From a virus (lineage: Duplodnaviria > Caudoviricetes): a stretch of 64,000 bases of DNA. Made by a program: the position numbers and the translations under genes. Positions 1 to 64,000 of this stretch are shown here, piece by piece. Positions within the stretch are counted from its first letter, which is position 1. Every line of letters starts with the position of its first letter. A model generated the notes under the pieces. The model did no database searches, was not told where the DNA came from, and worked only from the letters and a program-made list of their open reading frames with translations. The stretch lies in the IMG/VR virus record IMGVR_UViG_3300021400_000095; one strand, 5' to 3'.

Positions 1-270
1 AATAAGGTATATTGTGCAAGAACATATAATTCATTTGTTCTCATATTAGATTATCTATATAAGAAATATGGGTATATTGATGAAATATGGTTTGACCATG
101 ATTTAGGTAATAATTCAAAGAGTGGATATGATTGTGCAAAATATCTTATAGATTTCTGTGATAGATATAATCTGACAATTCCACAATATCATATACATTC
201 AGCAAATCCTGTGGGTAGACAGAATATAGATTCTTATATTAAATCATATCAAAAAAGCCTTACACTTTGA
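1..270 (+). CDS. cyclic-phosphate processing receiver (cREC-like) domain protein, 5'-truncated by window
   Basis: Frame 1 is open from base 1 to TGA at 268-270, with motifs WFDHDLG...SGYDCAK...HSANPVG. Confidence 0.75.
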   Translation, partial: NKVYCARTYNSFVLILDYLYKKYGYIDEIWFDHDLGNNSKSGYDCAKYLIDFCDRYNLTIPQYHIHSANPVGRQNIDSYIKSYQKSLTL

Positions 271-327
271 TTAGTTTGGTATGGTTTTGGCATATAGTTA
301 TATTGTTGATTTTAAAATAAAAGAATT

Positions 328-606
328 ATGTTGCAGAATAAAACTTTTAGTTTTAAGAAAGTAATCAATCCTATAGAAAAGGAGATTGATTGGGAAAAGG
401 ATTTTGGTTGTCATGGTTTAAACCTTTCCACAATGCAGTTTGAAAGAGTGTCAATGGTTGGTGCTCCAAAGTCAATAATACATATAAATCTGTATGCTGA
501 TATTGCTGATTATTCAGAGGATGTTGCTGAAATGGCCAAGGCAGATAGTGCTACATTTTTGCTTTATAAAGATTATTATGTTGTTGGTTATGTTGTTGAA
601 TCTTAA
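328..606 (+). CDS. hypothetical protein
   Basis: ORF track; upstream TGG motif and A-rich leader. Confidence 0.75.
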   Translation: MLQNKTFSFKKVINPIEKEIDWEKDFGCHGLNLSTMQFERVSMVGAPKSIIHINLYADIADYSEDVAEMAKADSATFLLYKDYYVVGYVVES

Positions 607-668
607 TTAAGGTTTTGGCATAATTCTTGGATATATTGTAAGTGTTAAACAAATTAAATTAATATAAT

Positions 669-887
669 ATGAAAACCATTGAAGGGGGCATTGAGAAGGT
701 ATTTGTTATGATTAATTCTACAAATTATAACAATGATGGCAAGTTTTGTGTTCATATTGGCAATCTTGCTGAAATGGCTGAATTGGGAATGAATACCTCA
801 GAAGATGTCAATGAATTGAATAATCTTGATGTTGATGGAGTTGCTTTGACAGATTATAAAGGTTGTTATGTAATTAGAATTGCATAA
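669..887 (+). CDS. hypothetical protein
   Basis: ORF track; TGGCAT motif at 616. Confidence 0.75.
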   Translation: MKTIEGGIEKVFVMINSTNYNNDGKFCVHIGNLAEMAELGMNTSEDVNELNNLDVDGVALTDYKGCYVIRIA

Positions 888-892
888 AAAAA

Positions 893-975
893 GGATAGAG
901 GTGTTGGCCACACCCACCCGGAACCATTTGAGGGTAGAAGATAATGGGCCCGCAACAAGGTAGGTTGTTGCAATA
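893..975 (+). ncRNA. candidate small structured RNA
   Basis: GC-rich intergenic island with hairpins GGTGT/ACACC and GCAACAA/TTGTTGC and two rare CpGs. Confidence 0.35.
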
Positions 976-1065
976 GAAATGTATTATTTTTTAATATATT
1001 TCTATTTTTTTTTATTTTGGCATTATTATTGTATATAATATAATTGTAATTAAATATATTATTAT

Positions 1066-1344
1066 ATGAATAAGATTGATATTCTGAACAAGATTAAGGA
1101 TTTTCTCAGTAGCAATATTGGGGATATGTATTATTCTTTTGCATATAAGTCTTTTGTTTTTCATTATGATAGTTCAAAATATGATTTAATGTCAATTTAT
1201 ATCAATGAGGATAATGTGGTTGAGATTGAATGTGTTGGCTATTCTGCATTTAAGTTGAATTATCTTAAAGCAAAGGATATGTCTTATAAGACCTTGAATC
1301 TTATTTATAATAATTTGGTTGCTGATTTTAAAACTTATAATTAG
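1066..1344 (+). CDS. hypothetical protein
   Basis: ORF track; upstream motif. Confidence 0.75.
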   Translation: MNKIDILNKIKDFLSSNIGDMYYSFAYKSFVFHYDSSKYDLMSIYINEDNVVEIECVGYSAFKLNYLKAKDMSYKTLNLIYNNLVADFKTYN

Positions 1345-1347
1345 AAT

Positions 1348-1590
1348 ATGAATATTGAAGAATTGAAATCCCTTGCATTAAGGATGCTATTTGAGGAACA
1401 TCTTTGGAAGGTTGGTGAAAAGACAAGTTTTGAATTTTCCCTTAAAGAATATCAGATTGGCAAGGTGGAGAATGGCTTTACATTAAGCACCTATAATAAG
1501 ATAGATAAAACTTGGAACAAGCCTAAAGAGTTTGCAAGTCTTGGAAGATTGTTTAGTTATTTATTTAATTGCAATTTCATATCATATTAA
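1348..1590 (+). CDS. hypothetical protein
   Basis: ORF track; operonic. Confidence 0.7.
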   Translation: MNIEELKSLALRMLFEEHLWKVGEKTSFEFSLKEYQIGKVENGFTLSTYNKIDKTWNKPKEFASLGRLFSYLFNCNFISY

Positions 1591-1647
1591 GTTATGGTAT
1601 GGATTTTGCATTTAGTGTAGGTGAGTATTAACATTTAAGATTTTGGT

Positions 1648-2058
1648 ATGATGAATGTTTTTAATTATGCAGCAGTCTGTGAGAAGAATTGGGAATTGAA
1701 TCTTGGTGATATGACAGATTGGAAACCCAAATATACATTTTATAGTGATTTTTCCATTGCAGAATATTGTGAGATTTACAAGAGGGATGCAAAGGCAGTA
1801 GAAGATACATATAATAGAGTTATTGAATCTTGGGGGGATTGCATTGATGCAATGACTGAGGTTTCAATGGTATTGAATCATAAGATTTGGGCATTTTATA
1901 ATAGAGTAGATAGTGGTTATCTTGGTTGCAGTGATACAATAGCAGATTATTTTGAAGGCATTTATTATAAACTTTGGGAGAAATGTACTGCTTTCATTAA
2001 AAAGAAATTTGCTGATGATAAGGATGCAATGTCTTATTATTATTCAGTAATTGATTAA
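1648..2058 (+). CDS. hypothetical protein
   Basis: ORF track; upstream motif. Confidence 0.8.
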   Translation: MMNVFNYAAVCEKNWELNLGDMTDWKPKYTFYSDFSIAEYCEIYKRDAKAVEDTYNRVIESWGDCIDAMTEVSMVLNHKIWAFYNRVDSGYLGCSDTIADYFEGIYYKLWEKCTAFIKKKFADDKDAMSYYYSVID

Positions 2059-2123
2059 GTTCAATTACTTTTGGCATTATTCTTGATTATACAATAAACA
2101 GATAACTATCAAAAAATAGAATT

Positions 2124-2399
2124 ATGAACAAGGTTTACATTGTTACTTGGGAGAATGTGCATAATTATAACACTGAGGCATATAGTGGTCTTAACATCTA
2201 TGGTGTTTTTGCCACAAAGGAGGATGCAGCAAAAGCAAAAGATAATCTGATTAATCAGATGATTGAAGATGCAAAAAAGGATGGTATTAAATATAAGATG
2301 GTATCCAATAATGATATTTATGCTGATGTAGAGATTGATGAAGAAGAATATCATTTCTATGTCACTGATTATGAAGTTGGAAAAGTTTATGTAGATTAA
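2124..2399 (+). CDS. hypothetical protein
   Basis: ORF track; upstream motif. Confidence 0.8.
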   Translation: MNKVYIVTWENVHNYNTEAYSGLNIYGVFATKEDAAKAKDNLINQMIEDAKKDGIKYKMVSNNDIYADVEIDEEEYHFYVTDYEVGKVYVD

Positions 2400-2450
2400 A
2401 CTTTTGGTATATTTATTGCATATTATAATAATGTATTAAATATAATAATT

Positions 2451-2705
2451 ATGGCAAAGGTAAGAGGAATTACAAAGCAGATGCTGACTGATGTAAAGGC
2501 TGATATTAGAAAATATGAAGTCCTTTGCAAGCAGGGAGAACAACATAATGTTGCTGAAAAGTTGATGCAGGAGAATCCAAATATTCTTTATTGTAATTAT
2601 TGGAATGATAAGGATTTGGAATGGGGTGGTCAATTGACTTATTCTATTACAAGGGAAGATTGTGAATATCATAAAAAAATGATAAGCCAAAATGATGATG
2701 AATAA
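2451..2705 (+). CDS. hypothetical protein
   Basis: ORF track; upstream motif. Confidence 0.75.
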   Translation: MAKVRGITKQMLTDVKADIRKYEVLCKQGEQHNVAEKLMQENPNILYCNYWNDKDLEWGGQLTYSITREDCEYHKKMISQNDDE

Positions 2706-2760
2706 TCTTTGGCATTATTCTTGTTAATACATTATATAGATAACTTTAATATTATTTGAA

Positions 2761-3270
2761 ATGAATAAGAATATTAAGACCCTTGAACTTGGTACTATTA
2801 ACATTGAGAGTGGTAAGGTTTATGCTACTGACCCTTGTTATCCCACAGATATTTGGTGTCAGAAACTTGTAAATGTCAAAGCAGGAAAATATATTTGTAG
2901 GGCAGTTATCAGTGATGAGGGAGATTGGGGAAAGAGGATTTCTGAAATTTCTATCAGTCACACTGATAATCCAAAGAATCTTGGGAAATATATTCTTTCA
3001 GATAATATTGGTGTTGATAGTGGTCAGTGTGGTTTCTTTGAAAAGGAATATTATGAGGAATTCCACAATGGGCATTTCATTGTTGAAAATGATAAAGATA
3101 AAGAATGGTATGACAAGGTATGTAATATAACCTTGAATGGGGAGTTTTGTGGTTGTGTGGATGATAAGGGTGTTGTAAGTGAAAGTGGTTATGGTGATGG
3201 TTGTTATACCCTTTATGCAGGATATAATTCAAAAGATGAAATTGTTGCATTGAGAGTTAGATTTATTTAA
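2761..3270 (+). CDS. DUF4241-like protein
   Basis: Motifs TDPCY, IGVDSGQCGFF, SGYGDGCY. Confidence 0.65.
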   Translation: MNKNIKTLELGTINIESGKVYATDPCYPTDIWCQKLVNVKAGKYICRAVISDEGDWGKRISEISISHTDNPKNLGKYILSDNIGVDSGQCGFFEKEYYEEFHNGHFIVENDKDKEWYDKVCNITLNGEFCGCVDDKGVVSESGYGDGCYTLYAGYNSKDEIVALRVRFI

Positions 3271-3379
3271 CTTATTGTTATAATTTTTTCTATAAAATAA
3301 GGGTATTGCAAAATATCCTTGTTTTTTATATTATTGTGGTATGGTTATTGCATATAGGTATAATGTAATAAAATGTAAT

Positions 3380-3556
3380 ATGAGAGAGATAACAAAAGAG
3401 CAATGGTTAAGGATGCTTGCATTAAATTGTGATAAAGGCAAACATAGAATAAGAATGAACAGATATGGTGTATCTTGGTGTATTATTTGTGGAAGATTAA
3501 GTTCTACAAATAATGTTGATGATTTGAAAGAGAATGAAAGTCTTTCAATCAAATAG
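3380..3556 (+). CDS. small Cys/His-containing hypothetical protein
   Basis: In-frame ATG at 3380 after the promoter motif; C..H and CxxC residues. Confidence 0.6.
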   Translation: MREITKEQWLRMLALNCDKGKHRIRMNRYGVSWCIICGRLSSTNNVDDLKENESLSIK

Positions 3557-3612
3557 ATTTTTTGGCATTATAATTGATAGTAATATAGGTGTAATTATAA
3601 AATTAATAGAAT

Positions 3613-3858
3613 ATGGACAAGCAAGAAATCAGAAATTTCCTCAACAAGAATTATAAGAGTTGGAAAAATGCATTTGTCATTTATGAATTAACTGACAATA
3701 AAATCAATATTATTGATTATGGTATGCATAAGGCAAGTATGTCAATGATTGCCAAGAAACTTATTAAAACCTATAATTTTGAAATGGTTGTTTTTACTAT
3801 TGGCAGTCCTACTGGAAATGTTTGGTTTTTTACCAAGCATAGTCTTGGTTTGGTATAG
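3613..3858 (+). CDS. hypothetical protein
   Basis: ORF track; upstream motif. Confidence 0.75.
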   Translation: MDKQEIRNFLNKNYKSWKNAFVIYELTDNKINIIDYGMHKASMSMIAKKLIKTYNFEMVVFTIGSPTGNVWFFTKHSLGLV

Positions 3859-3892
3859 TTTTTGTTATATAATCTAATAAAAATATAGTATT

Positions 3893-4303
3893 ATGATTAC
3901 CAAATTTGTTTTTTCTTGTCTTGTGCTTCTTCTTGTTCTTTTCTTGATTTATGCAGTGATTGGTACAATTATAGAAAACAAGGAAATTAAAAAACTTTAT
4001 TCTTGTCATCTTTGGGATATGTTCATTGATAATTCCAAGAAGTTCAAGTTTAAGTATGTATATTATTATAAATCCAACAAACAATATATCTATCATTGGG
4101 AATATGGAAATTATGATATTGTTGTTTGGGTTGATGATACTGAAACTCCAATTCCAACTTGTTCAATTCATACTATGAAATCAGATTGTGTACTTTCAAA
4201 TTTCAATAAAGCAAAGAGTAATGAACTTGCTATGATTCTGCTAAATAGTATTGGTTGGAATAATAATAATGAATATTTCTGTAAATATTATCATTTGGCA
4301 TAA
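3893..4303 (+). CDS. hypothetical membrane-anchored protein
   Basis: N-terminal hydrophobic helix. Confidence 0.75.
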   Translation: MITKFVFSCLVLLLVLFLIYAVIGTIIENKEIKKLYSCHLWDMFIDNSKKFKFKYVYYYKSNKQYIYHWEYGNYDIVVWVDDTETPIPTCSIHTMKSDCVLSNFNKAKSNELAMILLNSIGWNNNNEYFCKYYHLA

Positions 4304-4346
4304 TTATTGATTGTATTGTAAGTGTAATAAATAAAAAAGAAGAATT

Positions 4347-4763
4347 ATGAATAATGCTATTAGTTATGATGCTCTCTGTGTTGAATTCCATAATTTGTGG
4401 GAGAAAGCACATAGTACACTGAACAATATGCTTAATAACAGAGGTGTTGAAACAATCAATGTTATGGCATATATTGATGCTGATATGCTTGACATTTGTC
4501 CATCATTTTCACAGACTGACAAAAATGGTTATGGTGTCAATGTAACTCTCAAACTCATTCATAAGGACAAGAATGGTGATTGGGTTGTTGATGTGGTGGA
4601 TGAAGATTATGATGATTGGGACACACTCAATTTTGACCAATGGAATTTTGATGCAGGAGCATTGATTGATGTTATTGGTGTTGTTGAGGAAATTTTTGAG
4701 ATTGCTGATGACCAATATAATGGAAAGGTGCTTGGTGTTGGTGAAAATTTTGAAGAAGAATAG
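4347..4763 (+). CDS. acidic hypothetical protein
   Basis: ORF track; D/E-rich. Confidence 0.8.
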   Translation: MNNAISYDALCVEFHNLWEKAHSTLNNMLNNRGVETINVMAYIDADMLDICPSFSQTDKNGYGVNVTLKLIHKDKNGDWVVDVVDEDYDDWDTLNFDQWNFDAGALIDVIGVVEEIFEIADDQYNGKVLGVGENFEEE

Positions 4764-4809
4764 AGATTGGCAAGATTATTGCATATATGTATAGTGTATA
4801 ATAAAGGAT

Positions 4810-4959
4810 ATGGATAATCTTAAGAAATGTTGTCTTGCTTGTAAGAACAATCAATTCTGTAAAAATACAGAGAGGAAAGGTCAAGTAACAACCTTTGTTT
4901 GTGAAAATTTTAAGTGGCATAGTTCATATAAATCTTTCAATTCAAAGAAGAAAGAATAA
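4810..4959 (+). CDS. small Cys-rich hypothetical protein (49 aa)
   Basis: Read manually: MDNLKKCCLACKNNQFC...KKKE*; own TGGCAAG-N4-TTGC motif. Confidence 0.6.
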   Translation: MDNLKKCCLACKNNQFCKNTERKGQVTTFVCENFKWHSSYKSFNSKKKE

Positions 4960-5009
4960 AGTTTGGCACAAATATTGTTCTATATTGTAAGTGTAAAAAA
5001 TAAACAAGT

Positions 5010-5309
5010 ATGCAAGTCAAATTCAAATACAATCAGTTTATTGTCAAAAAGGCAAGGGAAGTTGGTAGTTTGATTAACAAAGTAAGTTATGGTGTTTTCA
5101 AAGTAACTCCCTATGTTAAATATGATGTTGAGGGAACACCTATGGAATTTGATATTACATACAAAGTACATCTTATTCCAGTGGGGAAAAATGCAGAGAA
5201 ATTTTGTGAAGATGATTATTATACATCTGATTTGTGGGATGTCCCCAAAGAAATGATTTTTGATGATGAAAATCTTGCACAAAAATTAGTTGATAAAATT
5301 TCCATATAA
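5010..5309 (+). CDS. hypothetical protein
   Basis: ORF track; upstream TGGCAC motif. Confidence 0.75.
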   Translation: MQVKFKYNQFIVKKAREVGSLINKVSYGVFKVTPYVKYDVEGTPMEFDITYKVHLIPVGKNAEKFCEDDYYTSDLWDVPKEMIFDDENLAQKLVDKISI

Positions 5310-5338
5310 ATAAACTTTGGCATAAAATGTGCAATATA

Positions 5339-5686
5339 ATTAGAGGTCAGCCTTAAAACTTTGGCATGGATATTGATTGTTAAAATGTGTAAATAAATTA
5401 GTTGAAACATTTTTATGAGAATTAAAGATAAGACTTAAAGTTTGGCACAATTTTAGATAGTATTTAGGTGTTGATGTTAAATTTAATTTGAAACCTATTA
5501 GTATGATTAGAGATAAGCCTTAAAATTAGATTTATTATTATTGAACTTTGATATTAGTGTAAATTTAATTTGGGATTTTTTAAGTATGAATAGGATTAGA
5601 GATAAGACTTAAAGTTTGGCACAATTTTAGATAGTATTTAGTAAAACAAGTAAAACCCAATTAAAATGATTAGAGGTCAGCCTTAA
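5339..5686 (+). repeat. five ~18-nt direct repeats ATTARAGRTMAGMCTTAA interleaved with sigma54-like motifs
   Basis: Copies at 5339, 5421, 5506, 5595 and 5669; 42-nt exact duplication 5426-5467 = 5600-5641. Confidence 0.85.
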
Positions 5687-5759
5687 TAAAGTTTTAAGAT
5701 AGATATTAGTTAAAATAACACAATCCTAAAATCCCAATAAATTTAGCAACATAATAGGA

Positions 5760-6310
5760 TAAACAATAACCAAAGGTTACAAAAGTTGCAAAGTTTCCCA
5801 AAGGGAAACACAAAAACCAATAAGGGCAAAAATTGAAATAGTGTGCTTTTCCAATGAAGCATATGCAGAGGTAAAGATAAAGGTGGGTCGCAACCACAAT
5901 GGCATAACTTGAAGGAGTGGAGGAATAGCACAACTATTTTAATGAAAATCAAAAAACCTTATAATGCTAAAAGGGTGGTCTCCTTAAGCAGAATGGTTAA
6001 TGACTTGGAAACATTAAATTATATTATTTATTTTATTTAATTTGATGGCTTAAACCCTCATTTTGAGGTCAAGTTGGCAACTGACTTGTAGGTGGATAGT
6101 TGTAATTGACATTTTGGCAAAGGTAAGTAACCATAATCCATGTGGACAGATGTATGCAGATACACAATAAATCCTATGGGTAACATCATAGCAGGAATTA
6201 GGGTCTATATGTTATTGATTATTCTTGTAATTCCAAGTAAATAATCTTTCATAGTGTGGTTTGATTTGAAATGGAGAATCAGTAAAGCAAATAATCTTTG
6301 TCAATTTGTT
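5760..6310 (+). ncRNA. candidate large structured ncRNA (~550 nt; ROOL/GOLLD-like size class, unassigned)
   Basis: No credible ORF; many hairpins and long-range helices (5908-5917/5980-5988, 5931-5939/6094-6102, 6104-6111/6299-6306). Confidence 0.55.
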
Positions 6311-6340
6311 AATTTTTATTTTAGAAATTTATTAACAATG

Positions 6341-6356
6341 GTACTCATTTGAGTAC
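6341..6356. repeat. palindrome GTACTC-N4-GAGTAC (one of six copies; others at 14419, 17006, 19579, 22522, 22766)
   Basis: Recurs intergenically; loop ATTT here, TTTT in the other five. Confidence 0.85.
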
Positions 6357-6375
6357 CTTATTAAATAAGTAAAAG

Positions 6376-6711
6376 ATGGTTACAAGTTTTTTTGATGCAG
6401 TGTATCAAATCACAGAAGCTGTATATGGCACAATTTCTTATCTTACTTGTGTATTGAACAATATAGAAGGTAAGACTATTGACCTATCATATAATAGAGA
6501 TAATGTATATGGATATATCTTGATTGATGATAAGATTGTTGAAAAACAACTTCATAAGGTTTGTGTTGATGAAAATAATAATGTTAAAATTAAATTCATT
6601 GATAGTGATGAATATTATTATCTTAACACTTCCATTGATATTGAATTTATACAGACAACATTTAATATTGCACAATCTCTAAAAGATTATCCTATTGATG
6701 ATGTAATATAA
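6376..6711 (+). CDS. hypothetical protein
   Basis: ORF track. Confidence 0.75.
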   Translation: MVTSFFDAVYQITEAVYGTISYLTCVLNNIEGKTIDLSYNRDNVYGYILIDDKIVEKQLHKVCVDENNNVKIKFIDSDEYYYLNTSIDIEFIQTTFNIAQSLKDYPIDDVI

Positions 6712-6766
6712 AAAGTTTGGCATCATTTCTGCATATCATATAATTGAACATTAAAAAAAAAGAATT

Positions 6767-7066
6767 ATGAATTACATTGAGGAAAAGAAGTATCTGATTA
6801 ACAAGGCCATTAATTTTATGAATGGTAGGGATAGTGTTTATCTTGAAGATATAATTGGCAATACTGACTATATTACACTTGACTATTTTGGCAACAAGAT
6901 TGAGTGTGAGGCAGTGGGTCTTGAAATGTTTGATAATTCACCAAATGAGGTTTTTCTGAGAACTTATAGTGAAGAATACCCTGATGGTGCTGAAACTGAC
7001 AACCTTAAGTATTTCTCCAATGATGAAATAAAGAAAATTCTTGACCTTTTTGGTATTGAATATTAG
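6767..7066 (+). CDS. hypothetical protein
   Basis: ORF track; upstream motif. Confidence 0.8.
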   Translation: MNYIEEKKYLINKAINFMNGRDSVYLEDIIGNTDYITLDYFGNKIECEAVGLEMFDNSPNEVFLRTYSEEYPDGAETDNLKYFSNDEIKKILDLFGIEY

Positions 7067-7114
7067 TTTGGCATTATTTCTGCATATTGTATAATTGAAC
7101 ATTTAATAAAGAAT

Positions 7115-7438
7115 ATGGAAACAATTTATTTGAAAGAGAGAATTCCTGCTGAAAATGGTAGATATAAAACAACTCATTATGAGATTGTAGAACATAATGG
7201 TAAGAAATTCCTTATCTATGTTGAGGGCAGTAATGGAGATTGTCTTGGTTTCAATAATAAGTGTTGCCTTAGTGTTATGAATGAAAATGGCAGTTGGGAT
7301 AAGGTTGCTGATAACCACCAACTTGGTTTTTCATCCAATAATGATAATATGTATTATGGCACTAAAGTTGAAGTAAAGAAGAAGTATGTTGATATGAATG
7401 TCAATGAGTTTAAGGACTATATTTCTAAAGTATATTAA
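7115..7438 (+). CDS. hypothetical protein
   Basis: ORF track; upstream motif. Confidence 0.8.
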   Translation: METIYLKERIPAENGRYKTTHYEIVEHNGKKFLIYVEGSNGDCLGFNNKCCLSVMNENGSWDKVADNHQLGFSSNNDNMYYGTKVEVKKKYVDMNVNEFKDYISKVY

Positions 7439-7440
7439 TT

Positions 7441-7812
7441 ATGGAGAAAATGGCAAACTACAAGAATGTTCTTGTTAATGTAAACAAGACTATTGATGAA
7501 CTTTATGTTTCCCTTAGGGAATTCATTAAGGAACATGGTGGTTTTATCAACACAAGTGCTGATAAGTATCCTAAGTATCCCTGCAATATCAAGTCCATTG
7601 AGTATGTCAGTGGTGGTGAGGTTGCAGAGTGGAATGTTCTTGCAGTCAAGGTTGTAGGTGATAGAATTATGTATTGTGCTGACTATGATGCTTGTGAGGA
7701 AGTATCTGATGAAGATTTGGATGATTATGAGTGGTTTGACCTTTGTGGTGGTGGTCACTATTATGTTCAGACCTTGCTGAATATTTGTGAACTTATTGAA
7801 TTATATGTATAG
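7441..7812 (+). CDS. acidic hypothetical protein
   Basis: ORF track. Confidence 0.8.
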   Translation: MEKMANYKNVLVNVNKTIDELYVSLREFIKEHGGFINTSADKYPKYPCNIKSIEYVSGGEVAEWNVLAVKVVGDRIMYCADYDACEEVSDEDLDDYEWFDLCGGGHYYVQTLLNICELIELYV

Positions 7813-7868
7813 TTTGGTATAGTTTATGCATATATTAAAATGTTATTTTATAAAAAACAAGAAACATT

Positions 7869-8240
7869 ATGATTATGGTTACTGAATATTTTGCTAACAA
7901 GATTCTGAATGATGCTCAGAAAAGGATTAAGGGTTACATTGTTAATCTTGTAAAGAAACTTTACTTGGACAAGAATGAGTTTGCACCAAATTTTGATGAT
8001 GGTGAAAACTATTGTCTTGAATGTGAAGGTATAAGTTTCAGTATTGAAGTAGATAACTCATATCTTGATGTTTATGAAGTAACCTCTGAGGAAAGGCAAA
8101 TCAAAGAGATTGTTGTTGATGGCAGTGACAATCTATGGTTTGTAATGGAAGATGATGATGAATGTAATTGGGATGATGTAGATGTGCTGAATCTTGCAGG
8201 TGTTGCAAATATTTTGCAGAATCTTGCTTTTAAAAAGTAG
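7869..8240 (+). CDS. acidic hypothetical protein
   Basis: ORF track; upstream motif. Confidence 0.8.
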   Translation: MIMVTEYFANKILNDAQKRIKGYIVNLVKKLYLDKNEFAPNFDDGENYCLECEGISFSIEVDNSYLDVYEVTSEERQIKEIVVDGSDNLWFVMEDDDECNWDDVDVLNLAGVANILQNLAFKK

Positions 8241-8293
8241 AATGGTATAATTTTTGAATATAGTATAGAAGAACAATTTTAATTAATTTAATT

Positions 8294-8596
8294 ATGAAAG
8301 TTACACAACTTATTAACAACAATGGTAATCCTGCATCCAATCAGTTTGTTATTTATGACAATGATAATAACATTTATTTTCAGTCTTATGAAACTCTGAT
8401 TGCAAAGTATGATGTTAAGAGCAAGAAGTTGTTTGTTACCAAATCTTGGGATTATAGTAATACTACAAGAAAGCATTTCTATATTTTCCTAAATGATTTT
8501 ACCAAGTATGGTTATATCTATAATAAGGATAGTATGCTTAAGGCAATTAAGAATGGTGAAGTTGAAGTAGTTGATAGTAAATTTTTTAATTTTTAA
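8294..8596 (+). CDS. phage hypothetical protein (FQSY...WDYSxTTxKH)
   Basis: ORF track; motif resembles a recurrent phage family (recalled, not searched). Confidence 0.8.
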   Translation: MKVTQLINNNGNPASNQFVIYDNDNNIYFQSYETLIAKYDVKSKKLFVTKSWDYSNTTRKHFYIFLNDFTKYGYIYNKDSMLKAIKNGEVEVVDSKFFNF

Positions 8597-8600
8597 AAAA

Positions 8601-8813
8601 ATGAATCAGAAGTTTATGAAACAGATGTTTCTTACTTTGTTTAATGATTTCAGTAAGAAACATATTTTTGCCCACAATTTTTACAATCTTAGTCAAGAGG
8701 AAAAGTATGAGATTGCAAAAGACACTTTCAATGATATTGCAAAGCATTTGAAAGCAAACATTACAGATACCATGAAAGATAATATTATTCTAAATTTTAT
8801 GGAGTTGCTTTAA
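8601..8813 (+). CDS. hypothetical protein
   Basis: ATG at 8601, in frame with the track ORF. Confidence 0.7.
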   Translation: MNQKFMKQMFLTLFNDFSKKHIFAHNFYNLSQEEKYEIAKDTFNDIAKHLKANITDTMKDNIILNFMELL

Positions 8814-8861
8814 GATTTTGGCATTAAAATTGCTAATGTTATTGTAACAAATATTATCATT

Positions 8862-9059
8862 ATGACTATTGAAGAAATTATTGAACTTGCTGAAAAAGCA
8901 AATGAAGCAAATGAGTTGAACAATTCTGATGTCAGATATTGGATTCAGAATCTACAAGGTGAAGATAGATTCTTTATTTGTTACAATATCTTGGATATGG
9001 ATGATATTGAAGAAGTAAGTAAGGAAATTTTTATCAAGAAAATTAGCAAAAATCTTTAA
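8862..9059 (+). CDS. hypothetical protein
   Basis: ORF track; upstream motif. Confidence 0.7.
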   Translation: MTIEEIIELAEKANEANELNNSDVRYWIQNLQGEDRFFICYNILDMDDIEEVSKEIFIKKISKNL

Positions 9060-9061
9060 TT

Positions 9062-9295
9062 ATGGGCAATATCTATTTTATTCTTTCATCTGAAAGGGAT
9101 AACTTTAATAAGAAATATAATGAGTTTATCCATAGACTTATTTGGGATAGCAATATTCTTGATGGTTTTGAAATCAATGATATTAGAAATTTTGAAGAGC
9201 AGTTAAATAATCCAGTTTTTAGAACTGAGGTTGTTCAGAAACTTGGTGATATGATTTATCAAAAGTTGTTCAATTCTGAAAATGTGGCACAATAA
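9062..9295 (+). CDS. hypothetical protein
   Basis: ORF track. Confidence 0.7.
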   Translation: MGNIYFILSSERDNFNKKYNEFIHRLIWDSNILDGFEINDIRNFEEQLNNPVFRTEVVQKLGDMIYQKLFNSENVAQ

Positions 9296-9330
9296 TTGAT
9301 TAATATCATATTGAATAATTAAAATAAAAT

Positions 9331-9642
9331 ATGAAAGAATTTAATAATTGGTTTACTATCTCCTTTAGTTATCTTGGTAAGGACTTTGAGCATACCATTA
9401 CCCTGCACCAACTTGATATTGATGAAGATACTTGGTATTATTACTTTGATATCAATGTTAAAGGTGATTATTATAGGGTGGAAGTCTTTGGAACTTATGA
9501 TGATGATGGCAATGTGAGAACAAGTGGTGAATGTATGGTGGATGGTAAAGAAACCCTTGCTTGCTTTGGTATTAATATCACTGATGATGATGGTGATGTC
9601 ATTGCTTATATTGATGATATTGATATTATTGATACTGACTAA
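9331..9642 (+). CDS. highly acidic hypothetical protein
   Basis: ORF track; D-rich. Confidence 0.8.
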   Translation: MKEFNNWFTISFSYLGKDFEHTITLHQLDIDEDTWYYYFDINVKGDYYRVEVFGTYDDDGNVRTSGECMVDGKETLACFGINITDDDGDVIAYIDDIDIIDTD

Positions 9643-9645
9643 AGT

Positions 9646-9966
9646 ATGAAAAAATATAGTGCTATTAAAGGTATTATTGATTTGCTCACCAAATATGGTG
9701 GGCAAAATGAAAATACTAAATATTTCACAATTACAGATAATCTATCTGTTGATAGCAGACCTAATGATGGAAACATCCTTAAGATAGTTGCAGATGTTTT
9801 CACTGAAAATAGGTTTAATCAATTTGACTTTGATGGTAAAAATAATCAATCTGAATATTTTATTATTTGGGTTGAGTTTGAAAGTGGATATGAAAGACTT
9901 TGTAATCTTGACTTAGTTGATATTGAAAAAATTTGGAATTATATGTTTAAGAAAATTAAACCTTGA
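9646..9966 (+). CDS. hypothetical protein
   Basis: ORF track. Confidence 0.75.
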   Translation: MKKYSAIKGIIDLLTKYGGQNENTKYFTITDNLSVDSRPNDGNILKIVADVFTENRFNQFDFDGKNNQSEYFIIWVEFESGYERLCNLDLVDIEKIWNYMFKKIKP

Positions 9967-10030
9967 TTTTTTCAAAACTAATTTGTATATTTGTAAAACT
10001 ATTAAATAATATTATTAAAAAAATTAAATT

Positions 10031-10195
10031 ATGAAGAAGATTGTATCTATTCTTATGATTGCAATGCTTGTTGTTCTTTCTTCTTGTGGCAATAGGACTA
10101 CTCAGTCTGAGGTTGCTACTGAGGAAGTTGAGGAAGTTGCTGATAGCCTTGCAGTTGTAGATTCTACTGCTACTGAAACAGTTGTTGTAGAGTAA
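10031..10195 (+). CDS. small lipoprotein (54 aa)
   Basis: MKKIVSILMIAMLVVLSS-CGNR... signal peptide II/lipobox and acidic tail; TATATTTG promoter at ~9986; terminator at ~10221-10252. Confidence 0.8.
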   Translation: MKKIVSILMIAMLVVLSSCGNRTTQSEVATEEVEEVADSLAVVDSTATETVVVE

Positions 10196-10285
10196 AAAAA
10201 AAACAAAAAAGTAAAAAAAGAAAGCCATATCAATTCATTTTGGTATGGCTTTTGTTATATATTAGAATGAACAATTAAAACTAAA

Positions 10286-10564
10286 GTGAATATGGATATT
10301 ACTAATCTTCTTTTACTGATTAACAATCAGCATTTCTACATTGACATCATTGATGATTGTGAGCCAAATAATGGTGGTTTCTATTGTAGAATCTATGATG
10401 ATAAGAGAATTATCATTTATAAGGATGTGGTTACTAATGTTGAAGTAATTGACTTTGGTGACTATCTTGATGATATGTGTATCCATATTGGGGATTGTAA
10501 ATTCAATAGTGCTGAGGTATCTAATTATCTATATAATTATATCCTTAATAACATTTTGGCATAA
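10286..10564 (+). CDS. hypothetical protein
   Basis: ORF track. Confidence 0.7.
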   Translation: MNMDITNLLLLINNQHFYIDIIDDCEPNNGGFYCRIYDDKRIIIYKDVVTNVEVIDFGDYLDDMCIHIGDCKFNSAEVSNYLYNYILNNILA

Positions 10565-10596
10565 CTATTGTATCTACTATTAATGTATTAAATTTT

Positions 10597-10806
10597 ATGA
10601 ATATGAATAGAAGTGAACTTTCTTTTAAGTATTTTTTCAATGCAGGTCTTGATAGGAGAACTCTTGAATGTGATGTTGAGGGAACTGATGTATATCAGAA
10701 TGACCATTATATTGGCTCTGTAAAATGGAAGTTGCCAAATGAACTTGAAGAAATGACTGATGATGAACTTGAAGAAATTTTCTTTGAGAATGATATCTTG
10801 GTGTAA
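10597..10806 (+). CDS. acidic hypothetical protein
   Basis: ORF track; upstream motif. Confidence 0.75.
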   Translation: MNMNRSELSFKYFFNAGLDRRTLECDVEGTDVYQNDHYIGSVKWKLPNELEEMTDDELEEIFFENDILV

Positions 10807-10838
10807 TTTTTGATATATAATAGATAAATTAAATAGCA

Positions 10839-11036
10839 ATGACAAAATTAGCAATCTTGAAACAAAAAATAATTAGAGCATACCACAATCCAAAAAATTG
10901 GGAATATTCAAAATTCAAAGGTTACCCAGAAGGAACTTATTTTGGGTATGATTCTCTAAAAGATTGTATACAAGATACAATAAAGCAATATATTGCTTTT
11001 TATGGAAAAGGCTTAAAAAAATGGAGGTATAATTAA
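10839..11036 (+). CDS. hypothetical protein
   Basis: ORF track. Confidence 0.65.
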   Translation: MTKLAILKQKIIRAYHNPKNWEYSKFKGYPEGTYFGYDSLKDCIQDTIKQYIAFYGKGLKKWRYN

Positions 11037-11098
11037 AGGAATGTATAAATAGTTTGGCATCATTATTGATAGTATTCTAACTATAAAATAATATAATT

Positions 11099-11515
11099 AT
11101 GACAAGAGAAGAACTTTTTAATGCAGTGGGTTGCCTTACTTATTCAAGTTATCATAACTATGATAATATTATCTATGGCTATGACCTGCAATTCTATAAT
11201 AAGAAAAAGAAGAAGTATATTTATAACTATTCTATTATATATAGGAATGAAAATACTTTTCCTATGTATGGAGTAGTTACTAATATGTTCTATGTTGATA
11301 GCAAAATCTGTATTATTAATAATATGGATGAACTTAAAAAGTTTGGTCTTGCTTGCATGAATGAGGACAATTCTATTTTCACCAAGAAATTTGATATTCA
11401 GAAAATCAATGTTACTGATGATAAAACTCTGAATCAAATGGCAAGAAATGATAAGTCCATTTTGAATATGGTTTATAAAGAAGATTATACTTATATCTTA
11501 AGAATTAAAGAATAA
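11099..11515 (+). CDS. hypothetical protein
   Basis: ORF track; upstream motif. Confidence 0.75.
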   Translation: MTREELFNAVGCLTYSSYHNYDNIIYGYDLQFYNKKKKKYIYNYSIIYRNENTFPMYGVVTNMFYVDSKICIINNMDELKKFGLACMNEDNSIFTKKFDIQKINVTDDKTLNQMARNDKSILNMVYKEDYTYILRIKE

Positions 11516-11563
11516 TATTTTTGGCATAATCTTTGCAAAATATCATATTAAATAAAAAAGAAT

Positions 11564-11899
11564 ATGAAAAGAAATCATCCTTTGTTTATTGGTGAGGTTG
11601 TATTTGACCTTAATAAGAATTACTTTGGTGTAATTACTGAACTTACTGATAATAAGGCAGTCCTTGACATGAATGGTTGGTGTGAGGAAGAAAATAGGAA
11701 AATGTTTGATTGTGAAATCACAGAAGATGACATTGTTTGGGAAACTGATGATTTAGATTCACTTTATCAAGTTGCTTGGGGAATTAAAGATAACAGACTT
11801 GGTGAGATGGTCTGTTATGAACATAATAATACCAGTGGTAATTACCCTTATTATTCACCTTATCTTGAAGAAAATCTTTATGGTTTTGAAATTGAATAA
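11564..11899 (+). CDS. acidic hypothetical protein
   Basis: ORF track; upstream motif. Confidence 0.8.
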   Translation: MKRNHPLFIGEVVFDLNKNYFGVITELTDNKAVLDMNGWCEEENRKMFDCEITEDDIVWETDDLDSLYQVAWGIKDNRLGEMVCYEHNNTSGNYPYYSPYLEENLYGFEIE

Positions 11900-11957
11900 T
11901 ATTTTTGGCATATTATTTGTCATATAAGTATTGAACATTTTTTAAATCTTGATTTAT

Positions 11958-12392
11958 ATGAAAATTGGAAAGATGCTTTATACTTTAAGGGAAATGGTTG
12001 ATTCCTTTGTTGCTGAACATAATCTTGCTTGGGATAGATATAGGGAAAAGGTTGAAAAAGAAAAAGGTTATTCAAAGGGTGTAAATCTTAGTATGCAATC
12101 TTATCTTGGGTCTGACCTTTTGATTGATTTTGCATATCTTGCTCTTGAATATGATAAGGGAATTCCTTTTGAAAGGGAATATTGGATTAGAAGTCAAGGT
12201 GTGCAATGTATTAAGAATCCAAAGGATGAATCTGAGAAACAGATGCATAGAGTGTTTGGTGATATTGTTGCAAAAATCAAGGTTGTTTTTGATGGCAATG
12301 AATTTGCTGACCCTATGTGGATTCAAGATGATGATTGTCTGATTGAAAACAAATTTATCAAGGAAAATAAACTCTATCAGAGATATTTTTAA
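11958..12392 (+). CDS. hypothetical protein
   Basis: ORF track; first ATG at 11958. Confidence 0.8.
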   Translation: MKIGKMLYTLREMVDSFVAEHNLAWDRYREKVEKEKGYSKGVNLSMQSYLGSDLLIDFAYLALEYDKGIPFEREYWIRSQGVQCIKNPKDESEKQMHRVFGDIVAKIKVVFDGNEFADPMWIQDDDCLIENKFIKENKLYQRYF

Positions 12393-12440
12393 ACTTTGGC
12401 ATGAATCTTGTCATATGTTTAAATGTTAAAAATTTGATAT

Positions 12441-12749
12441 ATGAAATATAATCCTACACTTACCCACAATGGTCACAATTTCAATGAATTCATTGATGAT
12501 TATGATTGGACATATCTTGTGGAAACACTTAATGATTATTTTATTAAAAATAATTATGTGAAAGAGGATTTTTTTGGTGAATTTGCAGAGGCAACTTTGG
12601 ATGTCATTGATGATAATGTTTACTTTCTTGTTTATGATAAGGCAAAAACAGATTTTGGCTACAAGTATGGTTTTAATTCCTATGCAAGAAAACTAATTTC
12701 TTATAAACTTTTGGAATATTTTAAGGCAAATTTTGCTCCTTTGGCATAA
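12441..12749 (+). CDS. hypothetical protein
   Basis: ORF track; upstream motif. Confidence 0.75.
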   Translation: MKYNPTLTHNGHNFNEFIDDYDWTYLVETLNDYFIKNNYVKEDFFGEFAEATLDVIDDNVYFLVYDKAKTDFGYKYGFNSYARKLISYKLLEYFKANFAPLA

Positions 12750-12810
12750 AAATTGAATTAGTATATAAAGAATAAATTAAGTTAAACAATAAAAAAAAAA
12801 ATTAAGAATT

Positions 12811-13275
12811 ATGAAAGGTAATGTTGAGAATCTGATTAGGACCACTGCTATGAATCCCATCAATGGTAAACTGAATCTTGTTCAGTATAAGAATGAGAAG
12901 AAAAAGGCTCTTGTTCATAAGGGAGTCTGTGAAAGTGTTGTGGCATTTGCTGATGCTAATCCTATGATGCCTTTCTATGCAATTCTTGCAGTAGGTGTTG
13001 GCAGTGGGTCTTTCAAAATGGATGAATATAAAAAGGGTTATAAGTTCTTCAATGCTGATAAGGCATCCACTTGTCTTGCAATGGCAAATGCTTATAATAA
13101 GCATATGAATATCAAGGGTAAGCCAAGTGATGTTGTTTGGAGACTTGTCAATAAGTATTATAATAAGGTATCCCATAATGTGGATGATTTCAAGGCAGCA
13201 CTTTCCAAGGCAAATGTTGCTGATGGAGATAGGGGCCATTTTTCTGAACTTTGTGCAAATATTGGGATTGTTTAA
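12811..13275 (+). CDS. hypothetical protein
   Basis: ORF track; upstream motif. Confidence 0.8.
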   Translation: MKGNVENLIRTTAMNPINGKLNLVQYKNEKKKALVHKGVCESVVAFADANPMMPFYAILAVGVGSGSFKMDEYKKGYKFFNADKASTCLAMANAYNKHMNIKGKPSDVVWRLVNKYYNKVSHNVDDFKAALSKANVADGDRGHFSELCANIGIV

Positions 13276-13334
13276 TCCCTTTTGGCACATTTCTTGCTCA
13301 TATCTATAATGTATAACTTATAAATTTATTTATT

Positions 13335-13607
13335 ATGAATAAGAATCAGTATATTTCTGAAATTAAGAAACTTGTTAAAAACAATGATAATAAGACCTAT
13401 TTCTTTTCCAATGGTCTTAATATTGTAACTTGGTATGATGGTATGCAGATTCCTACCAATATCCATAAGGTGTTTGTAAAGGGCAATGTCCTTTATATCA
13501 ATGTCACTGATGCATATCATACTGAAACTGACAATGTTGAAAAAATGTCAGATTGGGATGTGGATGATGTTGCCACAATTTATTCCCTTGTTTCCAATAA
13601 CAAGTAA
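13335..13607 (+). CDS. hypothetical protein
   Basis: ORF track; upstream motif. Confidence 0.75.
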   Translation: MNKNQYISEIKKLVKNNDNKTYFFSNGLNIVTWYDGMQIPTNIHKVFVKGNVLYINVTDAYHTETDNVEKMSDWDVDDVATIYSLVSNNK

Positions 13608-13666
13608 ACTTTGGCATGATTTCTGTTATATATTATATTGAATATTAATAAAAAAAATAATTGAAT

Positions 13667-14170
13667 ATGAGTACTTTTGTTGCTACCAATTTCATGAGGA
13701 CTTCTGACCTTAAGGCACTTGCATTTGTTATTAATGATTGGGAGGATTGGAGGTGTGCTCTCTCTGAGGAAGCTGTCTATAACCTTGACCATAATGATGA
13801 TTTGATGTATTTCATTGAAAAGTATGGTGCTACCAAAGCAGTTGAATATTATAATAAGAGTAGATTTTGGCTTGATGGCAATAATTTCAAGGAGCCTCAT
13901 CTTCTTAGTTTTGATAGGATGGTGGATATCATTAATGATGTCTATGATGTGGAGCATTTCAAGGAACTCATTGAAAATGGTTATGAGGAACTATATGACA
14001 AGTGGTTTTACATGGATAAGGTTAAAAATGCTATCAATCCAAAGAAAGCCTATTGTGTGACCACCATGTTTAAGTCCTCTGTTGATAGGGATGAAATCAA
14101 GAAGAAGGTTGAGAGTATTCTGAAAGAGAGTGGTGTCAGTAATTGGACCTTTGTTGTGGAGGAAGCATAA
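13667..14170 (+). CDS. hypothetical protein
   Basis: ORF track; first ATG at 13667. Confidence 0.8.
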   Translation: MSTFVATNFMRTSDLKALAFVINDWEDWRCALSEEAVYNLDHNDDLMYFIEKYGATKAVEYYNKSRFWLDGNNFKEPHLLSFDRMVDIINDVYDVEHFKELIENGYEELYDKWFYMDKVKNAINPKKAYCVTTMFKSSVDRDEIKKKVESILKESGVSNWTFVVEEA

Positions 14171-14171
14171 T

Positions 14172-14408
14172 ATGAAGGCAAAGGAGTTGTTGGATAGGCT
14201 TGGAACTCTGTACTATGATACAGAGTTGTCCATAGCAAAAATTCTGATGAAACACAAGAATATTACTGATACTGATGGTACTGAAATTTCTTTGGGTACA
14301 GATAATAATGGTGTAAGATGTGTTTTCTATGGTTATGACCCAATCAATGAACTTGATATTAATGATATGATTGGTGTTCTTGAATATCTTGAAAAAATTG
14401 ATGATTAA
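14172..14408 (+). CDS. hypothetical protein
   Basis: ATG immediately after the previous stop. Confidence 0.75.
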   Translation: MKAKELLDRLGTLYYDTELSIAKILMKHKNITDTDGTEISLGTDNNGVRCVFYGYDPINELDINDMIGVLEYLEKIDD

Positions 14409-14487
14409 TAGCATAAAGGTACTCTTTTGAGTACCTTTTGGCATACTTCTTGAATATATTAGTATTGAACATTTAATAAAAAGAATT

Positions 14488-15003
14488 ATGATTAAGCACA
14501 AAAAAAATTACTTCCTTGTTAATGCCATTGATATGGGGGAGAACATAAAGGAATATCTTGAATCTGCAAAATTCAATTATGTGATTGTTGAGGGTGGGCA
14601 AGTCCTTATGTGGGGAAATAAATTCCCAGTTATCTTTGGTTCAATGGAAGATGTCAATGCTGAATTGAACTATCTTAAGGATAGTAAAAATCAAATTATT
14701 GTAATGTCTGAATTTGATTTTATTATTAACCATTGTCTTTCTGCCATTGAGGATATCATTATTAACCAAATTAAAATTAAGGGTGAAAATGATGGAGTGT
14801 GTCATATCTTCTTTTTCAATGGTCTTAATAATGTCATTAATATTAATGGAATGACAGATATTCTTAATGGGTCTGTTGGTGCTGATGGTCTTTTATCTTT
14901 ACTCATTTCTGATGAAGATGATAACAAACAAGACTTTATTTCTTTGAGTGATATTAAGGATAGTGATGTAATTTTTAATATTCTTGTGCAGGTTTTGGCA
15001 TAG
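14488..15003 (+). CDS. hypothetical protein
   Basis: ORF track; palindrome plus promoter motif upstream. Confidence 0.8.
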   Translation: MIKHKKNYFLVNAIDMGENIKEYLESAKFNYVIVEGGQVLMWGNKFPVIFGSMEDVNAELNYLKDSKNQIIVMSEFDFIINHCLSAIEDIIINQIKIKGENDGVCHIFFFNGLNNVININGMTDILNGSVGADGLLSLLISDEDDNKQDFISLSDIKDSDVIFNILVQVLA

Positions 15004-15045
15004 TTATTGTTCATATCTATATTGTATAATTAAAATAAAAGTATT

Positions 15046-15312
15046 ATGGAAATTTATGTTCTTACAATTTCTGAAGTTTTTGACTTTGAAGATTTTTCTC
15101 ATAAGCCAAAGGCTTTTTATAAATTTGAAGATGCAGTTGCTGAAATGAATTCTATTAGCAACAATTTTGAAAAAGATACTGATATAGAAAGTGAAATTGA
15201 TGGTGATTCTTGGGTGATTGATAAGGGCAGTAGGTTTTATGATGCTTATATTGATGGCAGATATAATGAATACCATTTTACAATTAAAATTAATCAAGTG
15301 GAGGTAAAATAA
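15046..15312 (+). CDS. hypothetical protein
   Basis: ORF track; loosely resembles 2124, 15556 and 19866. Confidence 0.8.
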   Translation: MEIYVLTISEVFDFEDFSHKPKAFYKFEDAVAEMNSISNNFEKDTDIESEIDGDSWVIDKGSRFYDAYIDGRYNEYHFTIKINQVEVK

Positions 15313-15314
15313 TT

Positions 15315-15485
15315 ATGGCAAGACAGAATTCTATTAATGTGCTTGATGACCTTAATGAATATGCAACAAGATATGGTCTTGATGCTCTTGGTTATGCAAT
15401 TAGGGAAATGGCAAGAAACAATGAGATTCATTTCACACAAAAACAAATGTGTGACCTTTGGGAATATGGTGGGAATGTGGAATAA
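15315..15485 (+). CDS. hypothetical protein (56 aa)
   Basis: Read manually: MARQNSINVLDDLNEY...GGNVE*; operonic. Confidence 0.65.
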   Translation: MARQNSINVLDDLNEYATRYGLDALGYAIREMARNNEIHFTQKQMCDLWEYGGNVE

Positions 15486-15555
15486 TTTTCCAGATTTTCA
15501 TTTTTGGTATGATTCTTGCTCTTATTACAATAGATAATTAAAATAAAAAAGTATT

Positions 15556-15825
15556 ATGAAAAGGTTTTATATTCTTACTTTTGTTGACCTTGTTAAAATG
15601 GGTTATAATGTTTCTGATGTTTTCATGTTTGATAGTATTGAACTTGCTATTAAGAAAATGAAAGAAATGTATCTTCAATATTGTGAACAAGAAGATATTG
15701 ATGACCCTATGGCCACTGATTCTTATGACCATGAATTTAGTGAAAGTGGAGAATTTAATAATGGTTTTGCCTATATTAATGGAAAATATTATTGGGATAT
15801 TTTCAATAAAGACCTTGAATATTAA
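15556..15825 (+). CDS. hypothetical protein
   Basis: ORF track; upstream motif. Confidence 0.8.
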   Translation: MKRFYILTFVDLVKMGYNVSDVFMFDSIELAIKKMKEMYLQYCEQEDIDDPMATDSYDHEFSESGEFNNGFAYINGKYYWDIFNKDLEY

Positions 15826-15880
15826 TTTTCTGGCATAGTTATTGTTCATATCTATATTGTATAAATTAAAAAAAAGCATT

Positions 15881-16315
15881 ATGATTAATCTTAGAAGTTA
15901 TATGGAAGATGGTGCTAATTGGCAGGCACAGGCAGTCCTTGCTTATATGAAAGCAAATTATGAATGGGCAGTTGACCCTTCTTGGGATGATGAAAGGAAA
16001 GCCTATGATGCTGAAATCTTCCTTTATAGATATGAAAATTGTAGGGAAAATGGCTATATTTTTTCCCTCAGATTTGATGATGCACAACTGAATTTTGCAG
16101 TGTTTGAGGCTGCTAATTCTGATGATATTTTTGTCCTTATTAATAATGAGGTTTTCTTTGATACCCCAAGTTGGGAGGTTATGAGAAAAGTATATAAATC
16201 AAGATATGATTGTGATATTTCTTTCAAAGTTGGGCATATTGTTGAATGTGGTAACTATATTGTTAATGAAATGAGAGATTTCATTAAGAATATTATTTCA
16301 AAAGATTATTGCTAA
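15881..16315 (+). CDS. hypothetical protein
   Basis: ATG at 15881, in frame with the track ORF. Confidence 0.8.
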   Translation: MINLRSYMEDGANWQAQAVLAYMKANYEWAVDPSWDDERKAYDAEIFLYRYENCRENGYIFSLRFDDAQLNFAVFEAANSDDIFVLINNEVFFDTPSWEVMRKVYKSRYDCDISFKVGHIVECGNYIVNEMRDFIKNIISKDYC

Positions 16316-16377
16316 TATTCTTCTTTGGCATACTTTCTGCATATATCTATATTGTTAACAATTAAAAAAAAAGAATT

Positions 16378-16968
16378 ATGAATAATATTGTCAAAAACTA
16401 CATCATGCTTAATACCAATAATACTGACCTTGAATATTATCTTGATGATTTCAAGGAGTATTGTGAAGATAATGGTTATCAAATTGTAGGTGAAGGTACT
16501 GATATGGAAGGTCTCTACCTTGGTGGTAAAGTAACCTTTTGGGATTATTATAATAATTCTATTAATGATGAAATTGAAAATTTTTGGGATAATCTTAAGT
16601 GGCTTAAAAATTCCAAGTACAATTCCAAATGTGTTGTAACAGGGACCCTTGGTCTGTGGAGTGGTAACTATGATGTTCCACCTACCCTTTTCACTTCCAT
16701 CTATGATGCAATGAACAAATGTGCATCTAAGGCTGATGACCTTTATGTTTATGTCAATGATAATGTTATTGAAGTCAAGGCTTATCATCATGATGGAACC
16801 AACTCCTTTGAAATTAGACTTCTCAATGATGATGATTATGATTGTGTGATGTACTGGGAAGATGAAAATGATTGTGTGATGTACTGGGAAGATGAAAATG
16901 ATGGTGATGTAATGGATTATATCAAAGCAAATGCAATGGATATTTATTATGAAAATATTGGCCAGTAA
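16378..16968 (+). CDS. acidic hypothetical protein with a 10-aa tandem duplication
   Basis: ORF track; exact 30-nt duplication at 16838-16897. Confidence 0.8.
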   Translation: MNNIVKNYIMLNTNNTDLEYYLDDFKEYCEDNGYQIVGEGTDMEGLYLGGKVTFWDYYNNSINDEIENFWDNLKWLKNSKYNSKCVVTGTLGLWSGNYDVPPTLFTSIYDAMNKCASKADDLYVYVNDNVIEVKAYHHDGTNSFEIRLLNDDDYDCVMYWEDENDCVMYWEDENDGDVMDYIKANAMDIYYENIGQ

Positions 16969-17135
16969 TTATTAATAATTATCTTTGGTAAAAAATATCT
17001 AATAAGTACTCTTTTGAGTACTTTTTGGTACAATTATTGATTAAAATTAAAAAGGGTTGAGTAAAACCAATAATGATTCTCTGAGTAGACTAGCTTTGGC
17101 AACCCTTTTATTTAACAATTAAAAAATTAACAATT

Positions 17136-17615
17136 ATGGATAAGAAAACAATTATTATTTCTCTTCTTAAAGAAATTGATACTGATGTTCTTATTGGGAT
17201 TTGGAATACCTATTGTTCTGATGAGAATATGGATGATTATATATATGAAAATGATGATTATAATATCAATGAAATTTTCACTAAGCCAGATGAAGCACTG
17301 AGGGCTGCTTTCTATGGTGATTATAGATATAATCATGATTACTTTGTTCTCAATGGTTATGGTAATCTTGAATCCTTTGATGAATATGATGCAGACAATC
17401 ATATTGACTTTGATATCCTTGCTGACTATATCATGGATGTTGGTTGTGATGAACTCTCTGAAAATTATAGTGAAGAACTGCAAGATGAATTCCTTAATTA
17501 TATCAATGAAAAATTTGAAGATAGGGAATTTACTGAGGATAATATTCCTAGTGGCACTGATTTGATTACTGAGGATTGGGATGAAATCTTATCTGAAATA
17601 CTTGATGAAGATTAA
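17136..17615 (+). CDS. highly acidic protein (DNA-mimic candidate)
   Basis: Very D/E-rich; DYFVLNGYGNLES motif. Confidence 0.75.
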   Translation: MDKKTIIISLLKEIDTDVLIGIWNTYCSDENMDDYIYENDDYNINEIFTKPDEALRAAFYGDYRYNHDYFVLNGYGNLESFDEYDADNHIDFDILADYIMDVGCDELSENYSEELQDEFLNYINEKFEDREFTEDNIPSGTDLITEDWDEILSEILDED

Positions 17616-17673
17616 TTCTTTGGCATGATACTTGCCTATTTAATAATATATAAACAATTAAATAAAAAGAATT

Positions 17674-18054
17674 ATGGATAAGGAAACTGCTATCAGCATT
17701 CTCAATGACCTCAACACCAATATTGTCCCTATTGTTGATAAAATCTTCTTCAATAAACTTGGTGTTACCACCAAAATGAAAGCAATCTATTCTGTTAATA
17801 GAAGTGGTGAATATTATTTTACTCTTATTAATGAAGATAATTCTGATGTTAATAAGAAAATGAGAGGTAATAAAATCCTTAGATATCTTTTCAAATCTGC
17901 TGAACTTAAAGCACAAACCTGGTATTTTGATGAAGATAATTGTTATGACTTCTATGTCAATGTTTATTATGAGCATAATGATGGTGGTTCCAATGGTCAT
18001 GAACTCATGAGGTTTTATATCAATAAAACTACTAAGACCATTCATTATAAGTAA
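17674..18054 (+). CDS. hypothetical protein
   Basis: ORF track; upstream motif. Confidence 0.8.
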   Translation: MDKETAISILNDLNTNIVPIVDKIFFNKLGVTTKMKAIYSVNRSGEYYFTLINEDNSDVNKKMRGNKILRYLFKSAELKAQTWYFDEDNCYDFYVNVYYEHNDGGSNGHELMRFYINKTTKTIHYK

Positions 18055-18106
18055 TCTTTGGCATGATTTATGCAATATATCTAAATAGAAAATAAAAAAA
18101 GAATAT

Positions 18107-18406
18107 ATGCTTAAGTTTAAAACAATTCCAATTACTTCTGATACTACTGTTCACTGGTATCTTGATTATCATGTAAATGCCCTTAATCTTGATGACCTTA
18201 TTTATGAAACTACTTCTGAATTCTGTGGTGATGATAATATGATTATTGTCATTGATGAAAAACATGATAGTCCATATGAGTCTCAAATTGATGAATATTC
18301 TTATCATTATCTTCTGAAAGAATATAGAGACAATGGTTATAGAATTGATTATGCTCTGTATACTAAGGATTGTCATTATCTCTGTGGTTTTGTTTGCTGG
18401 AAATAA
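18107..18406 (+). CDS. hypothetical protein
   Basis: ORF track; upstream motif. Confidence 0.75.
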   Translation: MLKFKTIPITSDTTVHWYLDYHVNALNLDDLIYETTSEFCGDDNMIIVIDEKHDSPYESQIDEYSYHYLLKEYRDNGYRIDYALYTKDCHYLCGFVCWK

Positions 18407-18412
18407 ATTATT

Positions 18413-19063
18413 ATGAATAAGTCTCTTGAAATTGTTTTCTTCCCTGGTTTCTATGGGTCCATTTTTGACCCTGTAGACAATGAATATAATAGCCTTAAAT
18501 ATGAGATTGAATATTATAAGGATACTTATAATAAAGAATTCAACATGGATGATTTCATCTTTGAAGAAGATGCTTGGAAGAATAAAATCTGTAATCTCTT
18601 TACTGAAGGATTTTCTGACATGTATAAGCCTCATTTCATTAAATCAATTGTTTTTGATGAAATGACTTCTCCAAGGTTCTATAATTTTGATAATGATAGA
18701 ATCTATGCCTTCTTTGAATTCACTGATGATTGGAAAGACCATATTAAAAACTTTATGGACTCCAATTATAAGGAACTGAAAGATATCATTAAAGAAGAAC
18801 ATTCCAGTAGAAGTGGTTATATATCCTTTATGTCCAATGATATTGATGAATGGTATAAAAAGTTTTTTGAAACCACTGATGAAGATGATATTGAAACCAC
18901 CTATCTTGAAGAAATCATTAAGTACTATGTGCTTTGGGATAATGGTTATGCTTTCAATGAAGGTTATAAAATTAGAGAAGAACTTGAATCATATGTTTTT
19001 GAAAATATGAATGAATCTGAATTCATTCATCTTAAGGAACAATTTATGTGTGAACTTGCTTAG
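18413..19063 (+). CDS. acidic hypothetical protein
   Basis: ORF track; motifs FPGFY, SPRFYNF, SRSGYISF. Confidence 0.8.
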   Translation: MNKSLEIVFFPGFYGSIFDPVDNEYNSLKYEIEYYKDTYNKEFNMDDFIFEEDAWKNKICNLFTEGFSDMYKPHFIKSIVFDEMTSPRFYNFDNDRIYAFFEFTDDWKDHIKNFMDSNYKELKDIIKEEHSSRSGYISFMSNDIDEWYKKFFETTDEDDIETTYLEEIIKYYVLWDNGYAFNEGYKIREELESYVFENMNESEFIHLKEQFMCELA

Positions 19064-19130
19064 TATTATATTAATGTCTTGATATATTAAATTATTTTTT
19101 ATATATTTGTTATATAAATAAAAATTTAAT

Positions 19131-19370
19131 ATGACAATTAAAGACCTTAGAGAAATCCTGGTACATTTTCAAGAACATAAATATGATGATTATGAAGTTG
19201 TATTATGGGATTTCAATCACCAACAAAAACTAAATTGGAATGTATCTCATGCTTTATCCCATCCAGATAAAGAACTTACTTTCCCTGTTGAAGTAAAAGA
19301 AACTGATGAAAAAACAATAAATGAAAAATTGAAAAATCTAATTGATGAATATTATGGAAAAGAAAATTAA
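19131..19370 (+). CDS. hypothetical protein
   Basis: ORF track; TATATTTG promoter upstream. Confidence 0.75.
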   Translation: MTIKDLREILVHFQEHKYDDYEVVLWDFNHQQKLNWNVSHALSHPDKELTFPVEVKETDEKTINEKLKNLIDEYYGKEN

Positions 19371-19575
19371 CATTGACTGGCTTATTACTCTCCTGCTCTG
19401 TATCTTCCTTGGAACTATTGGTGTCCATAGATTCTTTAATGGAAAAATTGGCACTGGCATCCTGCAAATTATTACCTTTGGTGGATTTGGTATTTGGGTC
19501 CTTGTTGATATCATCCTTATTGTCTGCCAGAAGTTTACTGATGAACATAACCAAATTATTACTATTTATGAGTAA
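19354..19575 (+). CDS. TM2 domain-containing membrane protein
   Basis: LLCIFLGTIGVHRFFNGKIGTGILQIITFGGFGIWVLVDIILI matches the TM2 signature. Confidence 0.9.
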   Translation: MEKKINIDWLITLLLCIFLGTIGVHRFFNGKIGTGILQIITFGGFGIWVLVDIILIVCQKFTDEHNQIITIYE

Positions 19576-19635
19576 TAAGTACTCTTTTGAGTACCTTTTG
19601 GCATGATTATTGTATATTTATATTAAGATTAAGAT

Positions 19636-19711
19636 TCTCCTGTAGCTCAGTTGGTTAGTAAGCATCTGACTCATAATCAGAGGGTCGTAGGTTCAAGTCC
19701 TACCGGGAGAA
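19636..19711 (+). tRNA. tRNA with CAU anticodon (Ile2 or Met)
   Basis: Acceptor TCTCCTG/CGGGAGA, anticodon arm TCTGA-CTCATAA-TCAGA, T arm GTAGG-TTCAAGT-CCTAC; CCA not encoded. Confidence 0.9.
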
Positions 19712-19721
19712 CAATTAAAAT

Positions 19722-19801
19722 AGGGGTGTACCTCAGCTGGCTTATACCCAGACATTAAATGAGTAACTTGGTGTATGCAGGTTCAAATCCTGTCACCCCC
19801 A
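19722..19801 (+). ncRNA. D-armless tRNA-like RNA with UAU anticodon and long variable arm
   Basis: GGGGTG/CACCCC acceptor, CTGG-CTTATAC-CCAG anticodon arm, ACATTAA/TTGGTGT arm, GCAGG-TTCAAAT-CCTGT T arm. Confidence 0.7.
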
Positions 19802-19865
19802 CTAATAATGGCATGATTTTTGTATATTATTAAAAAAGAAAATTTGTTGATTTAAAATTTTATTT

Positions 19866-20189
19866 ATGTACATTTATACTCTTATATTCTTTTCAAGTCT
19901 TGATGGGCAATTTACAATTAAAAATTATAAAACCCTCACATCAGCAAAAGAATATCTTGATAAATGTGTTGAAGGACAAAAGAAACTTGAAGGTGATACC
20001 TTTATTTCAGAAAATGCCTATGGCACTATGTTAGATAAAGATTATGAAGCACCAAGACTCCCTGATACACTTAGAAACCATTGGCTATTGCATGAATATG
20101 ATGTTATCTATGGTGTTGATACTGTAACTAACTTTAGAAATAATTTGTCCACATTCTCTAGATTTATTGTTAAATCTGAACTTAAATAA
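19866..20189 (+). CDS. hypothetical protein
   Basis: ORF track; upstream motif. Confidence 0.75.
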   Translation: MYIYTLIFFSSLDGQFTIKNYKTLTSAKEYLDKCVEGQKKLEGDTFISENAYGTMLDKDYEAPRLPDTLRNHWLLHEYDVIYGVDTVTNFRNNLSTFSRFIVKSELK

Positions 20190-20246
20190 AATAAAATTTT
20201 GAATTATTAATATTTATTTATATATTTACATTGTAAAAACTAATTA

Positions 20247-20355
20247 AGAAAACATACAGCAATCTTCAATATTAAAATTAAATTGATTTATTTGCTAAAT
20301 GGCTTTACCATTAAAGGTCTGATACTAACCCCAAAGTATTAAAAAATGTTTTCTG
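20247..20355 (+). ncRNA. 'ACAGCAA' stem RNA
   Basis: Closing helix AGAAAACAT-ACAGCAA...ATGTTTTCT-G with small internal hairpins; same motif upstream of the DUF2828 gene. Confidence 0.55.
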
Positions 20356-20379
20356 TTTATATAGTTCTTTGATAATATT

Positions 20380-20700
20380 GCCCCCGTGGTGGAACTGGTA
20401 AATGTTTGCCTACTACAATGTTAGTAAAACAACTCAAATTCGGTATCAGTTAGATAAGACTTTGTACGAATAAGCTGACTAAGAAAGCCTGAAGGTCCAT
20501 TTATATGGATAGCTGGGTAATACCGAGCCAAGCCTTAATAAAGGAAGGTGTAGAGACTTTAAGGGTTGCACTTTTAGTGAAGATAAAGTCCACTTAGTTG
20601 AAGTAATACTTTAGATGAAAATCTGTAACTAATTGAGACACAAAGGACTTAAAATCCTTTGGCCATTCTGGCCGTGCAGGTTCAAATCCTGTCGGGGGCA
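20380..20700 (+). tRNA. tRNA-Leu(UAA) split by a group I intron (exons 20380-20399 and 20636-20700)
   Basis: Spliced 85-nt cloverleaf GCCCCCG...CGGGGGCA with anticodon arm AAGGA-CTTAAAA-TCCTT and a long variable arm. Confidence 0.9.
20400..20635 (+). ncRNA. group I self-splicing intron (236 nt, no ORF) in the tRNA D-loop
   Basis: P/Q/R/S-like core (AAATTCGGT, AATACCGAGCCAAG, GAAGGTGTAGAGACT, GAAGATAAAGTCC); exon ends in U, intron ends in G; P1 GGT/GCC and P10 TGTTT/AGACA. Confidence 0.9.
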
Positions 20701-20709
20701 CTAAAAAAC

Positions 20710-20876
20710 CAAAGGTGAATAGTCATCTGTTTTCCCTTGTAGTGCAGTGCAACTCTGCTGAAAAGATGTAGTAATTAAAAGGGCCATAAGTATATCCAGA
20801 TAATGTGCTATTTTAAATGGTGTGGGTGTGATGGATTTATCTAAAAAGTGCACTTGATGATAAATCATAGCCTTTG
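20710..20876 (+). ncRNA. candidate structured RNA downstream of tRNA-Leu
   Basis: Closing helix CAAAGGT/GCCTTTG followed by a U-tract; internal hairpins; no ORF. Confidence 0.4.
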
Positions 20877-21090
20877 TTTTTTTTTAGTTAAAATGCTTAA
20901 AACGTCCACAATATTACTATTTCATGTGGGTTACAATAAAGAAATAGTTTTTTAAAGAAAATAAACTTTTCATAATTCTTTTTATTATTTTTCAATCCTA
21001 GTGATTGAATATCTTGAACTTCTCATGCTGTGATAGTCTGAGAAGTTTTTTTTTGTTTATACTATTTATCTCTATTATAAACTAATATAT

Positions 21091-21291
21091 ATGGAAACAT
21101 TTTTATTTATTGCAGGTGTTATATTTACTATAATTGCACTCTATATTAGAATTAAAAAATTATATATACCCTTTGATTATAATCTTATATATAATGTCCA
21201 AAATGCTAAATCTAATCTTGATATCATGAGAAAATTCCAAATATTTGGACCTATTCTTATTATATTATCTATCATACTTATTCTATCTTAA
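21091..21291 (+). CDS. small two-TM membrane protein
   Basis: Two hydrophobic helices; ACTATTTAT motif upstream. Confidence 0.65.
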   Translation: METFLFIAGVIFTIIALYIRIKKLYIPFDYNLIYNVQNAKSNLDIMRKFQIFGPILIILSIILILS

Positions 21292-21887
21292 TTATCTAAT
21301 ATTTTATAGATATTTGTTAATTATCTAATATTTCTTCAATATTAGATATTTTTTTTTTGGCATGATTCTTGCCCATATTATTTTTGATATTATATTTGAC
21401 CAAATCAATGGTTCTAAGCAGAGAGCATTTTTTTAAAAATTAACCCTGGAGTATATTCTCCAACCTACCTATATATCTATTTCCTAGGAAAATTTTACTT
21501 ATTTATATATATTTTTTGCTTATTTTTGGATTTTTGGTCAAAATCAAAATATTTATCATTGATTAATGAAATCAGTGATAAATATTCTACATCACTAAAA
21601 TCCATTCCAGATAAATTAAATTCTTTAATAATATAGGCTGGTAAAACAGCCTGTAGGGTATAATTTTTGCATATATGACTACTGTCATCAGATAATAATA
21701 TATATAATATGAATAATATACTCTTCATGAATCAAATTTTATCACCCATGGTCCCTGTTTTATTTTTAGACTCTATAGTACTATAATATATATTATTTAT
21801 TTAAACATGCATATGGACAAAAATATTGTATACTATCTTTAATTAATTTTTATTGTTTTTTTATTTTATTTTTTATATATTTGATAT

Positions 21888-22169
21888 ATGAAGACCATTA
21901 ATATAATTATTAACTTTATTAACTACTGTGGCCAACAATTGGTTACTTGGTTCATTGATGATAATGTTGACCTTATTATTCATGTGCCTGAATTTGTTAA
22001 TAATCAACCTGATTTAAATAATACCCATCAAATTAATCTTGGTAACCCTGAAATACTTCTTGACTGGTTCCCTTACTCTTCTAACCTGCAACTACTATAT
22101 GATTATATTGATGAACTCTTTCTTAATAATAATGCTATATTTAATATAACTAAAAATAAATTCTTTTAA
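21888..22169 (+). CDS. hypothetical protein
   Basis: ORF track; TATATTTG upstream. Confidence 0.65.
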   Translation: MKTINIIINFINYCGQQLVTWFIDDNVDLIIHVPEFVNNQPDLNNTHQINLGNPEILLDWFPYSSNLQLLYDYIDELFLNNNAIFNITKNKFF

Positions 22170-22172
22170 ATT

Positions 22173-22478
22173 ATGATTGATACTAATCCATCTGTTATCT
22201 TTAAAAATGAAAATGCAAATGATTCTATAAATAATAAATATGAATCTGTTAATCACCCTTCACATTATAATAACTATTCTATTGAAGTTATTGATATGAT
22301 GGAAAAAATCTGGGGAACTCAAAACCTTATTAACTTCTGTGAAATGAATGCCTTTAAATATAGAATGAGAATGGGTACTAAACCTGATAACTCTATACAA
22401 CAAGACCTACAAAAAGAAAAATGGTATCTTAATAAAGCATCTCAACTTAAATCTAAATTGAATAATCCTACTGAATAA
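22173..22478 (+). CDS. DUF3310 family protein (T7 gp1.7-like nucleotide kinase family)
   Basis: VNHPSHY...IEVID...NAFKYRMRMGTK...QDLQKEKWYL. Confidence 0.85.
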   Translation: MIDTNPSVIFKNENANDSINNKYESVNHPSHYNNYSIEVIDMMEKIWGTQNLINFCEMNAFKYRMRMGTKPDNSIQQDLQKEKWYLNKASQLKSKLNNPTE

Positions 22479-22850
22479 TATTATTAAAACTAATTCTAAT
22501 ATTCAATAATTCTATATATAAGTACTCTTTTGAGTACCTTATCAATCTGTCCCCTTTATACCTTAACTTATATTTTTAAACTAAATTATTTATTTTACTT
22601 AAAAATTGTTACTATACCACAAAGGGAAAAAATATAAATTGTAAGCAAATTATATGATTTTACTTTAAATCTTTTATTTTTATTATCTAATTTCTTTTAT
22701 TGAATATAAAAATATATTTATTTTATATTTTTTCTGCTTGCTAATAAAGCATTTATCCTATATAGGTACTCTTTTGAGTACCTTTTTCTTTATTATTCAT
22801 CTTTTCTATACTATTTATATCTGATATAAAACTTAAATACCTATTAACAT

Positions 22851-23189
22851 ATGAAAAACTTTTTACTTAAATTATTTATCTTTGCTGAATTCATTATTGT
22901 ATTTGGCCTGGGCTATGCTGTACTTCACATGGCCTTATCCCCTATTCAATCTATTATCCTTGTGTTTGCTATGGTCTTCTTCCTGTTCCAAGCACTTGGT
23001 AATGTTGATAAACTTAATGGCTATGGCCAATATAATAAATCTAATAATAATCATGATGATGACTCATCTGATGATAACCAAAACCATTCTGATGAAAATG
23101 TTTCTAATCAAAATATTTCTGATGTGGAAGAAGATAATGATGATGAAAATGATGATGACTTCTTCCTTATGGATGATGGTCTTGAATAA
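22851..23189 (+). CDS. membrane protein with acidic C-terminal tail
   Basis: Two TM helices and a D/N-rich tail; terminator at ~23215-23250. Confidence 0.75.
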   Translation: MKNFLLKLFIFAEFIIVFGLGYAVLHMALSPIQSIILVFAMVFFLFQALGNVDKLNGYGQYNKSNNNHDDDSSDDNQNHSDENVSNQNISDVEEDNDDENDDDFFLMDDGLE

Positions 23190-23284
23190 GACAAAGATAT
23201 CTAATTTATCCTCAAAATGCTGACAATAATTTGCCAGCATTTTTTTTTTTATTAAATTTATTTAAAATCAATTAATTAAACCCA

Positions 23285-23507
23285 AATAACCTATTTTTTT
23301 TCTAACCAATAACCTATTTTTTCTAGTCAAAAATTTTCTAAAAAAATTCTGGAAAAATTAATACAAGACACAGTTTCTTTTCTTGTTTTTTAGGGTATTA
23401 TTTACAAAAAATTAACACTACACATTAAGGTATTATTTACAAAAAATTGTACAATATTAAAATTGATGTTCTTTCCCTATTTTTTAAGGTATTATTTACC
23501 AAAAAAC
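23285..23507. repeat. iteron-like repeats at a strand-skew switch (candidate origin)
   Basis: AATAACCTATTTTTT at 23285 and 23308; GGTATTATTTAC(A/C)AAAAA at 23394, 23429 and 23488. Confidence 0.55.
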
Positions 23508-23729
23508 TCTTATTATACATTTTTTTTTATTTTTTTAGACATATATTGCCAAAGTAGTTTAATTAGATTAGAGCATTTATATATATATTTCAAGGTTTAC
23601 ATAATCAAAAAAGCATAATGGCCAGAGAAATATAGAAGAATAGGAGATGTATGTGGATTTAGGAAGTAGGTACTATTTATATCATAAAGGAATAATAAAT
23701 AAACAATAAACAAAAAAAGATATAGAGTA

Positions 23730-24101
23730 ATGGGAAAGTTTTTACACAATTTTGAGACAAGTGTTGAGTTCAACAATGAGTACATTGGCAGTGGATACAC
23801 AGAGCCATGGGTAAGTTTAACACAGGAGAATTCTGCAATCAATTACAACAAGGGTTCATATGATTTTATTATATTAGACAGTAGGACAGGTGAGGTTGAG
23901 ACAGAGTTAGATTGCAGTGCATTAGAATTAACAGGAAAGACATACAGTGCATTATACTTTAATGAATCTGGCAACAGTAAATGTATTGTAAGGTACAATG
24001 ATGCTGATGAAAAGTGGGCAGTATATAGTGATGATGGTAATTGGATGGGATACATTGTATGTGACAATGGAGTAATTAAATTTGATGTAGGTATTGTATA
24101 A
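23730..24101 (+). CDS. protein sharing the N-terminal module of the LRR proteins
   Basis: MGKFLHNFET...EPWVSLT...INYNK resembles the N-termini at 25591, 28118, 32879 and 38183. Confidence 0.8.
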   Translation: MGKFLHNFETSVEFNNEYIGSGYTEPWVSLTQENSAINYNKGSYDFIILDSRTGEVETELDCSALELTGKTYSALYFNESGNSKCIVRYNDADEKWAVYSDDGNWMGYIVCDNGVIKFDVGIV

Positions 24102-24274
24102 TATTATCTACAATTTAGATAAAAAGATAAAGACATTGAATAAAAATTTTTTTAATTATTCAATGTCTTTTATTTTATTTAGTTTATTTAGTTAGATAGA
24201 ATATATAGATTATAGTATATTAATTAATTTATTTTAATTATATGTTAAATAGTTTATTTTTTATTTAATTCAAT

Positions 24275-24781
24275 TTAATTAGTATTTCTGATATATTGTT
24301 TTGCAAATTGTTGGATTTTGGCTTTATGGGTATCAGATGACCATTGATAGTTATCAAGTTGTGTTAAAGGAATCCATTTAATTTGCAGGACTTCATTTGG
24401 TTCAGAGTATTCATTAGTAAGGGTAAAGTCATCAGGGTTATGGATAAGTGTTGAGAATCTGGCAATGACATTTTGTGAAGTTCTATTTATATCATCATCA
24501 ATTTCCATGAGTTTGATATAGGGTGGATGGATTATGGCATAATTAAGGTTAAGGCCAGTTTCTTCAAAGGTTTCTCTAATGGCAGCATTTAGTAGGGTTT
24601 CATCATAGTCAAGATAACCTGAAGGGCAATTCCACAAGTAGGGTTTAGAGACAGCAGGTCCTCTTTGGTTGGCAAGGACAGAGAGTTGGTTATCAACATA
24701 GGCAAAGACAACACAAGAAACAGCAAGTGACCTTGAAATCCAGAAGGTTTGGCCATTAAGTTTAACAGGAGTATTTTTCAT
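24275..24781 (-). CDS. Nudix hydrolase
   Basis: Nudix box GYLDYDETLLNAAIRETFEETGL; start taken at MKNTP. Confidence 0.9.
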   Translation of the reverse strand: MKNTPVKLNGQTFWISRSLAVSCVVFAYVDNQLSVLANQRGPAVSKPYLWNCPSGYLDYDETLLNAAIRETFEETGLNLNYAIIHPPYIKLMEIDDDINRTSQNVIARFSTLIHNPDDFTLTNEYSEPNEVLQIKWIPLTQLDNYQWSSDTHKAKIQQFAKQYIRNTN

Positions 24782-24782
24782 A

Positions 24783-25106
24783 TTATTTTTGTATTTTAGT
24801 AAGGACAAGTTTATAGGTAGAAGTTGTATCAACAACATTATTATGATTACTAATAACAACAGTAGAATCAACAGAGTAATTCCATTCATTCAGGTCAAAA
24901 TCATGTGTTGTAATAGATTTTTGAGAAGTAAAGAAAACCCAGAACATAAAGAAGGCCACAGATAGGAGAATACCCATATAAGCCAAAAAGTTTTGAGTTT
25001 TTTTATTTTCTTTAACAGTTGGGTCTTTCATTGAACCATCATATAGAAATGTAGATAGTCCAAGCATTAGAATAAAGATAACATAGCCAATGATGTACAT
25101 AAACAT
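24783..25106 (-). CDS. membrane protein
   Basis: Two TM helices; sigma54-like motif on the - strand at ~25151-25166. Confidence 0.75.
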   Translation of the reverse strand: MFMYIIGYVIFILMLGLSTFLYDGSMKDPTVKENKKTQNFLAYMGILLSVAFFMFWVFFTSQKSITTHDFDLNEWNYSVDSTVVISNHNNVVDTTSTYKLVLTKIQK

Positions 25107-25590
25107 AATTTATATTTTTTTTAGTTTAACAATTATATAATATAACATATACAATAATCATGCCAAGACAAAGAAAATGCAAGAAATAAAAAAATTATAA
25201 GTAATTTATTTTCAACATATCTAAAAATTTAAATAAAATTAATATATATAAGATAATATGATAATGACAATATTTTCCATTTCTTTCCACTTTTTTCCAC
25301 AAAATTATAAGCAATTAATAATAAAGTAATTATGATGAAGTAATATAAATAAAATTGAATATAAGTTGTTATGATATAATGAAATGGGTGATAAATTTTA
25401 GGAAAGGGTATGTAGCAAAAAATATTTAAATTATTATATATTAGTTAGATAAATGGGTTATAAAGCAGTTAATTCAGGAGTAGTTATGGTATATAATTTA
25501 TAGTGATTGATTGGGGATTACAATTATTATTTTTAATAAGAAAAGACTATTTATAATAGTAGTTATAAATAACAAAAAAAAGTAAGAGAT

Positions 25591-26976
25591 ATGACACAAG
25601 AGGAATATATCAATAAGATAAAGAGGTTTGACACTGTTGAAGAGTATGAATATGACAGGGAGACCAATTATATAAATCATTGGGTAAGTTTAACAAAGGA
25701 GACCAATGAGGTGAATTATGAGGTTGAAAAGAAATACAGGGAGCCATTGACATTTGTTATTCAGAGTGATGGTAATATTAGATGGAAAGCATCTAGGGCA
25801 AGTGATACAAGAACCATAAAATATAGTAAAGATAATGGGCAAACATGGATATCAATAGCAAGTTCTATAGATGGCAATAGTATTTCTGTAGAAAGTGGTA
25901 ACACTATACAATTTAGAGGTTATTATGAAAGTTATGGTACAAATTATTATTATAATTGTTTTAGTGGAAGCACATGTAGTTTTAGTGTTAAAGGTAATAT
26001 AATGAGTTTAATTAATAGTACAAATTTTGCTGCTTTAACAAGTTTGTCAGATAAATATTATACTTTTTATAACTTGTTCAAGGATTGTACTGGTTTAACA
26101 GATGCTAGTGAATTACTTTTACCTGCAACTACATTAACAAATTATTGTTACTATAGTATGTTTGAAGGTTGTACTAGTTTAATACAAGCACCAGAATTAC
26201 CAGCTACTACATTATCAGGAAGTTGTTATAACAGTATGTTTGCTGGTTGTACTAGTTTAACAACAGCACCTGCATTACCTGCTACTACTTTAGCATCTTA
26301 TTGTTATTCTGAAATGTTTTATGGATGTACTAATTTAACAACAGCACCTGTATTACCTGCCACAACATTAGCAGGTAGTTGTTATGCAAATATGTTCCAA
26401 GGTTGTACTAGTTTAACAACAGCACCAGAATTATCAGCAACAACATTAGCACATAGTTGTTATGCACTTATGTTTAAAGGTTGTACTAGTTTAACAACAG
26501 CACCTGCATTACCTGCTACTACATTAGCAGAAAGTTGTTATTCAAATATGTTTGAAAATTGTAGTAGTTTAGTAAATGCACCAGAATTACCTGCTACTGC
26601 ATTAGATAATTATTGTTATGCAAGTATGTTTAGTAATTGTACAAGTCTCACAACTGCACCTGCATTACCTGCTACTACATTAGCACAAACTTGCTATTAT
26701 TATATGTTTAGAGATTGTACAGGCTTAACTGATGCTCCAGAATTACCTGCCACTACATTAGTAGTTGATTGTTATAGATGTATGTTTCAAAGGTGTAGTA
26801 GTTTAAATTATATTAAATGTCTTGCAACTAATATTTCAGAAAATGGTTGTACAATAAATTGGGTACAAGGTGTGGCAAGTACTGGTACATTTGAATGTCC
26901 TGCTTCAACTAATTGGTCATCAAAAACAGGTACATCTGGTATTCCATCAGGATGGACAAGAGTTGATGCAAGTTAA
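25591..26976 (+). CDS. BspA-like leucine-rich-repeat protein
   Basis: 26-aa repeats APELPATTLAxxCYxxMFxGCTSLTT. Confidence 0.85.
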   Translation: MTQEEYINKIKRFDTVEEYEYDRETNYINHWVSLTKETNEVNYEVEKKYREPLTFVIQSDGNIRWKASRASDTRTIKYSKDNGQTWISIASSIDGNSISVESGNTIQFRGYYESYGTNYYYNCFSGSTCSFSVKGNIMSLINSTNFAALTSLSDKYYTFYNLFKDCTGLTDASELLLPATTLTNYCYYSMFEGCTSLIQAPELPATTLSGSCYNSMFAGCTSLTTAPALPATTLASYCYSEMFYGCTNLTTAPVLPATTLAGSCYANMFQGCTSLTTAPELSATTLAHSCYALMFKGCTSLTTAPALPATTLAESCYSNMFENCSSLVNAPELPATALDNYCYASMFSNCTSLTTAPALPATTLAQTCYYYMFRDCTGLTDAPELPATTLVVDCYRCMFQRCSSLNYIKCLATNISENGCTINWVQGVASTGTFECPASTNWSSKTGTSGIPSGWTRVDAS

Positions 26977-27044
26977 GATTTAGAAAAATAATTAACAATA
27001 ATAAATAAACCATGGGAAATTAATCTCATGGTTTATTATTTTAT

Positions 27045-27224
27045 TTACAATTGAGGTTTAATTGTATATGTAATATCAAGAAAGTCATTATATGTTTCTT
27101 TTATTTTGAAGTGTTTTGCTTTTTTTGCAGCAGAGTGGCTTGGGAAGGAGTCAATGAAATTATCATTTTCAAACAGATTCCATCTTTTAGGTTGATATAG
27201 TTTTTTCTTTTCTTCTTTTGTCAT
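27045..27224 (-). CDS. hypothetical protein (59 aa)
   Basis: Read manually: MTKEEKKKLYQPKRWNLF...KPQL*. Confidence 0.6.
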   Translation of the reverse strand: MTKEEKKKLYQPKRWNLFENDNFIDSFPSHSAAKKAKHFKIKETYNDFLDITYTIKPQL

Positions 27225-27242
27225 ATTTTAATTATTAAATAA

Positions 27243-27566
27243 TTAAACAGGGCTAATAGATTCCCATTTACAGATATATTTCCAAACAACATCATTTGCT
27301 TTAGCAAGCAATGAAGAATCAAACTGATAGAAGTCAAATCTTTTATTTGTACCTTCCATGACATGTTCACCAAAGCAAAGGCCAAAACCTGGTCTATATT
27401 GCCAAGATGTAATTTTTTTATTAAACAATTTTCCTGAAAGAAGAGTTACAAAATATATATCATCTTCATCATATTTTGTGAAATCAATGATTTCAATATG
27501 GTCTTGCAAATATTTTTTAATGAAATCATTTGCTTGCTCAGGGTTGAGAGTAATTACATTATACAT
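27243..27566 (-). CDS. hypothetical protein
   Basis: ORF track; sigma54-like motif on the - strand at ~27603-27618. Confidence 0.75.
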   Translation of the reverse strand: MYNVITLNPEQANDFIKKYLQDHIEIIDFTKYDEDDIYFVTLLSGKLFNKKITSWQYRPGFGLCFGEHVMEGTNKRFDFYQFDSSLLAKANDVVWKYICKWESISPV

Positions 27567-27672
27567 AAAAATAAAAATTTAAAAATCACATTGAAATAAC
27601 ATACAAGAATCATGCCATTTAATATTGCCAATAAGGAAAAAATCAATATATTTTATAATAAAGATAAGTTTT

Positions 27673-28023
27673 ATGGAGAATTATTTAGTTATACCATATT
27701 ATAAGAACAAGGCATATATAAGTTTTATAAAACAATTTTCAAACAAGGAAGAGGTTGTTGAATTTCTTGGTAGAGAGGATGGTGATTTAATAAGGGCAAT
27801 ACATGGTCATATTGAAAATAGTGAAAAAACAAATAAGGAAAAATCATATGACTTTGTTTGTTTGGATAATAATCTTCATTATTATATTCTTTATATTTCA
27901 GATAGTGGAAATAAATTATTTGAACCAGAATTATTAAAAACTGGAAAATATAAATTAAAGAAAATCAATATAAAATCTGATTCAATCATTCCAGAAAATA
28001 AAGTTTTTAATTTTGAAGGTTAA
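27673..28023 (+). CDS. hypothetical protein
   Basis: ATG at 27673, in frame with the track ORF. Confidence 0.7.
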   Translation: MENYLVIPYYKNKAYISFIKQFSNKEEVVEFLGREDGDLIRAIHGHIENSEKTNKEKSYDFVCLDNNLHYYILYISDSGNKLFEPELLKTGKYKLKKINIKSDSIIPENKVFNFEG

Positions 28024-28117
28024 ACTATAAATTATGTAATATGTTGATTATCCGAAAGTTACAAGACATTTTCTTATATTATTTACTATTTATATTAAAA
28101 TAATAAATAACAATAAT

Positions 28118-29776
28118 ATGGGAAAATATATACATTTATTTGAAAATGAATCTGCATTTGATACAGATTATCATGGTGACAATTATCTTGAACCTTGGGT
28201 GAGTTTAACTGAAGATATTGAAAGGGTTAATTATAATAAAACTGAAGAAGAAAAAGAAGAAGATGAAAAGAAAAAACTTCTCACACAACCATTAACATTT
28301 GAATTTCAAGAGGATGGTGATATTAAATGGAGAAGATATTCAACAAGTGCACCTGCAATTACTATAGAATATAGTAAGAATGGTGGTGAATGGACAAGTA
28401 TTACAAGTGCAACAGGCAATTCAGCACCAAGTATATCAGTTGTATCAGGTGATACTGTTCAATTTAGAGGTAATAATGCTGCATATACAACAACAAATAA
28501 ATCTTGGAATTATTTTAATACAACCAGTGTCTGTAAAATTAAAGGAAATATAATGAGTTTAATCAATTCAACCAATTTTAGTGGTTTAACTACATTATCT
28601 AATACATATGCATTATCTGGCTTATTTAGATATTGTAGTGGTTTAATAGATGCTTGTGAATTATTTTTACCAGCAACCACATTAGCAAATAGTTGTTATC
28701 AAGAAATGTTCCAGTGTTGTGCTAGACTTATAAATGTACCTGCATTACCTGCAACAACATTAGTAAATAGTTGTTATAAAGAAATGTTTAGTGGTTGTAC
28801 TAGTTTAACAGGAGTACCTTCAAATTATTTACCAGCAGAAACATTAGCATATGGTTGTTATTCAAATATGTTTGAAGGTTGTGGTAGATTAACAACAGCA
28901 CCAGAATTACCAGCAGAAACATTAGCACCAAGTTGTTATAATAGTATGTTTAGATGTTGTAGTGGATTAACACAAGGACCAAGTAGCATTGGTACATCTG
29001 CAACTACAGTAATGCCAGGTTCTGCTTGTACCTCAATGTTTAGTACTTGTACTAGTTTAACAACAGCACCAGAATTACCTGCTACTGCATTAGAAAATTA
29101 TTGTTATCAAAGTATGTTTTGGAGTTGTACAAGTCTTCTTAATGTACCAGAATTACCAGCAAAAATATTAACAACATATTGCTGTGGAAATATGTTTCAA
29201 GGTTGTACTAGTTTAACAGGAGTACCTTCAAATTATTTACCAGCAACTACATTAGCTAGTAGTTGTTATGCTTATATGTTTGATGGTTGTACAAGTCTTG
29301 TTAATGCACCTGAATTACCAGCAACAACTTTAGCAGGAGGTTGTTATCAAAATATGTTTAGAGGTTGTACAAGTCTTGTTAATGCACCTGAATTACCTGC
29401 TGAGACATTAGCAAATTATTGTTATAATAGGATGTTCCACGGTTGTACTAGTTTAACACAAGCACCTGCATTACCTGCAACAACATTAGCAAATAGTTGT
29501 TATGTTGAAATGTTTAAAAATTGTACAAGTATTGTTAATGCCCCAGAATTACCAGCAACTACATTAGCAAATAGTTGTTATGCAGGTATGTTTAATGGCA
29601 GTACTAATTTAAATTCTATTAAATGTTTGGCAACAGATATTTCTGCATCTCAATGTACATTAGGTTGGGTAAGTGGTGTGGCATCATCTGGTACATTTGT
29701 AAAAGACCCATCAATGACATCATGGACAACAGGTACTGATGGTATTCCAACCAATTGGACTGTTCAAGATGCATAA
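28118..29776 (+). CDS. BspA-like leucine-rich-repeat protein
   Basis: 26/29-aa LRR repeats; shared N-cap and C-cap. Confidence 0.85.
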   Translation: MGKYIHLFENESAFDTDYHGDNYLEPWVSLTEDIERVNYNKTEEEKEEDEKKKLLTQPLTFEFQEDGDIKWRRYSTSAPAITIEYSKNGGEWTSITSATGNSAPSISVVSGDTVQFRGNNAAYTTTNKSWNYFNTTSVCKIKGNIMSLINSTNFSGLTTLSNTYALSGLFRYCSGLIDACELFLPATTLANSCYQEMFQCCARLINVPALPATTLVNSCYKEMFSGCTSLTGVPSNYLPAETLAYGCYSNMFEGCGRLTTAPELPAETLAPSCYNSMFRCCSGLTQGPSSIGTSATTVMPGSACTSMFSTCTSLTTAPELPATALENYCYQSMFWSCTSLLNVPELPAKILTTYCCGNMFQGCTSLTGVPSNYLPATTLASSCYAYMFDGCTSLVNAPELPATTLAGGCYQNMFRGCTSLVNAPELPAETLANYCYNRMFHGCTSLTQAPALPATTLANSCYVEMFKNCTSIVNAPELPATTLANSCYAGMFNGSTNLNSIKCLATDISASQCTLGWVSGVASSGTFVKDPSMTSWTTGTDGIPTNWTVQDA

Positions 29777-29797
29777 AAAAAGTATATATTAAAGATA

Positions 29798-29826
29798 AAG
29801 GCTCAGAGGTAAATCTGAGCCTTTTG
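29798..29826. terminator. bidirectional intrinsic terminator
   Basis: AAAGGCTCAGA-GGTAAA-TCTGAGCCTTT between convergent genes. Confidence 0.75.
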
Positions 29827-29829
29827 TTA

Positions 29830-30060
29830 TTAGATTATTTGTTTTCCAACAACAGGGTTATTTGGTCTAATATATTTCCATCCATTTTTTTCCTCATGTT
29901 CAATAAGTTTATCAAAATCAAGTTGATATGCTTCAGGTAGTAGACCACCATCCATATAATAATTTCCATGAATTCTATAGATGTCAGTATTTACTTTAAT
30001 TGCATCACCTTCTTTTAATGGAATATCTTTAACAACAATATATTTCTTATCTGGTTTCAT
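29830..30060 (-). CDS. hypothetical protein
   Basis: ORF track; ATG at 30060. Confidence 0.7.
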   Translation of the reverse strand: MKPDKKYIVVKDIPLKEGDAIKVNTDIYRIHGNYYMDGGLLPEAYQLDFDKLIEHEEKNGWKYIRPNNPVVGKQII

Positions 30061-30751
30061 TATCAACAAATCTTAATTTAAGTCTTATTTTTACATCATT
30101 ATTTTCATCTGATTTGATACATCTTTTTTCAACCCTAAACATTTTTGTCAGACAAATCTTACTAAATGGTTTACCTTGTCCATTACATTGATGCAAAATC
30201 AAAGGGCATTTAATATCTTCATTTAATGGGAACAATTCAAATACATTACAAAAACCATAAGTATTTGGGTTAATATATAATCTTACCACATCATTGGTAA
30301 TCTTAAATGATATGATGTCATTAGGTGTTGGGAAATCAAGGTCAACAAATTCCAAATAATAATGATTAGTGCAATTATCCAAATTCTCTTTTGGTAAACT
30401 GGTTGTTGTAGTTGTATTAGAGACAAAATTTAATGGTGTTCCAAAAGCAGATGTTGAGGTTGTATCATAGACTGATTCCTTTACATTTTTAAGGCCAGTA
30501 ATATTTTTCCCATTTTCACTGAACAGTTTATCACCATTTTGGATAACTTTTGTGCCATTTTTAGTTGTTTTAATTTCTTGCTTCTTATTATTAAGAGTTG
30601 CATTCATTTTATCAACTAAAGTTTGGTCAATTTTATTTTCATTTGGTTTTTTTGTTACTTGGTTTTTAGTTGAGATAAGTTTAATTGGAATTTCTCTTTT
30701 AGTTACATTTGAGTTCATTCTTTTGATTAGCAATTTGTCTTTATCATTCAT
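30047..30751 (-). CDS. hypothetical protein
   Basis: ORF track. Confidence 0.75.
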   Translation of the reverse strand: MNDKDKLLIKRMNSNVTKREIPIKLISTKNQVTKKPNENKIDQTLVDKMNATLNNKKQEIKTTKNGTKVIQNGDKLFSENGKNITGLKNVKESVYDTTSTSAFGTPLNFVSNTTTTTSLPKENLDNCTNHYYLEFVDLDFPTPNDIISFKITNDVVRLYINPNTYGFCNVFELFPLNEDIKCPLILHQCNGQGKPFSKICLTKMFRVEKRCIKSDENNDVKIRLKLRFVDNETR

Positions 30752-30766
30752 AGTTTCAATATTTTT

Positions 30767-31630
30767 TTATAATATTATTTTTCTTATTTTATCTGTTATA
30801 TTTTTTACTGGAACAAGTTCATATGACCCATCATCTTTTAGCCAAATAATTCTTCTTCCAATAACTTTAAGGCCAATATCTTCAAGACAAGTTTGATATG
30901 CATTCAATTGAATTATATAATGTCCATAATCTTCATCATATATATCATCAAATGGATAATACATCATTTTATTATGTGATTTGGAGAATTCATTATATAA
31001 ATCTTTATTTGTTTTCCAGTCCATTATGATTAAGCCACTTTTTTCATCATTTGTTGGATGTTTATAATAACATAATAAATCAAATGTTCCAGCAAAGTTT
31101 TTACTATATTGAATTTTTGGATTTGCACTTGTATATACTTTTGTTTCAGGCAATACAACCCATAAGTTTTCAGGGAATTCATTCCAAAATTTAAGGGCTG
31201 CTTCCTCTTTTGGTCTTGTTGGTATTAACCATTTTTTTTCAGGAATATATTTGTATTTATTATCTTCTGTTATATTTTCAGGATGACCCATTTTTAGCCA
31301 TGATAATGATTCACCATATGCATGAACCTGTGTTCCTGTTACAGTTGCTTTAAGATTCTTGAATTTCCATTCATTAAGCCAATATTCAGGTGTTTCACCA
31401 TTTTTTTCTGCATATGCTTTTGCTTTCAGTTCACTATCAAATTCCTCATGAAATTGTGATACAAATGCTGAAACTGAAATTAATTCCTTGTCATGTAAAA
31501 AATATTTATGTCCTTCTTCAATAAAAACCAATTCATTAAAAGTATCCAAAATCTTTTCTCTGATTTTAGTTACCTCCAATGGTTCACCATCAACCTTTAT
31601 CTTATATTTATCCTCATTCCTTAATGGCAT
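30767..31630 (-). CDS. PD-(D/E)XK nuclease (phage exonuclease-like)
   Basis: GTQVH, PETKV, AGTFDLL, IMDWKTNK, QLNAY. Confidence 0.85.
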   Translation of the reverse strand: MPLRNEDKYKIKVDGEPLEVTKIREKILDTFNELVFIEEGHKYFLHDKELISVSAFVSQFHEEFDSELKAKAYAEKNGETPEYWLNEWKFKNLKATVTGTQVHAYGESLSWLKMGHPENITEDNKYKYIPEKKWLIPTRPKEEAALKFWNEFPENLWVVLPETKVYTSANPKIQYSKNFAGTFDLLCYYKHPTNDEKSGLIIMDWKTNKDLYNEFSKSHNKMMYYPFDDIYDEDYGHYIIQLNAYQTCLEDIGLKVIGRRIIWLKDDGSYELVPVKNITDKIRKIIL

Positions 31631-31653
31631 ATTTTTTTTGTATTAGTGAATTG

Positions 31654-32535
31654 TTATTTGAAAATGTCAAACATATTTTCTTTTGAAATATAATCAATTA
31701 TTTCAATATTTTCTGGTGATATTGTGTCCATTGTATAGACACCATTTTTCATTCTTGGGTCAAAATAAAATTTTGGATTATTTGTTGCTTTTGAAACATC
31801 AATTTTCAACAATGACCATCCATCATTTTTTTGGTAATTGAATTCTTTTTCAGCATTAAACTCATTGACCCATAAAACAAATTCTTTATTTGTTAGTTCT
31901 TTCATGAAAAAATATACTCTTTCAGGATTTGAATATTGATTCCATGATGAAAATTTTGGCTTAAGCCCATATTTGTTTATTTTATTTAAATATATGTTTG
32001 GGCAAATATGATATAGGTATTTATTTTTTATGACCTCTTCAGTTACATCAACATCAAATTTTTTTTCATATATTAATCTAATAAGATTATTATACCCATT
32101 TAACTTTTCATAAATGCCACAGAACCAACCATACTTTAACAAATATTTGTCAAAATCATTTTGGTTGAAATCATTTTCATTTACATTTATTTCTATTCTT
32201 TCAGTATTATTTTGGCTATATTTGTTATAAAATATTATACCATTATAATCATGATAATATTGTTGTTTATCCAAATAAAATAATATTTTGTTTTTTTCTG
32301 TTAAATCAGAACCATCATATAAATTAAATAATGATTTTAATGCAAAAATAACATTTTTAATTGGATATGTAGATATTAAGCCTTCTTTTATTAAATAAGG
32401 TTTTCTTTCCAACATAGTGGTATACATATTTCCAGCAGCATCATGTTTAGGTAATGTATTAAATAAAACTTCTTCAACTATTTTTTTAACCATTTTACCT
32501 AATCTTTTTTCATCTATTTTAATCTTTGTTGTCAT
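31654..32535 (-). CDS. protein with C-terminal ADP-ribosyltransferase/Tpt1-like fold
   Basis: YLYHIC...I.KYGLKPK...PERVYFF...LLKID...VYTMDTISPENI. Confidence 0.55.
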   Translation of the reverse strand: MTTKIKIDEKRLGKMVKKIVEEVLFNTLPKHDAAGNMYTTMLERKPYLIKEGLISTYPIKNVIFALKSLFNLYDGSDLTEKNKILFYLDKQQYYHDYNGIIFYNKYSQNNTERIEINVNENDFNQNDFDKYLLKYGWFCGIYEKLNGYNNLIRLIYEKKFDVDVTEEVIKNKYLYHICPNIYLNKINKYGLKPKFSSWNQYSNPERVYFFMKELTNKEFVLWVNEFNAEKEFNYQKNDGWSLLKIDVSKATNNPKFYFDPRMKNGVYTMDTISPENIEIIDYISKENMFDIFK

Positions 32536-32698
32536 TTTTGGTTGAATTTAATTGTTTTATTAATGCATCTCCCATCCTAATTGCCATTCTGGCAACAATA
32601 TCAGGTGATGCCTCTAATATTGTGCCAAGTTTTCCACTCTCTAATATTCCCTGCATTGCATTAACTGCTGCTGTAAATCTCATTTCTTCTTCTGTCAT
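32519..32698 (-). CDS. hypothetical protein
   Basis: MTEEEMRFTAAVNAMQG...DALIKQL; TATATTTGCA promoter upstream. Confidence 0.7.
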   Translation of the reverse strand: MTEEEMRFTAAVNAMQGILESGKLGTILEASPDIVARMAIRMGDALIKQLNSTKNDNKD

Positions 32699-32878
32699 GC
32701 AATATTTTCTTTTTGCAAATATATAAATAATTTTCATGATTAACAAATTGTATTTTATATATTTACTATTAATTATTGATATTCTCAAATCAACATAAAT
32801 CATTGATAATCCGAAAGTTATATGTATTTTTTCATCATTTGTTAATATTTATATTTGTATAAAAATCTATATTAAACT

Positions 32879-34066
32879 ATGAGTAAGTATATACATTATT
32901 TTAACAATGAAAATGATTTTGATGAAATGAGGTCAGTTGAAAAATATTATGAACCTTGGCTTAGTTTTACAAAACAAAATAAAACACAAACTGAAGATAT
33001 TGATAGAAGTGACTATAACAAAACTGAAGAAGAAAAGGAAAGAGAAAGACTTAAGTTTGTACCATTAACATTTGAAATTCAAAGTGATGGTAATATTATA
33101 TGGAAATCAACAAATACAGGTGTTACAAGAACCATAGAATATAGTAAAGACAATGGACAAACATGGACAAGTATTACAAGTGCAACAGGAGATACAGCAC
33201 CAAGCATTTCTGTAGAAAGTGGTGATACTGTTCAATTTAGGGGTGACAATACAGCATATGGTACAAGTGGTTCTTATTATAGTTGTTTTAGTGGAAATAC
33301 TGCACAATTTAGTATTAAAGGTAATGTAATGAGTTTAATTAACTCAACTGATTTTAGTGATTTAACAACATTAGAAAGTGCATATACATTTGGTTATTTG
33401 TTTAGAAATTGCACTGGTTTAACAGATGCAAGTAATTTACTTTTACCAGCAACTAAATTAGCAAGTAACTGTTATTCAGATATGTTTTATGGTTGTACTA
33501 GTTTAACAACAGCACCAGAGTTACCAGCATCAGCATTAACAGAAAGTTGTTATTCTGGTATGTTTTATAATTGTAATAGTTTAACAACAGCACCAGAGTT
33601 ACCAGCAACAACATTAGAATATTATTGTTATCAATTTATGTTTTATGGTTGTACTAGTTTAACAACAGCACCTGCATTACCAGCAACAACATTAGTAAGT
33701 TATTGTTATGAATATATGTTTCAAGGTTGTACAAACTTAGTACAAGCACCAGAATTACCTGCAACCACATTAACAAAACAATGTTATATGAATATGTTCC
33801 AAGGTTGTACTAGTTTAACAACAGCACCTACATTACCAGCTACTACATTAGCACAATATTGCTATTATCAAATGTTTAGTGGTTGTAGTAGTTTAAATTA
33901 TATTAAATGTTTAGCAACTAATATTTCAGCAACTGACTGTACAAAAAATTGGGTATCTGGTGTGGCTAGTACTGGTACATTTGTTAAACCAGCTTCTACA
34001 GATTGGTCATCAAAAACAGGTGATAATGGTATTCCAAATAATTGGACTGTTCAAGATGCAAGTTAA
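32879..34066 (+). CDS. BspA-like leucine-rich-repeat protein
   Basis: 26-aa LRR repeats. Confidence 0.85.
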   Translation: MSKYIHYFNNENDFDEMRSVEKYYEPWLSFTKQNKTQTEDIDRSDYNKTEEEKERERLKFVPLTFEIQSDGNIIWKSTNTGVTRTIEYSKDNGQTWTSITSATGDTAPSISVESGDTVQFRGDNTAYGTSGSYYSCFSGNTAQFSIKGNVMSLINSTDFSDLTTLESAYTFGYLFRNCTGLTDASNLLLPATKLASNCYSDMFYGCTSLTTAPELPASALTESCYSGMFYNCNSLTTAPELPATTLEYYCYQFMFYGCTSLTTAPALPATTLVSYCYEYMFQGCTNLVQAPELPATTLTKQCYMNMFQGCTSLTTAPTLPATTLAQYCYYQMFSGCSSLNYIKCLATNISATDCTKNWVSGVASTGTFVKPASTDWSSKTGDNGIPNNWTVQDAS

Positions 34067-34096
34067 TAATTAATTAAAAAAAATTATATTTGCATT

Positions 34097-34212
34097 AGTC
34101 CTAACAACCAAAGGACTTTCATGGTTAGCCATTAGCATTTTAAAAGATATTGGTGGGAGTAATTAGAATAGAATCAGTTTTAAAATAATATGAATCTGGT
34201 TCTATTTTTTTT
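34097..34212 (+). ncRNA. candidate sRNA with own promoter and terminator
   Basis: TATATTTGCA at 34085; hairpin AGTCCT/AGGACT; terminator AATAGAATCAG/CTGGTTCTATT plus U-run. Confidence 0.4.
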
Positions 34213-34267
34213 ATTATTTATAACTATTTATAAGAAAATAAGAAAGTAAAAAAATATAAATATATTA

Positions 34268-34888
34268 ATGACAGCACAAGATTATTTATTAAGTGGAGGT
34301 ACACCAGTATTTTATTCAGGTAATAGTGAAAATTTAGTATGGTGTTACACATTCAATGGTGTTGATGAGAATCTTCAATGTTATGATGTCAGTGTTGGCA
34401 AAGGAATGTTAGATGTTTCAAATTATGATAACATTCCAAGTGGACTAACAAAACTTACAGGATATAATAAAATTAAATTACCTGATGGTAATATATATGG
34501 ACTTGGGTTTAATAACATGTTATTTGGTAGTAATGAACAAGAAGAAGAAGCACCAAAGAGCAGTACCAATAATGTAACCAATCAACAAACAAAATATTCA
34601 GGTTTGATTTATTATAGTGGTGGTACACAATTTGTTGATAAATTAATTGATACAGGTGGTACATATCCTTCATTAATTTTAGTTGGTGAAAATGATGAAT
34701 ATAGTTTTTCTACACAAAATTCTAGTGAATTTGTACCAGCTGTTGCAGGAAATTATTTATTTGTAATTCCATGTAGTAATATGGCTGAAGATTCTTCACT
34801 TTACATTGGAACATTTTTAGGAAAAGATTTAACTGATTTTATTATATTAATGCAGGGTGGTACAAGTTCAGAAGGCCCAGTTGAATAA
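34268..34888 (+). CDS. hypothetical protein (paralogue of next gene)
   Basis: LSGxTP...YTFNG.D...GY.K shared with 34918. Confidence 0.8.
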   Translation: MTAQDYLLSGGTPVFYSGNSENLVWCYTFNGVDENLQCYDVSVGKGMLDVSNYDNIPSGLTKLTGYNKIKLPDGNIYGLGFNNMLFGSNEQEEEAPKSSTNNVTNQQTKYSGLIYYSGGTQFVDKLIDTGGTYPSLILVGENDEYSFSTQNSSEFVPAVAGNYLFVIPCSNMAEDSSLYIGTFLGKDLTDFIILMQGGTSSEGPVE

Positions 34889-34917
34889 AGAAAATAAAAT
34901 ATAAAAATATATAAAAT

Positions 34918-35547
34918 ATGGCAAATGTTGATATAATCTTAAGTGGTTTTACACCAAGTGAAAGAGAATATTCAAGTTATGGTGATAATGAACCAGTATA
35001 TGTATATACCTTTAATGGTTTTGATGCAAATGGTAATTCATTGGACCTTAGTAATGATAAAGGAACTTATAGTATACAAGGAAATGAAAATGGTCCAGTA
35101 TTGTTAGGCTATAGTAAAGCATCTATTGAAAATCAAGTTGTTGATGTTAGTGATTTTAATAACTATGGTGATAATAATAGTAGTGGTGGTGGTAGTGGTC
35201 CTTTGAGAGAAGCTAGTTCATCAAACTCATCTGCTGGCTTAACATCTTATTATGGTATGTTAAAATGTACTTTAAATAATAATGATTATTTATTAAAAAT
35301 TGTTGGACTTACTGTAAGTAATAATTTTATTCTACTTTATTTAGTAGATAATGATAGTAATTATATGGGGGGTATTTCTTCAGATGGTGTAGTAATGATA
35401 AGTGAATCTGAAAGTTCTGAGCCTTCAGAAGTTGATGCTGGTTGGGTAATTATTTTTGGTGATAATGTATTTACTAATGGTATAAGTGCTTATAATTATT
35501 TTAGTAAAATTTTAAACATTGAAAGTGGTGAAGAAGAGAATTTATAA
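34918..35547 (+). CDS. hypothetical protein (paralogue of previous gene)
   Basis: ORF track; terminator at ~35570-35610. Confidence 0.8.
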   Translation: MANVDIILSGFTPSEREYSSYGDNEPVYVYTFNGFDANGNSLDLSNDKGTYSIQGNENGPVLLGYSKASIENQVVDVSDFNNYGDNNSSGGGSGPLREASSSNSSAGLTSYYGMLKCTLNNNDYLLKIVGLTVSNNFILLYLVDNDSNYMGGISSDGVVMISESESSEPSEVDAGWVIIFGDNVFTNGISAYNYFSKILNIESGEEENL

Positions 35548-35723
35548 GTTAACATTATAAAATAATAAAAATAGCCATGAGTTAAAAATTCATGGCCATT
35601 TTTTTTTTTATTATTAAAATATTTAATTTTTTAAACATCAACTATTCTCCATGCAATTAAATAAAAAAAATTGACAATAATATTTAATATATGTATTTTA
35701 ATATAAAAAGTAGATATAATAAT

Positions 35724-36098
35724 ATGGGAGTATTTAAGAACAAGAATGAAGAATTCAAAATGAATGACATTGTTACCTTTATTGGAAAGGAGGTCAACAA
35801 GGAAAATTTTTCTAATGAGTGTTACATTATAGCAGGTTTTGGTTTTGAAAAGTTCAACAGGAAGCCATTTGCAATATTATTACCTGTAACAACAACAATT
35901 GAAGAAAATGCAGAGGAAGGTCAAGATAATACAGAGAGCACAAAATCAGATACTTCTTTAGAGTTACTGAGGGAGATTAAACCAAGAAAGGTAATTAATT
36001 TTTCCACAATAAAGAAAGTAAAGAATGTAGTTATTGAGAAAGATTCCAGCAAGAAAAAGCACATACCTGAATTGGTTGCTGTAAGGTACATTGATTAA
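35724..36098 (+). CDS. hypothetical protein
   Basis: ORF track; ATG at 35724. Confidence 0.75.
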   Translation: MGVFKNKNEEFKMNDIVTFIGKEVNKENFSNECYIIAGFGFEKFNRKPFAILLPVTTTIEENAEEGQDNTESTKSDTSLELLREIKPRKVINFSTIKKVKNVVIEKDSSKKKHIPELVAVRYID

Positions 36099-36352
36099 AT
36101 TTTATTGCCATCATCAAACATATTATCAATTTGAAAAAAGACAGGGTTGTCTGCCATATAAGGGGTAGTCATTTTCATTAAATAAAATTTCAATGTTCTA
36201 TCACCAGTATTAACTGATTCATCATTAACATAAGAATTAAATGGTGGGTTATTGGTTTTATATCCACTACATACTTCTGTTTTAGTATCAGATATAAACT
36301 TAAAAGTTTTATACAATGTATCTGGTGATAGAGTTATTTTTTTATGATTCAT
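36095..36352 (-). CDS. hypothetical protein
   Basis: ORF track; overlaps the helicase stop. Confidence 0.7.
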   Translation of the reverse strand: MNHKKITLSPDTLYKTFKFISDTKTEVCSGYKTNNPPFNSYVNDESVNTGDRTLKFYLMKMTTPYMADNPVFFQIDNMFDDGNKI

Positions 36353-37958
36353 GGCAATGTTCTTTTATTTTCAAAAATTCATTATATAAATCTTCAACAC
36401 CTGAATAAGATTTTTCAGGTGGGAATAGTTTTTCACTTATAAAGTTAAGAGATTTTTTTGCTCTTGTTATTGCAACATATAAAATATTTTGTTCAGCATT
36501 AATTTCCCATTGTTTTGTTGCCATTTTATTTGGCATCAAGGAAGGGCATAGGATATACACATTATCAGATTCCAAGCCTTTTGCTCTATGAACAGTTGTT
36601 AATTGTATTGCATTATTTTCATCAACCTTATGTTCAATAAACAGTTCATTAATTCTGTTAATAAGTGCTGTTTTATCTTTAATATTTTCAGCCAATGAAT
36701 TAAATGTCAATAGTTCATCATATGCAATCATAACATCTGATTCACCAACAACACTTTTTAGGTCAGTATGATAAATTTCTGCACAATTTTCCCAGCATTT
36801 AATTAAATTTTTTTCCAAACCCAATCTAATTTCATCAATATCATTTGTTTGGAAATTATTTAATAAACTAATTAAATTATTTGCAAAGTCATATCCTTTG
36901 ACATAAACTTGTTTATTTTGGTTAATCAATTGTATATACAATTTAACCAATGGTGATGTTAATCTACATAAAATCATATCACCATTTTTAATATTGTCAA
37001 AGCCAACATTATAATTGATTTCACCTTCAATTGCAGACTCTGATGGAACAAAATCATTAACTATTTCTCTTGCTCTTTCTGCAATTTTTTTTGCACATCT
37101 ATATGTTATATTTAATTTAAATTGCTTAATATTTGGTTTTTTATTAAATGTTTTAAATGCATCTTCATCAGAACCACACCATGCATTAATTGTTTGAAAT
37201 GAATCACCAAAAATTAAAAACCTTGTGTTTCTTTTCATGCAAATATTAATTAAATTTTGTTGTGCTGGTGATGAATCCTGTGCTTCATCTACAAAAATGA
37301 CATCATAAGATAACCATTTTATACCACCAACAATTCCAAGTTCATATGGAAGCCAAATCATATCAGTATAATCTATTTCATTAATATTTGTGCTTCCCCA
37401 TTTCATGATTTTTCTTACTGCTTCACATTCATTGGAAAAAATATTTACACCATATTTAATAACCATCTTATTGATTTCCTTAATGGATTGCATTAAATTA
37501 AATCTGGAATAATCCAATAATTTTTCAATATTTCTCATATATCTTGCCTTGTCAGCATTTGAAAAATTATCAAATTCATTATTGAACTCATGTAAATGCT
37601 GATGAATATAATCCCTATATTTGTTGTCATTAACAACAATATTCTTATATTTTGCTTGCAAAATCTTTAACCCAAGACTATGATATGTCATTACATCAAT
37701 GTGTTGCTTTCTTTCCTTAAATCTTTCTCTTAAATTTTCAGCAATATGCACATTATATGAAAGAACAAGAACAGATTTGTCCTCAGGAACAAAAAGTGTT
37801 CCAAGTTCAATTGTCTTTGATTTTCCACTACCAGCTCTTGATTCAATGGAAGCATTACCAATTCCATGTGCTATGAAATCACATATTCTAACTTGTTCAT
37901 CTGATGGTAAATTGTCTTTTAATATGCTTTTGAATCTGTTGTCTTGCTTATCTATCAT
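36342..37958 (-). CDS. UvrD/Rep-family SF1 DNA helicase
   Basis: AGSGKS, VDEAQD, GDSFQTI, TYRC, TVHRAKGLE, YVAITRAK. Confidence 0.93.
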   Translation of the reverse strand: MIDKQDNRFKSILKDNLPSDEQVRICDFIAHGIGNASIESRAGSGKSKTIELGTLFVPEDKSVLVLSYNVHIAENLRERFKERKQHIDVMTYHSLGLKILQAKYKNIVVNDNKYRDYIHQHLHEFNNEFDNFSNADKARYMRNIEKLLDYSRFNLMQSIKEINKMVIKYGVNIFSNECEAVRKIMKWGSTNINEIDYTDMIWLPYELGIVGGIKWLSYDVIFVDEAQDSSPAQQNLINICMKRNTRFLIFGDSFQTINAWCGSDEDAFKTFNKKPNIKQFKLNITYRCAKKIAERAREIVNDFVPSESAIEGEINYNVGFDNIKNGDMILCRLTSPLVKLYIQLINQNKQVYVKGYDFANNLISLLNNFQTNDIDEIRLGLEKNLIKCWENCAEIYHTDLKSVVGESDVMIAYDELLTFNSLAENIKDKTALINRINELFIEHKVDENNAIQLTTVHRAKGLESDNVYILCPSLMPNKMATKQWEINAEQNILYVAITRAKKSLNFISEKLFPPEKSYSGVEDLYNEFLKIKEHCHES

Positions 37959-38182
37959 TTTATCTTTTTTATACAAATATATAAAAATATTTTGTTTTTT
38001 TCAAACAATTATAATATATATTATTGAATCATCTTGAAAGTGAGCATATATTTTTTAGTTACTGAGTGCCTTTTCCTGCTAATGATTCAAAATAAGGGGA
38101 TATTTTTATCCCCTTATCTCTTTTTTGTTGGTTTACAAACTATTTAATATATAGAATAATTGTAATTTAGATATATTAAAAT

Positions 38183-40390
38183 ATGGGAAAATATTCAGAT
38201 AACATAACTCCTGAAAATTATATTAATTATTTGCATAAATTTGAAACAGTTGATGAATATGAAGAAGAAAAATATGGTTTTGGAAAACCATTTGTTTCAT
38301 GGACTGTTGAAGATGATGGTGTAAATTATAATAAAAATCTTGCAGACCCAAATATGCCATTAACATTTATTGTTTGTAGTGATGGGATTGTTAGATGGAA
38401 AGCATCTAATACAGGTGGTACAAGGTCAATACAATATAGTAAGAATGGTGGTACATGGATAAGCATTACTAGTGCCACAGGAAACACAGCACCAAGTATA
38501 TCAGTTGTTTCTGGTGATACTGTACAATTTAGAGGTGATAATAATAGTTATGCTATAGATAGTGCTAATGCAAAATATTCAACATTTTCTGGCACAACCT
38601 GTCAATTTAAAGTGCTTGGTAACATTATGAGTTTGATAAGTAGTGCTAATTATTCAACATTAAAAGAATTTCCAACAAATAGTAGTATTAATTTTGGATA
38701 TTTGTTTAGGGATTGTAGAACTTTAATTGATGCAACTTATTTAGTGTTACCTGCTACAACTTTAGCAGATAGTTGTTATATTGGTATGTTTCTTGGTTGT
38801 TATGGTTTAACTACTGTACCTGAATTACCAGCCACAACATTAGCACAACAATGCTATTGTATGATGTTTAGTGAATGTTATGCTTTAACAACATTGCCAT
38901 CTAATTTATTACCTGCAACAACAATGGCTGCAAGTGCATATACATATATGTTTTATGCTTGTACTGGTTTAACAGGTGTACCTGAATTACCAGCAACTAT
39001 ATTGGCAGATAATTGTTATGATAATATGTTTAGTGATTGTTATGGTTTAACAACATTGCCATCTAATTTATTACCTGCAACAACATTAACCCCTGCTTGT
39101 TATCAATATATGTTTGCTGGTTGTTATAGTTTAACTACATTGCCATCTACTTTATTACCTGCAACAACAATGGCTGCAAGTGCATATACATGTATGTTTA
39201 GTAGTTGTACTGGCTTAACATCAATACCATCTAATTTATTACCTGCCACCACCTTAGCACCATATTGTTATAATAGTATGTTTGGAAGATGTGATGGCTT
39301 AACATCAATACCATCTGATTTATTACCTGCTACTACATTAGCAGAGAAATGTTATAATATGATGTTTTATGATTGTTATGGTTTAACATCAATACCATCT
39401 AATTTGTTACCAGCCACCACATTAGCACCATATTGTTATAGTGAAATGTTTTGGAGTTGTTCTGGTTTAACATCAATACCATCAGGTTTCTTACCAGCCA
39501 CCACCTTAGCACCATATTGTTATAATAGTATGTTTTGGAGTTGTTATGGTTTAACATCAATACCATCTGATTTATTACCTGCCACTATTTTAGCAAATGG
39601 TTGTTATGATAATATGTTTGCTGGTTGTTATAGTTTAACTACATTGCCATCTACTTTATTACCTGCAACAACAATGGCTGCAAGTGCATATACAAGTATG
39701 TTTTGTGGTTGTAGTGGTTTAACATCAATACCATCAGGTTTCTTACCAGCCACCACCTTAGCACCACATTGTTATAGTAGGATGTTTGTTCATTGTGCTG
39801 GTTTGGAAAGCATTCCATCTGATTTATTACCTGCTACTACATTAGCAGATGTTTGTTATGCTAGTATGTTTTGTGGTTGTAGTGGTTTAACATCAATACC
39901 ATCTACTTTATTACCTGCCACTACCTTAGCACCACATTGTTATAGTGAAATGTTTATTTATTGTTCAGGATTAACCTCAGTACCATCTAATTTATTACCT
40001 GCTACAAGTTTATCTGGTGGAGAATATTGTTATCAGAGGATGTTTTGGAATTGTAGAAGTTTAACATCATTACCTTCTAATTTATTACCTGCAACTGAAT
40101 TAACAGAAGGTTGCTACTTTGGTATGTTTAGTGGATGTACTGTATTAACAACAGCCCCAGATTTACCTGCACCAACATTGATATCAAATTGTTATCAAAG
40201 TATGTTCCAAGGTTGTAGTAATTTGAATTATATTAAATGTCTTGCAACAAATATATCAACATCTAATTGTACATATAATTGGGTAAGATATGTTACATCA
40301 TCAGGTACATTTATCAAAGCAGCATCAATGTCATCATGGACAACAGGAAATAATGGTATTCCATATAATTGGACAGTTCAAGATGCTTAA
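38183..40390 (+). CDS. BspA-like leucine-rich-repeat protein (29-aa repeats dominant)
   Basis: Repeats IPSNLLPATTLAxxCYxxMFxxCxGLTS. Confidence 0.85.
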   Translation: MGKYSDNITPENYINYLHKFETVDEYEEEKYGFGKPFVSWTVEDDGVNYNKNLADPNMPLTFIVCSDGIVRWKASNTGGTRSIQYSKNGGTWISITSATGNTAPSISVVSGDTVQFRGDNNSYAIDSANAKYSTFSGTTCQFKVLGNIMSLISSANYSTLKEFPTNSSINFGYLFRDCRTLIDATYLVLPATTLADSCYIGMFLGCYGLTTVPELPATTLAQQCYCMMFSECYALTTLPSNLLPATTMAASAYTYMFYACTGLTGVPELPATILADNCYDNMFSDCYGLTTLPSNLLPATTLTPACYQYMFAGCYSLTTLPSTLLPATTMAASAYTCMFSSCTGLTSIPSNLLPATTLAPYCYNSMFGRCDGLTSIPSDLLPATTLAEKCYNMMFYDCYGLTSIPSNLLPATTLAPYCYSEMFWSCSGLTSIPSGFLPATTLAPYCYNSMFWSCYGLTSIPSDLLPATILANGCYDNMFAGCYSLTTLPSTLLPATTMAASAYTSMFCGCSGLTSIPSGFLPATTLAPHCYSRMFVHCAGLESIPSDLLPATTLADVCYASMFCGCSGLTSIPSTLLPATTLAPHCYSEMFIYCSGLTSVPSNLLPATSLSGGEYCYQRMFWNCRSLTSLPSNLLPATELTEGCYFGMFSGCTVLTTAPDLPAPTLISNCYQSMFQGCSNLNYIKCLATNISTSNCTYNWVRYVTSSGTFIKAASMSSWTTGNNGIPYNWTVQDA

Positions 40391-40414
40391 AATAATATTT
40401 AATTTTACATATAT

Positions 40415-40828
40415 ATGGCAAAGATTAATTTAGATGAGGGAAAAATCAGAGAAATTGTTTCTGAAAGCATTAAGAATATATTAAAAGAAATTGATGAAAA
40501 CTACAGGCCAAAACATGTTTGGGTTGACAGTAGGGTTAAAGGTATTGGCATGTCATGGTATAGAGGTGGTCATGACGAAATGACTTTGGAACAATTGCAG
40601 CAGTTATTGGATGAACATGATGCTTGCATCTATTATGATGAACAATTTTATGATAATGTGAATGATGTTCCATTTAAACCAAAATATATTGGAATTGAAG
40701 AATTTGGAATGCCAACATATAGAGGGGTTTATTCCAACCCAAGTTGCACTGTTGTGCCAAAAGGAACAACAATGGAAGTAGGATATTGTTCAAGAAGATT
40801 TAAATTCCCTGAAAAGAAAGAAGTTTAA
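40415..40828 (+). CDS. hypothetical protein with helical leader (INLDEGKIREIVSESIKNILKE)
   Basis: ORF track. Confidence 0.8.
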   Translation: MAKINLDEGKIREIVSESIKNILKEIDENYRPKHVWVDSRVKGIGMSWYRGGHDEMTLEQLQQLLDEHDACIYYDEQFYDNVNDVPFKPKYIGIEEFGMPTYRGVYSNPSCTVVPKGTTMEVGYCSRRFKFPEKKEV

Positions 40829-40836
40829 ATAACAAT

Positions 40837-40869
40837 AAAAGCCATAGAAACAAATCTATGGCTTTTTTT
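40837..40869. terminator. bidirectional intrinsic terminator
   Basis: AAAAGCCATAGA-AACAAA-TCTATGGCTTTT. Confidence 0.75.
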
Positions 40870-40871
40870 CT

Positions 40872-41303
40872 TTATTTGTCAAAATAATCCATTTCTTCAG
40901 TGTTATATTCATCAAAAGGTGTAATGATAACAACAATTGAATTTGTTGAGGTTGCTTCAATTTCAATTGAACTTAAATATCTTTTTGCAGGATTATAATA
41001 ACTTGTTTCAACACTTCTTGCAATGTCATATAACATATTATTTACTGAATCAATGACATTTTCCTCTTCATATTCCTCTGGAATTTCCATTTGTGAAATA
41101 TCATTTATTTGAATTGTATTACTGATGTAACCATCATCAGTAATTTCAACATTATTTGATACAATGTCAAATCCATTATTATTTAATTCTTTATTTATCT
41201 CAGTAAGAAGACTATTGAAATCAACACCTGCTTTTTCAACAAAATCAGCATATCTTCTAATAAGATTTGCTTTATATTTATATGATTCTATAATATTTTC
41301 CAT
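40872..41303 (-). CDS. acidic hypothetical protein
   Basis: ORF track; ACTATTTATA on the - strand upstream. Confidence 0.8.
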   Translation of the reverse strand: MENIIESYKYKANLIRRYADFVEKAGVDFNSLLTEINKELNNNGFDIVSNNVEITDDGYISNTIQINDISQMEIPEEYEEENVIDSVNNMLYDIARSVETSYYNPAKRYLSSIEIEATSTNSIVVIITPFDEYNTEEMDYFDK

Positions 41304-41333
41304 AGTAGTGTATTTTAATATATAAATAGTTTG

Positions 41334-41888
41334 TTAAATTAAAACCTTCAATGGTGTAATGTTTATCAAACTATCCTCATCCCCATTGTTTTTAATTGCA
41401 CTAATGCTGACATTATGGGTTTCTATTGTCATTCTTGTCAATATATTGGCAAAATCATTTTCATCATATAAACAAGTTTCAATTTCACCATCATATAAAA
41501 TTTTTACATGCTTATTCCTTACCCTTTTGGTTATTTCTTTAATAATATCATCAAAGCCAAAATAGCCTGTTTTTAGGCCATTATAATCCAATAGATGATA
41601 AAGATACTGCTCAGAACTTTTAACCTTCCCAGAAAGGCTAATTTCATCCAAAAACAACATATAACCATCAAGAAATTGCATTGGATTTTTTGTATAGTTT
41701 TTCAGTATATATTCAAGTTGTTTTTTATTATTAGCATCTTCAAAAAAATGAGGTTTACAATTTTCAAGGAAGGATTGTTCAAGTTTTTTATCCTCACAGA
41801 TAAAATTAATTACAGGTAAGTTATTTTTGTGTAAGGTGTCAGGTTCATAAAACTCAACACCAAGATATATAGTTTTCTTTCTGGGCAT
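41334..41888 (-). CDS. hypothetical protein
   Basis: ORF track. Confidence 0.8.
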   Translation of the reverse strand: MPRKKTIYLGVEFYEPDTLHKNNLPVINFICEDKKLEQSFLENCKPHFFEDANNKKQLEYILKNYTKNPMQFLDGYMLFLDEISLSGKVKSSEQYLYHLLDYNGLKTGYFGFDDIIKEITKRVRNKHVKILYDGEIETCLYDENDFANILTRMTIETHNVSISAIKNNGDEDSLINITPLKVLI

Positions 41889-41894
41889 AAATAA

Positions 41895-42059
41895 TTAAAC
41901 TTTAAATACAATTCCAATATAGTTATTCTTAAAATTAAATATCTTATAGAAAAACCTTTTGATTTTGGCAACAATTTTAGTATGAGAATAAACATAATAA
42001 AATGTTTGTTCCCAATAACCATTTTCTGCTGTTTCCCAACTAACTTCAAATTTCCACAT
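41895..42059 (-). CDS. hypothetical protein (54 aa)
   Basis: Read manually: MWKFEVSWETAENGYWEQ...IVFKV*; fills the operon gap. Confidence 0.55.
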   Translation of the reverse strand: MWKFEVSWETAENGYWEQTFYYVYSHTKIVAKIKRFFYKIFNFKNNYIGIVFKV

Positions 42060-42061
42060 AA

Positions 42062-42535
42062 TTAATATAAATCTTCAGAATATATCATTCTATATTTACA
42101 TTTGTTTCTTTCATCACCACCTCTCCAATGAGGTTCCTGATTTTGAAAGTCTTTCATGTATTCTTCATCACCATTCCAACTATTATTTAAGGCTCTTTTT
42201 TCATCAATTTGCCCACATAATAGTGCCAATTCTGCTGCTTGCCATCTATCAACAAATCTACCATTAGAAGTTAAAAACCCATCAACTTCATCAAAATATG
42301 CTAATGTGTCTTCATATTTTTTAATAACCATTGGGTCCTTTCCATGCCTTTCAGCAAGTTTCTTTGCATTCCATATAGGATTTGTTGCCCTGACATTAAT
42401 GCAATTACCATGCCTCCATTGTCCAATCACAACACCAGAATCAATATTTTGTGCAATCATACCTTTAAGTGATTCAGTATTGTCTTTATACCAAATAGCA
42501 GCAGATAAAATGTATTCCTTAGAATTGTCAATCAT
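42062..42535 (-). CDS. phage hypothetical protein
   Basis: ILSAAIW...RHGNC...GFLTSNGRFVDR...YSEDLY. Confidence 0.8.
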   Translation of the reverse strand: MIDNSKEYILSAAIWYKDNTESLKGMIAQNIDSGVVIGQWRHGNCINVRATNPIWNAKKLAERHGKDPMVIKKYEDTLAYFDEVDGFLTSNGRFVDRWQAAELALLCGQIDEKRALNNSWNGDEEYMKDFQNQEPHWRGGDERNKCKYRMIYSEDLY

Positions 42536-42809
42536 TTGATTTAGCAATTAGTTTATATTTATCAATAGCACAAGCAGTTGCTTCAAATCCATTACATTCC
42601 TGCAATGGTGAATTTGTTTTTTCATCAACAAGCAAATTTGAAATATGGTTGTCATCTTTCCATACTTCAAGAACAGTAATTTCTACTGGAGGTAAAGTAT
42701 TACCCCAATTAAGTTGTTCCTTATGTGCATATTCAGTCAGTGACTGATTAATACCAAACTGAAATCCCATTTCATTTGGTTCACTTAGTTTTGGTTTATC
42801 AAAAAACAT
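42528..42809 (-). CDS. hypothetical protein
   Basis: ORF track. Confidence 0.75.
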   Translation of the reverse strand: MFFDKPKLSEPNEMGFQFGINQSLTEYAHKEQLNWGNTLPPVEITVLEVWKDDNHISNLLVDEKTNSPLQECNGFEATACAIDKYKLIAKSND

Positions 42810-42822
42810 ATTAATTTATTTT

Positions 42823-43197
42823 TTACATATATTCTCCAATGTCATATCTATATGGCATTTTAAAGATTTCACCATTTTCCCTTTTATAATTTTCATGGCA
42901 AATACCCTCAACCCTAATATATGAATCAGTACAAGGTTGCCATTCACCAAACCTAGAGGATTCTTCCAAACTATCAGCATTGAAAATAACTTTATAAATG
43001 TCAGTCAAATTATTTTTATTGATATAATCAATGCATGTTTGAACTAGAATTTCCTGAAGTTCTTTAATGTGGTCAATTGTAGTTATATTAGGTTTAGGGT
43101 CATCTTCCAATCTTTCAACAATTGGATTTTCCTCCCATTTCTTTTTCAGTTCTTCCATAACCTTGGAAGGCTTTCTTCTTCTTTTTGTTTGTTCCAT
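42823..43197 (-). CDS. hypothetical protein
   Basis: ORF track; sigma54-like motif upstream on the - strand. Confidence 0.75.
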   Translation of the reverse strand: MEQTKRRRKPSKVMEELKKKWEENPIVERLEDDPKPNITTIDHIKELQEILVQTCIDYINKNNLTDIYKVIFNADSLEESSRFGEWQPCTDSYIRVEGICHENYKRENGEIFKMPYRYDIGEYM

Positions 43198-43293
43198 ATA
43201 AATTATTATTTTGTTTATATTGTATCAAAAATCATGCCAAAAAGAAAAAGTCCCCAACAAAAATTGTTAGGGACTACAAAATTTGTTTAACAA

Positions 43294-43689
43294 TTAAAAA
43301 GTGTCACCAGTAATCCTCTTGACATATTCCTTATTGTGGGCTTCACAATTCTCAGCCTTTTCAATAAAGTTTGCCTTAAGTGGTGCAAGACTTTCCATGG
43401 TGTCAATTACAGAATTCCACCTCCTGATAAGTTCATTCTTCACAAGCCTATAGGCCCTACCTTCAGCCTTTGCCCTTGCAACTTGCTTACCCTTCTCCAA
43501 ACTATACTTGTCATCTGGAGAACACTTAGCAACAGCCTTGACATTCATGTAGCAGTTACCAAAAAGTTCATAAAACTTCTCAGGTGCATCAAGGCAAACA
43601 TTAACCTCAGCAGTAACATTGTCACCATTAAAGTAATAATTAGTGTTAAACACAGTCATCTTAACATTACTCTTGTCAAAATTCATCAT
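43294..43689 (-). CDS. phage hypothetical protein (AKCSPDDKY..EKGKQVARAKA)
   Basis: ORF track; sigma54-like motif upstream. Confidence 0.8.
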   Translation of the reverse strand: MMNFDKSNVKMTVFNTNYYFNGDNVTAEVNVCLDAPEKFYELFGNCYMNVKAVAKCSPDDKYSLEKGKQVARAKAEGRAYRLVKNELIRRWNSVIDTMESLAPLKANFIEKAENCEAHNKEYVKRITGDTF

Positions 43690-43775
43690 AATATAAATGT
43701 TTTAAAAGTTAATAATATTTTTTTTTTCAATTTGTTTTATCTATATCTTATCAAAAATCATGCCAAAATTTTATT

Positions 43776-44144
43776 TTAAATCAATTTTTCTAAACAATAT
43801 TTAATACCTGCTTCACAAGCTTCTTCATAGGTATCCTGAATAGGAATATTGTCTCCAAACTTTTCAGCACAAGTCCAATCTTCCAGTGTTATGACTGTTG
43901 GGTTCCAATCACCTTCTGATGGGTCAACATCAACATGTAACTTATGTACCTCTCTCAGCCACTTCATTGCCATTTGAAGTGTAGGTGCATCAAGGTATCT
44001 TTCAGGATTTCTTGACCTATCAGTTATATTATAATCACCAACAATTTTATCACTGATAAAAAATTGTTTATCTGTGTTCCAATTAAACCCCTTCTCTTTC
44101 AGGAGTTTAGCTGTTTCAAAACTTACATAATCTTCTGTAATCAT
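43776..44144 (-). CDS. family A (MITEDYVSFETAKLLKEKGF) paralogue
   Basis: Conserved N, middle (PTLQMAMKWLRE) and C (YEEACEAxIKYCLE) blocks. Confidence 0.85.
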   Translation of the reverse strand: MITEDYVSFETAKLLKEKGFNWNTDKQFFISDKIVGDYNITDRSRNPERYLDAPTLQMAMKWLREVHKLHVDVDPSEGDWNPTVITLEDWTCAEKFGDNIPIQDTYEEACEAGIKYCLEKLI

Positions 44145-44147
44145 AAT

Positions 44148-44537
44148 CTAAATCAAATTTTTAAGACAATATTTAATAGCAGCTTCACAGGCTTCCTCAT
44201 AAGAAAAATAGAAGGTTTTATCATTTTCATCACCCTTAGAATCTATATAATCCACTCCATTTTCCAATATCTTTGTGATAATATACATCCACCCTAAAGC
44301 ATTTGCAAAATAAAGCCAATGAATATCAAGATTTATGTGAATATTATAATTTTCCCTCAGCCACTTCATGACCATTTGTAGGGTTGGACAATAAATTGGG
44401 AAAAAGTTGCTTGGAACTACATATGCTGATTCCATTTCTATTCCTTTTTCAGTATAGAATGTGTGCATCTTCCCTTCAAACCCCTTTTCTTTTAAGAGTT
44501 TTGCTGTTTCAAAACTTACATAATCTTCTGTTATCAT
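44148..44537 (-). CDS. family A paralogue
   Basis: Same conserved blocks. Confidence 0.85.
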   Translation of the reverse strand: MITEDYVSFETAKLLKEKGFEGKMHTFYTEKGIEMESAYVVPSNFFPIYCPTLQMVMKWLRENYNIHINLDIHWLYFANALGWMYIITKILENGVDYIDSKGDENDKTFYFSYEEACEAAIKYCLKNLI

Positions 44538-44539
44538 AA

Positions 44540-44929
44540 TTAAATCAAATTTTCTATACAATATTTAATAGCAGCTTCACAAGCATCTTTGAACATCCAA
44601 TCAAAAGATGTGTAGTTTTCTCTTTTATATTTCCCATCAAAACCAAGTACAGAGTAGGCATAATGTGGGTTTCCAATAAGGTCAATGCTCATCTTTAACT
44701 CAATGAAAAGTTTATGCATTTCCCACAACCACTTCATTGCCATTTGAAGAGTTGGGCAAGCAATAAGATGCATATCTCCTTCATGCCTCTTATGATATAT
44801 CATTTCTCCCACAACACAACCCCTTGGTTTGCCATCCCCAACAAAATAGTTTACAGATGTATTTTCATCAAACCCCTTCTCTTTTAATAGTTTTGCTGTT
44901 TCAAAGCCAACATAATCTTCAGTTATCAT
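44540..44929 (-). CDS. family A paralogue
   Basis: Same conserved blocks. Confidence 0.85.
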   Translation of the reverse strand: MITEDYVGFETAKLLKEKGFDENTSVNYFVGDGKPRGCVVGEMIYHKRHEGDMHLIACPTLQMAMKWLWEMHKLFIELKMSIDLIGNPHYAYSVLGFDGKYKRENYTSFDWMFKDACEAAIKYCIENLI

Positions 44930-44931
44930 AA

Positions 44932-45306
44932 TTAAATCAAATTTTCTATACAATATTTAATAGCAGCTTCACAAGCATCTTCATAAGTTATATAACCATC
45001 ATCTTTTGATACCACAAAATTACCATCTTTATATACATCAAATTGGTAATTATCACAAGAATAATCCCCATAAGGATAGATAGCAACATGAATCTTATGT
45101 ACTTCCCTCAACCACTTCATAGCCAATTGAAGAGAGCATACTGCTATAACTTCATCATCAGAATTGTACCCATATCCAGTTCCTGGATTAAGTCTTTTGA
45201 ATATGCCATTTATATATACACCTCTGAATGAATCATATGGAATAATAAATCCTTTCTCTGTTAGGAGTTTGGCTATCTCATAACTAATGTAATCTTCTGT
45301 AACCAT
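44932..45306 (-). CDS. family A paralogue
   Basis: Same conserved blocks. Confidence 0.85.
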   Translation of the reverse strand: MVTEDYISYEIAKLLTEKGFIIPYDSFRGVYINGIFKRLNPGTGYGYNSDDEVIAVCSLQLAMKWLREVHKIHVAIYPYGDYSCDNYQFDVYKDGNFVVSKDDGYITYEDACEAAIKYCIENLI

Positions 45307-45308
45307 AA

Positions 45309-45701
45309 TCAAATCAAATTTTCAAGACAATATTTTATTGCAGATTCTGCTGCTTCTTCATAGGAAGTATAGTATTCTCTTACATAATCATCTGGTAACA
45401 TATTCTTTCCAGAAGTAGTATAATCTAAAGACATATAATAAATCTGAAAATATATGGTAGTGTGTGGTTGGAGCAAAAGGGATGTTGCATATTGGATTTC
45501 AACAAACAAATTATGTTCCTCTCTTAACCACTTCATTGCCATTTGGAGTGTTGGGGCAGATATATAATCCTTACCCCTATGGTTATATGTACAATACCCC
45601 CAATATTCACCATTGCTACTGTAATATCCACAATACTCATCAAACCCTTTCTCTTTCAATAGTTTGGCAGTTTCAAAACTTATATAATCTTCAGTAATCA
45701 T
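45309..45701 (-). CDS. family A paralogue
   Basis: Same conserved blocks. Confidence 0.85.
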   Translation of the reverse strand: MITEDYISFETAKLLKEKGFDEYCGYYSSNGEYWGYCTYNHRGKDYISAPTLQMAMKWLREEHNLFVEIQYATSLLLQPHTTIYFQIYYMSLDYTTSGKNMLPDDYVREYYTSYEEAAESAIKYCLENLI

Positions 45702-45828
45702 ATCTGTTCTTCTTTATACATTTCTTTATATGCTTTATATATGGTGCATGTCTTACATTTCTCTTTTATTGGATTACATCTTACATTACACCAATATTTT
45801 GCCATTATATATTCTGCTTTTGTCATAT

Positions 45829-46275
45829 CTAAATCAAATTTTCTAGACAATATTTAATAGCTGCTTCACAGGCTTGTTCATAAGTAAGAAATAGTTCTTT
45901 ACTCATTTTTGAATAAGTGTCATCCATCAAACTCTCCACAAACCAATTATATCCAACAACAGCAGGTTCCCAATCACCATATTGTACCTCAACATCTTTC
46001 CATACACCAAGGGCATAAATGTTGAGACCTTGTACATCCCTCAACCACTTCATTGCCATTTGAAGGGTTGGTGCAGAAATCATAATTGGACTCCATTCAC
46101 ATTCTGAATTAGTGTAAGCAAGTATCTGCTCACCATATCCTTCACTACAAAAAATTCCAAGTGAAGATACAAGCTGTAACTCTCCATCATGATAGACAGA
46201 AATACATCTTTCATTAAACCCCTTTTCTTTCAAAAGTTTTGCTGTTTCAAAACTTACATAATCTTCAGTAATCAT
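45829..46275 (-). CDS. family A paralogue
   Basis: Same conserved blocks; start at MITEDY. Confidence 0.85.
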   Translation of the reverse strand: MITEDYVSFETAKLLKEKGFNERCISVYHDGELQLVSSLGIFCSEGYGEQILAYTNSECEWSPIMISAPTLQMAMKWLRDVQGLNIYALGVWKDVEVQYGDWEPAVVGYNWFVESLMDDTYSKMSKELFLTYEQACEAAIKYCLENLI

Positions 46276-46301
46276 ACAAATCTTATTAGTAAAAACACAA
46301 A

Positions 46302-46514
46302 CTAAACAATAAATAAAAGTGGAAATGTGTACAAAAACAGTATTAATACAGACTCTGCTGCATCTTTCCATGTCTCTTTTATTCTTTTTTTTTGAGATGT
46401 TCCTTTTATCCAACAGGTATCATCTTTTACATCTTTAAAATAATGTATAAATGTAGCAATAAAAAAAACCAATAATAAAACAAAATATAACAAAGCAAAA
46501 TGCCAAAAATTCAT
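46302..46514 (-). CDS. small membrane protein
   Basis: Two hydrophobic helices. Confidence 0.65.
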   Translation of the reverse strand: MNFWHFALLYFVLLLVFFIATFIHYFKDVKDDTCWIKGTSQKKRIKETWKDAAESVLILFLYTFPLLFIV

Positions 46515-46517
46515 ATC

Positions 46518-46937
46518 TTATTCAGTTTTATACATTCCTTCTGGTGCTTCTATAGCAAGTCCTTTTTCAATTAAACCTCTATAATCAAAACCTTTCTTGT
46601 TAAGCCAGTCAATTGCATGTGAAAAACACAAAGCAGTTGTTTCCAACATTTTTGTGTGTTTCATTTCACAAATTTCAAGGTAATCAATGTTTTTACATTG
46701 ATGATACTCATATTCCTCATCTGCTGTCATACTTGACATTGGCCTGAGATAAGGCTTGAAATAATTTACTTCTATCCAACTCACATCACCATTATGCTCA
46801 ATTGCAATATCATCTGCAACAAAATTAGCATGTCCTTTAAGTTGAACAGTACCAAAGCCATCAATAAACCCTTTAACTCCATAAGGCAATCTTGCACAAA
46901 GGTCTTTAAGCAATAATTGTTTTTCTTCTTTTGTCAT
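46518..46937 (-). CDS. family B (MTQEEKQLLLKDLCARLPY) paralogue
   Basis: Blocks LLLKDLCARLPYG / KPYLRPMSSMT / FDYRGLIEKGLAIEAPEGMYKTE. Confidence 0.85.
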   Translation of the reverse strand: MTKEEKQLLLKDLCARLPYGVKGFIDGFGTVQLKGHANFVADDIAIEHNGDVSWIEVNYFKPYLRPMSSMTADEEYEYHQCKNIDYLEICEMKHTKMLETTALCFSHAIDWLNKKGFDYRGLIEKGLAIEAPEGMYKTE

Positions 46938-46938
46938 A

Positions 46939-47339
46939 TTAATCTTTTAACAAATTTAAAACCTCTTCAATTTTTTCTCTTTGTTTCTTGCAATACATTT
47001 CTATATAGTCAAGTTCACCAAGTATTTGTTTGACCAACTGTTGTAACAAAATTTCATATAAAATCTGCAAGGAAACTAATGAATCTTCAGTTCATTGGAG
47101 GAATTGCTACTATATTTTTTACAAAAATACTAATAATATTTTAAATTTTATAATATTTTATTGATTTTTTTAATATTTATACTATTTATATATAAAACAA
47201 ATAATATTTAAAAAGTAAATCAAAGGCAATCAATGTCAATGATGTAAGAGCATTAGTAAACATGCCTTGCCCAAAGGTTTGTCCTTGGTCAAAAGTCCAC
47301 AAATCTTTAGTTTGTGGGTAGTTTACTTTCCTGTGTCAT
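46939..47339 (-). pseudogene. 46-aa gene interrupted by a MITE
   Basis: Removing 47067-47326 restores MTQEKILYEILLQQLVKQILGELDY...LLKD*. Confidence 0.7.
47067..47326 (+). mobile_element. non-autonomous IS200/IS605(IS607)-type MITE, 260 bp
   Basis: Left hairpin CTAATGAA-TCTTCAG-TTCATTGG; right hairpin CCACAAA-TCTTTAG-TTTGTGG followed by GTAGTTTAC; no target duplication. Confidence 0.7.
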
Positions 47340-47346
47340 ATCTAAA

Positions 47347-47655
47347 TTATACTATTTTTCCTGTTAATTCAAATATTTTATTCTTTTGTTCTTCAGTTGG
47401 GTTATGCCCTTTTTCTATCACCCAACCAATATCATCATAACCACCTGTTGCATAATTAATTAATGTTGTATATCTCACCCATCCAAGTGATTCAAGTGCT
47501 GCTGTTAAAGAACCATGCATTCTATCAAGTTCATCTATTTCCTCAATATCAAGACCTAACTTTTCTTCCATGATTCTCCAAGCATCTTGCCCATGATTCC
47601 ACTTTCCAGAGCAATAAATTACTTCACCATAAGGAGATAACCAACAATCTTTCAT
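47347..47655 (-). CDS. phage hypothetical protein (WLSPYGE...H...LGWVR)
   Basis: ORF track; sigma54-like motif upstream. Confidence 0.8.
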   Translation of the reverse strand: MKDCWLSPYGEVIYCSGKWNHGQDAWRIMEEKLGLDIEEIDELDRMHGSLTAALESLGWVRYTTLINYATGGYDDIGWVIEKGHNPTEEQKNKIFELTGKIV

Positions 47656-47706
47656 TATTATTTCAATTTACTTTGTTCATTTATCTACAAATTTCATGCC
47701 AAAGAT

Positions 47707-48057
47707 TTATTCTTTTTTAACAAAATTATTGTTTTCATACATTGAAACAATCATGTCAAGACATGTCGTTGGTGGAATATAACCTTTAACCTCAATCTCA
47801 TCCTTATACAAATCAAATATAACCATAAGGAGAAAATGACAATATATATAATTTTTTTTCTTTGATTCTTTTGCCATTTCAATAAGAAAGGGCATTATTT
47901 CTTTGCCAAGTGCCACAACATTTTTAACATGTACATCATCATTATTAATAATAGAGTTAAACCTATTTTCTTCAAACCATTTCTGTGCTTCATCAATTAT
48001 ATATTGTTCAGTATCAGTTTTTGGTTTTAATATAAGTGGATATGTTTCTGGTAGCAT
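47707..48057 (-). CDS. hypothetical protein
   Basis: ORF track. Confidence 0.75.
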   Translation of the reverse strand: MLPETYPLILKPKTDTEQYIIDEAQKWFEENRFNSIINNDDVHVKNVVALGKEIMPFLIEMAKESKKKNYIYCHFLLMVIFDLYKDEIEVKGYIPPTTCLDMIVSMYENNNFVKKE

Positions 48058-48489
48058 TTAATCAATATATTTATCTTCTATTATTTTTTTAACAATATTA
48101 TACATTGCAAGTTCAAATGATGAAAACCATTCTTGGTCATCAAATAATAAATCAAAAGATGCATTATCCACATTAATCTTATATACTTTATAAAAATAAG
48201 CAACATTGCTGTTAAGTGCAAATGTAAAACATGGATTTAATTCAATAACAATTCCTTTTTCAAACAACCAATCAATTACTTCAGCATATGATGGTGCAAA
48301 ATAATATCTTCCATGAACAGTATCACCATCATCAATCAAATCACCTTCCTTGTATTTGCCAGAACCTAAGTAATTATCCCAAGTTACTTCAACATCACCA
48401 GCAGCATATTTGTTATCAGTAAAATCTGCATATACTCTATTGTTTAAGAGTTTAGCAAGTTTAAAATCAATAGTGTTACAAAGATTCAT
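48058..48489 (-). CDS. divergent family A-like protein
   Basis: IDFKLAKLL...APSYAEVIDWL.EKGI. Confidence 0.75.
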   Translation of the reverse strand: MNLCNTIDFKLAKLLNNRVYADFTDNKYAAGDVEVTWDNYLGSGKYKEGDLIDDGDTVHGRYYFAPSYAEVIDWLFEKGIVIELNPCFTFALNSNVAYFYKVYKINVDNASFDLLFDDQEWFSSFELAMYNIVKKIIEDKYID

Positions 48490-48518
48490 GTTTAATATTA
48501 TTTAATTCTTTATTTATG

Positions 48519-49505
48519 TTATTGTTTATATGTTTGTTTTGAAATATCTATGTCTTTATTTATTAAGTCAGTTTTATTAACATTAATGATTTTCATTTTG
48601 TTATTAAAATAATATCTCTTATCAACAAAATGCTTTTTATATTCAATTCTTTTTAAGACATTTTTTATTTTTCTTCCAACAGTTGATTTTAAGTTTTTAA
48701 GTGCTTCTTCACAATCAAGTTCATTTTCAAATACCAATAGTTTCCCATTATATGTACAATTAAACCAACCATCAAATATATTATCATTAACATTTGATAT
48801 TGTTGCATTTATTGCATATAATCTATTTTCTTTTCTTTCTTCATCTTCTTTCTTATATTTTTCAATAAGTTGTGGAATTAATGCATCTTGAATGGCCTTT
48901 AATTTCTCTCTATCTTCTTCTTTCTTTAAAAATCTTGGCTCAAACTTAAACCTGAACCCCTTTTCTCCTGGTCTGTTGTACCACCCACATGCATCATTAG
49001 TTTTCTGTAAATCTCCATTATAATATTTATATGTTAAAAGACTTTCCCAATATTGGTCTTGTATTAACCAATCTTCTTTATCTTCTGGTTTAAGATATGC
49101 TGTTATAGAAAATGCAAGGCCAAAAAATACAATTGTAAAATGAGCAGGAAATTCATATCTAAAATCATCATCTGCCCATTTTGTCTTATACATTATATCA
49201 TCATTATACCAATGAAAAGCCAACCATATTGGAAGTTGCCAAACTGGTTTTTTTATTATCTTTGAAAGAATTGGATGATTTTTCTTTCCAAGTTCATTCC
49301 ATTCAACAGATTCAAGTTTAGCCCAATTCCACTTTTCAGTTATTTCACCATATTTTCCAAACCTAATTTGTGGTCCTCTTCTCCATACAGGAAGATTTGG
49401 CTCCTTTTTCCATGAGCCAAAATACCATCTGAATTTTGGTTTTATGAATATATTTTTAACACTTTTCCAAGTGTCTAAGAAATGATGTTTATATTTATTT
49501 CTCAT
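48519..49505 (-). CDS. hypothetical protein
   Basis: 328-aa ORF. Confidence 0.8.
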   Translation of the reverse strand: MRNKYKHHFLDTWKSVKNIFIKPKFRWYFGSWKKEPNLPVWRRGPQIRFGKYGEITEKWNWAKLESVEWNELGKKNHPILSKIIKKPVWQLPIWLAFHWYNDDIMYKTKWADDDFRYEFPAHFTIVFFGLAFSITAYLKPEDKEDWLIQDQYWESLLTYKYYNGDLQKTNDACGWYNRPGEKGFRFKFEPRFLKKEEDREKLKAIQDALIPQLIEKYKKEDEERKENRLYAINATISNVNDNIFDGWFNCTYNGKLLVFENELDCEEALKNLKSTVGRKIKNVLKRIEYKKHFVDKRYYFNNKMKIINVNKTDLINKDIDISKQTYKQ

Positions 49506-50231
49506 TTAAAATACCTCCCTATTTCCAAATTTATAAACAATTTCACCAAATCCTTCCTTTCTCCTTCTAAGTTCATTCAAGGTATCAGCACAAGGATTCA
49601 TATAACATTCAAATTCCATTGGAAATGAAAATCTCTTTAATCTGTCAGGATTATTATAATCAAGATTATTGGTCTTAATTAATGATGTATAATATTCATT
49701 ATCTGGATTATTCAAATCAACATCATCTGATGTTGCCTTTCCAACAATATCACCATTTCTATTAACATAATATGGTGGATTATCAGGGTCTTTAATCAAA
49801 ACACTATCTTGATTATACTTTCCACATAATTGAATTGCCAAAAGTTTTAATTTTGAAAAATCATCTATTTCTCCTGTTTTCTTCAAATGATTAAAGATAA
49901 TAAATGATGGTTCATAACTATCAACAATACCATCAGTACCATGATAGCCACCATATACAGGGAAATAACCATAGTCACAAGCCTTTAAATCATTAATAAG
50001 GCTTTTTGTGTTCTTATTATTAACATCATTAGGCTGGCCAGTTCTATTGGCTGAAACAATTACATAACCATCATTTCCATGCTTGTTAATAATTCTTGAC
50101 AATGTTTCCTCATTGAGTTTTTGCAAAGGATATTCATTGTCAATATTATATAATTCCTTGAAAATGGTTCTTCCATCAACTGCTTCACCAATTCTTTCCA
50201 TTAAATTCTTTATTTCATTTAAATGTCCCAT
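49506..50231 (-). CDS. phage hypothetical protein (LSRI...IVSANR...YGGY...KYNQDSVL)
   Basis: ORF track. Confidence 0.8.
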   Translation of the reverse strand: MGHLNEIKNLMERIGEAVDGRTIFKELYNIDNEYPLQKLNEETLSRIINKHGNDGYVIVSANRTGQPNDVNNKNTKSLINDLKACDYGYFPVYGGYHGTDGIVDSYEPSFIIFNHLKKTGEIDDFSKLKLLAIQLCGKYNQDSVLIKDPDNPPYYVNRNGDIVGKATSDDVDLNNPDNEYYTSLIKTNNLDYNNPDRLKRFSFPMEFECYMNPCADTLNELRRRKEGFGEIVYKFGNREVF

Positions 50232-50245
50232 ATATTTTAATTTAA

Positions 50246-51019
50246 TTAGTTTTTATCTCTCCAAAAGCAATAAAGACAATTATTTCCACAAGGTTTTGGT
50301 TTGTCTTTAATTAATTCTGTTTTATTTTTTGCACATCCACAATGTGTTCTTGCCTCCTTGTTGCCTTCAAGTTTTATTTTATCAGTTAAACCAAGAATAT
50401 CAACATCAATTTGTGATAAACATGGTGTTGTCTTAAATGTCATTCTACTGAAGTCATAATTATATGTGATAGGTGGTTCACCACACATTTCAAGTTGCAA
50501 ACCATATTCATCACAAACTCTTCTTACTTCACTAAATGACTTTTTAATCATTTCCTTATCAGCATGAAATGTTTCATATGGTAATTCAATGTTTTCAGCA
50601 TGAAACCTTTCTTTAACATGATTATACATATCAAGAAAAGAAATTCTTATTCTTTTAAAACCAAGTGCTGAAAATAATTCAATTACATCAGTTGCTGTTT
50701 TTGTTCCTTTTTCAGTTGGAACAATGGGGTCAACTCTTAATACCATTTGTTCAACAGGAAATCCTTTTTCAATTAATTTTTTACATTGATTAAATGACCA
50801 TTCCTTTTTAGGTACAAGTGGTTCTATTTTACTGCCACCCATGCCAGTCACAGTGCAATGTAATATACATTTATCTTTATTTTCAACAAGTTTATCAATA
50901 AGTTTATCAGTCAATCTTTTTGTAATAATCAGATTTCCATCATATAACCTATCAAATATTTCAAGATGAAAGCATGGGTCTGATATTTCTGTTGTTCCAA
51001 ATTTTACAATATCACTCAT
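50246..51019 (-). CDS. DUF1848 family protein (radical-SAM/SPL-like, C-terminal Cys cluster)
   Basis: TVTG, IEP.VP, LRVDPI, SFLDMY, CGE, HCGC, PCGNNCLYCFW. Confidence 0.75.
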   Translation of the reverse strand: MSDIVKFGTTEISDPCFHLEIFDRLYDGNLIITKRLTDKLIDKLVENKDKCILHCTVTGMGGSKIEPLVPKKEWSFNQCKKLIEKGFPVEQMVLRVDPIVPTEKGTKTATDVIELFSALGFKRIRISFLDMYNHVKERFHAENIELPYETFHADKEMIKKSFSEVRRVCDEYGLQLEMCGEPPITYNYDFSRMTFKTTPCLSQIDVDILGLTDKIKLEGNKEARTHCGCAKNKTELIKDKPKPCGNNCLYCFWRDKN

Positions 51020-51020
51020 A

Positions 51021-51650
51021 TTAAATTTCTGGTTTTCTTCCTGTTAATTTATAAACAAAGTTTCTTAATCTTTCACTTTCATTATATTTTACTTCTGCTT
51101 TTTTAGACAATGGCATTCCATGCTCATCAAAATTTGTTTTAGCAAATATCATCAAATCCTTTCTACTATTTAGATTTCCACCATCATTTGCCCATTCAAG
51201 AGCATGTTCTTCTGAGAATTTTTTTGTCTTTAAAAACAATTCACTGGGTTCATTCACATATATTGTATAATTACTACCAATTGGGCTTCTACCATCCCAA
51301 ATATAAGCAGTTTTTAATGTAATAATATAATTATAATTATCTATATTACTTTCTTCAATTTTCAAGGCAATAAACATGCAATTGTTTTGATTAACAATTT
51401 GATAAATCTGTTTAATTGTACCAAAATCATTAATTGAATTCATTAATCTTTTTTTAAGTTCAGGCAATGCAAGTGATATGGTTGCAAAAACATCACTTAA
51501 ACTTAAATTATATTCTTTCATTCTTTCCAGAACATGTGGTTTTTTTGTTTTCTGAATAAGAACATCATCAATTTGTCCAAGATAATTTAAGTTTTTGCTA
51601 ATTGATTCTTTGATTAATTCAATCAATTTTTTCTCATTAATCTGTACCAT
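51021..51650 (-). CDS. hypothetical protein with helical leader (INEKKLIELIKESI)
   Basis: ORF track. Confidence 0.75.
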   Translation of the reverse strand: MVQINEKKLIELIKESISKNLNYLGQIDDVLIQKTKKPHVLERMKEYNLSLSDVFATISLALPELKKRLMNSINDFGTIKQIYQIVNQNNCMFIALKIEESNIDNYNYIITLKTAYIWDGRSPIGSNYTIYVNEPSELFLKTKKFSEEHALEWANDGGNLNSRKDLMIFAKTNFDEHGMPLSKKAEVKYNESERLRNFVYKLTGRKPEI

Positions 51651-51655
51651 ATATA

Positions 51656-52111
51656 TTATATCAGTTTATCAATTAATTTTTCCAAAGCATGTGTAAAATA
51701 AAATCTTTCATTTTTCTTAATGATTTTATAACCATTTATTTCTGGCTTTGTAATACCATGTTTGTCAGTAAAATATGTTGTACACCACAATTTTGATAAA
51801 TCAATATCTAAATTTGCTTGTAATTTAAATAAATGAATATCTTTTCCTCTAATATACTCATGTATCCCAAGGTCAATTATTTCATTTCTTGCTTCACTAA
51901 CATCAAGACCAGATTCTTCTCTTAATTCTCTAATGGCAGTATCAAGGTCATTCTCACCAACATCAGAACAACCTTTAAGTAAATCATAACATTCCTTGTC
52001 ATATCCTCTTCCTGTTGGATGACCTGCTAAAATACTGCCATTATTATCAACAAGAATAATGCCACAAGTAATTATATTACCATTTTTTTGCCTTTTTAAA
52101 TTTTCTGCCAT
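51656..52111 (-). CDS. Nudix hydrolase (T4 NudE-like)
   Basis: Nudix box KGCSDVGENDLDTAIRELREESGL. Confidence 0.9.
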   Translation of the reverse strand: MAENLKRQKNGNIITCGIILVDNNGSILAGHPTGRGYDKECYDLLKGCSDVGENDLDTAIRELREESGLDVSEARNEIIDLGIHEYIRGKDIHLFKLQANLDIDLSKLWCTTYFTDKHGITKPEINGYKIIKKNERFYFTHALEKLIDKLI

Positions 52112-52114
52112 TAT

Positions 52115-52345
52115 TTATAGTGTTTTTACAAAATCATTAAAATCTTTTTCATAAACATTATCATCACTTTTAACATGTTCAGAACAATTCTTATTTAAAA
52201 GTAATGCCATTAATATGTCTTTGTTAAATTCTCCATCAGGTGATTCTTGTAGTATTTTATTTTTTGCAATACAACAAAAATCACCATCCCACCATGCAAA
52301 ATGCTTACAATTTACACAGTTATTTTCAGGTATCTGTATCATCAT
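52115..52345 (-). CDS. small Cys-rich protein
   Basis: CVNCKH...CC...C; start at MMIQIPE. Confidence 0.7.
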   Translation of the reverse strand: MMIQIPENNCVNCKHFAWWDGDFCCIAKNKILQESPDGEFNKDILMALLLNKNCSEHVKSDDNVYEKDFNDFVKTL

Positions 52346-52733
52346 TTTCTTTATTAAATTTTTCAATTGCCTGTTTAATTTCAGGCTTATATTCCAAATA
52401 ATCCAAATCAGGGTCACAAACATTGTCAATCAATACATCTGCATCTGTGACAATTCTCTGAAATGAACCACAATAATTTGCTTTTTTCCATTTTAGTCTA
52501 ATAAATTCATACAAAATCAATCTATTATCCACCTCACCCCAAATGTCTGAACCTTCAGTTTCTTTTAAATCTTTCTCTATCTTAAGCAATAACTTCTTAT
52601 CTTCATCATCATCATTCCATTCTCTCCAAGATTCTTCATCAGAAAAAAATTTGTTATCAAACAAGTCATCCATTATATTGATAAAGTCATATACTTTATC
52701 AAATTCTTTACTATCTGCTTTTGCAACTTTCAT
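52326..52733 (-). CDS. acidic hypothetical protein
   Basis: ORF track. Confidence 0.8.
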   Translation of the reverse strand: MKVAKADSKEFDKVYDFINIMDDLFDNKFFSDEESWREWNDDDEDKKLLLKIEKDLKETEGSDIWGEVDNRLILYEFIRLKWKKANYCGSFQRIVTDADVLIDNVCDPDLDYLEYKPEIKQAIEKFNKENDDTDT

Positions 52734-52788
52734 GTTTTGTTAATATTTAAATTATCTCTATTTACTTGTCCTCCTTTGCTTTTACTCC

Positions 52789-53067
52789 TTACACTATTGC
52801 CCACTCTGCACCTGCTTTGAAACCATCAATACAGCCGTGGTCATAGTCAGCAATAGAGGCAATGGCATAATCCTTTGAATAAAGTTGTTTTCTAGCATTG
52901 TCTGCAAAATCTATTGCTGCCTCATCAAGATTGGAGGGGAGAGAAGGCTGCAAATTATTCACTATATCATCAGCAAATCTGTTTAACATAATCTCCAATT
53001 CTTCCTTCTCCATGGCATGACCTTCATACACAGAGATATATTGATTAATTATTTGTTCTCTATTCAT
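52789..53067 (-). CDS. hypothetical protein (LPSNLDEAA...FKAGAEW module)
   Basis: ORF track. Confidence 0.75.
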   Translation of the reverse strand: MNREQIINQYISVYEGHAMEKEELEIMLNRFADDIVNNLQPSLPSNLDEAAIDFADNARKQLYSKDYAIASIADYDHGCIDGFKAGAEWAIV

Positions 53068-53079
53068 ATCATTTTGCTT

Positions 53080-53241
53080 TTAATCAATTAGCACTTTTCC
53101 AAGAAACTTCTTTCCCCAACCATCTTCCTCTGTCATAACCTCAACTTTATTTGGGGTAAAGTCTGCAAGACCATAAAACATTATTACATCAGCCTCTTGT
53201 GGCATCTTTTGTAATTCTTTAATTAATTCTTGAACAGTCAT
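53080..53241 (-). CDS. hypothetical protein (53 aa)
   Basis: Read manually: MTVQELIKELQKMPQEADV... Confidence 0.65.
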   Translation of the reverse strand: MTVQELIKELQKMPQEADVIMFYGLADFTPNKVEVMTEEDGWGKKFLGKVLID

Positions 53242-53242
53242 A

Positions 53243-53680
53243 TCATTTTGCTTTTAATCTAAGTTCATAGAAGTGTTTGGCAATTGTCAATCCTACATTT
53301 CTATTTATAAGTGTGCTGAATACTGGGTCATCTTCAACATATTCTTTGTATTCCTTCTCCAAATCAATCTCAGGCTGCTTTCCATAAAGAAATTCCTGAA
53401 CAGTAGGCCCTATATTATTCCAAGGCTCCAATTCTTTCCATTCTTTTTCAAGTTGTTCTTTTGGTGTTGTATCAAGATGGTGTTTAAGTTTTGCAACTAT
53501 ATCCACCTTTGGCTGCTCCTGCTGAAGAGAGTATTGGTTTCTAACATCTTTTAATAATGTTTCAATAGCATCTTTCCTGTAATCATCACCATTAGCATAT
53601 CCTTTTGAATAAGCATAAATTCTTTCTTCAAGGTCATGAATTAGACTGTCTGCATCAATGTATTTCTCAATATATTCCAT
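53243..53680 (-). CDS. family C (KYIDA..LI...LQQEQPxVDLEKE) paralogue
   Basis: Shares blocks with 54077. Confidence 0.8.
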   Translation of the reverse strand: MEYIEKYIDADSLIHDLEERIYAYSKGYANGDDYRKDAIETLLKDVRNQYSLQQEQPKVDIVAKLKHHLDTTPKEQLEKEWKELEPWNNIGPTVQEFLYGKQPEIDLEKEYKEYVEDDPVFSTLINRNVGLTIAKHFYELRLKAK

Positions 53681-53683
53681 ATC

Positions 53684-54076
53684 TTATTCATTTTTATACA
53701 TTCCTTTAGGTGCTTCTATAGCAAGTCCCTTTTCAATTAAACCTCTAAAATCAAAATGATGTTCAAGAGCATAATCAAGAGCATTTTCATTACAAGGGAA
53801 CATTCCTTCATAACAATTTATTGCTCTATATTCATTTTCCTCTTCCTTAGCCATACTTGACATTGACCTGAGATAAGGTCTGCAATCTTCAATAAGGGAA
53901 GATTGCTGATAATGTAATTCATTTTGCCTTGTTACAATAGTACCATTCTCAGGAATAATTGTAATAATGTTTGTATTATACCTGCTTCCATAATTGTATC
54001 TTGCACAACATTTTACTCCATAAGGTAATCTTGCACAAAGGTCTTTAAGTAATAATTGTTTTTCTTCCTGTGTCAT
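53684..54076 (-). CDS. family B paralogue
   Basis: Conserved blocks. Confidence 0.85.
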   Translation of the reverse strand: MTQEEKQLLLKDLCARLPYGVKCCARYNYGSRYNTNIITIIPENGTIVTRQNELHYQQSSLIEDCRPYLRSMSSMAKEEENEYRAINCYEGMFPCNENALDYALEHHFDFRGLIEKGLAIEAPKGMYKNE

Positions 54077-54424
54077 TTACTTATCCTCCTTTCTTGCATT
54101 AGGGTCAAGGTTTAAGAAGTGACTGGCAATATTTACAGCAAAATTACTCCATGTTGGATTACTCAACATTTTCTTGTCCATTGGAGTCATATTAAACCAC
54201 ACTTCTTTTCTTGAATCATATTCAAGACAAAATTTCTCAACCTCCTTCTCCAAGTTCACCTCCAGCTGCTCCTGCTGGAGAGAGTTGATGATGTAAAGTA
54301 TATCCTTTATTGCTATTTGATACCCTCTCTCTTCCATTCCATCTTCAAAACCTTGCTCACATTGTAGACCTTTTATCCCAGCAATCAGTTTTTCTACATC
54401 AATGTATTTCTTAATATATTTCAT
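54077..54424 (-). CDS. family C paralogue
   Basis: Conserved blocks. Confidence 0.8.
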   Translation of the reverse strand: MKYIKKYIDVEKLIAGIKGLQCEQGFEDGMEERGYQIAIKDILYIINSLQQEQLEVNLEKEVEKFCLEYDSRKEVWFNMTPMDKKMLSNPTWSNFAVNIASHFLNLDPNARKEDK

Positions 54425-54427
54425 ATT

Positions 54428-54853
54428 CTATTCAGTTTTATACATTCCTTCTGGTGCTTCAAGAGCAAGTCCTTTTTCTATAAGACCATGTATATCCAAA
54501 TATTTTGAATATAAATAATCTGTTGACTTGATGTTATTCTCAGTAGTAGCTAACCACTTCTCTTCATTAGATGTTGCATCAAACCATTTATTTCCCATAT
54601 CAAAAGCAAAACCATTGAGAACCTTTTTTTCTTCCTCAGTCATACTTGACATTGGCCTGAGATAAGGCTTTATTTTATCAATGTTAAATACTTCTGACCA
54701 ATATTCAGAATCATTAGCAACACTTAATTCAATTAGTTCAGAGGTATTTATAGCATAGGCATAGCCAACACCATTTTCTGTTTTAACATATGTTTTGTAT
54801 GGCAGTCTTCCACAAAGGTCTTTAAGCAATAATTGTTTTTCTTCTTGTGTCAT
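54428..54853 (-). CDS. family B paralogue
   Basis: Conserved blocks; start at MTQEEK. Confidence 0.85.
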   Translation of the reverse strand: MTQEEKQLLLKDLCGRLPYKTYVKTENGVGYAYAINTSELIELSVANDSEYWSEVFNIDKIKPYLRPMSSMTEEEKKVLNGFAFDMGNKWFDATSNEEKWLATTENNIKSTDYLYSKYLDIHGLIEKGLALEAPEGMYKTE

Positions 54854-54866
54854 ATTTATTTTATTT

Positions 54867-55418
54867 TTAATCCCACCATTCAGCATCATGTTCATATCTT
54901 ATTTTGTGATAAAGATATTTTGCTTTTAATAAATAAAATTCATGTGGATTATTAATATAATGTTTTTTCACATTATCATCTTTTATAAATCTGTCAATAT
55001 TCTTAGTATTTACATTTACAAGACATTTATATTTAAAATCATCACTTTTCTTTATTTCATAATTGTCATCAGATATTTTGGAAAAATATAGATTACCATC
55101 ATAATCAAATAAATTTGTTTCATTTTCCATTATATTAATAAGATTTAAACAAATCTGCATATCTCTTATTACATATTCAACACCAACAAACCTATTTGCC
55201 TTTTTATGATAATTTATCATTTCTTGAATCTTGGCCTTTTCAAGTTCATATAAAAAACTTTCCTGCCATGGATAACCTTTCAAGGCTGTTATAATGATTC
55301 TCCAAAAGTCTCTGTTAAAATGGTATTTAAACCAAGATGTAATTTCATACCATTTATTTTTTAAAGAATCTAAGTCTTTTATGCTTTTAAAAAATGATTT
55401 ACCAACTATTACTTCCAT
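54867..55418 (-). CDS. hypothetical protein (C-terminal WWD)
   Basis: ORF track. Confidence 0.8.
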   Translation of the reverse strand: MEVIVGKSFFKSIKDLDSLKNKWYEITSWFKYHFNRDFWRIIITALKGYPWQESFLYELEKAKIQEMINYHKKANRFVGVEYVIRDMQICLNLINIMENETNLFDYDGNLYFSKISDDNYEIKKSDDFKYKCLVNVNTKNIDRFIKDDNVKKHYINNPHEFYLLKAKYLYHKIRYEHDAEWWD

Positions 55419-55420
55419 AT

Positions 55421-55684
55421 TTAATAAGTATCACCAGGGTCACTGTCTTTAACTTCAATGTAATTTGCATCATTCTCATCTAAATGAATTAAATCAAAAT
55501 TGATGCATGGAATTGTTATTTTTGAATCACAATTTGTACATTCTAAAACAACATTATTAGAATCAAAGTCTTTTAATAACATTGAACCATTTAAACATAT
55601 TGGGCATGAAATTGCATCATGTACAATATTTATAACTTGCCCATTCTTTAATGTAATCTTTCTCCTTGTGTTAATGTTTCTCAT
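55421..55684 (-). CDS. zinc-ribbon protein
   Basis: CPIC...CTNC. Confidence 0.7.
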   Translation of the reverse strand: MRNINTRRKITLKNGQVINIVHDAISCPICLNGSMLLKDFDSNNVVLECTNCDSKITIPCINFDLIHLDENDANYIEVKDSDPGDTY

Positions 55685-55816
55685 CTTATTTTGCTCTTTT
55701 TTACAAAAATATAAAAAATAATTGATTATAACAAACTTATAGCAAAAATTATGCCAAAAATAAAAAAATTGGGAGATTTGTTTATTAAATCCCCCAATTT
55801 ATATTTAAAAACTACT

Positions 55817-57430
55817 TTACTGTACAAGAAGAAGTACTTCCTGAGTAAGTGCATCCTGAACAACTTCCTCCATTGTAGGCTGAACCTTCTTTCCAGTGTT
55901 AGGGTCAACCTTCACTTCACCTGAAAGGATGAGGCTGATAACAGAACCATCAAATCCTGAGACAAGATACTGTCCACCATGTTCCATGGTTGCAGGTACA
56001 TCCTTGCTTGCACCACTCCTACCTGCACAATACCACCAAACAACCTTGAACTCATCAACCCATTCACTTGGGAAAAATCTCCTAAGTTTTGCCATCATGG
56101 TCTCATAGTTAGTCCTACCACCACAACTATTAAACTGCATGTCACTAACAACAAGAAGAGTCTGTGGAAAGTCTTCAAGTGGCATTTCAGGATGTTCAAC
56201 CCTGGTCTTACAAATCAGGTCAATCAAACTCTGATAATTAGTACCACCCCAAGCAACTTTGCTATTCTGGATTTGGAACCACTTGTCAACAAAACTGTCT
56301 CCCTTAAGTGTCTTAAGAGTTGAAGTGTCATCAAACATTGCCACAACATTGTGGAATGCACCCTTGTTCAATTCTGAGAAATAAATTCCCAAAGAAACAC
56401 AGACATCAAAAGAAGTAAGTCCATTAGGACCACCATTAATAGGGCATGTCATAGAACCTGAGGTGTCTAGTGCACAAAGCACATTACCATTAATTGCACC
56501 ATTATTCTTAGATGCAGTTTCAATAAGATTCTTGAACTGCTTGTCAATGGTAATCTTTGTTACATCAGTAACTTCACCATAACTAGGCAACTTCATAGCA
56601 AGTTCAAATGGATAACCATTAAACTTAGCAACAGGCTGTTCCATAAGCCACTTAATATAACTGTTCTTAAGGTTGTGATTAGTAAGGAACTTTCCACTCA
56701 CAAGATTAAGAAGAGCCTTACCAGGAATAGTATTCCACTTAATGTTAGAATAGTTCCTTGCACAAATGGTCCTCTGGAATTCATGTGCCTTACCTGTTGA
56801 CTTGAACTCTCTATAGTCCTTCATAGACCAACCAACATACTTAGCAAAATCCTTTGCAAGCTGATTGGTAGACTTAGCCCAATCAGTAGTACAAAGCTTG
56901 TTACTCCTGATTCTAGGCATATACTTCTTAACAAGGTCCCTATGATTATCATCATTGATACCAAGAGCAATGACATCAAAGAACTTTTCCTTATCCAAGG
57001 AATCATCCATTGAAAGAAGCACCCAAAGGTCCTTCCAAGAACCAACAACAGGGAGAAGCCAAAGATTCCTATAGAATTCATCAGCATGATACCTTGCAAT
57101 CCAAAGGAGTCTCTTGAAAGATTCATCCTTTGCACCCTGTCCCTTCTGAACCTTTTCAGTCTTATCACCACCAATGATATTAGACTGTCTGGTAATCATT
57201 CTAAGGTAAAAAGGAAACCTGAGGGCATTGACAGGATTTTCACCCCAAAGAGTGGCCTGTTCAGCCCAAACAGTGTTAATGTCCCTACCTCTTGCAGTAC
57301 CTGCATGAGCAAACTGGTCAAGAAGTGCAGAACCTGCACTTGCATATGAAACTGCACCATTTTCAGTCCTTGCACCATTAGCACCAGCACCAATTGTGTT
57401 CACCTTAATAAAACTATTCATATTTTCCAT
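55817..57430 (-). CDS. DUF2828-family protein with C-terminal vWA domain (Ro60/TROVE-like architecture)
   Basis: TENGA, KGQG..E, GSWKDL, KYMPR, LDTSGSM (MIDAS), WGGTN, VSDMQF, VSGF. Confidence 0.85.
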   Translation of the reverse strand: MENMNSFIKVNTIGAGANGARTENGAVSYASAGSALLDQFAHAGTARGRDINTVWAEQATLWGENPVNALRFPFYLRMITRQSNIIGGDKTEKVQKGQGAKDESFKRLLWIARYHADEFYRNLWLLPVVGSWKDLWVLLSMDDSLDKEKFFDVIALGINDDNHRDLVKKYMPRIRSNKLCTTDWAKSTNQLAKDFAKYVGWSMKDYREFKSTGKAHEFQRTICARNYSNIKWNTIPGKALLNLVSGKFLTNHNLKNSYIKWLMEQPVAKFNGYPFELAMKLPSYGEVTDVTKITIDKQFKNLIETASKNNGAINGNVLCALDTSGSMTCPINGGPNGLTSFDVCVSLGIYFSELNKGAFHNVVAMFDDTSTLKTLKGDSFVDKWFQIQNSKVAWGGTNYQSLIDLICKTRVEHPEMPLEDFPQTLLVVSDMQFNSCGGRTNYETMMAKLRRFFPSEWVDEFKVVWWYCAGRSGASKDVPATMEHGGQYLVSGFDGSVISLILSGEVKVDPNTGKKVQPTMEEVVQDALTQEVLLLVQ

Positions 57431-57433
57431 AAT

Positions 57434-57480
57434 CAGAAATTTTTTATGTTAAACTTATTTTTTATTGCTGTTAAATTTCT
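57434..57480 (-). promoter_or_regulatory. 5' UTR ACAGCAA stem of the DUF2828 gene
   Basis: - strand reads AGAAATTT-A-ACAGCAA...AAATTTCT-G, ending 3 nt before the ATG; TATATTTGCA promoter just upstream. Confidence 0.6.
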
Positions 57481-57590
57481 TTTGTTTTGCAAATATACAA
57501 ACAAAATTTTAATATCACAAATTTATTTGATGTTTTTTTCTCTTTTATATAACAAAAACCATGCCAAAAACTATTCTTTTGTAAAGATTT

Positions 57591-57851
57591 TTACTTTTTT
57601 TTATTATTTGGCCTCATTCTATTGTAGAATTCTTCTGTAAAACAAGCACCACTTGGCCACATTTTAACATATTTCTGGCCTTTATAAATGAGCCTGTCCA
57701 TGACATCATCAGGGTCATCAGGATGTCTACCAATACTTGTTGCCACATCTTTCTTCCTTTCAATGTCCCAAAATATGGCAACAACTATTCCAAGTAAAAT
57801 GAGTACTAACAATGGCCACCATTGTGTTAAAAAAATCATAATCTGTTCCAT
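57591..57851 (-). CDS. membrane-anchored hypothetical protein
   Basis: N-terminal TM helix. Confidence 0.75.
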   Translation of the reverse strand: MEQIMIFLTQWWPLLVLILLGIVVAIFWDIERKKDVATSIGRHPDDPDDVMDRLIYKGQKYVKMWPSGACFTEEFYNRMRPNNKKK

Positions 57852-58140
57852 ATCAAAATTAAAAGTTAATCATCCCATGCATCAGCAAGTTTCCTCAATG
57901 CTTCTGCAACTTTACTGTTTCCAACATAATAGCCATGCTCACATAGCCAATTCATAAGTGCTTTATATCTTCTTCTTTCATTTCTAAATTAAAATTTCTA
58001 TTTAAACCAGTCTGTTCCAAATATTCTTGCAAAAAATATTCCAATAAGGCCATACTCATATATCTCTTCTTCACTAAAATGATAATAATGTTTAGCCCAA
58101 TAATTTCCAAATAGACAAACAATTATAAGTGTTATCATCT

Positions 58141-58593
58141 TTATTCAGTTTTATACATTCCATCAGGTGCTTCTATAGCAAGTCCTTTTTCAATTAAACC
58201 CCTATAATCAAAATGATGTGCAAGAAGCCAATCAACTTCATCAACATTAAAATCAAGCCCATGAGTATAAAAATGCTGTAACTCATCATACTCAAATTTT
58301 TCATCTGAAGTCATACTTGACATTGGTCTAAGATAAGGTTTAATATTTTCTATCTCCACATATTCATCAAAATCAAAGCAATATACCAAATCACTTTCAA
58401 TGTCAATTTCAGTTATTTTACTGTCACCATGTCTTAAATCAGTACATATTACACTATATGGCAACCCTCCACAAAGGACTTTTAGTAATAATTGTTTTTC
58501 TTCCTGTGTCATATTACAAAACATTCTTTTATATTCTTTCTGTAGTTCTTCATTTTCATGACCATAGAATGAAAGGATGTCAAACTTCCCCAT
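58141..58593 (-). CDS. family B paralogue (possible start at 58512)
   Basis: Conserved blocks. Confidence 0.8.
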   Translation of the reverse strand: MGKFDILSFYGHENEELQKEYKRMFCNMTQEEKQLLLKVLCGGLPYSVICTDLRHGDSKITEIDIESDLVYCFDFDEYVEIENIKPYLRPMSSMTSDEKFEYDELQHFYTHGLDFNVDEVDWLLAHHFDYRGLIEKGLAIEAPDGMYKTE

Positions 58594-58595
58594 AT

Positions 58596-59027
58596 TTATT
58601 CAGTTTTATACATTCCTTCAGGTGCTTCAAGAGCAAGTCCTTGTTCAATTAAACCACAATAGTCAAAATGATGTGCATTAAGCCAATCAAATACTTTAAT
58701 GACACAATAATGTGGTACTTCTGAAAGATAAAATTCAAGTGTTTTGCAATTATCCCATTCTACCAATTCAAGTTGGTCATATTGCAATTCTGTTACAGTT
58801 GTCAAATTTATAAATTCTTCCTCAGTCATACTTGATATTGGTCTAAGATAAGGTTTAATATCTTCAACCTTGTACTTATATTTACCATTGTCAAATTCAA
58901 GGCAATAAACCTTATAAGGAGATACTGACAAAAGTTTCTTGGCCTGTCCAAGTCTATTACAAATCACCCCATAAGGCAATCTTGCACAAAGGTCTTTCAA
59001 CAACAATTGTTTTTCTTCTTGTGTCAT
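58596..59027 (-). CDS. family B paralogue
   Basis: Conserved blocks. Confidence 0.85.
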   Translation of the reverse strand: MTQEEKQLLLKDLCARLPYGVICNRLGQAKKLLSVSPYKVYCLEFDNGKYKYKVEDIKPYLRPISSMTEEEFINLTTVTELQYDQLELVEWDNCKTLEFYLSEVPHYCVIKVFDWLNAHHFDYCGLIEQGLALEAPEGMYKTE

Positions 59028-59031
59028 TTTC

Positions 59032-59292
59032 TTACTTCTTCAAATAGTTAATAAAGTTTTCAATAATATAGTTTGACATGTCATCAGGATGATTAAAACC
59101 AAGTTTTTTAAGAGCAATCTTTAAATCTGTTTCTTCATCTTCCCATAACTTCCAGTTATTCCTAATCCATCTTCCTAAAGTGTGATGAACAGAAATTGCA
59201 CCATTTTCAATAAGATATTCTTTATCTTCATTAGTAATCATTGAATTTAGCAAATCAATGCATTCATCAATGTTATTAGGTATTTTGTCCAT
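59032..59292 (-). CDS. DUF6794-like protein
   Basis: HHTLGRWIRNNWKLW...GFNHPDDMSNYII. Confidence 0.65.
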   Translation of the reverse strand: MDKIPNNIDECIDLLNSMITNEDKEYLIENGAISVHHTLGRWIRNNWKLWEDEETDLKIALKKLGFNHPDDMSNYIIENFINYLKK

Positions 59293-59304
59293 ATTAGTAT
59301 TTGT

Positions 59305-59913
59305 TTAATCAGTATATCCTTTGTCTTCCCACCATTCTTTATGTAGATATTTTTCAAGTGTCCAATCATTATCATAAAGTGGATTTCTTACAAATTTATA
59401 GTTAGTTTGTCCATCATGATGTTCTTTTGGAAAATCCATTTCAGTAATATCAATACCATCAATAAGAGCATGGAGAATTGTCAATATTTTTTCTGTGGTT
59501 TCAATAAATTTACTAAGATACTTTTGTTTATAAAAAGCATTATCCCAGTTGCTTTTCAATGCCCACTTGATTCCTCTTAAATCATGATATGCTTCATTAA
59601 TAAGAGCAATATTTGGATTAGCCCAAATTTCAGCATTATCTTTAAAATGAAAATATCCATCTGGACTATTACTATCTTTATAGTGAAGCACTCTATCTCT
59701 TACATATCTGTAATAAAGATAAATTCCATTATTTGAAAGTTCATATGTGTCATACACATATCTTCCAATCAGTTTAATAATGTCATCATCATATAAATCA
59801 AAATATTCATCCAAAAGATATTTTTCTGGAGATTTTCTAAACTCATGATTTTTAATTTTATCATGCAATACTCTCAATTTGTTAAGAGTTTCTTGTGATA
59901 TTGGTTTAAACAT
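59305..59913 (-). CDS. hypothetical protein
   Basis: ORF track. Confidence 0.8.
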   Translation of the reverse strand: MFKPISQETLNKLRVLHDKIKNHEFRKSPEKYLLDEYFDLYDDDIIKLIGRYVYDTYELSNNGIYLYYRYVRDRVLHYKDSNSPDGYFHFKDNAEIWANPNIALINEAYHDLRGIKWALKSNWDNAFYKQKYLSKFIETTEKILTILHALIDGIDITEMDFPKEHHDGQTNYKFVRNPLYDNDWTLEKYLHKEWWEDKGYTD

Positions 59914-59921
59914 ATATTTAG

Positions 59922-60458
59922 TTAATTATTAAATCCCATACATTCTCTATTAAAACAAATAATAGGATTGTTCCTATCAATATATCCATGTTCAATAATA
60001 TTCCTAATAGAAGAAGGTTCATCAAAAACACATCTACTTAGAATATTACACATTAAAATATTAGATGCATCAATTAAATTTTGGTCTAATGGAAGATTAT
60101 ACCATGCTGCTTCACTAAGTTCACTGACAAACATTCCTGTTGCAAAAGCATTTAAGTTATACTTTTCAGCAAAAACATTTGCATTACACCAAAAGCAAAT
60201 AACAGGTTTATCTCTAAAAAATTGCAAATCTTCTGAGGTTATAACATACCTGTTACCAATCTTATCAAGAAGTCCATATTCAGTACCATGTCCAAGAAAA
60301 ACAATCCTGTCAGCATCTGCAAGTGCTGCTCTTATTGAGTGACTTGAAATTCTTGTACCTTCAAGTACAGTTATACCATCATTGTTTAAATAATCATTAT
60401 AAACAATGTTTAAAAACTCAGTTGAAGGGTCTGTTGGATGTATAAACAATGTTCTCAT
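59922..60458 (-). CDS. putative caspase/gingipain-fold (His-Cys) peptidase
   Basis: IVFLGHG and ICFWCNA motifs. Confidence 0.45.
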   Translation of the reverse strand: MRTLFIHPTDPSTEFLNIVYNDYLNNDGITVLEGTRISSHSIRAALADADRIVFLGHGTEYGLLDKIGNRYVITSEDLQFFRDKPVICFWCNANVFAEKYNLNAFATGMFVSELSEAAWYNLPLDQNLIDASNILMCNILSRCVFDEPSSIRNIIEHGYIDRNNPIICFNRECMGFNN

Positions 60459-60516
60459 ATTAATTAATATATTATCTTTCTCCTTTTAATATCAAAAATC
60501 ATGCCATGATTTTATT

Positions 60517-60957
60517 TTAAATCAAATTTTCAAGGCAATATTTGATTGCTGCTTCACAGGCATCTTCATAAGAAGGATAGTTAACTGCTTTATGTGGAAG
60601 ATAGGTTTTTATCTCTGTATCATGGTCTTGGACAATCTCTTTTAGGGAAGTTATTTGAATATGCCAGCCTAATCTGAAATCATAACCAACATCACAGTGA
60701 AGATTATGCCATTTTCTCAGCCACTTCATGACCATTTGGAGGGTTGGTGCTGACATTTTTCTACTTGAAATATTAATGTGAACATCTAATTCATTATTTT
60801 CTATAGATGCATTGTGATTTTCTCTTATTGGGCTATAACATAAAGTCCTTGTAACTGAATCTTCAATATAGTAACAATTTGTATTACAATCAAACCCCTT
60901 CTCTTTCAGGAGTTTGGCTGTTTCAAAACTTACATAATCTTCAGAAATCATATTCAT
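60517..60957 (-). CDS. family A paralogue
   Basis: Conserved blocks. Confidence 0.85.
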   Translation of the reverse strand: MNMISEDYVSFETAKLLKEKGFDCNTNCYYIEDSVTRTLCYSPIRENHNASIENNELDVHINISSRKMSAPTLQMVMKWLRKWHNLHCDVGYDFRLGWHIQITSLKEIVQDHDTEIKTYLPHKAVNYPSYEDACEAAIKYCLENLI

Positions 60958-61169
60958 TATGCTTCAAAATCATCTAAATATACAAACTCTCCAAATAATT
61001 CATCTGGCCCATTTTCATCATACCTAATCCCATAGACAACCACACAAGGATATTTTTCAGGGCCTACCCAAAAATCAGACACAACCCTTCCATGCTCAGG
61101 AATTATTCCAGTATGGTCATCTACAAAAGAGACAAAATCATCATAACTGTTAAGTAAAATCTTATTCAT
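60957..61169 (-). CDS. hypothetical protein
   Basis: ORF track. Confidence 0.7.
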   Translation of the reverse strand: MNKILLNSYDDFVSFVDDHTGIIPEHGRVVSDFWVGPEKYPCVVVYGIRYDENGPDELFGEFVYLDDFEA

Positions 61170-61172
61170 ATC

Positions 61173-61568
61173 TCATTCATTTTTATACATTCCATATGGT
61201 GCTTCAAGAGCAAGACCTTTTTCAATTAGATGATGAAAGTCAAAATGGTGGCTGTTAAACCAATCATGAAGTTCAGAAATTTTTTCTTCCAGCCTTTCAT
61301 CACAACTTTCTGCAATATTGTTTTTGTAAATTTGCCATTCTTTATCTTCTTCCTCAGTCATACTTGACATTGGCCTGAGATAAGGCTTAATACTGTTAAT
61401 TCTGAATGGGTCAGAATCAACATTTAGATAGATTTCTTCTCCATCAACTCCACATAGTAGGCATTTTTCTGGTTTACCATAAGCACCAGGATTTAACTGC
61501 ACAAGAGTGTCATAGGGAATCCTTGCACAAAGGTCTTTGAGTAGTAGTTCTTTTTCTTCCTGTGTCAT
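61173..61568 (-). CDS. family B paralogue
   Basis: Conserved blocks; sigma54-like motif upstream. Confidence 0.85.
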   Translation of the reverse strand: MTQEEKELLLKDLCARIPYDTLVQLNPGAYGKPEKCLLCGVDGEEIYLNVDSDPFRINSIKPYLRPMSSMTEEEDKEWQIYKNNIAESCDERLEEKISELHDWFNSHHFDFHHLIEKGLALEAPYGMYKNE

Positions 61569-61672
61569 ATTATTTACTGTTTTTATTCATCTATTGGATA
61601 TCAAAAATCATACCAAAGTATTAGTCTTTACTCATTTTGTCAATCTTTTCCAAGATTTCTTTTACTATTAAA

Positions 61673-61969
61673 TTAAAACAAGTGTGAACAATTAAGTAAA
61701 TTAACAATTTTTTTTGTTTCATTATCATCACAATTAAAGAATTGCTTCACATATTCAGTTATTGTTACAAAGCCATTTTCTTTATTGTTTGTAAAATATT
61801 TGTCAAGGAATTCAGAAATTGAATTCCTGATTTTTTCAGCATCTTCTTCACTATAATTCAAACCATCTTCAAGATAATGGTGTAGATATGAAACACCAAT
61901 ATTTGGATAGATGGAATTATAATCAACAAGAAGATTCTTAATATTTTCAATAATTTCAGTATTTACCAT
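61673..61969 (-). CDS. hypothetical protein
   Basis: ORF track. Confidence 0.7.
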   Translation of the reverse strand: MVNTEIIENIKNLLVDYNSIYPNIGVSYLHHYLEDGLNYSEEDAEKIRNSISEFLDKYFTNNKENGFVTITEYVKQFFNCDDNETKKIVNLLNCSHLF

Positions 61970-62049
61970 ATGTTTATCTTTTTATATTTTAAAAACTATT
62001 TATTAATATAGAATTTATTTACTTATAATGTTTTTTATTTATTTTATTT

Positions 62050-62298
62050 TTAAGTGAATAATTCAAAAAAGTCAACAATAAACCATTTAATGAACATGAT
62101 GACAATATAGAGGACTATAATTGAAAGAAAAACTAACATAAACCACCAACTAAGAAAAGACAGTAGGAATAGGAATATGTGAAAAGGTGTTAATCTATGA
62201 AATCCAACAAACTTATAATAGTTCAAGGATACAAATATAGAAAAAAAAGCAAGTACAAAACCAAGCCAATAAAAAGAAGTCATTAAAATTGTCATCAT
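62050..62298 (-). CDS. membrane protein
   Basis: Strongly hydrophobic; sigma54-like motif upstream. Confidence 0.7.
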   Translation of the reverse strand: MMTILMTSFYWLGFVLAFFSIFVSLNYYKFVGFHRLTPFHIFLFLLSFLSWWFMLVFLSIIVLYIVIMFIKWFIVDFFELFT

Positions 62299-62355
62299 AA
62301 TAAATTAAATTTGTTGCTTGTTTAATAACAAAAACCATGCCAAAATATTAATATC

Positions 62356-62715
62356 ATGACAATAAAAGAACAAAATGAATTGAAATCAACAATCAAACAA
62401 ATGGTCAGGGAATCATTGTTTGATTTAATTAATAAGAATGAAACAAAGTCTTCAGAAGATAACACTGATTCTGATAATTCTAAAAAGCCAACTTCAAAGA
62501 ACAAGGAAACAAGAGTTATTCAAGCACTTAAGAGTGATGGTGTAGATATGGCACAATATGCTTATAAATTATGGCCAGATAAAGATAAAGATAGTGCAAG
62601 AAGTTATTTTTATAAATGTCTTAATAAAGAAAAAAATGATAATGGTGATACATATTCATTTAATGATGATGAATTTGTCAAACTTCACTCAATGTTAACC
62701 AATCAACAACTTTAA
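62356..62715 (+). CDS. hypothetical protein with helical leader (ELKSTIKQMVRESL)
   Basis: ORF track. Confidence 0.8.
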   Translation: MTIKEQNELKSTIKQMVRESLFDLINKNETKSSEDNTDSDNSKKPTSKNKETRVIQALKSDGVDMAQYAYKLWPDKDKDSARSYFYKCLNKEKNDNGDTYSFNDDEFVKLHSMLTNQQL

Positions 62716-62876
62716 TAAAATATATAATAACATAAAAAAATATTTGTCACTATTTGATTTTTTTTCATGTTAATGGAAAATTGCTGTAATTCCTGCAATC
62801 TATTATCCAACTGTATTTTAAGAAACTAAAAGAGAAGAAGACAAAAAGGTTCAGGAATAAAACTGAACCTTTTTTT

Positions 62877-63527
62877 ATGGAAAGAATTTTAAAAGAAAAT
62901 AGAGATATTATAACACCAGATAAATTGAGAGTAAGAAATTGGCATCTTTCTCTCTTTCACTGGAATTATGATACATTAACTTTATCTTTTGATGGTGAAA
63001 CCATTTATTATGGAAATTCATCATTGAAACACCCTATTATACACATGAAATTAAAAAATAATGATTTATTTGATTTTAGATATTGGTATAATGAAAATTT
63101 AATTTGCTGTTGGTCTTATGATGAAAATACTGTTGATGTCCTTAAAAAAATTAAAAATGCATATAAAAATAATAAAATAAAAAAAATTGAAAGCCTTGAT
63201 GATAAAAGATTCTATTATTATACAAAAGACCCTAAATTTTTTGATGTAAATACAGTTGATATTATATTTGAACAAAATATTAATGATAAAAAATATATTG
63301 TTAAATGTAAATTTGATGAACTTGATAATGTTACAGAAATGTCATCAAATAACCACCTTAGGCAATACCATGTCATGCCACCTCAATTGAAATTTCAAGA
63401 ACTTTCTAGTAATAAACAACTCATGTCTGAAAGACAATACTATATCCAAGAAGGGCAAAAAGCATGGGTTGCAAAACATGGTGATATTGACCCTGCTTAT
63501 TATCATTTACTTATGTATGAAGAATAA
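62877..63527 (+). CDS. hypothetical protein
   Basis: ORF track. Confidence 0.8.
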   Translation: MERILKENRDIITPDKLRVRNWHLSLFHWNYDTLTLSFDGETIYYGNSSLKHPIIHMKLKNNDLFDFRYWYNENLICCWSYDENTVDVLKKIKNAYKNNKIKKIESLDDKRFYYYTKDPKFFDVNTVDIIFEQNINDKKYIVKCKFDELDNVTEMSSNNHLRQYHVMPPQLKFQELSSNKQLMSERQYYIQEGQKAWVAKHGDIDPAYYHLLMYEE

Positions 63528-63567
63528 TCTGAAAGTTACAAGTTTTTTTATAAAATAATATATAAAA

Positions 63568-63604
63568 ATAAAGGTCAAGGAAAATTGTCTTCCTTGACCT
63601 TTAT
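63568..63604. terminator. bidirectional intrinsic terminator
   Basis: ATAAAGGTCAAGGAA...TTCCTTGACCTTTAT. Confidence 0.75.
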
Positions 63605-63620
63605 TAACAATAATTAAATA

Positions 63621-63998
63621 TTACTTTTTGATTTGAAGTACTCTATTAGACCCTTCTTCTTTCTTTACATTTTTCTGTGAGCATTTGATAACAAGTTCTT
63701 GTCCATCAAGTTCAGCAGCAAGTGTATTAGGGTCTGCATTTTCTGGTAATGAATATTCAAAATCACCCATCATTTTGCTATTTTTATCAGTATACTGATA
63801 TGTTACATGAACAACATTTTCATCAACAACATTAATTGAGACATGTGTGTCAGTAACTTTTTCAGGCAAATGAATTTTCACTTCATATCCATTATCAGTT
63901 TTACTAAAACCATCATTAAAAATAGATGCTTCATTAACATTTGTAAGGTTACTAAAATTATTGGTAAAAACCTTATTAAACCAATCATCATCAAGAAA
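63621..63998 (-). CDS. small heat-shock (Hsp20/alpha-crystallin) protein, 5'-truncated by window
   Basis: DNGYEVKIHLP...FEYSLPENADPNTLAAELDGQELVI...VLQIK; frame open to the window end. Confidence 0.7.
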   Translation of the reverse strand, partial: FLDDDWFNKVFTNNFSNLTNVNEASIFNDGFSKTDNGYEVKIHLPEKVTDTHVSINVVDENVVHVTYQYTDKNSKMMGDFEYSLPENADPNTLAAELDGQELVIKCSQKNVKKEEGSNRVLQIKK

Positions 63999-64000
63999 AC

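Follow-up and report, generated by a model that had tools for sequence, protein, structure and literature searches.

The 64,000-nt stretch of phage DNA analysed here (the window) carries sigma54-type -24/-12 promoters at the head of a class of phage genes, and host RpoN most likely reads them, in keeping with the central claim of an original prediction. On the basis of the sequence, we consider it probable that host sigma54 (RpoN) holoenzyme transcribes the early block, and that it is activated there without a dedicated enhancer. The start-site register, the early timing and the dependence on RpoN are what we infer from the arrangement of the sites.

Sigma54-type sites in the window

The pattern TGG(C/T)A(C/T)-N5-TTG has 46 exact matches in the window, whereas 30 order-3 Markov simulations lead one to expect 5.2 and at most 10. 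The spacing is rigid: with spacers of 2-4 or 6-9 nt instead of 5, the same pattern gives only 2-10 matches. The claim that such a motif precedes most of the small transcription units is borne out. A weight matrix scan finds 57 sites in the window and 2 in the reversed sequence. Between positions 276 and 21373, where about 40 promoters had been predicted, there are 45 matrix sites on the plus strand, the sense strand, and none on the minus strand. For 43 of the 57 sites there is a same-strand ATG 40-110 nt (mostly 40-57 nt) downstream. The -24 element, TGGCA(C/T), has GG at all 57 sites, C at -23 in 44 and A at -22 in 56. In the -12 element TTG is conserved, and the next base is C in 18 sites, A in 18, T in 19 and G in 2. 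The plus-strand features are as follows.

274..18074, plus strand: 42 sigma54-type sites in an array, roughly one to each small gene, with the T of TGG at 277, 616, 1018, 1595, 2072, 2405, 2710, 3337, 3563, 3851, 4296, 4768, 4964, 5318, 5362, 5443, 5617, 6718, 7069, 7357, 7815, 8243, 8819, 9285, 10241, 10557, 10799, 11055, 11522, 11906, 12397, 12742, 13283, 13612, 14439, 14996, 15505, 15831, 16326, 17026, 17621 and 18059
328..19063, plus strand: block of small genes, mostly 50-220 aa, hardly any of which belong to a family; DUF4241 at 2761-3270
5318..5686, plus strand: four sigma54-type sites in an array of minigenes of 6-9 codons (5415-5438, 5503-5523, 5586-5612, 5666-5686)
11519..11537, plus strand: site with complete GG-N10-GC spacing; the ATG at 11564 lies 42 nt downstream
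13280..13298, plus strand: site with complete GG-N10-GC spacing; the ATG at 13335 lies 52 nt downstream
14419..14455, plus strand: terminator-like hairpin abutting the next sigma54-type site
19596..19712, plus strand: sigma54-type site (T at 19599) and tRNA-Met(CAT) at 19636-19712, with a gap of 37 nt and a predicted leader of 11 nt
19806..19824, plus strand: sigma54-type site; the ORF at 19866 lies 57 nt downstream
21355..21373, plus strand: high-scoring sigma54-type site; no obvious gene follows it directly

The two best copies, quoted at 11521 and 13281, are both present. The site at 7357 is intragenic and may be a chance match. A fifth minigene frame, at 5327-5356, overlaps a sigma54-type site. 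The cassette of hairpin and sigma54-type site seen at 14419 recurs at 17006, at 19579 and in the related phage G001. The stop codon of the previous reading frame lies within 13 nt of 31 of the 40 early sites, and no housekeeping promoter in the early block could stand in for the sigma54-type sites.

Ten further sites precede minus-strand genes, each at a place where one had been predicted. They are listed here together with a separate class of promoter.

25150..25168, minus strand: sigma54-type site (T of TGG at 25165), ahead of ORF 24783-25106
27602..27620, minus strand: sigma54-type site (T at 27617), ahead of ORF 27243-27566
43224..43242, minus strand: sigma54-type site (T at 43239), ahead of ORF 42823-43197
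43750..43768, minus strand: sigma54-type site (T at 43765), ahead of ORF 43294-43689, whose orthologue in the related phage G004 has a housekeeping promoter
47686..47704, minus strand: sigma54-type site (T at 47701), ahead of ORF 47347-47655
55703..55759, minus strand: tandem of a sigma54-type site (T at 55756) and a housekeeping -33/-7 promoter (55735), ahead of ORF 55421-55684
57489..57569, minus strand: tandem of a sigma54-type site (T at 57566) and a housekeeping promoter (57521), ahead of 55817-57430
60491..60509, minus strand: sigma54-type site (T at 60506), ahead of ORF 59922-60458
61600..61618, minus strand: sigma54-type site (T at 61615), ahead of ORF 61173-61568
62327..62345, minus strand: sigma54-type site (T at 62342), ahead of ORF 62050-62298
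25546..25555, plus strand: ACTATTTAT, the separate promoter class, ahead of larger genes
22810, 23672, 28085, 32844 and 34223, plus strand, and 41330, minus strand: further copies of the ACTATTTAT class

The gene at 55817-57430 is RNA-binding-like (DUF2828/DUF7788). The ACTATTTAT class, which is common to all the relatives, probably represents late promoters, and may be what the sigma70-type factors of the phage recognise.

In the -24/-12 register, the predicted leaders have a median of 24 nt and none is shorter than 10 nt. The housekeeping promoters of G004 have a predicted leader of 22 nt, and the modal leader in B. thetaiotaomicron is 23 nt (PMC7366714). Predicted leader length, at about 22-24 nt, is alike for the sigma54-type sites and the G004 housekeeping promoters. 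Measured from the T of the motif, the 5' end of the window's tRNA-Met is at T+37 and that of tRNA-Trp in G001 at T+29. If the latter is driven by its site, it caps the position of the start, and fits a +1 at T+26.

The host and the related phages

The host is inferred to belong to the Bacteroidota from the promoter and translation signals. There is no Shine-Dalgarno sequence and A is found at -3 in 62%, -33/-7 promoters occur in the phage clade, and the best helicase matches are Bacteroides phages; the window's own helicase has no identical entry on record. RpoN and its activators are encoded in all 61 of the Bacteroidota genomes sampled. Most rpoN genes in that sample do not have the motif ahead of them. 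In Bacteroidales, all 24 genomes that could be scored have the motif upstream of groES. The relaxed -12 C had been taken as a possible sign of a variant factor, which is not supported: the groES promoters have C in only 11 of 26 matches, the same relaxation as in the phage, so no variant phage factor is needed. A matrix built from host groES promoters alone, with no phage sequence, finds 51 sites in the window, compared with 4 in the reversed control. Of the 46 plus-strand sites, 36 are picked up by this matrix. In Flavobacterium psychrophilum, promoters of the SM4 (sigma54) class have mapped start sites and were confirmed by mutation; the regulon consists of chaperone and envelope-stress genes, and host chaperone genes depend on sigma54 (Guerin et al., 2021, PMC9723704). 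Sigma54 regulons have also been predicted in Bacteroidota (PMC12316311), and the start-site papers on B. thetaiotaomicron, including PMC7366714, do not mention sigma54.

The window is part of a clade of jumbo phages of 320-410 kb. Its small-gene block is syntenic with 316-335 kb of G001 and 5-24 kb of G004, and in the closest relative this block, too, contains sigma54-type sites. The motif is found in the syntenic block of G001 (55 sites, 11 in the control) and in G110, G006 and G111 (16, 14 and 8 sites, 1 in each control), and it is absent from G002 and G003. In the more distant G004, canonical -33/-7 promoters instead precede five of the eight orthologues of early genes that have a sigma54-type site in the window. 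These include the orthologue of the gene at 11564, which is 56% identical, and the minigene array is likewise behind a housekeeping promoter there. No further relatives of the early gene at 1648 came up in a search. Since the same genes are behind housekeeping promoters in a related phage, the lineage seems to have shifted its early programme to a host sigma54 route. The cultured Bacteroidota phages DAC22, crAss001, FpV4 and MA9V-3, and one uncultured phage of 484 kb, have no excess of the motif, so that no cultured model was found.

Activation and alternative readings

The suggestion that the phage encodes its own sigma54-like factor or activator is not borne out in four near-complete relatives. 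Neither PF04552 and TIGR02395 nor a profile for Bacteroidota RpoN gave a significant match in them, and no RNA polymerase beta subunit was found. Their matches to PF00158 (Sigma54_activat) were rejected, being ClpB-type and other AAA+ proteins without the GAFTGA loop, and no AAA+ protein with a GAFTGA loop or RpoN-box motif is found among the six-frame products. TGACA/TGTCA boxes at -35 to -116 are found at 17 of 24 host groES promoters and 8 of 57 window sites (Fisher p = 1e-6), and two or more at 11 of 24 and 2 of 57, respectively; the window's boxes are at background level. Word and palindrome counts revealed no common word or palindrome upstream of the phage sites; a single recurrent palindrome was discarded as an enhancer because it looks like a terminator hairpin. 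There is no enrichment of IHF sites and no activator gene near the sites, and in 31 of 40 cases the DNA upstream is the previous gene. Classical sigma54 needs a DNA-bound activator, so the background level of host-type boxes counts against the reading we prefer, as would a lineage-specific factor encoded outside the window.

That reading is as follows. The Bacteroidota RNA polymerase with sigma54, which in this phylum serves chaperone and envelope-stress genes, would read the phage sites as promoters, the small early genes, the tRNA cluster and scattered non-structural genes being placed behind them, one promoter per gene or short operon with a leader of about 23 nt; relatives use a housekeeping sigmaABfr promoter in the same slots. 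A phage bringing neither sigma54 nor an AAA+ activator must borrow the activator of the host. The best candidate for this activator is a conserved enhancer-binding protein encoded beside lptE-secG-groES in Bacteroidales, which keeps a Fis-type HTH and has no sensor domain. It would have to do so with no enhancer set aside for it, since the host's upstream TGACA boxes are missing from the phage promoters and the gaps between genes leave no space for any.

Host sigma54 could instead be served by a phage protein of a type not recognised here, injected with the virion or made first from a housekeeping promoter, which replaces or recruits the activator and defines a phage-controlled middle class, much as MotA/AsiA do at the middle promoters of T4. 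This is unlikely, although it fits the missing enhancer boxes and the lack of room for them (31 of 40 early sites are no more than 13 nt from the previous stop), most phage genes have no known family, and some housekeeping promoters are available to express such a factor first. The relatives, however, offer no GAFTGA-loop or RpoN-box product, only the ClpB-type ATPases, and the orthologues in G004 have housekeeping promoters, usable at once, a sign of early timing. Still less probable is a decoy or roadblock, in which the sites park unactivated sigma54 holoenzyme, either titrating it from heat-shock genes or coating the incoming DNA, while the genes are read through from elsewhere. Unactivated holoenzyme binds stably and can repress, and the missing boxes fit such a role; host chaperone genes depend on sigma54 (PMC9723704), and G001 encodes its own DnaJ and ClpB. 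But a decoy needs neither orientation nor a fixed distance to the ATG, yet all 45 sites in the block are on the sense strand, most of them 40-57 nt from an ATG; the sites replace housekeeping promoters one for one, and some directly follow a terminator-like hairpin. Titration could nevertheless be a side effect.

We give very little weight to recognition of the motif by a phage sigma70-type factor, with a convergent likeness to sigma54. The relatives do encode 2-4 sigma70-family proteins each, but the same sigmas are found in G002 and G003, which lack the motif, and the ACTATTTAT class accounts for them. Reading the motif as a -35 box was rejected in two registers, since leaders fall below 10 nt in 9 of 45 or 37 of 45 cases and the -35/-10 reading cuts into the G001 tRNA-Trp; moreover, the sites are recovered by the host-only groES matrix.

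Returning to activation of host sigma54, there is about an even chance that the entire early programme of a jumbo-phage lineage has been switched from the host's housekeeping sigma to its sigma54, with dozens of promoters opened without an enhancer, either by a constitutive host activator working off the DNA or by a new kind of phage protein that bypasses or hijacks the AAA+ activator. If so, the phage could turn off housekeeping transcription, or compete with it, without losing its own, or lytic growth could be tied to the protein-stress state of the host.

Comparison with known systems

A sigma54 promoter remains closed until it is opened by an ATPase bound at an enhancer, and for this reason the early genes of a phage would be expected to depend on the housekeeping sigma or on a phage polymerase. 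An uncultured giant phage seems to use a host route hardly known in phages. About 55 such promoters without an enhancer or phage activator would mean that Bacteroidota sigma54 can be driven enhancer-free, or that a bypass mechanism exists. The paired orthologues, sigma54-type here and housekeeping in G004, lend themselves to direct comparison. The short promoters bear on sigma54 activation in the little-studied gut and rumen Bacteroidota, and could provide compact promoter parts for the phylum.

One close likeness is to SM4 and predicted Bacteroidota sigma54 promoters, which share the -24/-12 core, the relaxed -12 C (at Bacteroidales groES) and the host phylum; the phage differs in having about 55 sites in 64 kb, one per small gene, without upstream TGACA boxes. 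Classical enhancer-dependent promoters (glnAp2, pspA, nifH; consensus TGGCAC-N5-TTGC) have the same GG-N10-G spacing, -24 element and T-rich flank, whereas the phage sites keep the -12 C in only 18 of 57 and have no upstream activator sequence, IHF-site enrichment or nearby activator gene. Ceyssens 2008 is reportedly the source for promoter P015 of Pseudomonas phage YuA. This single sigma54-like phage promoter has a start site mapped by ONT-cappable-seq, among mostly sigma70-like and phage-specific promoters, in contrast to the whole early block here (PMC10914365). The view that no well-characterised phage offers a precedent stands, in the literature searched, for a whole gene class, and needs qualifying for a single promoter. 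In a full-text literature search for phage sigma54 programmes, which most subscription papers fall outside, nothing emerged beyond YuA and a Pectobacterium phage protein with a weak HHpred annotation.

Early programmes of the T4/T5 type run on the host housekeeping sigma. Like these, and like G002, G003 and G004 (sigmaABfr), the window has many short units, each with its own host-recognised promoter, and a separate, probably late class with phage sigma factors; it differs in that a sigma54-type promoter occupies the housekeeping slot. Activation of sigma54 without an enhancer is known for Helicobacter FlgR, Chlamydia CtcC and truncated DctD, which likewise act at -24/-12 promoters with no upstream site. 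Those proteins, however, lack the DNA-binding domain, whereas the Bacteroidales candidate keeps its Fis-type HTH and lacks the sensor domain.

Phage clade, motif array and neighbouring features

Matches of the window exonuclease in IMG/VR share 58-78% identity and lie on contigs as long as 412 kb. Four near-complete relatives were analysed: G001 (363 kb), G003 (317 kb), G004 (393 kb) and G002 (412 kb), the last over its first 400 kb. The phage genes lack a Shine-Dalgarno sequence, and about 60% of them carry an A at -3 (cf. PMC6847099), the TTTG/TAnnTTTG housekeeping promoter of Bacteroidota is used within the clade, and the best cultured matches of the window helicase are Bacteroides phages. 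Together, translation signals, promoter type and helicase matches point to a host that most likely belongs to the Bacteroidota.

TGG(C/T)A(C/T)-N5-TTG has 46 matches in the window, where order-3 Markov simulations predict 5.2, and 5 is the only spacer length enriched, which bears out the motif as originally described. A weight matrix finds 57 sites (2 in the reversed sequence), with 45 on the plus strand and none on the minus strand at 276-21373; all ten minus-strand sites listed in the original prediction were recovered. The consensus is TTTGGCAT-(A/G)A-TT-n-TTG, and C follows TTG (-12) in only one third of the window sites. A same-strand ATG lies 40-110 nt downstream of 43 of the 57 sites, mostly at 40-57 nt. 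Among the sites with no such ATG, one heads tRNA-Met at 19636 and four sit among conserved minigenes at 5.3-5.7 kb. The features in and around the array are as follows.

5327-5686, plus strand: multi-copy minigenes for 6-9-residue peptides (also G001 322676-322780 and G004 21520-21629)
5690-6370, plus strand: ORF-free stretch of about 650 nt behind the minigenes
19722-19801, plus strand: tRNA-like element (29.2 bits), directly after tRNA-Met
20380-20703, plus strand: tRNA-Leu(TAA) whose D-loop is split by an intron of 236 nt (20400-20635)
25591-26976, 28118-29776, 32879-34066 and 38183-40390, plus strand: four paralogous repeat-rich proteins (phrog_9915)
43294-46937, 53684-54895 and 58141-61568, minus strand: family of paralogous proteins (120-200 aa) with a dozen or more members
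55817-57430, minus strand: DUF2828/DUF7788 gene (PHROG 'RNA-binding protein'; 82% identity in G001)

The minigene peptides end in I-(R/K)-(D/G)-(K/Q)-(P/T) and are conserved across three phages, between which their codons have changed synonymously; they are candidates for tRNA-sequestering minigenes or anti-host peptides. The ORF-free stretch behind them is probably a phage non-coding RNA: it contains 68 nt (about 5854-5921) with 90% identity in G004, ends in a terminator-like hairpin (6341) and matches no Rfam family. Removal of the tRNA-Leu intron, which lies at an unusual position for a tRNA intron, leaves a complete 86-nt tRNA. On inspection, the last base of the 5' exon is U and that of the intron is G, the pattern of group I introns; the intron has no Rfam group I match, and none of the four relatives was found to carry it. 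The tRNA-like element, missed by ARAGORN, has a UAU anticodon loop, a shrunken D arm and a long variable region.

Between the window and each of the four relatives, members of the 120-200-aa family match one another's orthologues. The phrog_9915 proteins, possibly surface or tail proteins, are preceded in three of four cases by a third promoter motif of a probably late class, ACTATTTAT, which every relative has in front of larger genes. The DUF2828/DUF7788 gene is preceded by a sigma54-type promoter as well as a housekeeping one, and an RNA-ligase-like gene of G001 also has a sigma54-type site upstream. This arrangement is reminiscent of the Salmonella RNA-repair operon, which is sigma54-driven.

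Register and promoter exchange

With GG placed at -25/-24, transcription would start 26 nt past the first T of the motif, giving predicted leaders with a median of 24 nt and none below 10 nt. The housekeeping promoters of the same block in G004 give a leader of 22 nt, and the modal 5' UTR in B. thetaiotaomicron is 23 nt (PMC7366714). Reading TGGCAT or TTG as a -35 box was rejected, as 9 or 37 of 45 leaders respectively would be shorter than 10 nt. In G001, tRNA-Trp, the first of a tRNA cluster, starts 29 nt past a site; if that site drives it, there is room for the -24/-12 register only.

The closest relative, G001, has 55 sites against 11 in the control, 28 of them at positions 300-340 kb, a stretch containing the block syntenic to the small-gene region of the window, and enrichment is also seen in three partial relatives. 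G002 and G003 have almost no sites at promoter positions, and carry 86 and 52 housekeeping-type promoters respectively. G004 is intermediate, with 16-17 sigma54-type promoters, and its version of the early block has canonical -33/-7 promoters, gene by gene. Eight sigma54-led early-block genes of the window have a G004 orthologue, preceded there by a housekeeping promoter in five cases, a sigma54-type promoter in one and neither in two; the minigene array shows the same exchange. The strongest indication of promoter function is thus that the motif occupies the slot filled by a known promoter in G004, and the exchange also suggests that the sigma54-led block is expressed early. An unrooted three-gene tree joins the window with G001, then G004, with G002 and G003 apart; this is compatible with sigma54-type promoters having spread within one lineage, though in an unrooted tree the exchange may have run either way. 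Genes behind sigma54-type sites at 90-108 kb in G001 encode an EcoRI-type methylase, a GmrSD/HNH protein and a DUF932 protein, so the promoter class extends past the small-gene block.

Reader and activation of the promoters

The original prediction offered host sigma54 or a phage factor or activator as the reader, and only the host part is supported. RpoN, enhancer-binding proteins and an RNA polymerase beta subunit were not found in the four relatives. Each relative encodes 2-4 sigma70-type factors, which are very unlikely readers because relatives that lack the motif encode them too; their likely target is ACTATTTAT. RpoN and activators occur in 61/61 sampled Bacteroidota, and these RpoN proteins retain region I and the RpoN box and are therefore probably activator-dependent. 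TGG(C/T)A-N8-G lies 72-93 nt upstream of groES in all 24 scorable genes of the Bacteroidales sample, and a matrix trained on nothing but these host sites gives 51 hits in the window and 4 in the control. In Flavobacterium psychrophilum, promoters of this class (SM4) have mapped start sites at groES, dnaK, grpE, clpB and lon, and mutagenesis verified one member of the class (PMC9723704). The relaxed -12 C had been taken to indicate a variant factor; the Bacteroidales groES matches are likewise relaxed (C in only 11/26), making this a host trait and no sign of a variant phage factor. Host sigma54 is very probably the reader of the sites.

At least one activator is present in 31/31 Bacteroidales genomes. 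A conserved activator of 400-425 aa, in the 14 Bacteroidales genomes examined, has Walker A at residue 39-48, leaving no sensor domain, together with a GAFTGA/GSFTGA loop and a Fis-type HTH. Its gene is clustered with lptE, secG and groES in several genomes (L272:1033-4400; other host loci L268-L281), and in three genomes no other activator was found. It is a candidate heat-shock activator of Bacteroidales. TGACA/TGTCA boxes occur at -35 to -116 of host groES in 17/24 cases, with 11/24 having two or more; the control tiles give 34/264 and 0/264 respectively. Phage promoters are at background, with 8/57 and 2/57, and no further shared upstream word was found ahead of the sites. The phage therefore copies the core and not the enhancer. 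Of 40 sites, 31 are no more than 13 nt away from the stop codon of the reading frame before them; a few of these frames may be spurious. Most simply, the phage promoters would be served by the sensor-less host activator from solution or via weak non-specific binding, and host sigma54 acting with a host activator is the probable arrangement. The main alternative, that a phage helper of unrecognised type activates host sigma54, could also accommodate promoters with background box counts, and appears unlikely.

Comparison with known systems

What the window contributes is the gene-by-gene exchange with the housekeeping promoters of a relative, the limit that a tRNA sets on the register, and the finding, by count, that the host enhancer box is missing. 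Five further phage records of Bacteroidota type, four from cultured phages, lack a comparable motif array. The view that no such phage programme is known stands for a whole promoter class, in the literature searched, and needs amending for one sigma54-type promoter, that of Pseudomonas phage YuA (PMC10914365). The phage sites appear to function as Bacteroidota sigma54 core promoters do. Unlike classical enhancer-dependent sigma54 promoters, they lack both the consistent -12 C and the upstream activator site, and since these are two defining features of that class, the phage sites are filed as an enhancer-less variant rather than as a classical member.

What the first reader, a model, noticed from the sequence alone, without database searches (positions are those of the whole stretch)
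5760..6310. Candidate ~550-nt ornate ncRNA
Seen: an ORF-free, GC-elevated stretch with local hairpins (GTTTCCC/GGGAAAC at 5793-5809, CCTCA/TGAGG at 6056-6068, CTATG/CATAG, GATTATT/AATAATC). It also has long-range helices (5908-5917/5980-5988, 5931-5939/6094-6102, 6104-6111/6299-6306) and retains a CpG. Established: phages carry large ncRNAs such as ROOL and GOLLD. Inference: a member of such a class or a new one.
Basis: partly seen in the sequence, partly recalled or inferred. Interest (0 to 1): 0.7.

Follow-up and report, generated by a model that had tools for sequence, protein, structure and literature searches.

The report
Phage pseudoknot RNA behind minigene array
A group of giant phages, probably of gut bacteria, carries an undescribed, intricately folded RNA gene of about 285 bases, usually preceded by several tiny repeated genes that encode nearly the same peptide ending, which suggests an RNA that works by loading and holding ribosomes.

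Summary
A real structured RNA gene lies here, but it is about 285 nt (window 5729-6012), not 550 nt, and it is not ROOL, GOLLD, drum or any other Rfam 15 family. I found it in about 11 phage lineages. On a structure-blind alignment, 97.8% of cells pair and 14 of 36 pairs show compensatory changes. Two pseudoknots covary; a third is weakly supported. A 94%-identical 64-nt core is cleanly absent from one 363-kb phage, which keeps the rest. The upstream 18-nt 'repeats' are minigenes of 6-13 codons ending I-R-D-K-P-stop or I-R-G-Q-P-stop: 19 of 20 copies have an in-frame ATG (background 3%), and third positions vary synonymously. In one complete phage the motif occurs only in front of the RNA. Best reading, inferred and untested: one early transcript loads several ribosomes that pause at Pro-stop, coupled to a folded RNA that acts on translation. 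Expression was not shown. The scan had noted the repeats (as ORF-free) and unrelated mini-ORF RNAs elsewhere, but not this RNA on other DNA.

The parts
5316..5331 (+). Promoter-like motif with sigma54-type -24/-12 spacing; weaker copies at 5360, 5441 and 5615. The same motif precedes most small genes in 1-19000
   Evidence: function inferred
5327..5356 (+). Minigene 1, probably degenerate: its ATG lies inside the promoter motif; the close strain L190 has a nearer ATG giving M-I-R-G-Q-P
5415..5438 (+). Minigene 2, 7 codons, ends I-K-D-K-T-stop
5503..5523 (+). Minigene 3, M-I-R-D-K-P-stop
5586..5612 (+). Minigene 4, 8 codons, ends I-R-D-K-T-stop
5666..5686 (+). Minigene 5, M-I-R-G-Q-P-stop, ending about 43 nt before the RNA
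5729..5789 (+). 5' pseudoknot: P1 5731-5734/5757-5760 crossing P2 5746-5750/5785-5789, with a small hairpin (P3) in the loop
   Evidence: P1: 2 of 4 pairs compensatory, 100% paired; P2: 44/45 cells paired in hand-set register
5793..5809 (+).
   Evidence: 44/45 cells paired, several pair types per column, hand-set register
5815..5998 (+). Long-range helices P5a 5815-5819/5994-5998 and P5b 5821-5825/5957-5961
   Evidence: 3 and 1 compensatory pairs
5832..5945 (+). Detachable domain: variable-length helix P6 carrying the ultraconserved core (about 5854-5917). The core holds helix P7 with a bulged G, hairpin P8 5883-5897 with the retained CpG in its loop, and a possible pseudoknot 5863-5866/5902-5905
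   Evidence: core mean identity 94% against 63-68% for the scaffold; domain absent in L195; two double changes in the closing helix between the window and strain L190
5965..6005 (+). Hairpin P9 (5965-5990) whose loop 5977-5980 pairs with 6002-6005 (3' pseudoknot)
   Evidence: P9: 6 of 7 pairs compensatory; pseudoknot 36/36 cells paired, 2-3 pair types per column, hand-set register
6040..6315 (+). Lineage-specific 3' extension: hairpins and a long helix 6104-6124/6294-6314 followed by a U-rich tract; possibly the transcript's terminator region
   Evidence: found only in close strains L190, L142, L143; L190 turns two G-U pairs of this helix into Watson-Crick pairs and lacks the enclosed 6178-6245; z = -1.0

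Best explanation
A stand-alone early transcript of jumbo phages, probably infecting Bacteroidota, has two parts: an unstructured AU-rich leader with 2-5 minigenes about 80-90 nt apart, and a compact RNA of about 285 nt with two or three pseudoknots. Shown: the conserved fold, the + strand, the reading frames of the minigenes, and their linkage to the RNA. Inferred: each minigene loads one ribosome, which pauses at the conserved R-x-x-P-stop end. The pause protects or matures the RNA's 5' end and brings the folded RNA next to ribosomes, release factors or tRNA. There the ultraconserved core binds a fixed host partner of the translation machinery during host takeover. Not shown: transcription, translation, stalling, the partner.
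For: Covariation on a MAFFT alignment not fitted to the structure: 97.8% of cells paired, 14 of 36 pairs compensatory, 0/500 shuffles reach this, and slid controls give 24-44%. One-sided changes give G-U on the + strand. L129, L132, L135 and L190 were found through neighbouring proteins, independently of any RNA pattern. Minigenes: 19/20 motif copies have an in-frame ATG with no stop between, against 3.3% background; ATG-to-motif distances are 6, 9, 12, 15 and 24 nt; the Ile, Gly, Pro, Thr and stop codons vary synonymously. The coding motif occurs twice in the 393-kb genome G001, both times in front of the RNA. Twenty unrelated IMG/VR matches have neither an ATG nor the RNA. Searching for the tandem motif alone found a new RNA copy (L195). 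R-x-x-P (RAGP, RGSP, RAPP) and P-stop endings are known stalling motifs (PMC10987492); minigenes can trap peptidyl-tRNA (PMC8012679). Terminator-like hairpins with U tails follow the RNA in L195, L135, L132 and L022 (read).
Against: L029 and L097 carry the full RNA directly after an ordinary gene with no minigenes, so the array is dispensable. L195 lacks the core, so the core is dispensable too. Known R-x-x-P arrest peptides have small residues or Pro in the middle and need long upstream context; D-K and G-Q do not match, and three copies end in Thr. The penultimate codon is always AAG or CAG although the genome prefers AAA and CAA, so part of the constraint may act on nucleotides. The minigene copies are not independent (about 7 lineages). 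Nothing in the sequence names the partner.
Confidence: 0.4

Rival explanations
1. The RNA is an independent scaffold or protein sponge (like ROOL, GOLLD or raiA, or an anti-defence decoy). The minigenes are co-transcribed because their 6-8-residue peptides, with a conserved C-terminus, are themselves the product and are dosed by copy number.
For: The RNA occurs without minigenes (L029, L097). Copy number differs between near-identical strains (5 against 3). The peptide C-terminus is conserved while its N-terminus and the spacers are not.
Against: Minigenes were never found without the RNA. No role for such short unsecreted peptides is known to me.
Confidence: 0.25
2. The 64-nt core is a catalytic or tRNA-end-binding module (ribozyme-like, or pairing with tRNA NCCA ends through its two UGG triplets) docked on a stabilising scaffold.
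For: 94% identity while the scaffold is 63-68%; a bulged-G helix; an A-rich invariant linker; a loop CpG kept in a CpG-purged genome; clean presence or absence.
Against: No Rfam ribozyme, T-box, RNase P or intron model matches. A 9-nt likeness to group I J8/7 lacks the upstream P7 strand. One UGG is paired in P8 in my model.
Confidence: 0.15
3. It is a Y-RNA-like partner of the phage's Ro60-like protein (55817-57430).
For: DUF7788/DUF2828 protein in the window; DUF7788 also in both complete RNA-bearing phages.
Against: The RNA has no long 5'/3' terminal stem of the Y RNA kind and no YrlA hit in Rfam. The gene is far away and may be family-wide; co-occurrence was tested in only 3 genomes.
Confidence: 0.08
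4. It is a DNA-level element (origin with iterons, or an activator-site array), not an RNA.
For: Direct repeats at 74-89 nt spacing; no transcript data.
Against: Pseudoknot covariation, G-U wobble changes on one strand, the in-frame ATG and synonymous codon variation, and terminators after the element.
Confidence: 0.04
5. It is a diverged member of ROOL, GOLLD or drum.
For: Phage location and probable rumen origin; a 15-bit drum hit, E 5.8, on the window core.
Against: No ROOL or GOLLD hit for any copy scanned; half ROOL's length; the drum hit does not recur in other copies; the core model does not hit five true drum RNAs; no DUF3800 gene in G001.
Confidence: 0.04

Closest known systems
ROOL (RF03087) and GOLLD RNAs (PMC5737381, PMC12286853)
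   Same: Phage-borne, pseudoknotted, multi-junction RNA of unknown function
   Different: About 285 nt (187 nt without the core) against about 581 nt and often over 800 nt; no covariance-model match; lies among small early genes, not in a tRNA island; has a near-invariant core; preceded by minigenes
raiA motif RNA (about 205 nt) and the drum, skipping-rope, FuFi-1 and DUF3800-I group (PMC5737381)
   Same: Medium-sized, highly conserved stand-alone RNAs; the drum group ends in Rho-independent terminators
   Different: No model match; different helix order; no DUF3800 gene found in the complete phage G001
Arrest peptides SecM, ApdA/ApdP, the RQH family, NSP-stop and NAP-stop (PMC10987492); phage lambda bar minigenes (PMC8012679)
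   Same: R-x-x-P ending, Pro before the stop, very short ORFs
   Different: Only 6-13 codons, in tandem, with D-K or G-Q in the middle; they precede a non-coding RNA, not a regulated protein gene, and do not overlap a switchable stem
Dicistrovirus intergenic IRES and tmRNA (own knowledge)
   Same: Compact multi-pseudoknot RNAs that engage ribosomes: a 'works like' analogy only
   Different: No tRNA-like acceptor or tag frame, no ORF after the 3' pseudoknot, no Rfam or ARAGORN hit

Membership tests
ROOL (RF03087) | Match to the covariance model | tested here: not met
   No hit at gathering score or at E<10 in the window or homologues
ROOL (RF03087) | About 581 nt with six multistem junctions | tested here: not met
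   Conserved unit about 285 nt; size from PMC5737381
GOLLD, OLE, HEARO, RNase P, tmRNA, group I and II introns | Match to the Rfam models or ARAGORN | tested here: not met
   the same scan did detect a group I intron elsewhere in the window
drum RNA (RF02958) | Score above gathering (43 bits) | tested here: not met
   15.2 bits in the window only; not in L007, L128, L051, L108, L050, L042
drum RNA (RF02958) | Reciprocal match of the core model to true drum RNAs | tested here: not met
   no hit overlapping the drum RNAs in L185-L189
drum and DUF3800 motifs | DUF3800-like gene nearby | tested here: not met
   None in G001; a remote relative below the Pfam cut-off is not excluded
Reverse-transcriptase-linked ncRNA (retron, DRT) | Adjacent reverse transcriptase gene | tested here: not met
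   No RVT_1 hit in G001 or G455; the flanking window genes are about 100-aa orphans
SecM/RQH-type arrest peptides | R-A/G-G/P/S-P motif | tested here: not met
   Motifs are R-D-K-P and R-G-Q-P; only the R and P spacing agrees
SecM/RQH-type arrest peptides | Ribosome stalling at the motif | not testable with these tools
   needs toeprinting or ribosome profiling
Y RNA (Ro60 partner) | Paired 5'/3' terminal stem that binds Ro60 | tested here: not met
   5' and 3' ends form separate pseudoknots; binding itself untested

The most novel reading that the evidence does not exclude
An undescribed kind of phage RNA machine: a tandem minigene array captures and pauses host ribosomes on the same transcript, and a pseudoknotted RNA with a plug-in ultraconserved core then acts on the ribosome, release factor or tRNA to redirect translation or blunt a translation-targeting defence.
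Probability: 0.3. Interest if true: 0.9.

Novelty: categorically new. Interest (0 to 1): 0.72.

Why it matters
Bacterial and phage RNAs of this size with several covarying pseudoknots and a near-invariant core are rare, and most have no known function. This one comes with two built-in handles. Natural variants exist with and without the core and with and without the minigenes, and the minigene array points to a specific pathway (ribosome loading and termination). That makes it directly testable by probing, cryo-EM, toeprinting and pull-down. It would add an RNA route to how jumbo phages manage host translation.

Tried and rejected
BLAST of phage and plasmid collections gave only chance hits. 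GTDB pattern scans: none and 36 chance hits. Core and 5'-domain models found nothing credible in 151 sampled genomes of the class of Mucilaginibacter or in another 151 small genomes. These are samples, so this means 'not found in those searched'. Related phage loci L137, L138, L140, L192 and L220 have no copy within the fetched flanks, which does not show absence. Protein-seeded IMG/VR scans failed. Most of the 126 hits of the first 16-nt pattern are chance; several appear to be group II intron ends on the opposite strand. The drum resemblance was rejected. Resemblances to RNase P, T-box, HDV and group I motifs were recalled from memory and are not backed by Rfam. No Pth gene of the PF01195 family in G001 or G455. 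Literature searches found no description. The candidate lists in the supplements of PMC5737381 and PMC10690425 are not held, so an earlier unnamed listing cannot be excluded. R-scape was not available; the registers of P2, P4 and the 3' pseudoknot were set by hand.

Full report
Setting. The window is AT-rich phage DNA (29% GC, 18 CpG in 64 kb). Positions 1-19000 hold dense small orphan genes, most preceded by the same promoter-like motif with sigma54-type spacing. Its helicase is closest to Bacteroides phage proteins, and neighbouring small proteins have 44-71% relatives on phage contigs of up to 360-390 kb. A Bacteroidota jumbo phage is inferred; earlier scan notes call it a 353-kb rumen phage (unchecked).

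Observation. Rfam gives no hit at gathering score and only noise at E<10.

Homologues. A 16-nt pattern around the CpG found eight true copies in metagenome contigs. A second pattern found one in a complete 393-kb phage (L127, G001). Contigs fetched through neighbouring proteins gave L129, L132, L135 and the close strain L190, with no RNA pattern involved. In all, about 11 lineages. Similarity spans window 5729-6012 and stops in an AU-rich tract. The RNA is single-copy in G001 and G455.

Structure. RNAalifold on the plain MAFFT alignment predicts 32 pairs, 13 with double changes. My 36-pair model on the same alignment has 97.8% of cells paired and 14 compensatory pairs; no shuffle of 500 reaches this and slid controls give 24-44%. 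The sequences are related, so the shuffle count is not a probability. With hand-set registers, P2 (44/45), P4 (44/45) and the 3' pseudoknot (36/36) also pair, with two to five pair types per column. P1 crosses P2 to give the 5' pseudoknot, and the loop of P9 pairs with the 3' tail. A third pseudoknot in the core rests on a single one-sided change and is tentative. The window and strain L190 are nearly identical, yet differ by two double changes in the 3-bp helix that closes the core. Where relatives have CpG in stems, the window has a wobble or compensated pair; the loop CpG at 5889 is kept, which suggests that those two bases are themselves needed.

Modularity. The core is 94% identical on average against 63-68% for the scaffold; this is partly inflated because several copies were found with a core pattern, but the protein-found copies have it too. 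In L195 (363-kb phage) P6 and the core are replaced by an 11-nt loop. The 161-nt remainder folds unaided into P2, P3, P4, P5a, P5b and P9, and no core was found elsewhere in that genome. L051 carries an insertion of about 130 nt on the 3' side of the core.

6040-6315 matches only close strains. There, two G-U pairs of helix 6114-6124/6294-6304 become Watson-Crick and an enclosed 67-nt block is missing, so it probably folds, but it is not part of the conserved family. Other phages have unrelated blocks here, ending in terminator-like hairpins.

Minigene array. The five repeats at 5339-5686 are the ends of short ORFs. Over eight loci, 19 of 20 copies have an in-frame ATG within nine codons against 3.3% of background positions, at distances of 6 to 24 nt in steps of three, with synonymous variation at the Ile, Gly, Pro, Thr and stop codons. 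The peptides end I-R-D-K-P, I-R-G-Q-P or D-K-T. In G001 the coding motif occurs only in front of the RNA. Twenty other IMG/VR matches have no ATG and no RNA. The tandem motif alone led to L195. The penultimate codon is AAG or CAG in all 20, against 32% and 25% usage in the genome; this is unexplained. L029 and L097 have the RNA without minigenes.

Mechanism. Shown: the conserved fold, the strand, coding-like conservation of the minigenes, and their linkage to the RNA. From the literature: R-x-x-P and P-stop ends can stall ribosomes (PMC10987492) and minigenes can trap peptidyl-tRNA (PMC8012679). Inferred: the spacing of 80-90 nt lets each minigene hold one ribosome, and the last stop lies about 40-50 nt or more before the fold, too far for classical attenuation. 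I therefore favour a transcript that loads and pauses ribosomes, stabilising the RNA and placing its core at the translation machinery (0.4). The main rival is an independent scaffold or sponge with peptide products (0.25). Confidence that this is a real structured RNA gene is about 0.93, and that the minigenes are translated about 0.85.

Comparison and novelty. ROOL, GOLLD, drum, RT-linked RNAs, Y RNA and known arrest motifs fail their defining tests. No paper describing the RNA or the peptides was found, but two large candidate lists could not be checked. It is like the orphan ornate RNAs in kind, but it is not a member of any, and I found no precedent for the pairing of a conserved-peptide minigene array with a multi-pseudoknot RNA that has a detachable core. 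The novelty rating rests on this architecture, not on a demonstrated mechanism.

Noticed in passing
window 20381-20700: tRNA-Leu (UAA anticodon) apparently interrupted in the D-loop by a group I intron (Rfam E 0.001, below gathering); holds 7 of the window's 18 CpG. In L220 (about 18497-19145) a tRNA-Leu seems to carry an intron in the anticodon loop instead (by eye).
   Followed up: partly
window 1-19000: A sigma54-like -24/-12 motif precedes about 35 small genes, and similar motifs occur in L007, L029, L097 and L108; L022, L127 and L132 use Bacteroidota sigma-A-type promoters in the matching region (by eye).
   Followed up: partly
window 6340-6357, 14419, 17006, 19579, 22522, 22766: A recurring 18-bp palindrome, also present after the RNA in L127 and L195; operator-like.
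   Followed up: no
window 55817-57430: DUF7788/DUF2828 (Ro60-like) gene; DUF7788 also in G001 and G455.
   Followed up: partly
window 25591-40390: Four orphan proteins with PARCEL-like repeats (TIGR02167).
   Followed up: no
L077 about 165-330 and L088 about 6400-6560: An unannotated structured RNA inside phage tRNA clusters that shares the P8 hairpin with this RNA's core but nothing else detected.
   Followed up: partly
window 19722-19801: tRNA-like sequence with a truncated D arm next to tRNA-Met (29 bits).
   Followed up: no
window 20701-20910: GC-richer ORF-free stretch after the tRNA-Leu, with a CpG at 20903; possibly another small RNA.
   Followed up: no
L192 9280-9474 and 13405-14166: A related jumbo phage carries ribosomal protein bS21 and a SAM-lyase in the same small-gene region.
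   Followed up: no

Follow-up and report, generated by a model that had tools for sequence, protein, structure and literature searches.

The tRNA-Leu(UAA) gene of a large phage is predicted, from the letters of its DNA, to be split in the D-loop by a self-splicing group I intron. The window (the whole stretch of 64,000 nucleotides that was analyzed, IMG/VR record IMGVR_UViG_3300021400_000095) carries the insertion at 20400-20635, and the probability that this is a spliced group I intron, with its exons joined at 20399/20636, is put at roughly 87%. The group I class is a known one, and the novelty lies in the site of the insertion and in the peripheral structure of the ribozyme.

The split gene and its predicted product

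The gene is composed of two exons and the insertion between them, as follows:

20380-20399, plus strand: tRNA-Leu(UAA) exon 1, with the 5' strands of the acceptor and D-stem and the D-loop up to U20; the U at position -1 is 20399
20400-20635, plus strand: predicted group I intron, 236 nt, without an ORF, with the terminal G at 20635
20636-20700, plus strand: tRNA exon 2, starting from A20a, with the anticodon TAA at 20650-20652, a long variable arm, the T arm and the discriminator A; CCA is not encoded

The insertion site is U20/A20a, by the numbering of the E. coli tRNA-Leu. The coordinates of the insert in the sequence-only reading were exact (236 nt, with G as the last base), and its description as ORF-less also held, given that there are no plus-strand ORFs of at least 35 aa in 20400-20635. 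On the same scan, the intron also lacks the endonuclease ORF that is a feature of homing introns.

The joining of the exons produces the complete 85-nt tRNA-Leu(UAA) that had been proposed, with an intact 7-nt anticodon loop, which ARAGORN calls at its default threshold. This joined tRNA has a three-pair D-stem, G18G19, U20-A20a, a long variable arm, A73 and the anticodon UAA, that is, a type II cloverleaf. Its D-loop and anticodon arm match those of intronless phage genes, and the uninterrupted junction, with the same D-loop and anticodon arm, is present in at least 118 viral (phage) stretches, which indicates that the predicted spliced product is an ordinary natural sequence.

A scan of possible joins with ARAGORN was rejected as a means of finding the junction, because the program accepts many of them and does not discriminate, so the junction cannot be established with ARAGORN by itself. 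The simple rules of P1 and P10 pairing allow four pairs of ends, with the alternatives including a U at 20390 and a G at 20600. Only one of the four, 20399/20635, both restores the tRNA and follows P9.0, and only the 20399/20636 join restores the D-loop of the intronless phage genes. These observations bear on the possibility of a dead gene, in which the ribozyme would have inactivated the tRNA, or in which a different junction (the U at 20390, or the G at 20600) would be used. While the alternative ends satisfy the simple pairing rules equally well, this reading is very unlikely, given the junction itself and the behavior of the tRNA stems, which remain paired even where both partners, hundreds of intron bases apart, have changed. 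In L242, which belongs to the lineage of the window, the intron is identical at 235 of the 236 positions, while about 8 of the 85 exon positions differ, with a compensatory change of an acceptor pair from C-G to U-A. In L103, of the same lineage, where the intron is 96.6% identical, there are compensatory changes in P2 and P9 and, in the exons, across the intron, in the anticodon stem. The acceptor stems of Lak C1 and B1 are wholly different and yet paired. The compensatory changes in the tRNA stems of such close relatives suggest that the spliced tRNA is under selection.

Lak C1, Lak B1 and the complete 204-kb phage yielded no uninterrupted gene of the same Leu(UAA) pattern, whereas an intronless Leu(UAA) gene is present at the syntenic locus of Lak A1. 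The codon UUA is the most common leucine codon of the phage, accounting for 47% of the Leu codons in 25 window ORFs. From these observations and the compensatory stem changes, we infer a working tRNA that would be charged with leucine and used in translation.

The sequence-only reading had anticipated that tRNA finders would miss the gene, and neither ARAGORN nor Rfam, at its gathering score, calls it. The only call made by ARAGORN in the window is a tRNA-Met, and, with its intron option, the program miscalls the split Leu gene as a tRNA-Cys. In cmscan, Intron_gpI (RF00028) matches positions 20361-20610 with 22.7 bits (E 0.0039), below the gathering score of 50 bits. This value exceeds the cut-offs of 18-20 bits for the introns of bacterial tRNAs in Williams 2020 (bioRxiv 10.1101/2020.01.27.920355). 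The tRNA inventories of phages are likely to be undercounted, given that ARAGORN and the one systematic intron mapper look at the anticodon loop only.

Anatomy of the ribozyme and its predicted splicing

The helices P1 to P10 were assigned by hand, with every pair being checked, and are arranged as follows:

20403-20410, plus strand: internal guide sequence; its 20408-20410 part pairs with the final three exon-1 bases as P1, and its 20403-20407 part with 20636-20640 as P10
20411-20426, plus strand: P2 hairpin, with compensatory changes in L103, L088, Lak and L313
20430-20435 with 20563-20568, plus strand: P3, with four distinct, fully paired sequences across four lineages
20440-20445 with 20521-20526, plus strand: P4
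20446-20451 with 20473-20478 (20446-20478 overall), plus strand: extra helix of six pairs, between P4 and the A-rich J4/5
20487-20489 with 20516-20518, plus strand: P5, with the A-rich J4/5 and J5/4 on either side
20495-20510, plus strand: P5a hairpin
20527-20549, plus strand: P6 and P6a
20553-20559 with 20586-20591, plus strand: P7, with the bulged A20554 and the guanosine-binding pair G20555-C20590
20569-20579, plus strand: P8
20592-20599 with 20627-20634, plus strand: P9.0, which closes two hairpins, at 20600-20612 and 20613-20624 (GAAA loop)

The elements named by the sequence-only reading are all recovered in this arrangement. In P1, the exon GGU pairs with GCC at 20408-20410, and the U20399.G20408 wobble at the 5' splice site is present in all the lineages examined, while P10 consists of five pairs, one of them G.U, and the terminal G20635 comes directly after P9.0. 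The group I core is composed of P3 and P7, with the G-binding pair, and the P4-P5-P6 domain, and J3/4 is AAU. By every structural feature testable, the window ribozyme is predicted to be a group I intron, and it falls outside the classical Leu(UAA) 34/35 class, in which the insertion is located between U34 and A35, as the anticodon loop is whole here and the site comes after U20. The absence of P7.1/P7.2 also sets it apart from subgroup IA. An extra helix after P4 is not known from subgroup IC3.

The 19 family loci that were parsed, having been selected on the 3' strand of the extra helix, all contain this helix, with a loop of 17-104 nt, and in all of them P4 is paired at 6/6 positions, in three sequence variants. 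An alternative pairing for P5, 20447-20452 with 20510-20515, was discarded, given that it breaks in most of the homologues, in which the extra helix holds.

The folding energy of the single sequence is no better than that of shuffled sequences (z -1.02), and the predicted pairing probabilities are low for P4, P6 and P7, which the thermodynamic prediction does not recover. The support for the structure is therefore comparative, with none coming from thermodynamic folding by itself. This weak predicted pairing of the core, in an AU-rich ribozyme (35% GC), would be compatible with an intron that is real but does not splice by itself, either because it requires a protein of the host or phage, or because it is slow, acting as a timer of the tRNA supply. 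The short P1, with only three exon pairs (another GGU, with its last base at 20390, could form an equivalent helix), points in the same direction, as does the existence of a lineage with a terminal A. The P10 helix, in turn, overlaps two bases of the 3' strand of the D-stem, which means that the two folds compete. Even so, assisted or slow splicing is rather improbable, because the catalytic elements are all intact and covary, and because the Azoarcus tRNA intron, another ORF-less ribozyme of about this length, is efficient at splicing itself in vitro (PMC13168695).

Splicing with the ordinary chemistry of group I introns is the expected process. In this process, the phage would transcribe a pre-tRNA-Leu(UAA) with a compact group I ribozyme in the D-loop, the guide sequence of which would set the U20.G wobble by pairing with the three bases at the end of exon 1. 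A free guanosine, occupying P7, would then cleave after U20, P10 would align exon 2, and the terminal G would enter the G site, with U20 being joined to A20a. The product would be a normal type II tRNA reading UUA, with its CCA supplied by the enzymes of the host.

Homologues and turnover at the D-loop site

The search for further D-loop cases showed that three additional phage lineages have homologous introns (71-75% identical, with compensatory changes in the helices) at this site. The core helices all pair in the four lineages, over a range of intron identity of 71-100%, with changes on both sides in P3, P4, P6 and P7. In the phage contigs L088, L093 and L098 (68-204 kb), the D-loop intron has 215 nt (L088:1394-1608, minus strand) and is 71% identical to that of the window. 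Judged from P10, P9.0 and the D-loop alike, the intron of this lineage would end in A instead of G; its P7 G-C pair is intact, and P8 is nearly absent. In Lak C1, Lak B1-B9 and L105, the D-loop intron has 308-309 nt and is 72% identical to the window intron; it is followed by an exon of 15 nt and then by a second, group-I-type intron of 340-348 nt at 34/35, and the removal of both introns produces a tRNA-Leu(UAA). The Lak intron also carries a peripheral insertion of 72 nt, which led plain MAFFT to misalign it. The fourth lineage is represented by L313 (IMGVR_UViG_3300011005_000050, a 263-kb contig), with a D-loop group I intron of 285 nt, 75% identical to that of the window, in which two P7 pairs are exchanged. 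The same gene has a coreless insert of 84 nt in the anticodon loop and an IA-like group I insert of 264 nt after U54, in the T-loop, and a tRNA-Leu(UAA) results when all three are removed. The genes with more than one insert are the following:

L001:1495-2240 (Lak-C1): two-intron tRNA-Leu(UAA), D-loop and 34/35
L002:1494-2248 (Lak-B1): two-intron tRNA-Leu(UAA), D-loop and 34/35
L105:3459-4211: two-intron tRNA-Leu(UAA), D-loop and 34/35
L313:4596-5318: four-exon tRNA-Leu(UAA), with the D-loop intron, anticodon-loop insert and T-loop insert

A covariance model based on the window, L103 and L088, and built without Lak or L313 sequences, detected the introns of Lak, at 100.7 bits, and of L313, at 74.2 bits, and set their boundaries at the same two points. 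In the alignment of 23 matches fitted by the model, 93% of the cells pair, a figure inflated by the fitting, in comparison with 31-40% when the partners are slid. A loose pattern for the 5' junction returned mostly chance matches, and a single scan of prokaryote genomes with a narrow pattern returned seven matches, all by chance in non-tRNA DNA, with no bacterial chromosomal case.

All the sources are metagenome assemblies, which makes an assembly artefact conceivable but extremely improbable. Part of the 352,732-bp metagenome contig ERZ28612966 (ENA), from a sample series that is presumably of sheep rumen, is identical to the window DNA, as is a separate Logan contig. Both contain the same intron, which is also present in other samples (L242 and L103) and in the curated genomes of ten Lak phages.

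The alleles at the locus turn over. The near-identical phages L239 and L240 have a different Leu(UAA) allele, in which the D-loop is intact and a 432-nt intron lies at 34/35, whereas in L242 the D-loop allele sits before the decayed remains of an allele with the 34/35 intron. One possible but doubtful addition to the main explanation is that the intron is kept as a shield, in which case the interruption of the D-loop would destroy the target of the free-standing endonucleases of competing phages. The turnover of the alleles would be consistent with this, as would the stacking of the introns, with two in Lak C1/B and three inserts in L313, and the organization of Lak A1, in which an intronless, diverged allele is followed by an ORF with a putative nuclease-like motif at its C-terminus:

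L231:253-1056 (Lak-A1): zinc-finger ORF, 267 aa with TAG read as Gln, directly after the intronless Leu(UAA) allele

This ORF has no nuclease match in Pfam, PHROGs or PDB, however, no endonuclease gene was recognized beside the tRNA of the window, and the uninterrupted gene is kept in the 118 or more phage stretches mentioned above. Plain selfish accumulation accounts for the same pattern, and the turnover of the alleles fits the two processes alike.

A second family of introns is found at or near 34/35 of the phage Leu(UAA) genes (L239:7027-7545, L240, L242:7230-7650, L332 and L333), with the L332 copy carrying an HNH ORF. An insert of this family at L103:420-850 (minus strand) lies between two short complementary ends of an RNA that is not recognizable as a tRNA, with no Rfam match.

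Relatives, known systems and genomic surroundings

On its predicted structure, the window intron is an ORF-less member of a family of phage group I introns that is marked by the extra helix after P4 and is found mostly in mRNAs. Most of the other members interrupt phage protein genes, such as the dnaE of Bacillus phage G and of Lactobacillus phage SA-C12, and these introns, like that of the L085 helicase, share P4, the extra helix and the P5 region with the window intron. They differ from it in being located in mRNAs, several of them with an endonuclease ORF, whereas the window intron lies in a tRNA and has none. The closest match outside the tRNAs is L085 (81.6% over 125 nt, E 2e-24), where the intron interrupts helicase motif VI and carries a NUMOD4-HNH ORF. 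Its guide sequence is near-identical to that of the window, and the join that restores QRVG-RILR corresponds to the predicted junction GGU|AGA, which has the same letters as that of the window. The 3' part of the second-family 34/35 intron also matches the 3' part of the L085 intron, which suggests modular exchange.

An intron similar to that of the L085 helicase is a likely source of the tRNA intron. Reverse splicing from such an mRNA into the D-loop would be the simplest route, and the odds of an origin in a phage mRNA with the letters GGU|AGA at its splice junction are only a little short of even. Since then, the intron has probably spread between phages together with the tRNA gene that contains it. 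The tree of the family cores is too short to be informative on the direction of transfer. A more elaborate scenario, which is unlikely as a whole, would make the tRNA-Leu(UAA) genes of jumbo phages a battleground, in which an undescribed group I subfamily, with the extra helix after P4, would have jumped by reverse splicing from a helicase mRNA into the D-loop at GGU|AGA. The D, anticodon and T loops would then accumulate introns (two in Lak C1/B, three in L313), each intron shielding the gene from rival endonucleases, with the order of splicing being set by the middle exon of 15-17 nt, and one lineage splicing with a terminal A.

The D-loop site had been described in advance as atypical, and no published group I intron in the D-loop of a tRNA was found in a literature search that left subscription journals largely uncovered. 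Williams 2020 (bioRxiv 10.1101/2020.01.27.920355) recognized 21 site classes of group I introns in bacterial tRNAs, with only eight positions, in the anticodon loop, being tested, and, outside this loop, a group I intron in the T-loop of the tmRNA (343 genes). The bacterial introns of the anticodon loop (Leu-UAA 34/35, fMet, Ile-CAU and Arg-CCU) are similar to that of the window in being small and ORF-less, with a U at -1, a terminal G and a P1 of three exon pairs, and the cyanobacterial Leu-UAA intron interrupts the same tRNA. In contrast with these introns, the window intron is located at U20/A20a of the D-loop, leaves the anticodon loop intact, has the extra helix after P4, and has the introns of phage mRNAs as its nearest relatives. 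The tmRNA intron resembles it in that a tRNA-shaped RNA is interrupted in a loop that is not the anticodon loop, but it lies in the T-loop of a tmRNA, and not in the D-loop of a decoding tRNA; the group-I-like insert of L313 represents, by comparison, a T-loop case in a true tRNA. Introns of other classes are known from the D-arm, such as the archaeal bulge-helix-bulge introns and the group II intron of the plastid trnG(UCC), which occupy the same region but depend on a protein endonuclease or on the lariat chemistry of group II, rather than on guanosine. Introns in tRNAs have also reportedly been described in the Patescibacteria.

The Lak megaphages provide an example of interrupted tRNA genes in the jumbo phages of the gut, and the same genomes contain the homologue of the window intron. 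The portions of Devoto et al. 2019 (PMC6784885) considered here describe "enigmatic" introns in the Phe, Gly, Thr and Tyr tRNAs, with no class assigned, tabulate fewer Leu tRNAs for Lak C1 and B than for A1/A2, and make no mention of the Leu(UAA) gene with two introns (C1, B1-B9). As far as these portions of the account extend, then, a tRNA with two introns had gone unreported in much-studied genomes.

The cases described here add another loop of the decoding tRNAs to the sites of group I introns, and provide small, protein-free test cases of how a ribozyme picks a P1 of three pairs inside the folded elbow of a tRNA. The Leu genes with multiple introns bear on the order in which two or three introns exit from one tRNA, while the GGU|AGA match bears on the movement of introns between mRNAs and tRNAs by reverse splicing at matching junctions. 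The L088 lineage bears on the question of whether a terminal A is tolerated; an intron with a terminal A is also said to occur in Coxiella.

The window has 29% GC and is packed with small ORFs, with matches to phage families, and its UvrD helicase is closest to those of Bacteroides phages (about 32%). No structural genes were found among the window ORFs that were scanned. From these features, we infer that the source is a jumbo phage, perhaps of the Bacteroidota. Other genes of the window include a member of the SAM lyase family (49506-50231, minus strand), a DUF2828/DUF7788 gene (55817-57430, minus strand) and four paralogues of phrog_9915 (25591-40390).

A number of other elements are located in the vicinity of the Leu gene. 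At 19722-19801, there is a tRNA-like gene (Rfam tRNA, 29.2 bits) that lacks the D-arm; its variable arm is long, its anticodon position reads UAU, and its sequence hardly varies in L239, L240 and L242. A normal tRNA-Ile(UAU) is located close to the Leu gene of L103. The stretch at 20247-20355, immediately upstream of the Leu gene of the window, contains a small structured RNA with an ACAGCAA motif, which is highly conserved in L239, L240 and L242. The leader motif TTCTTTGA, at 20363-20372, some 10 nt before the tRNA, also precedes the tRNA genes in L103 and L313, and resembles the boxA antitermination element. An intergenic repeat beginning with TGGCATGATT, which is likely to be a phage promoter, is present at 616, 4296, 14996, 15831, 19599, 19809 and 21358. 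A promoter scan returned nothing above chance. A second type of ribozyme was recorded in the L088 contig, where a type III hammerhead at 6582-6637 (minus strand) scores 52.1 bits, above the Rfam gathering score.
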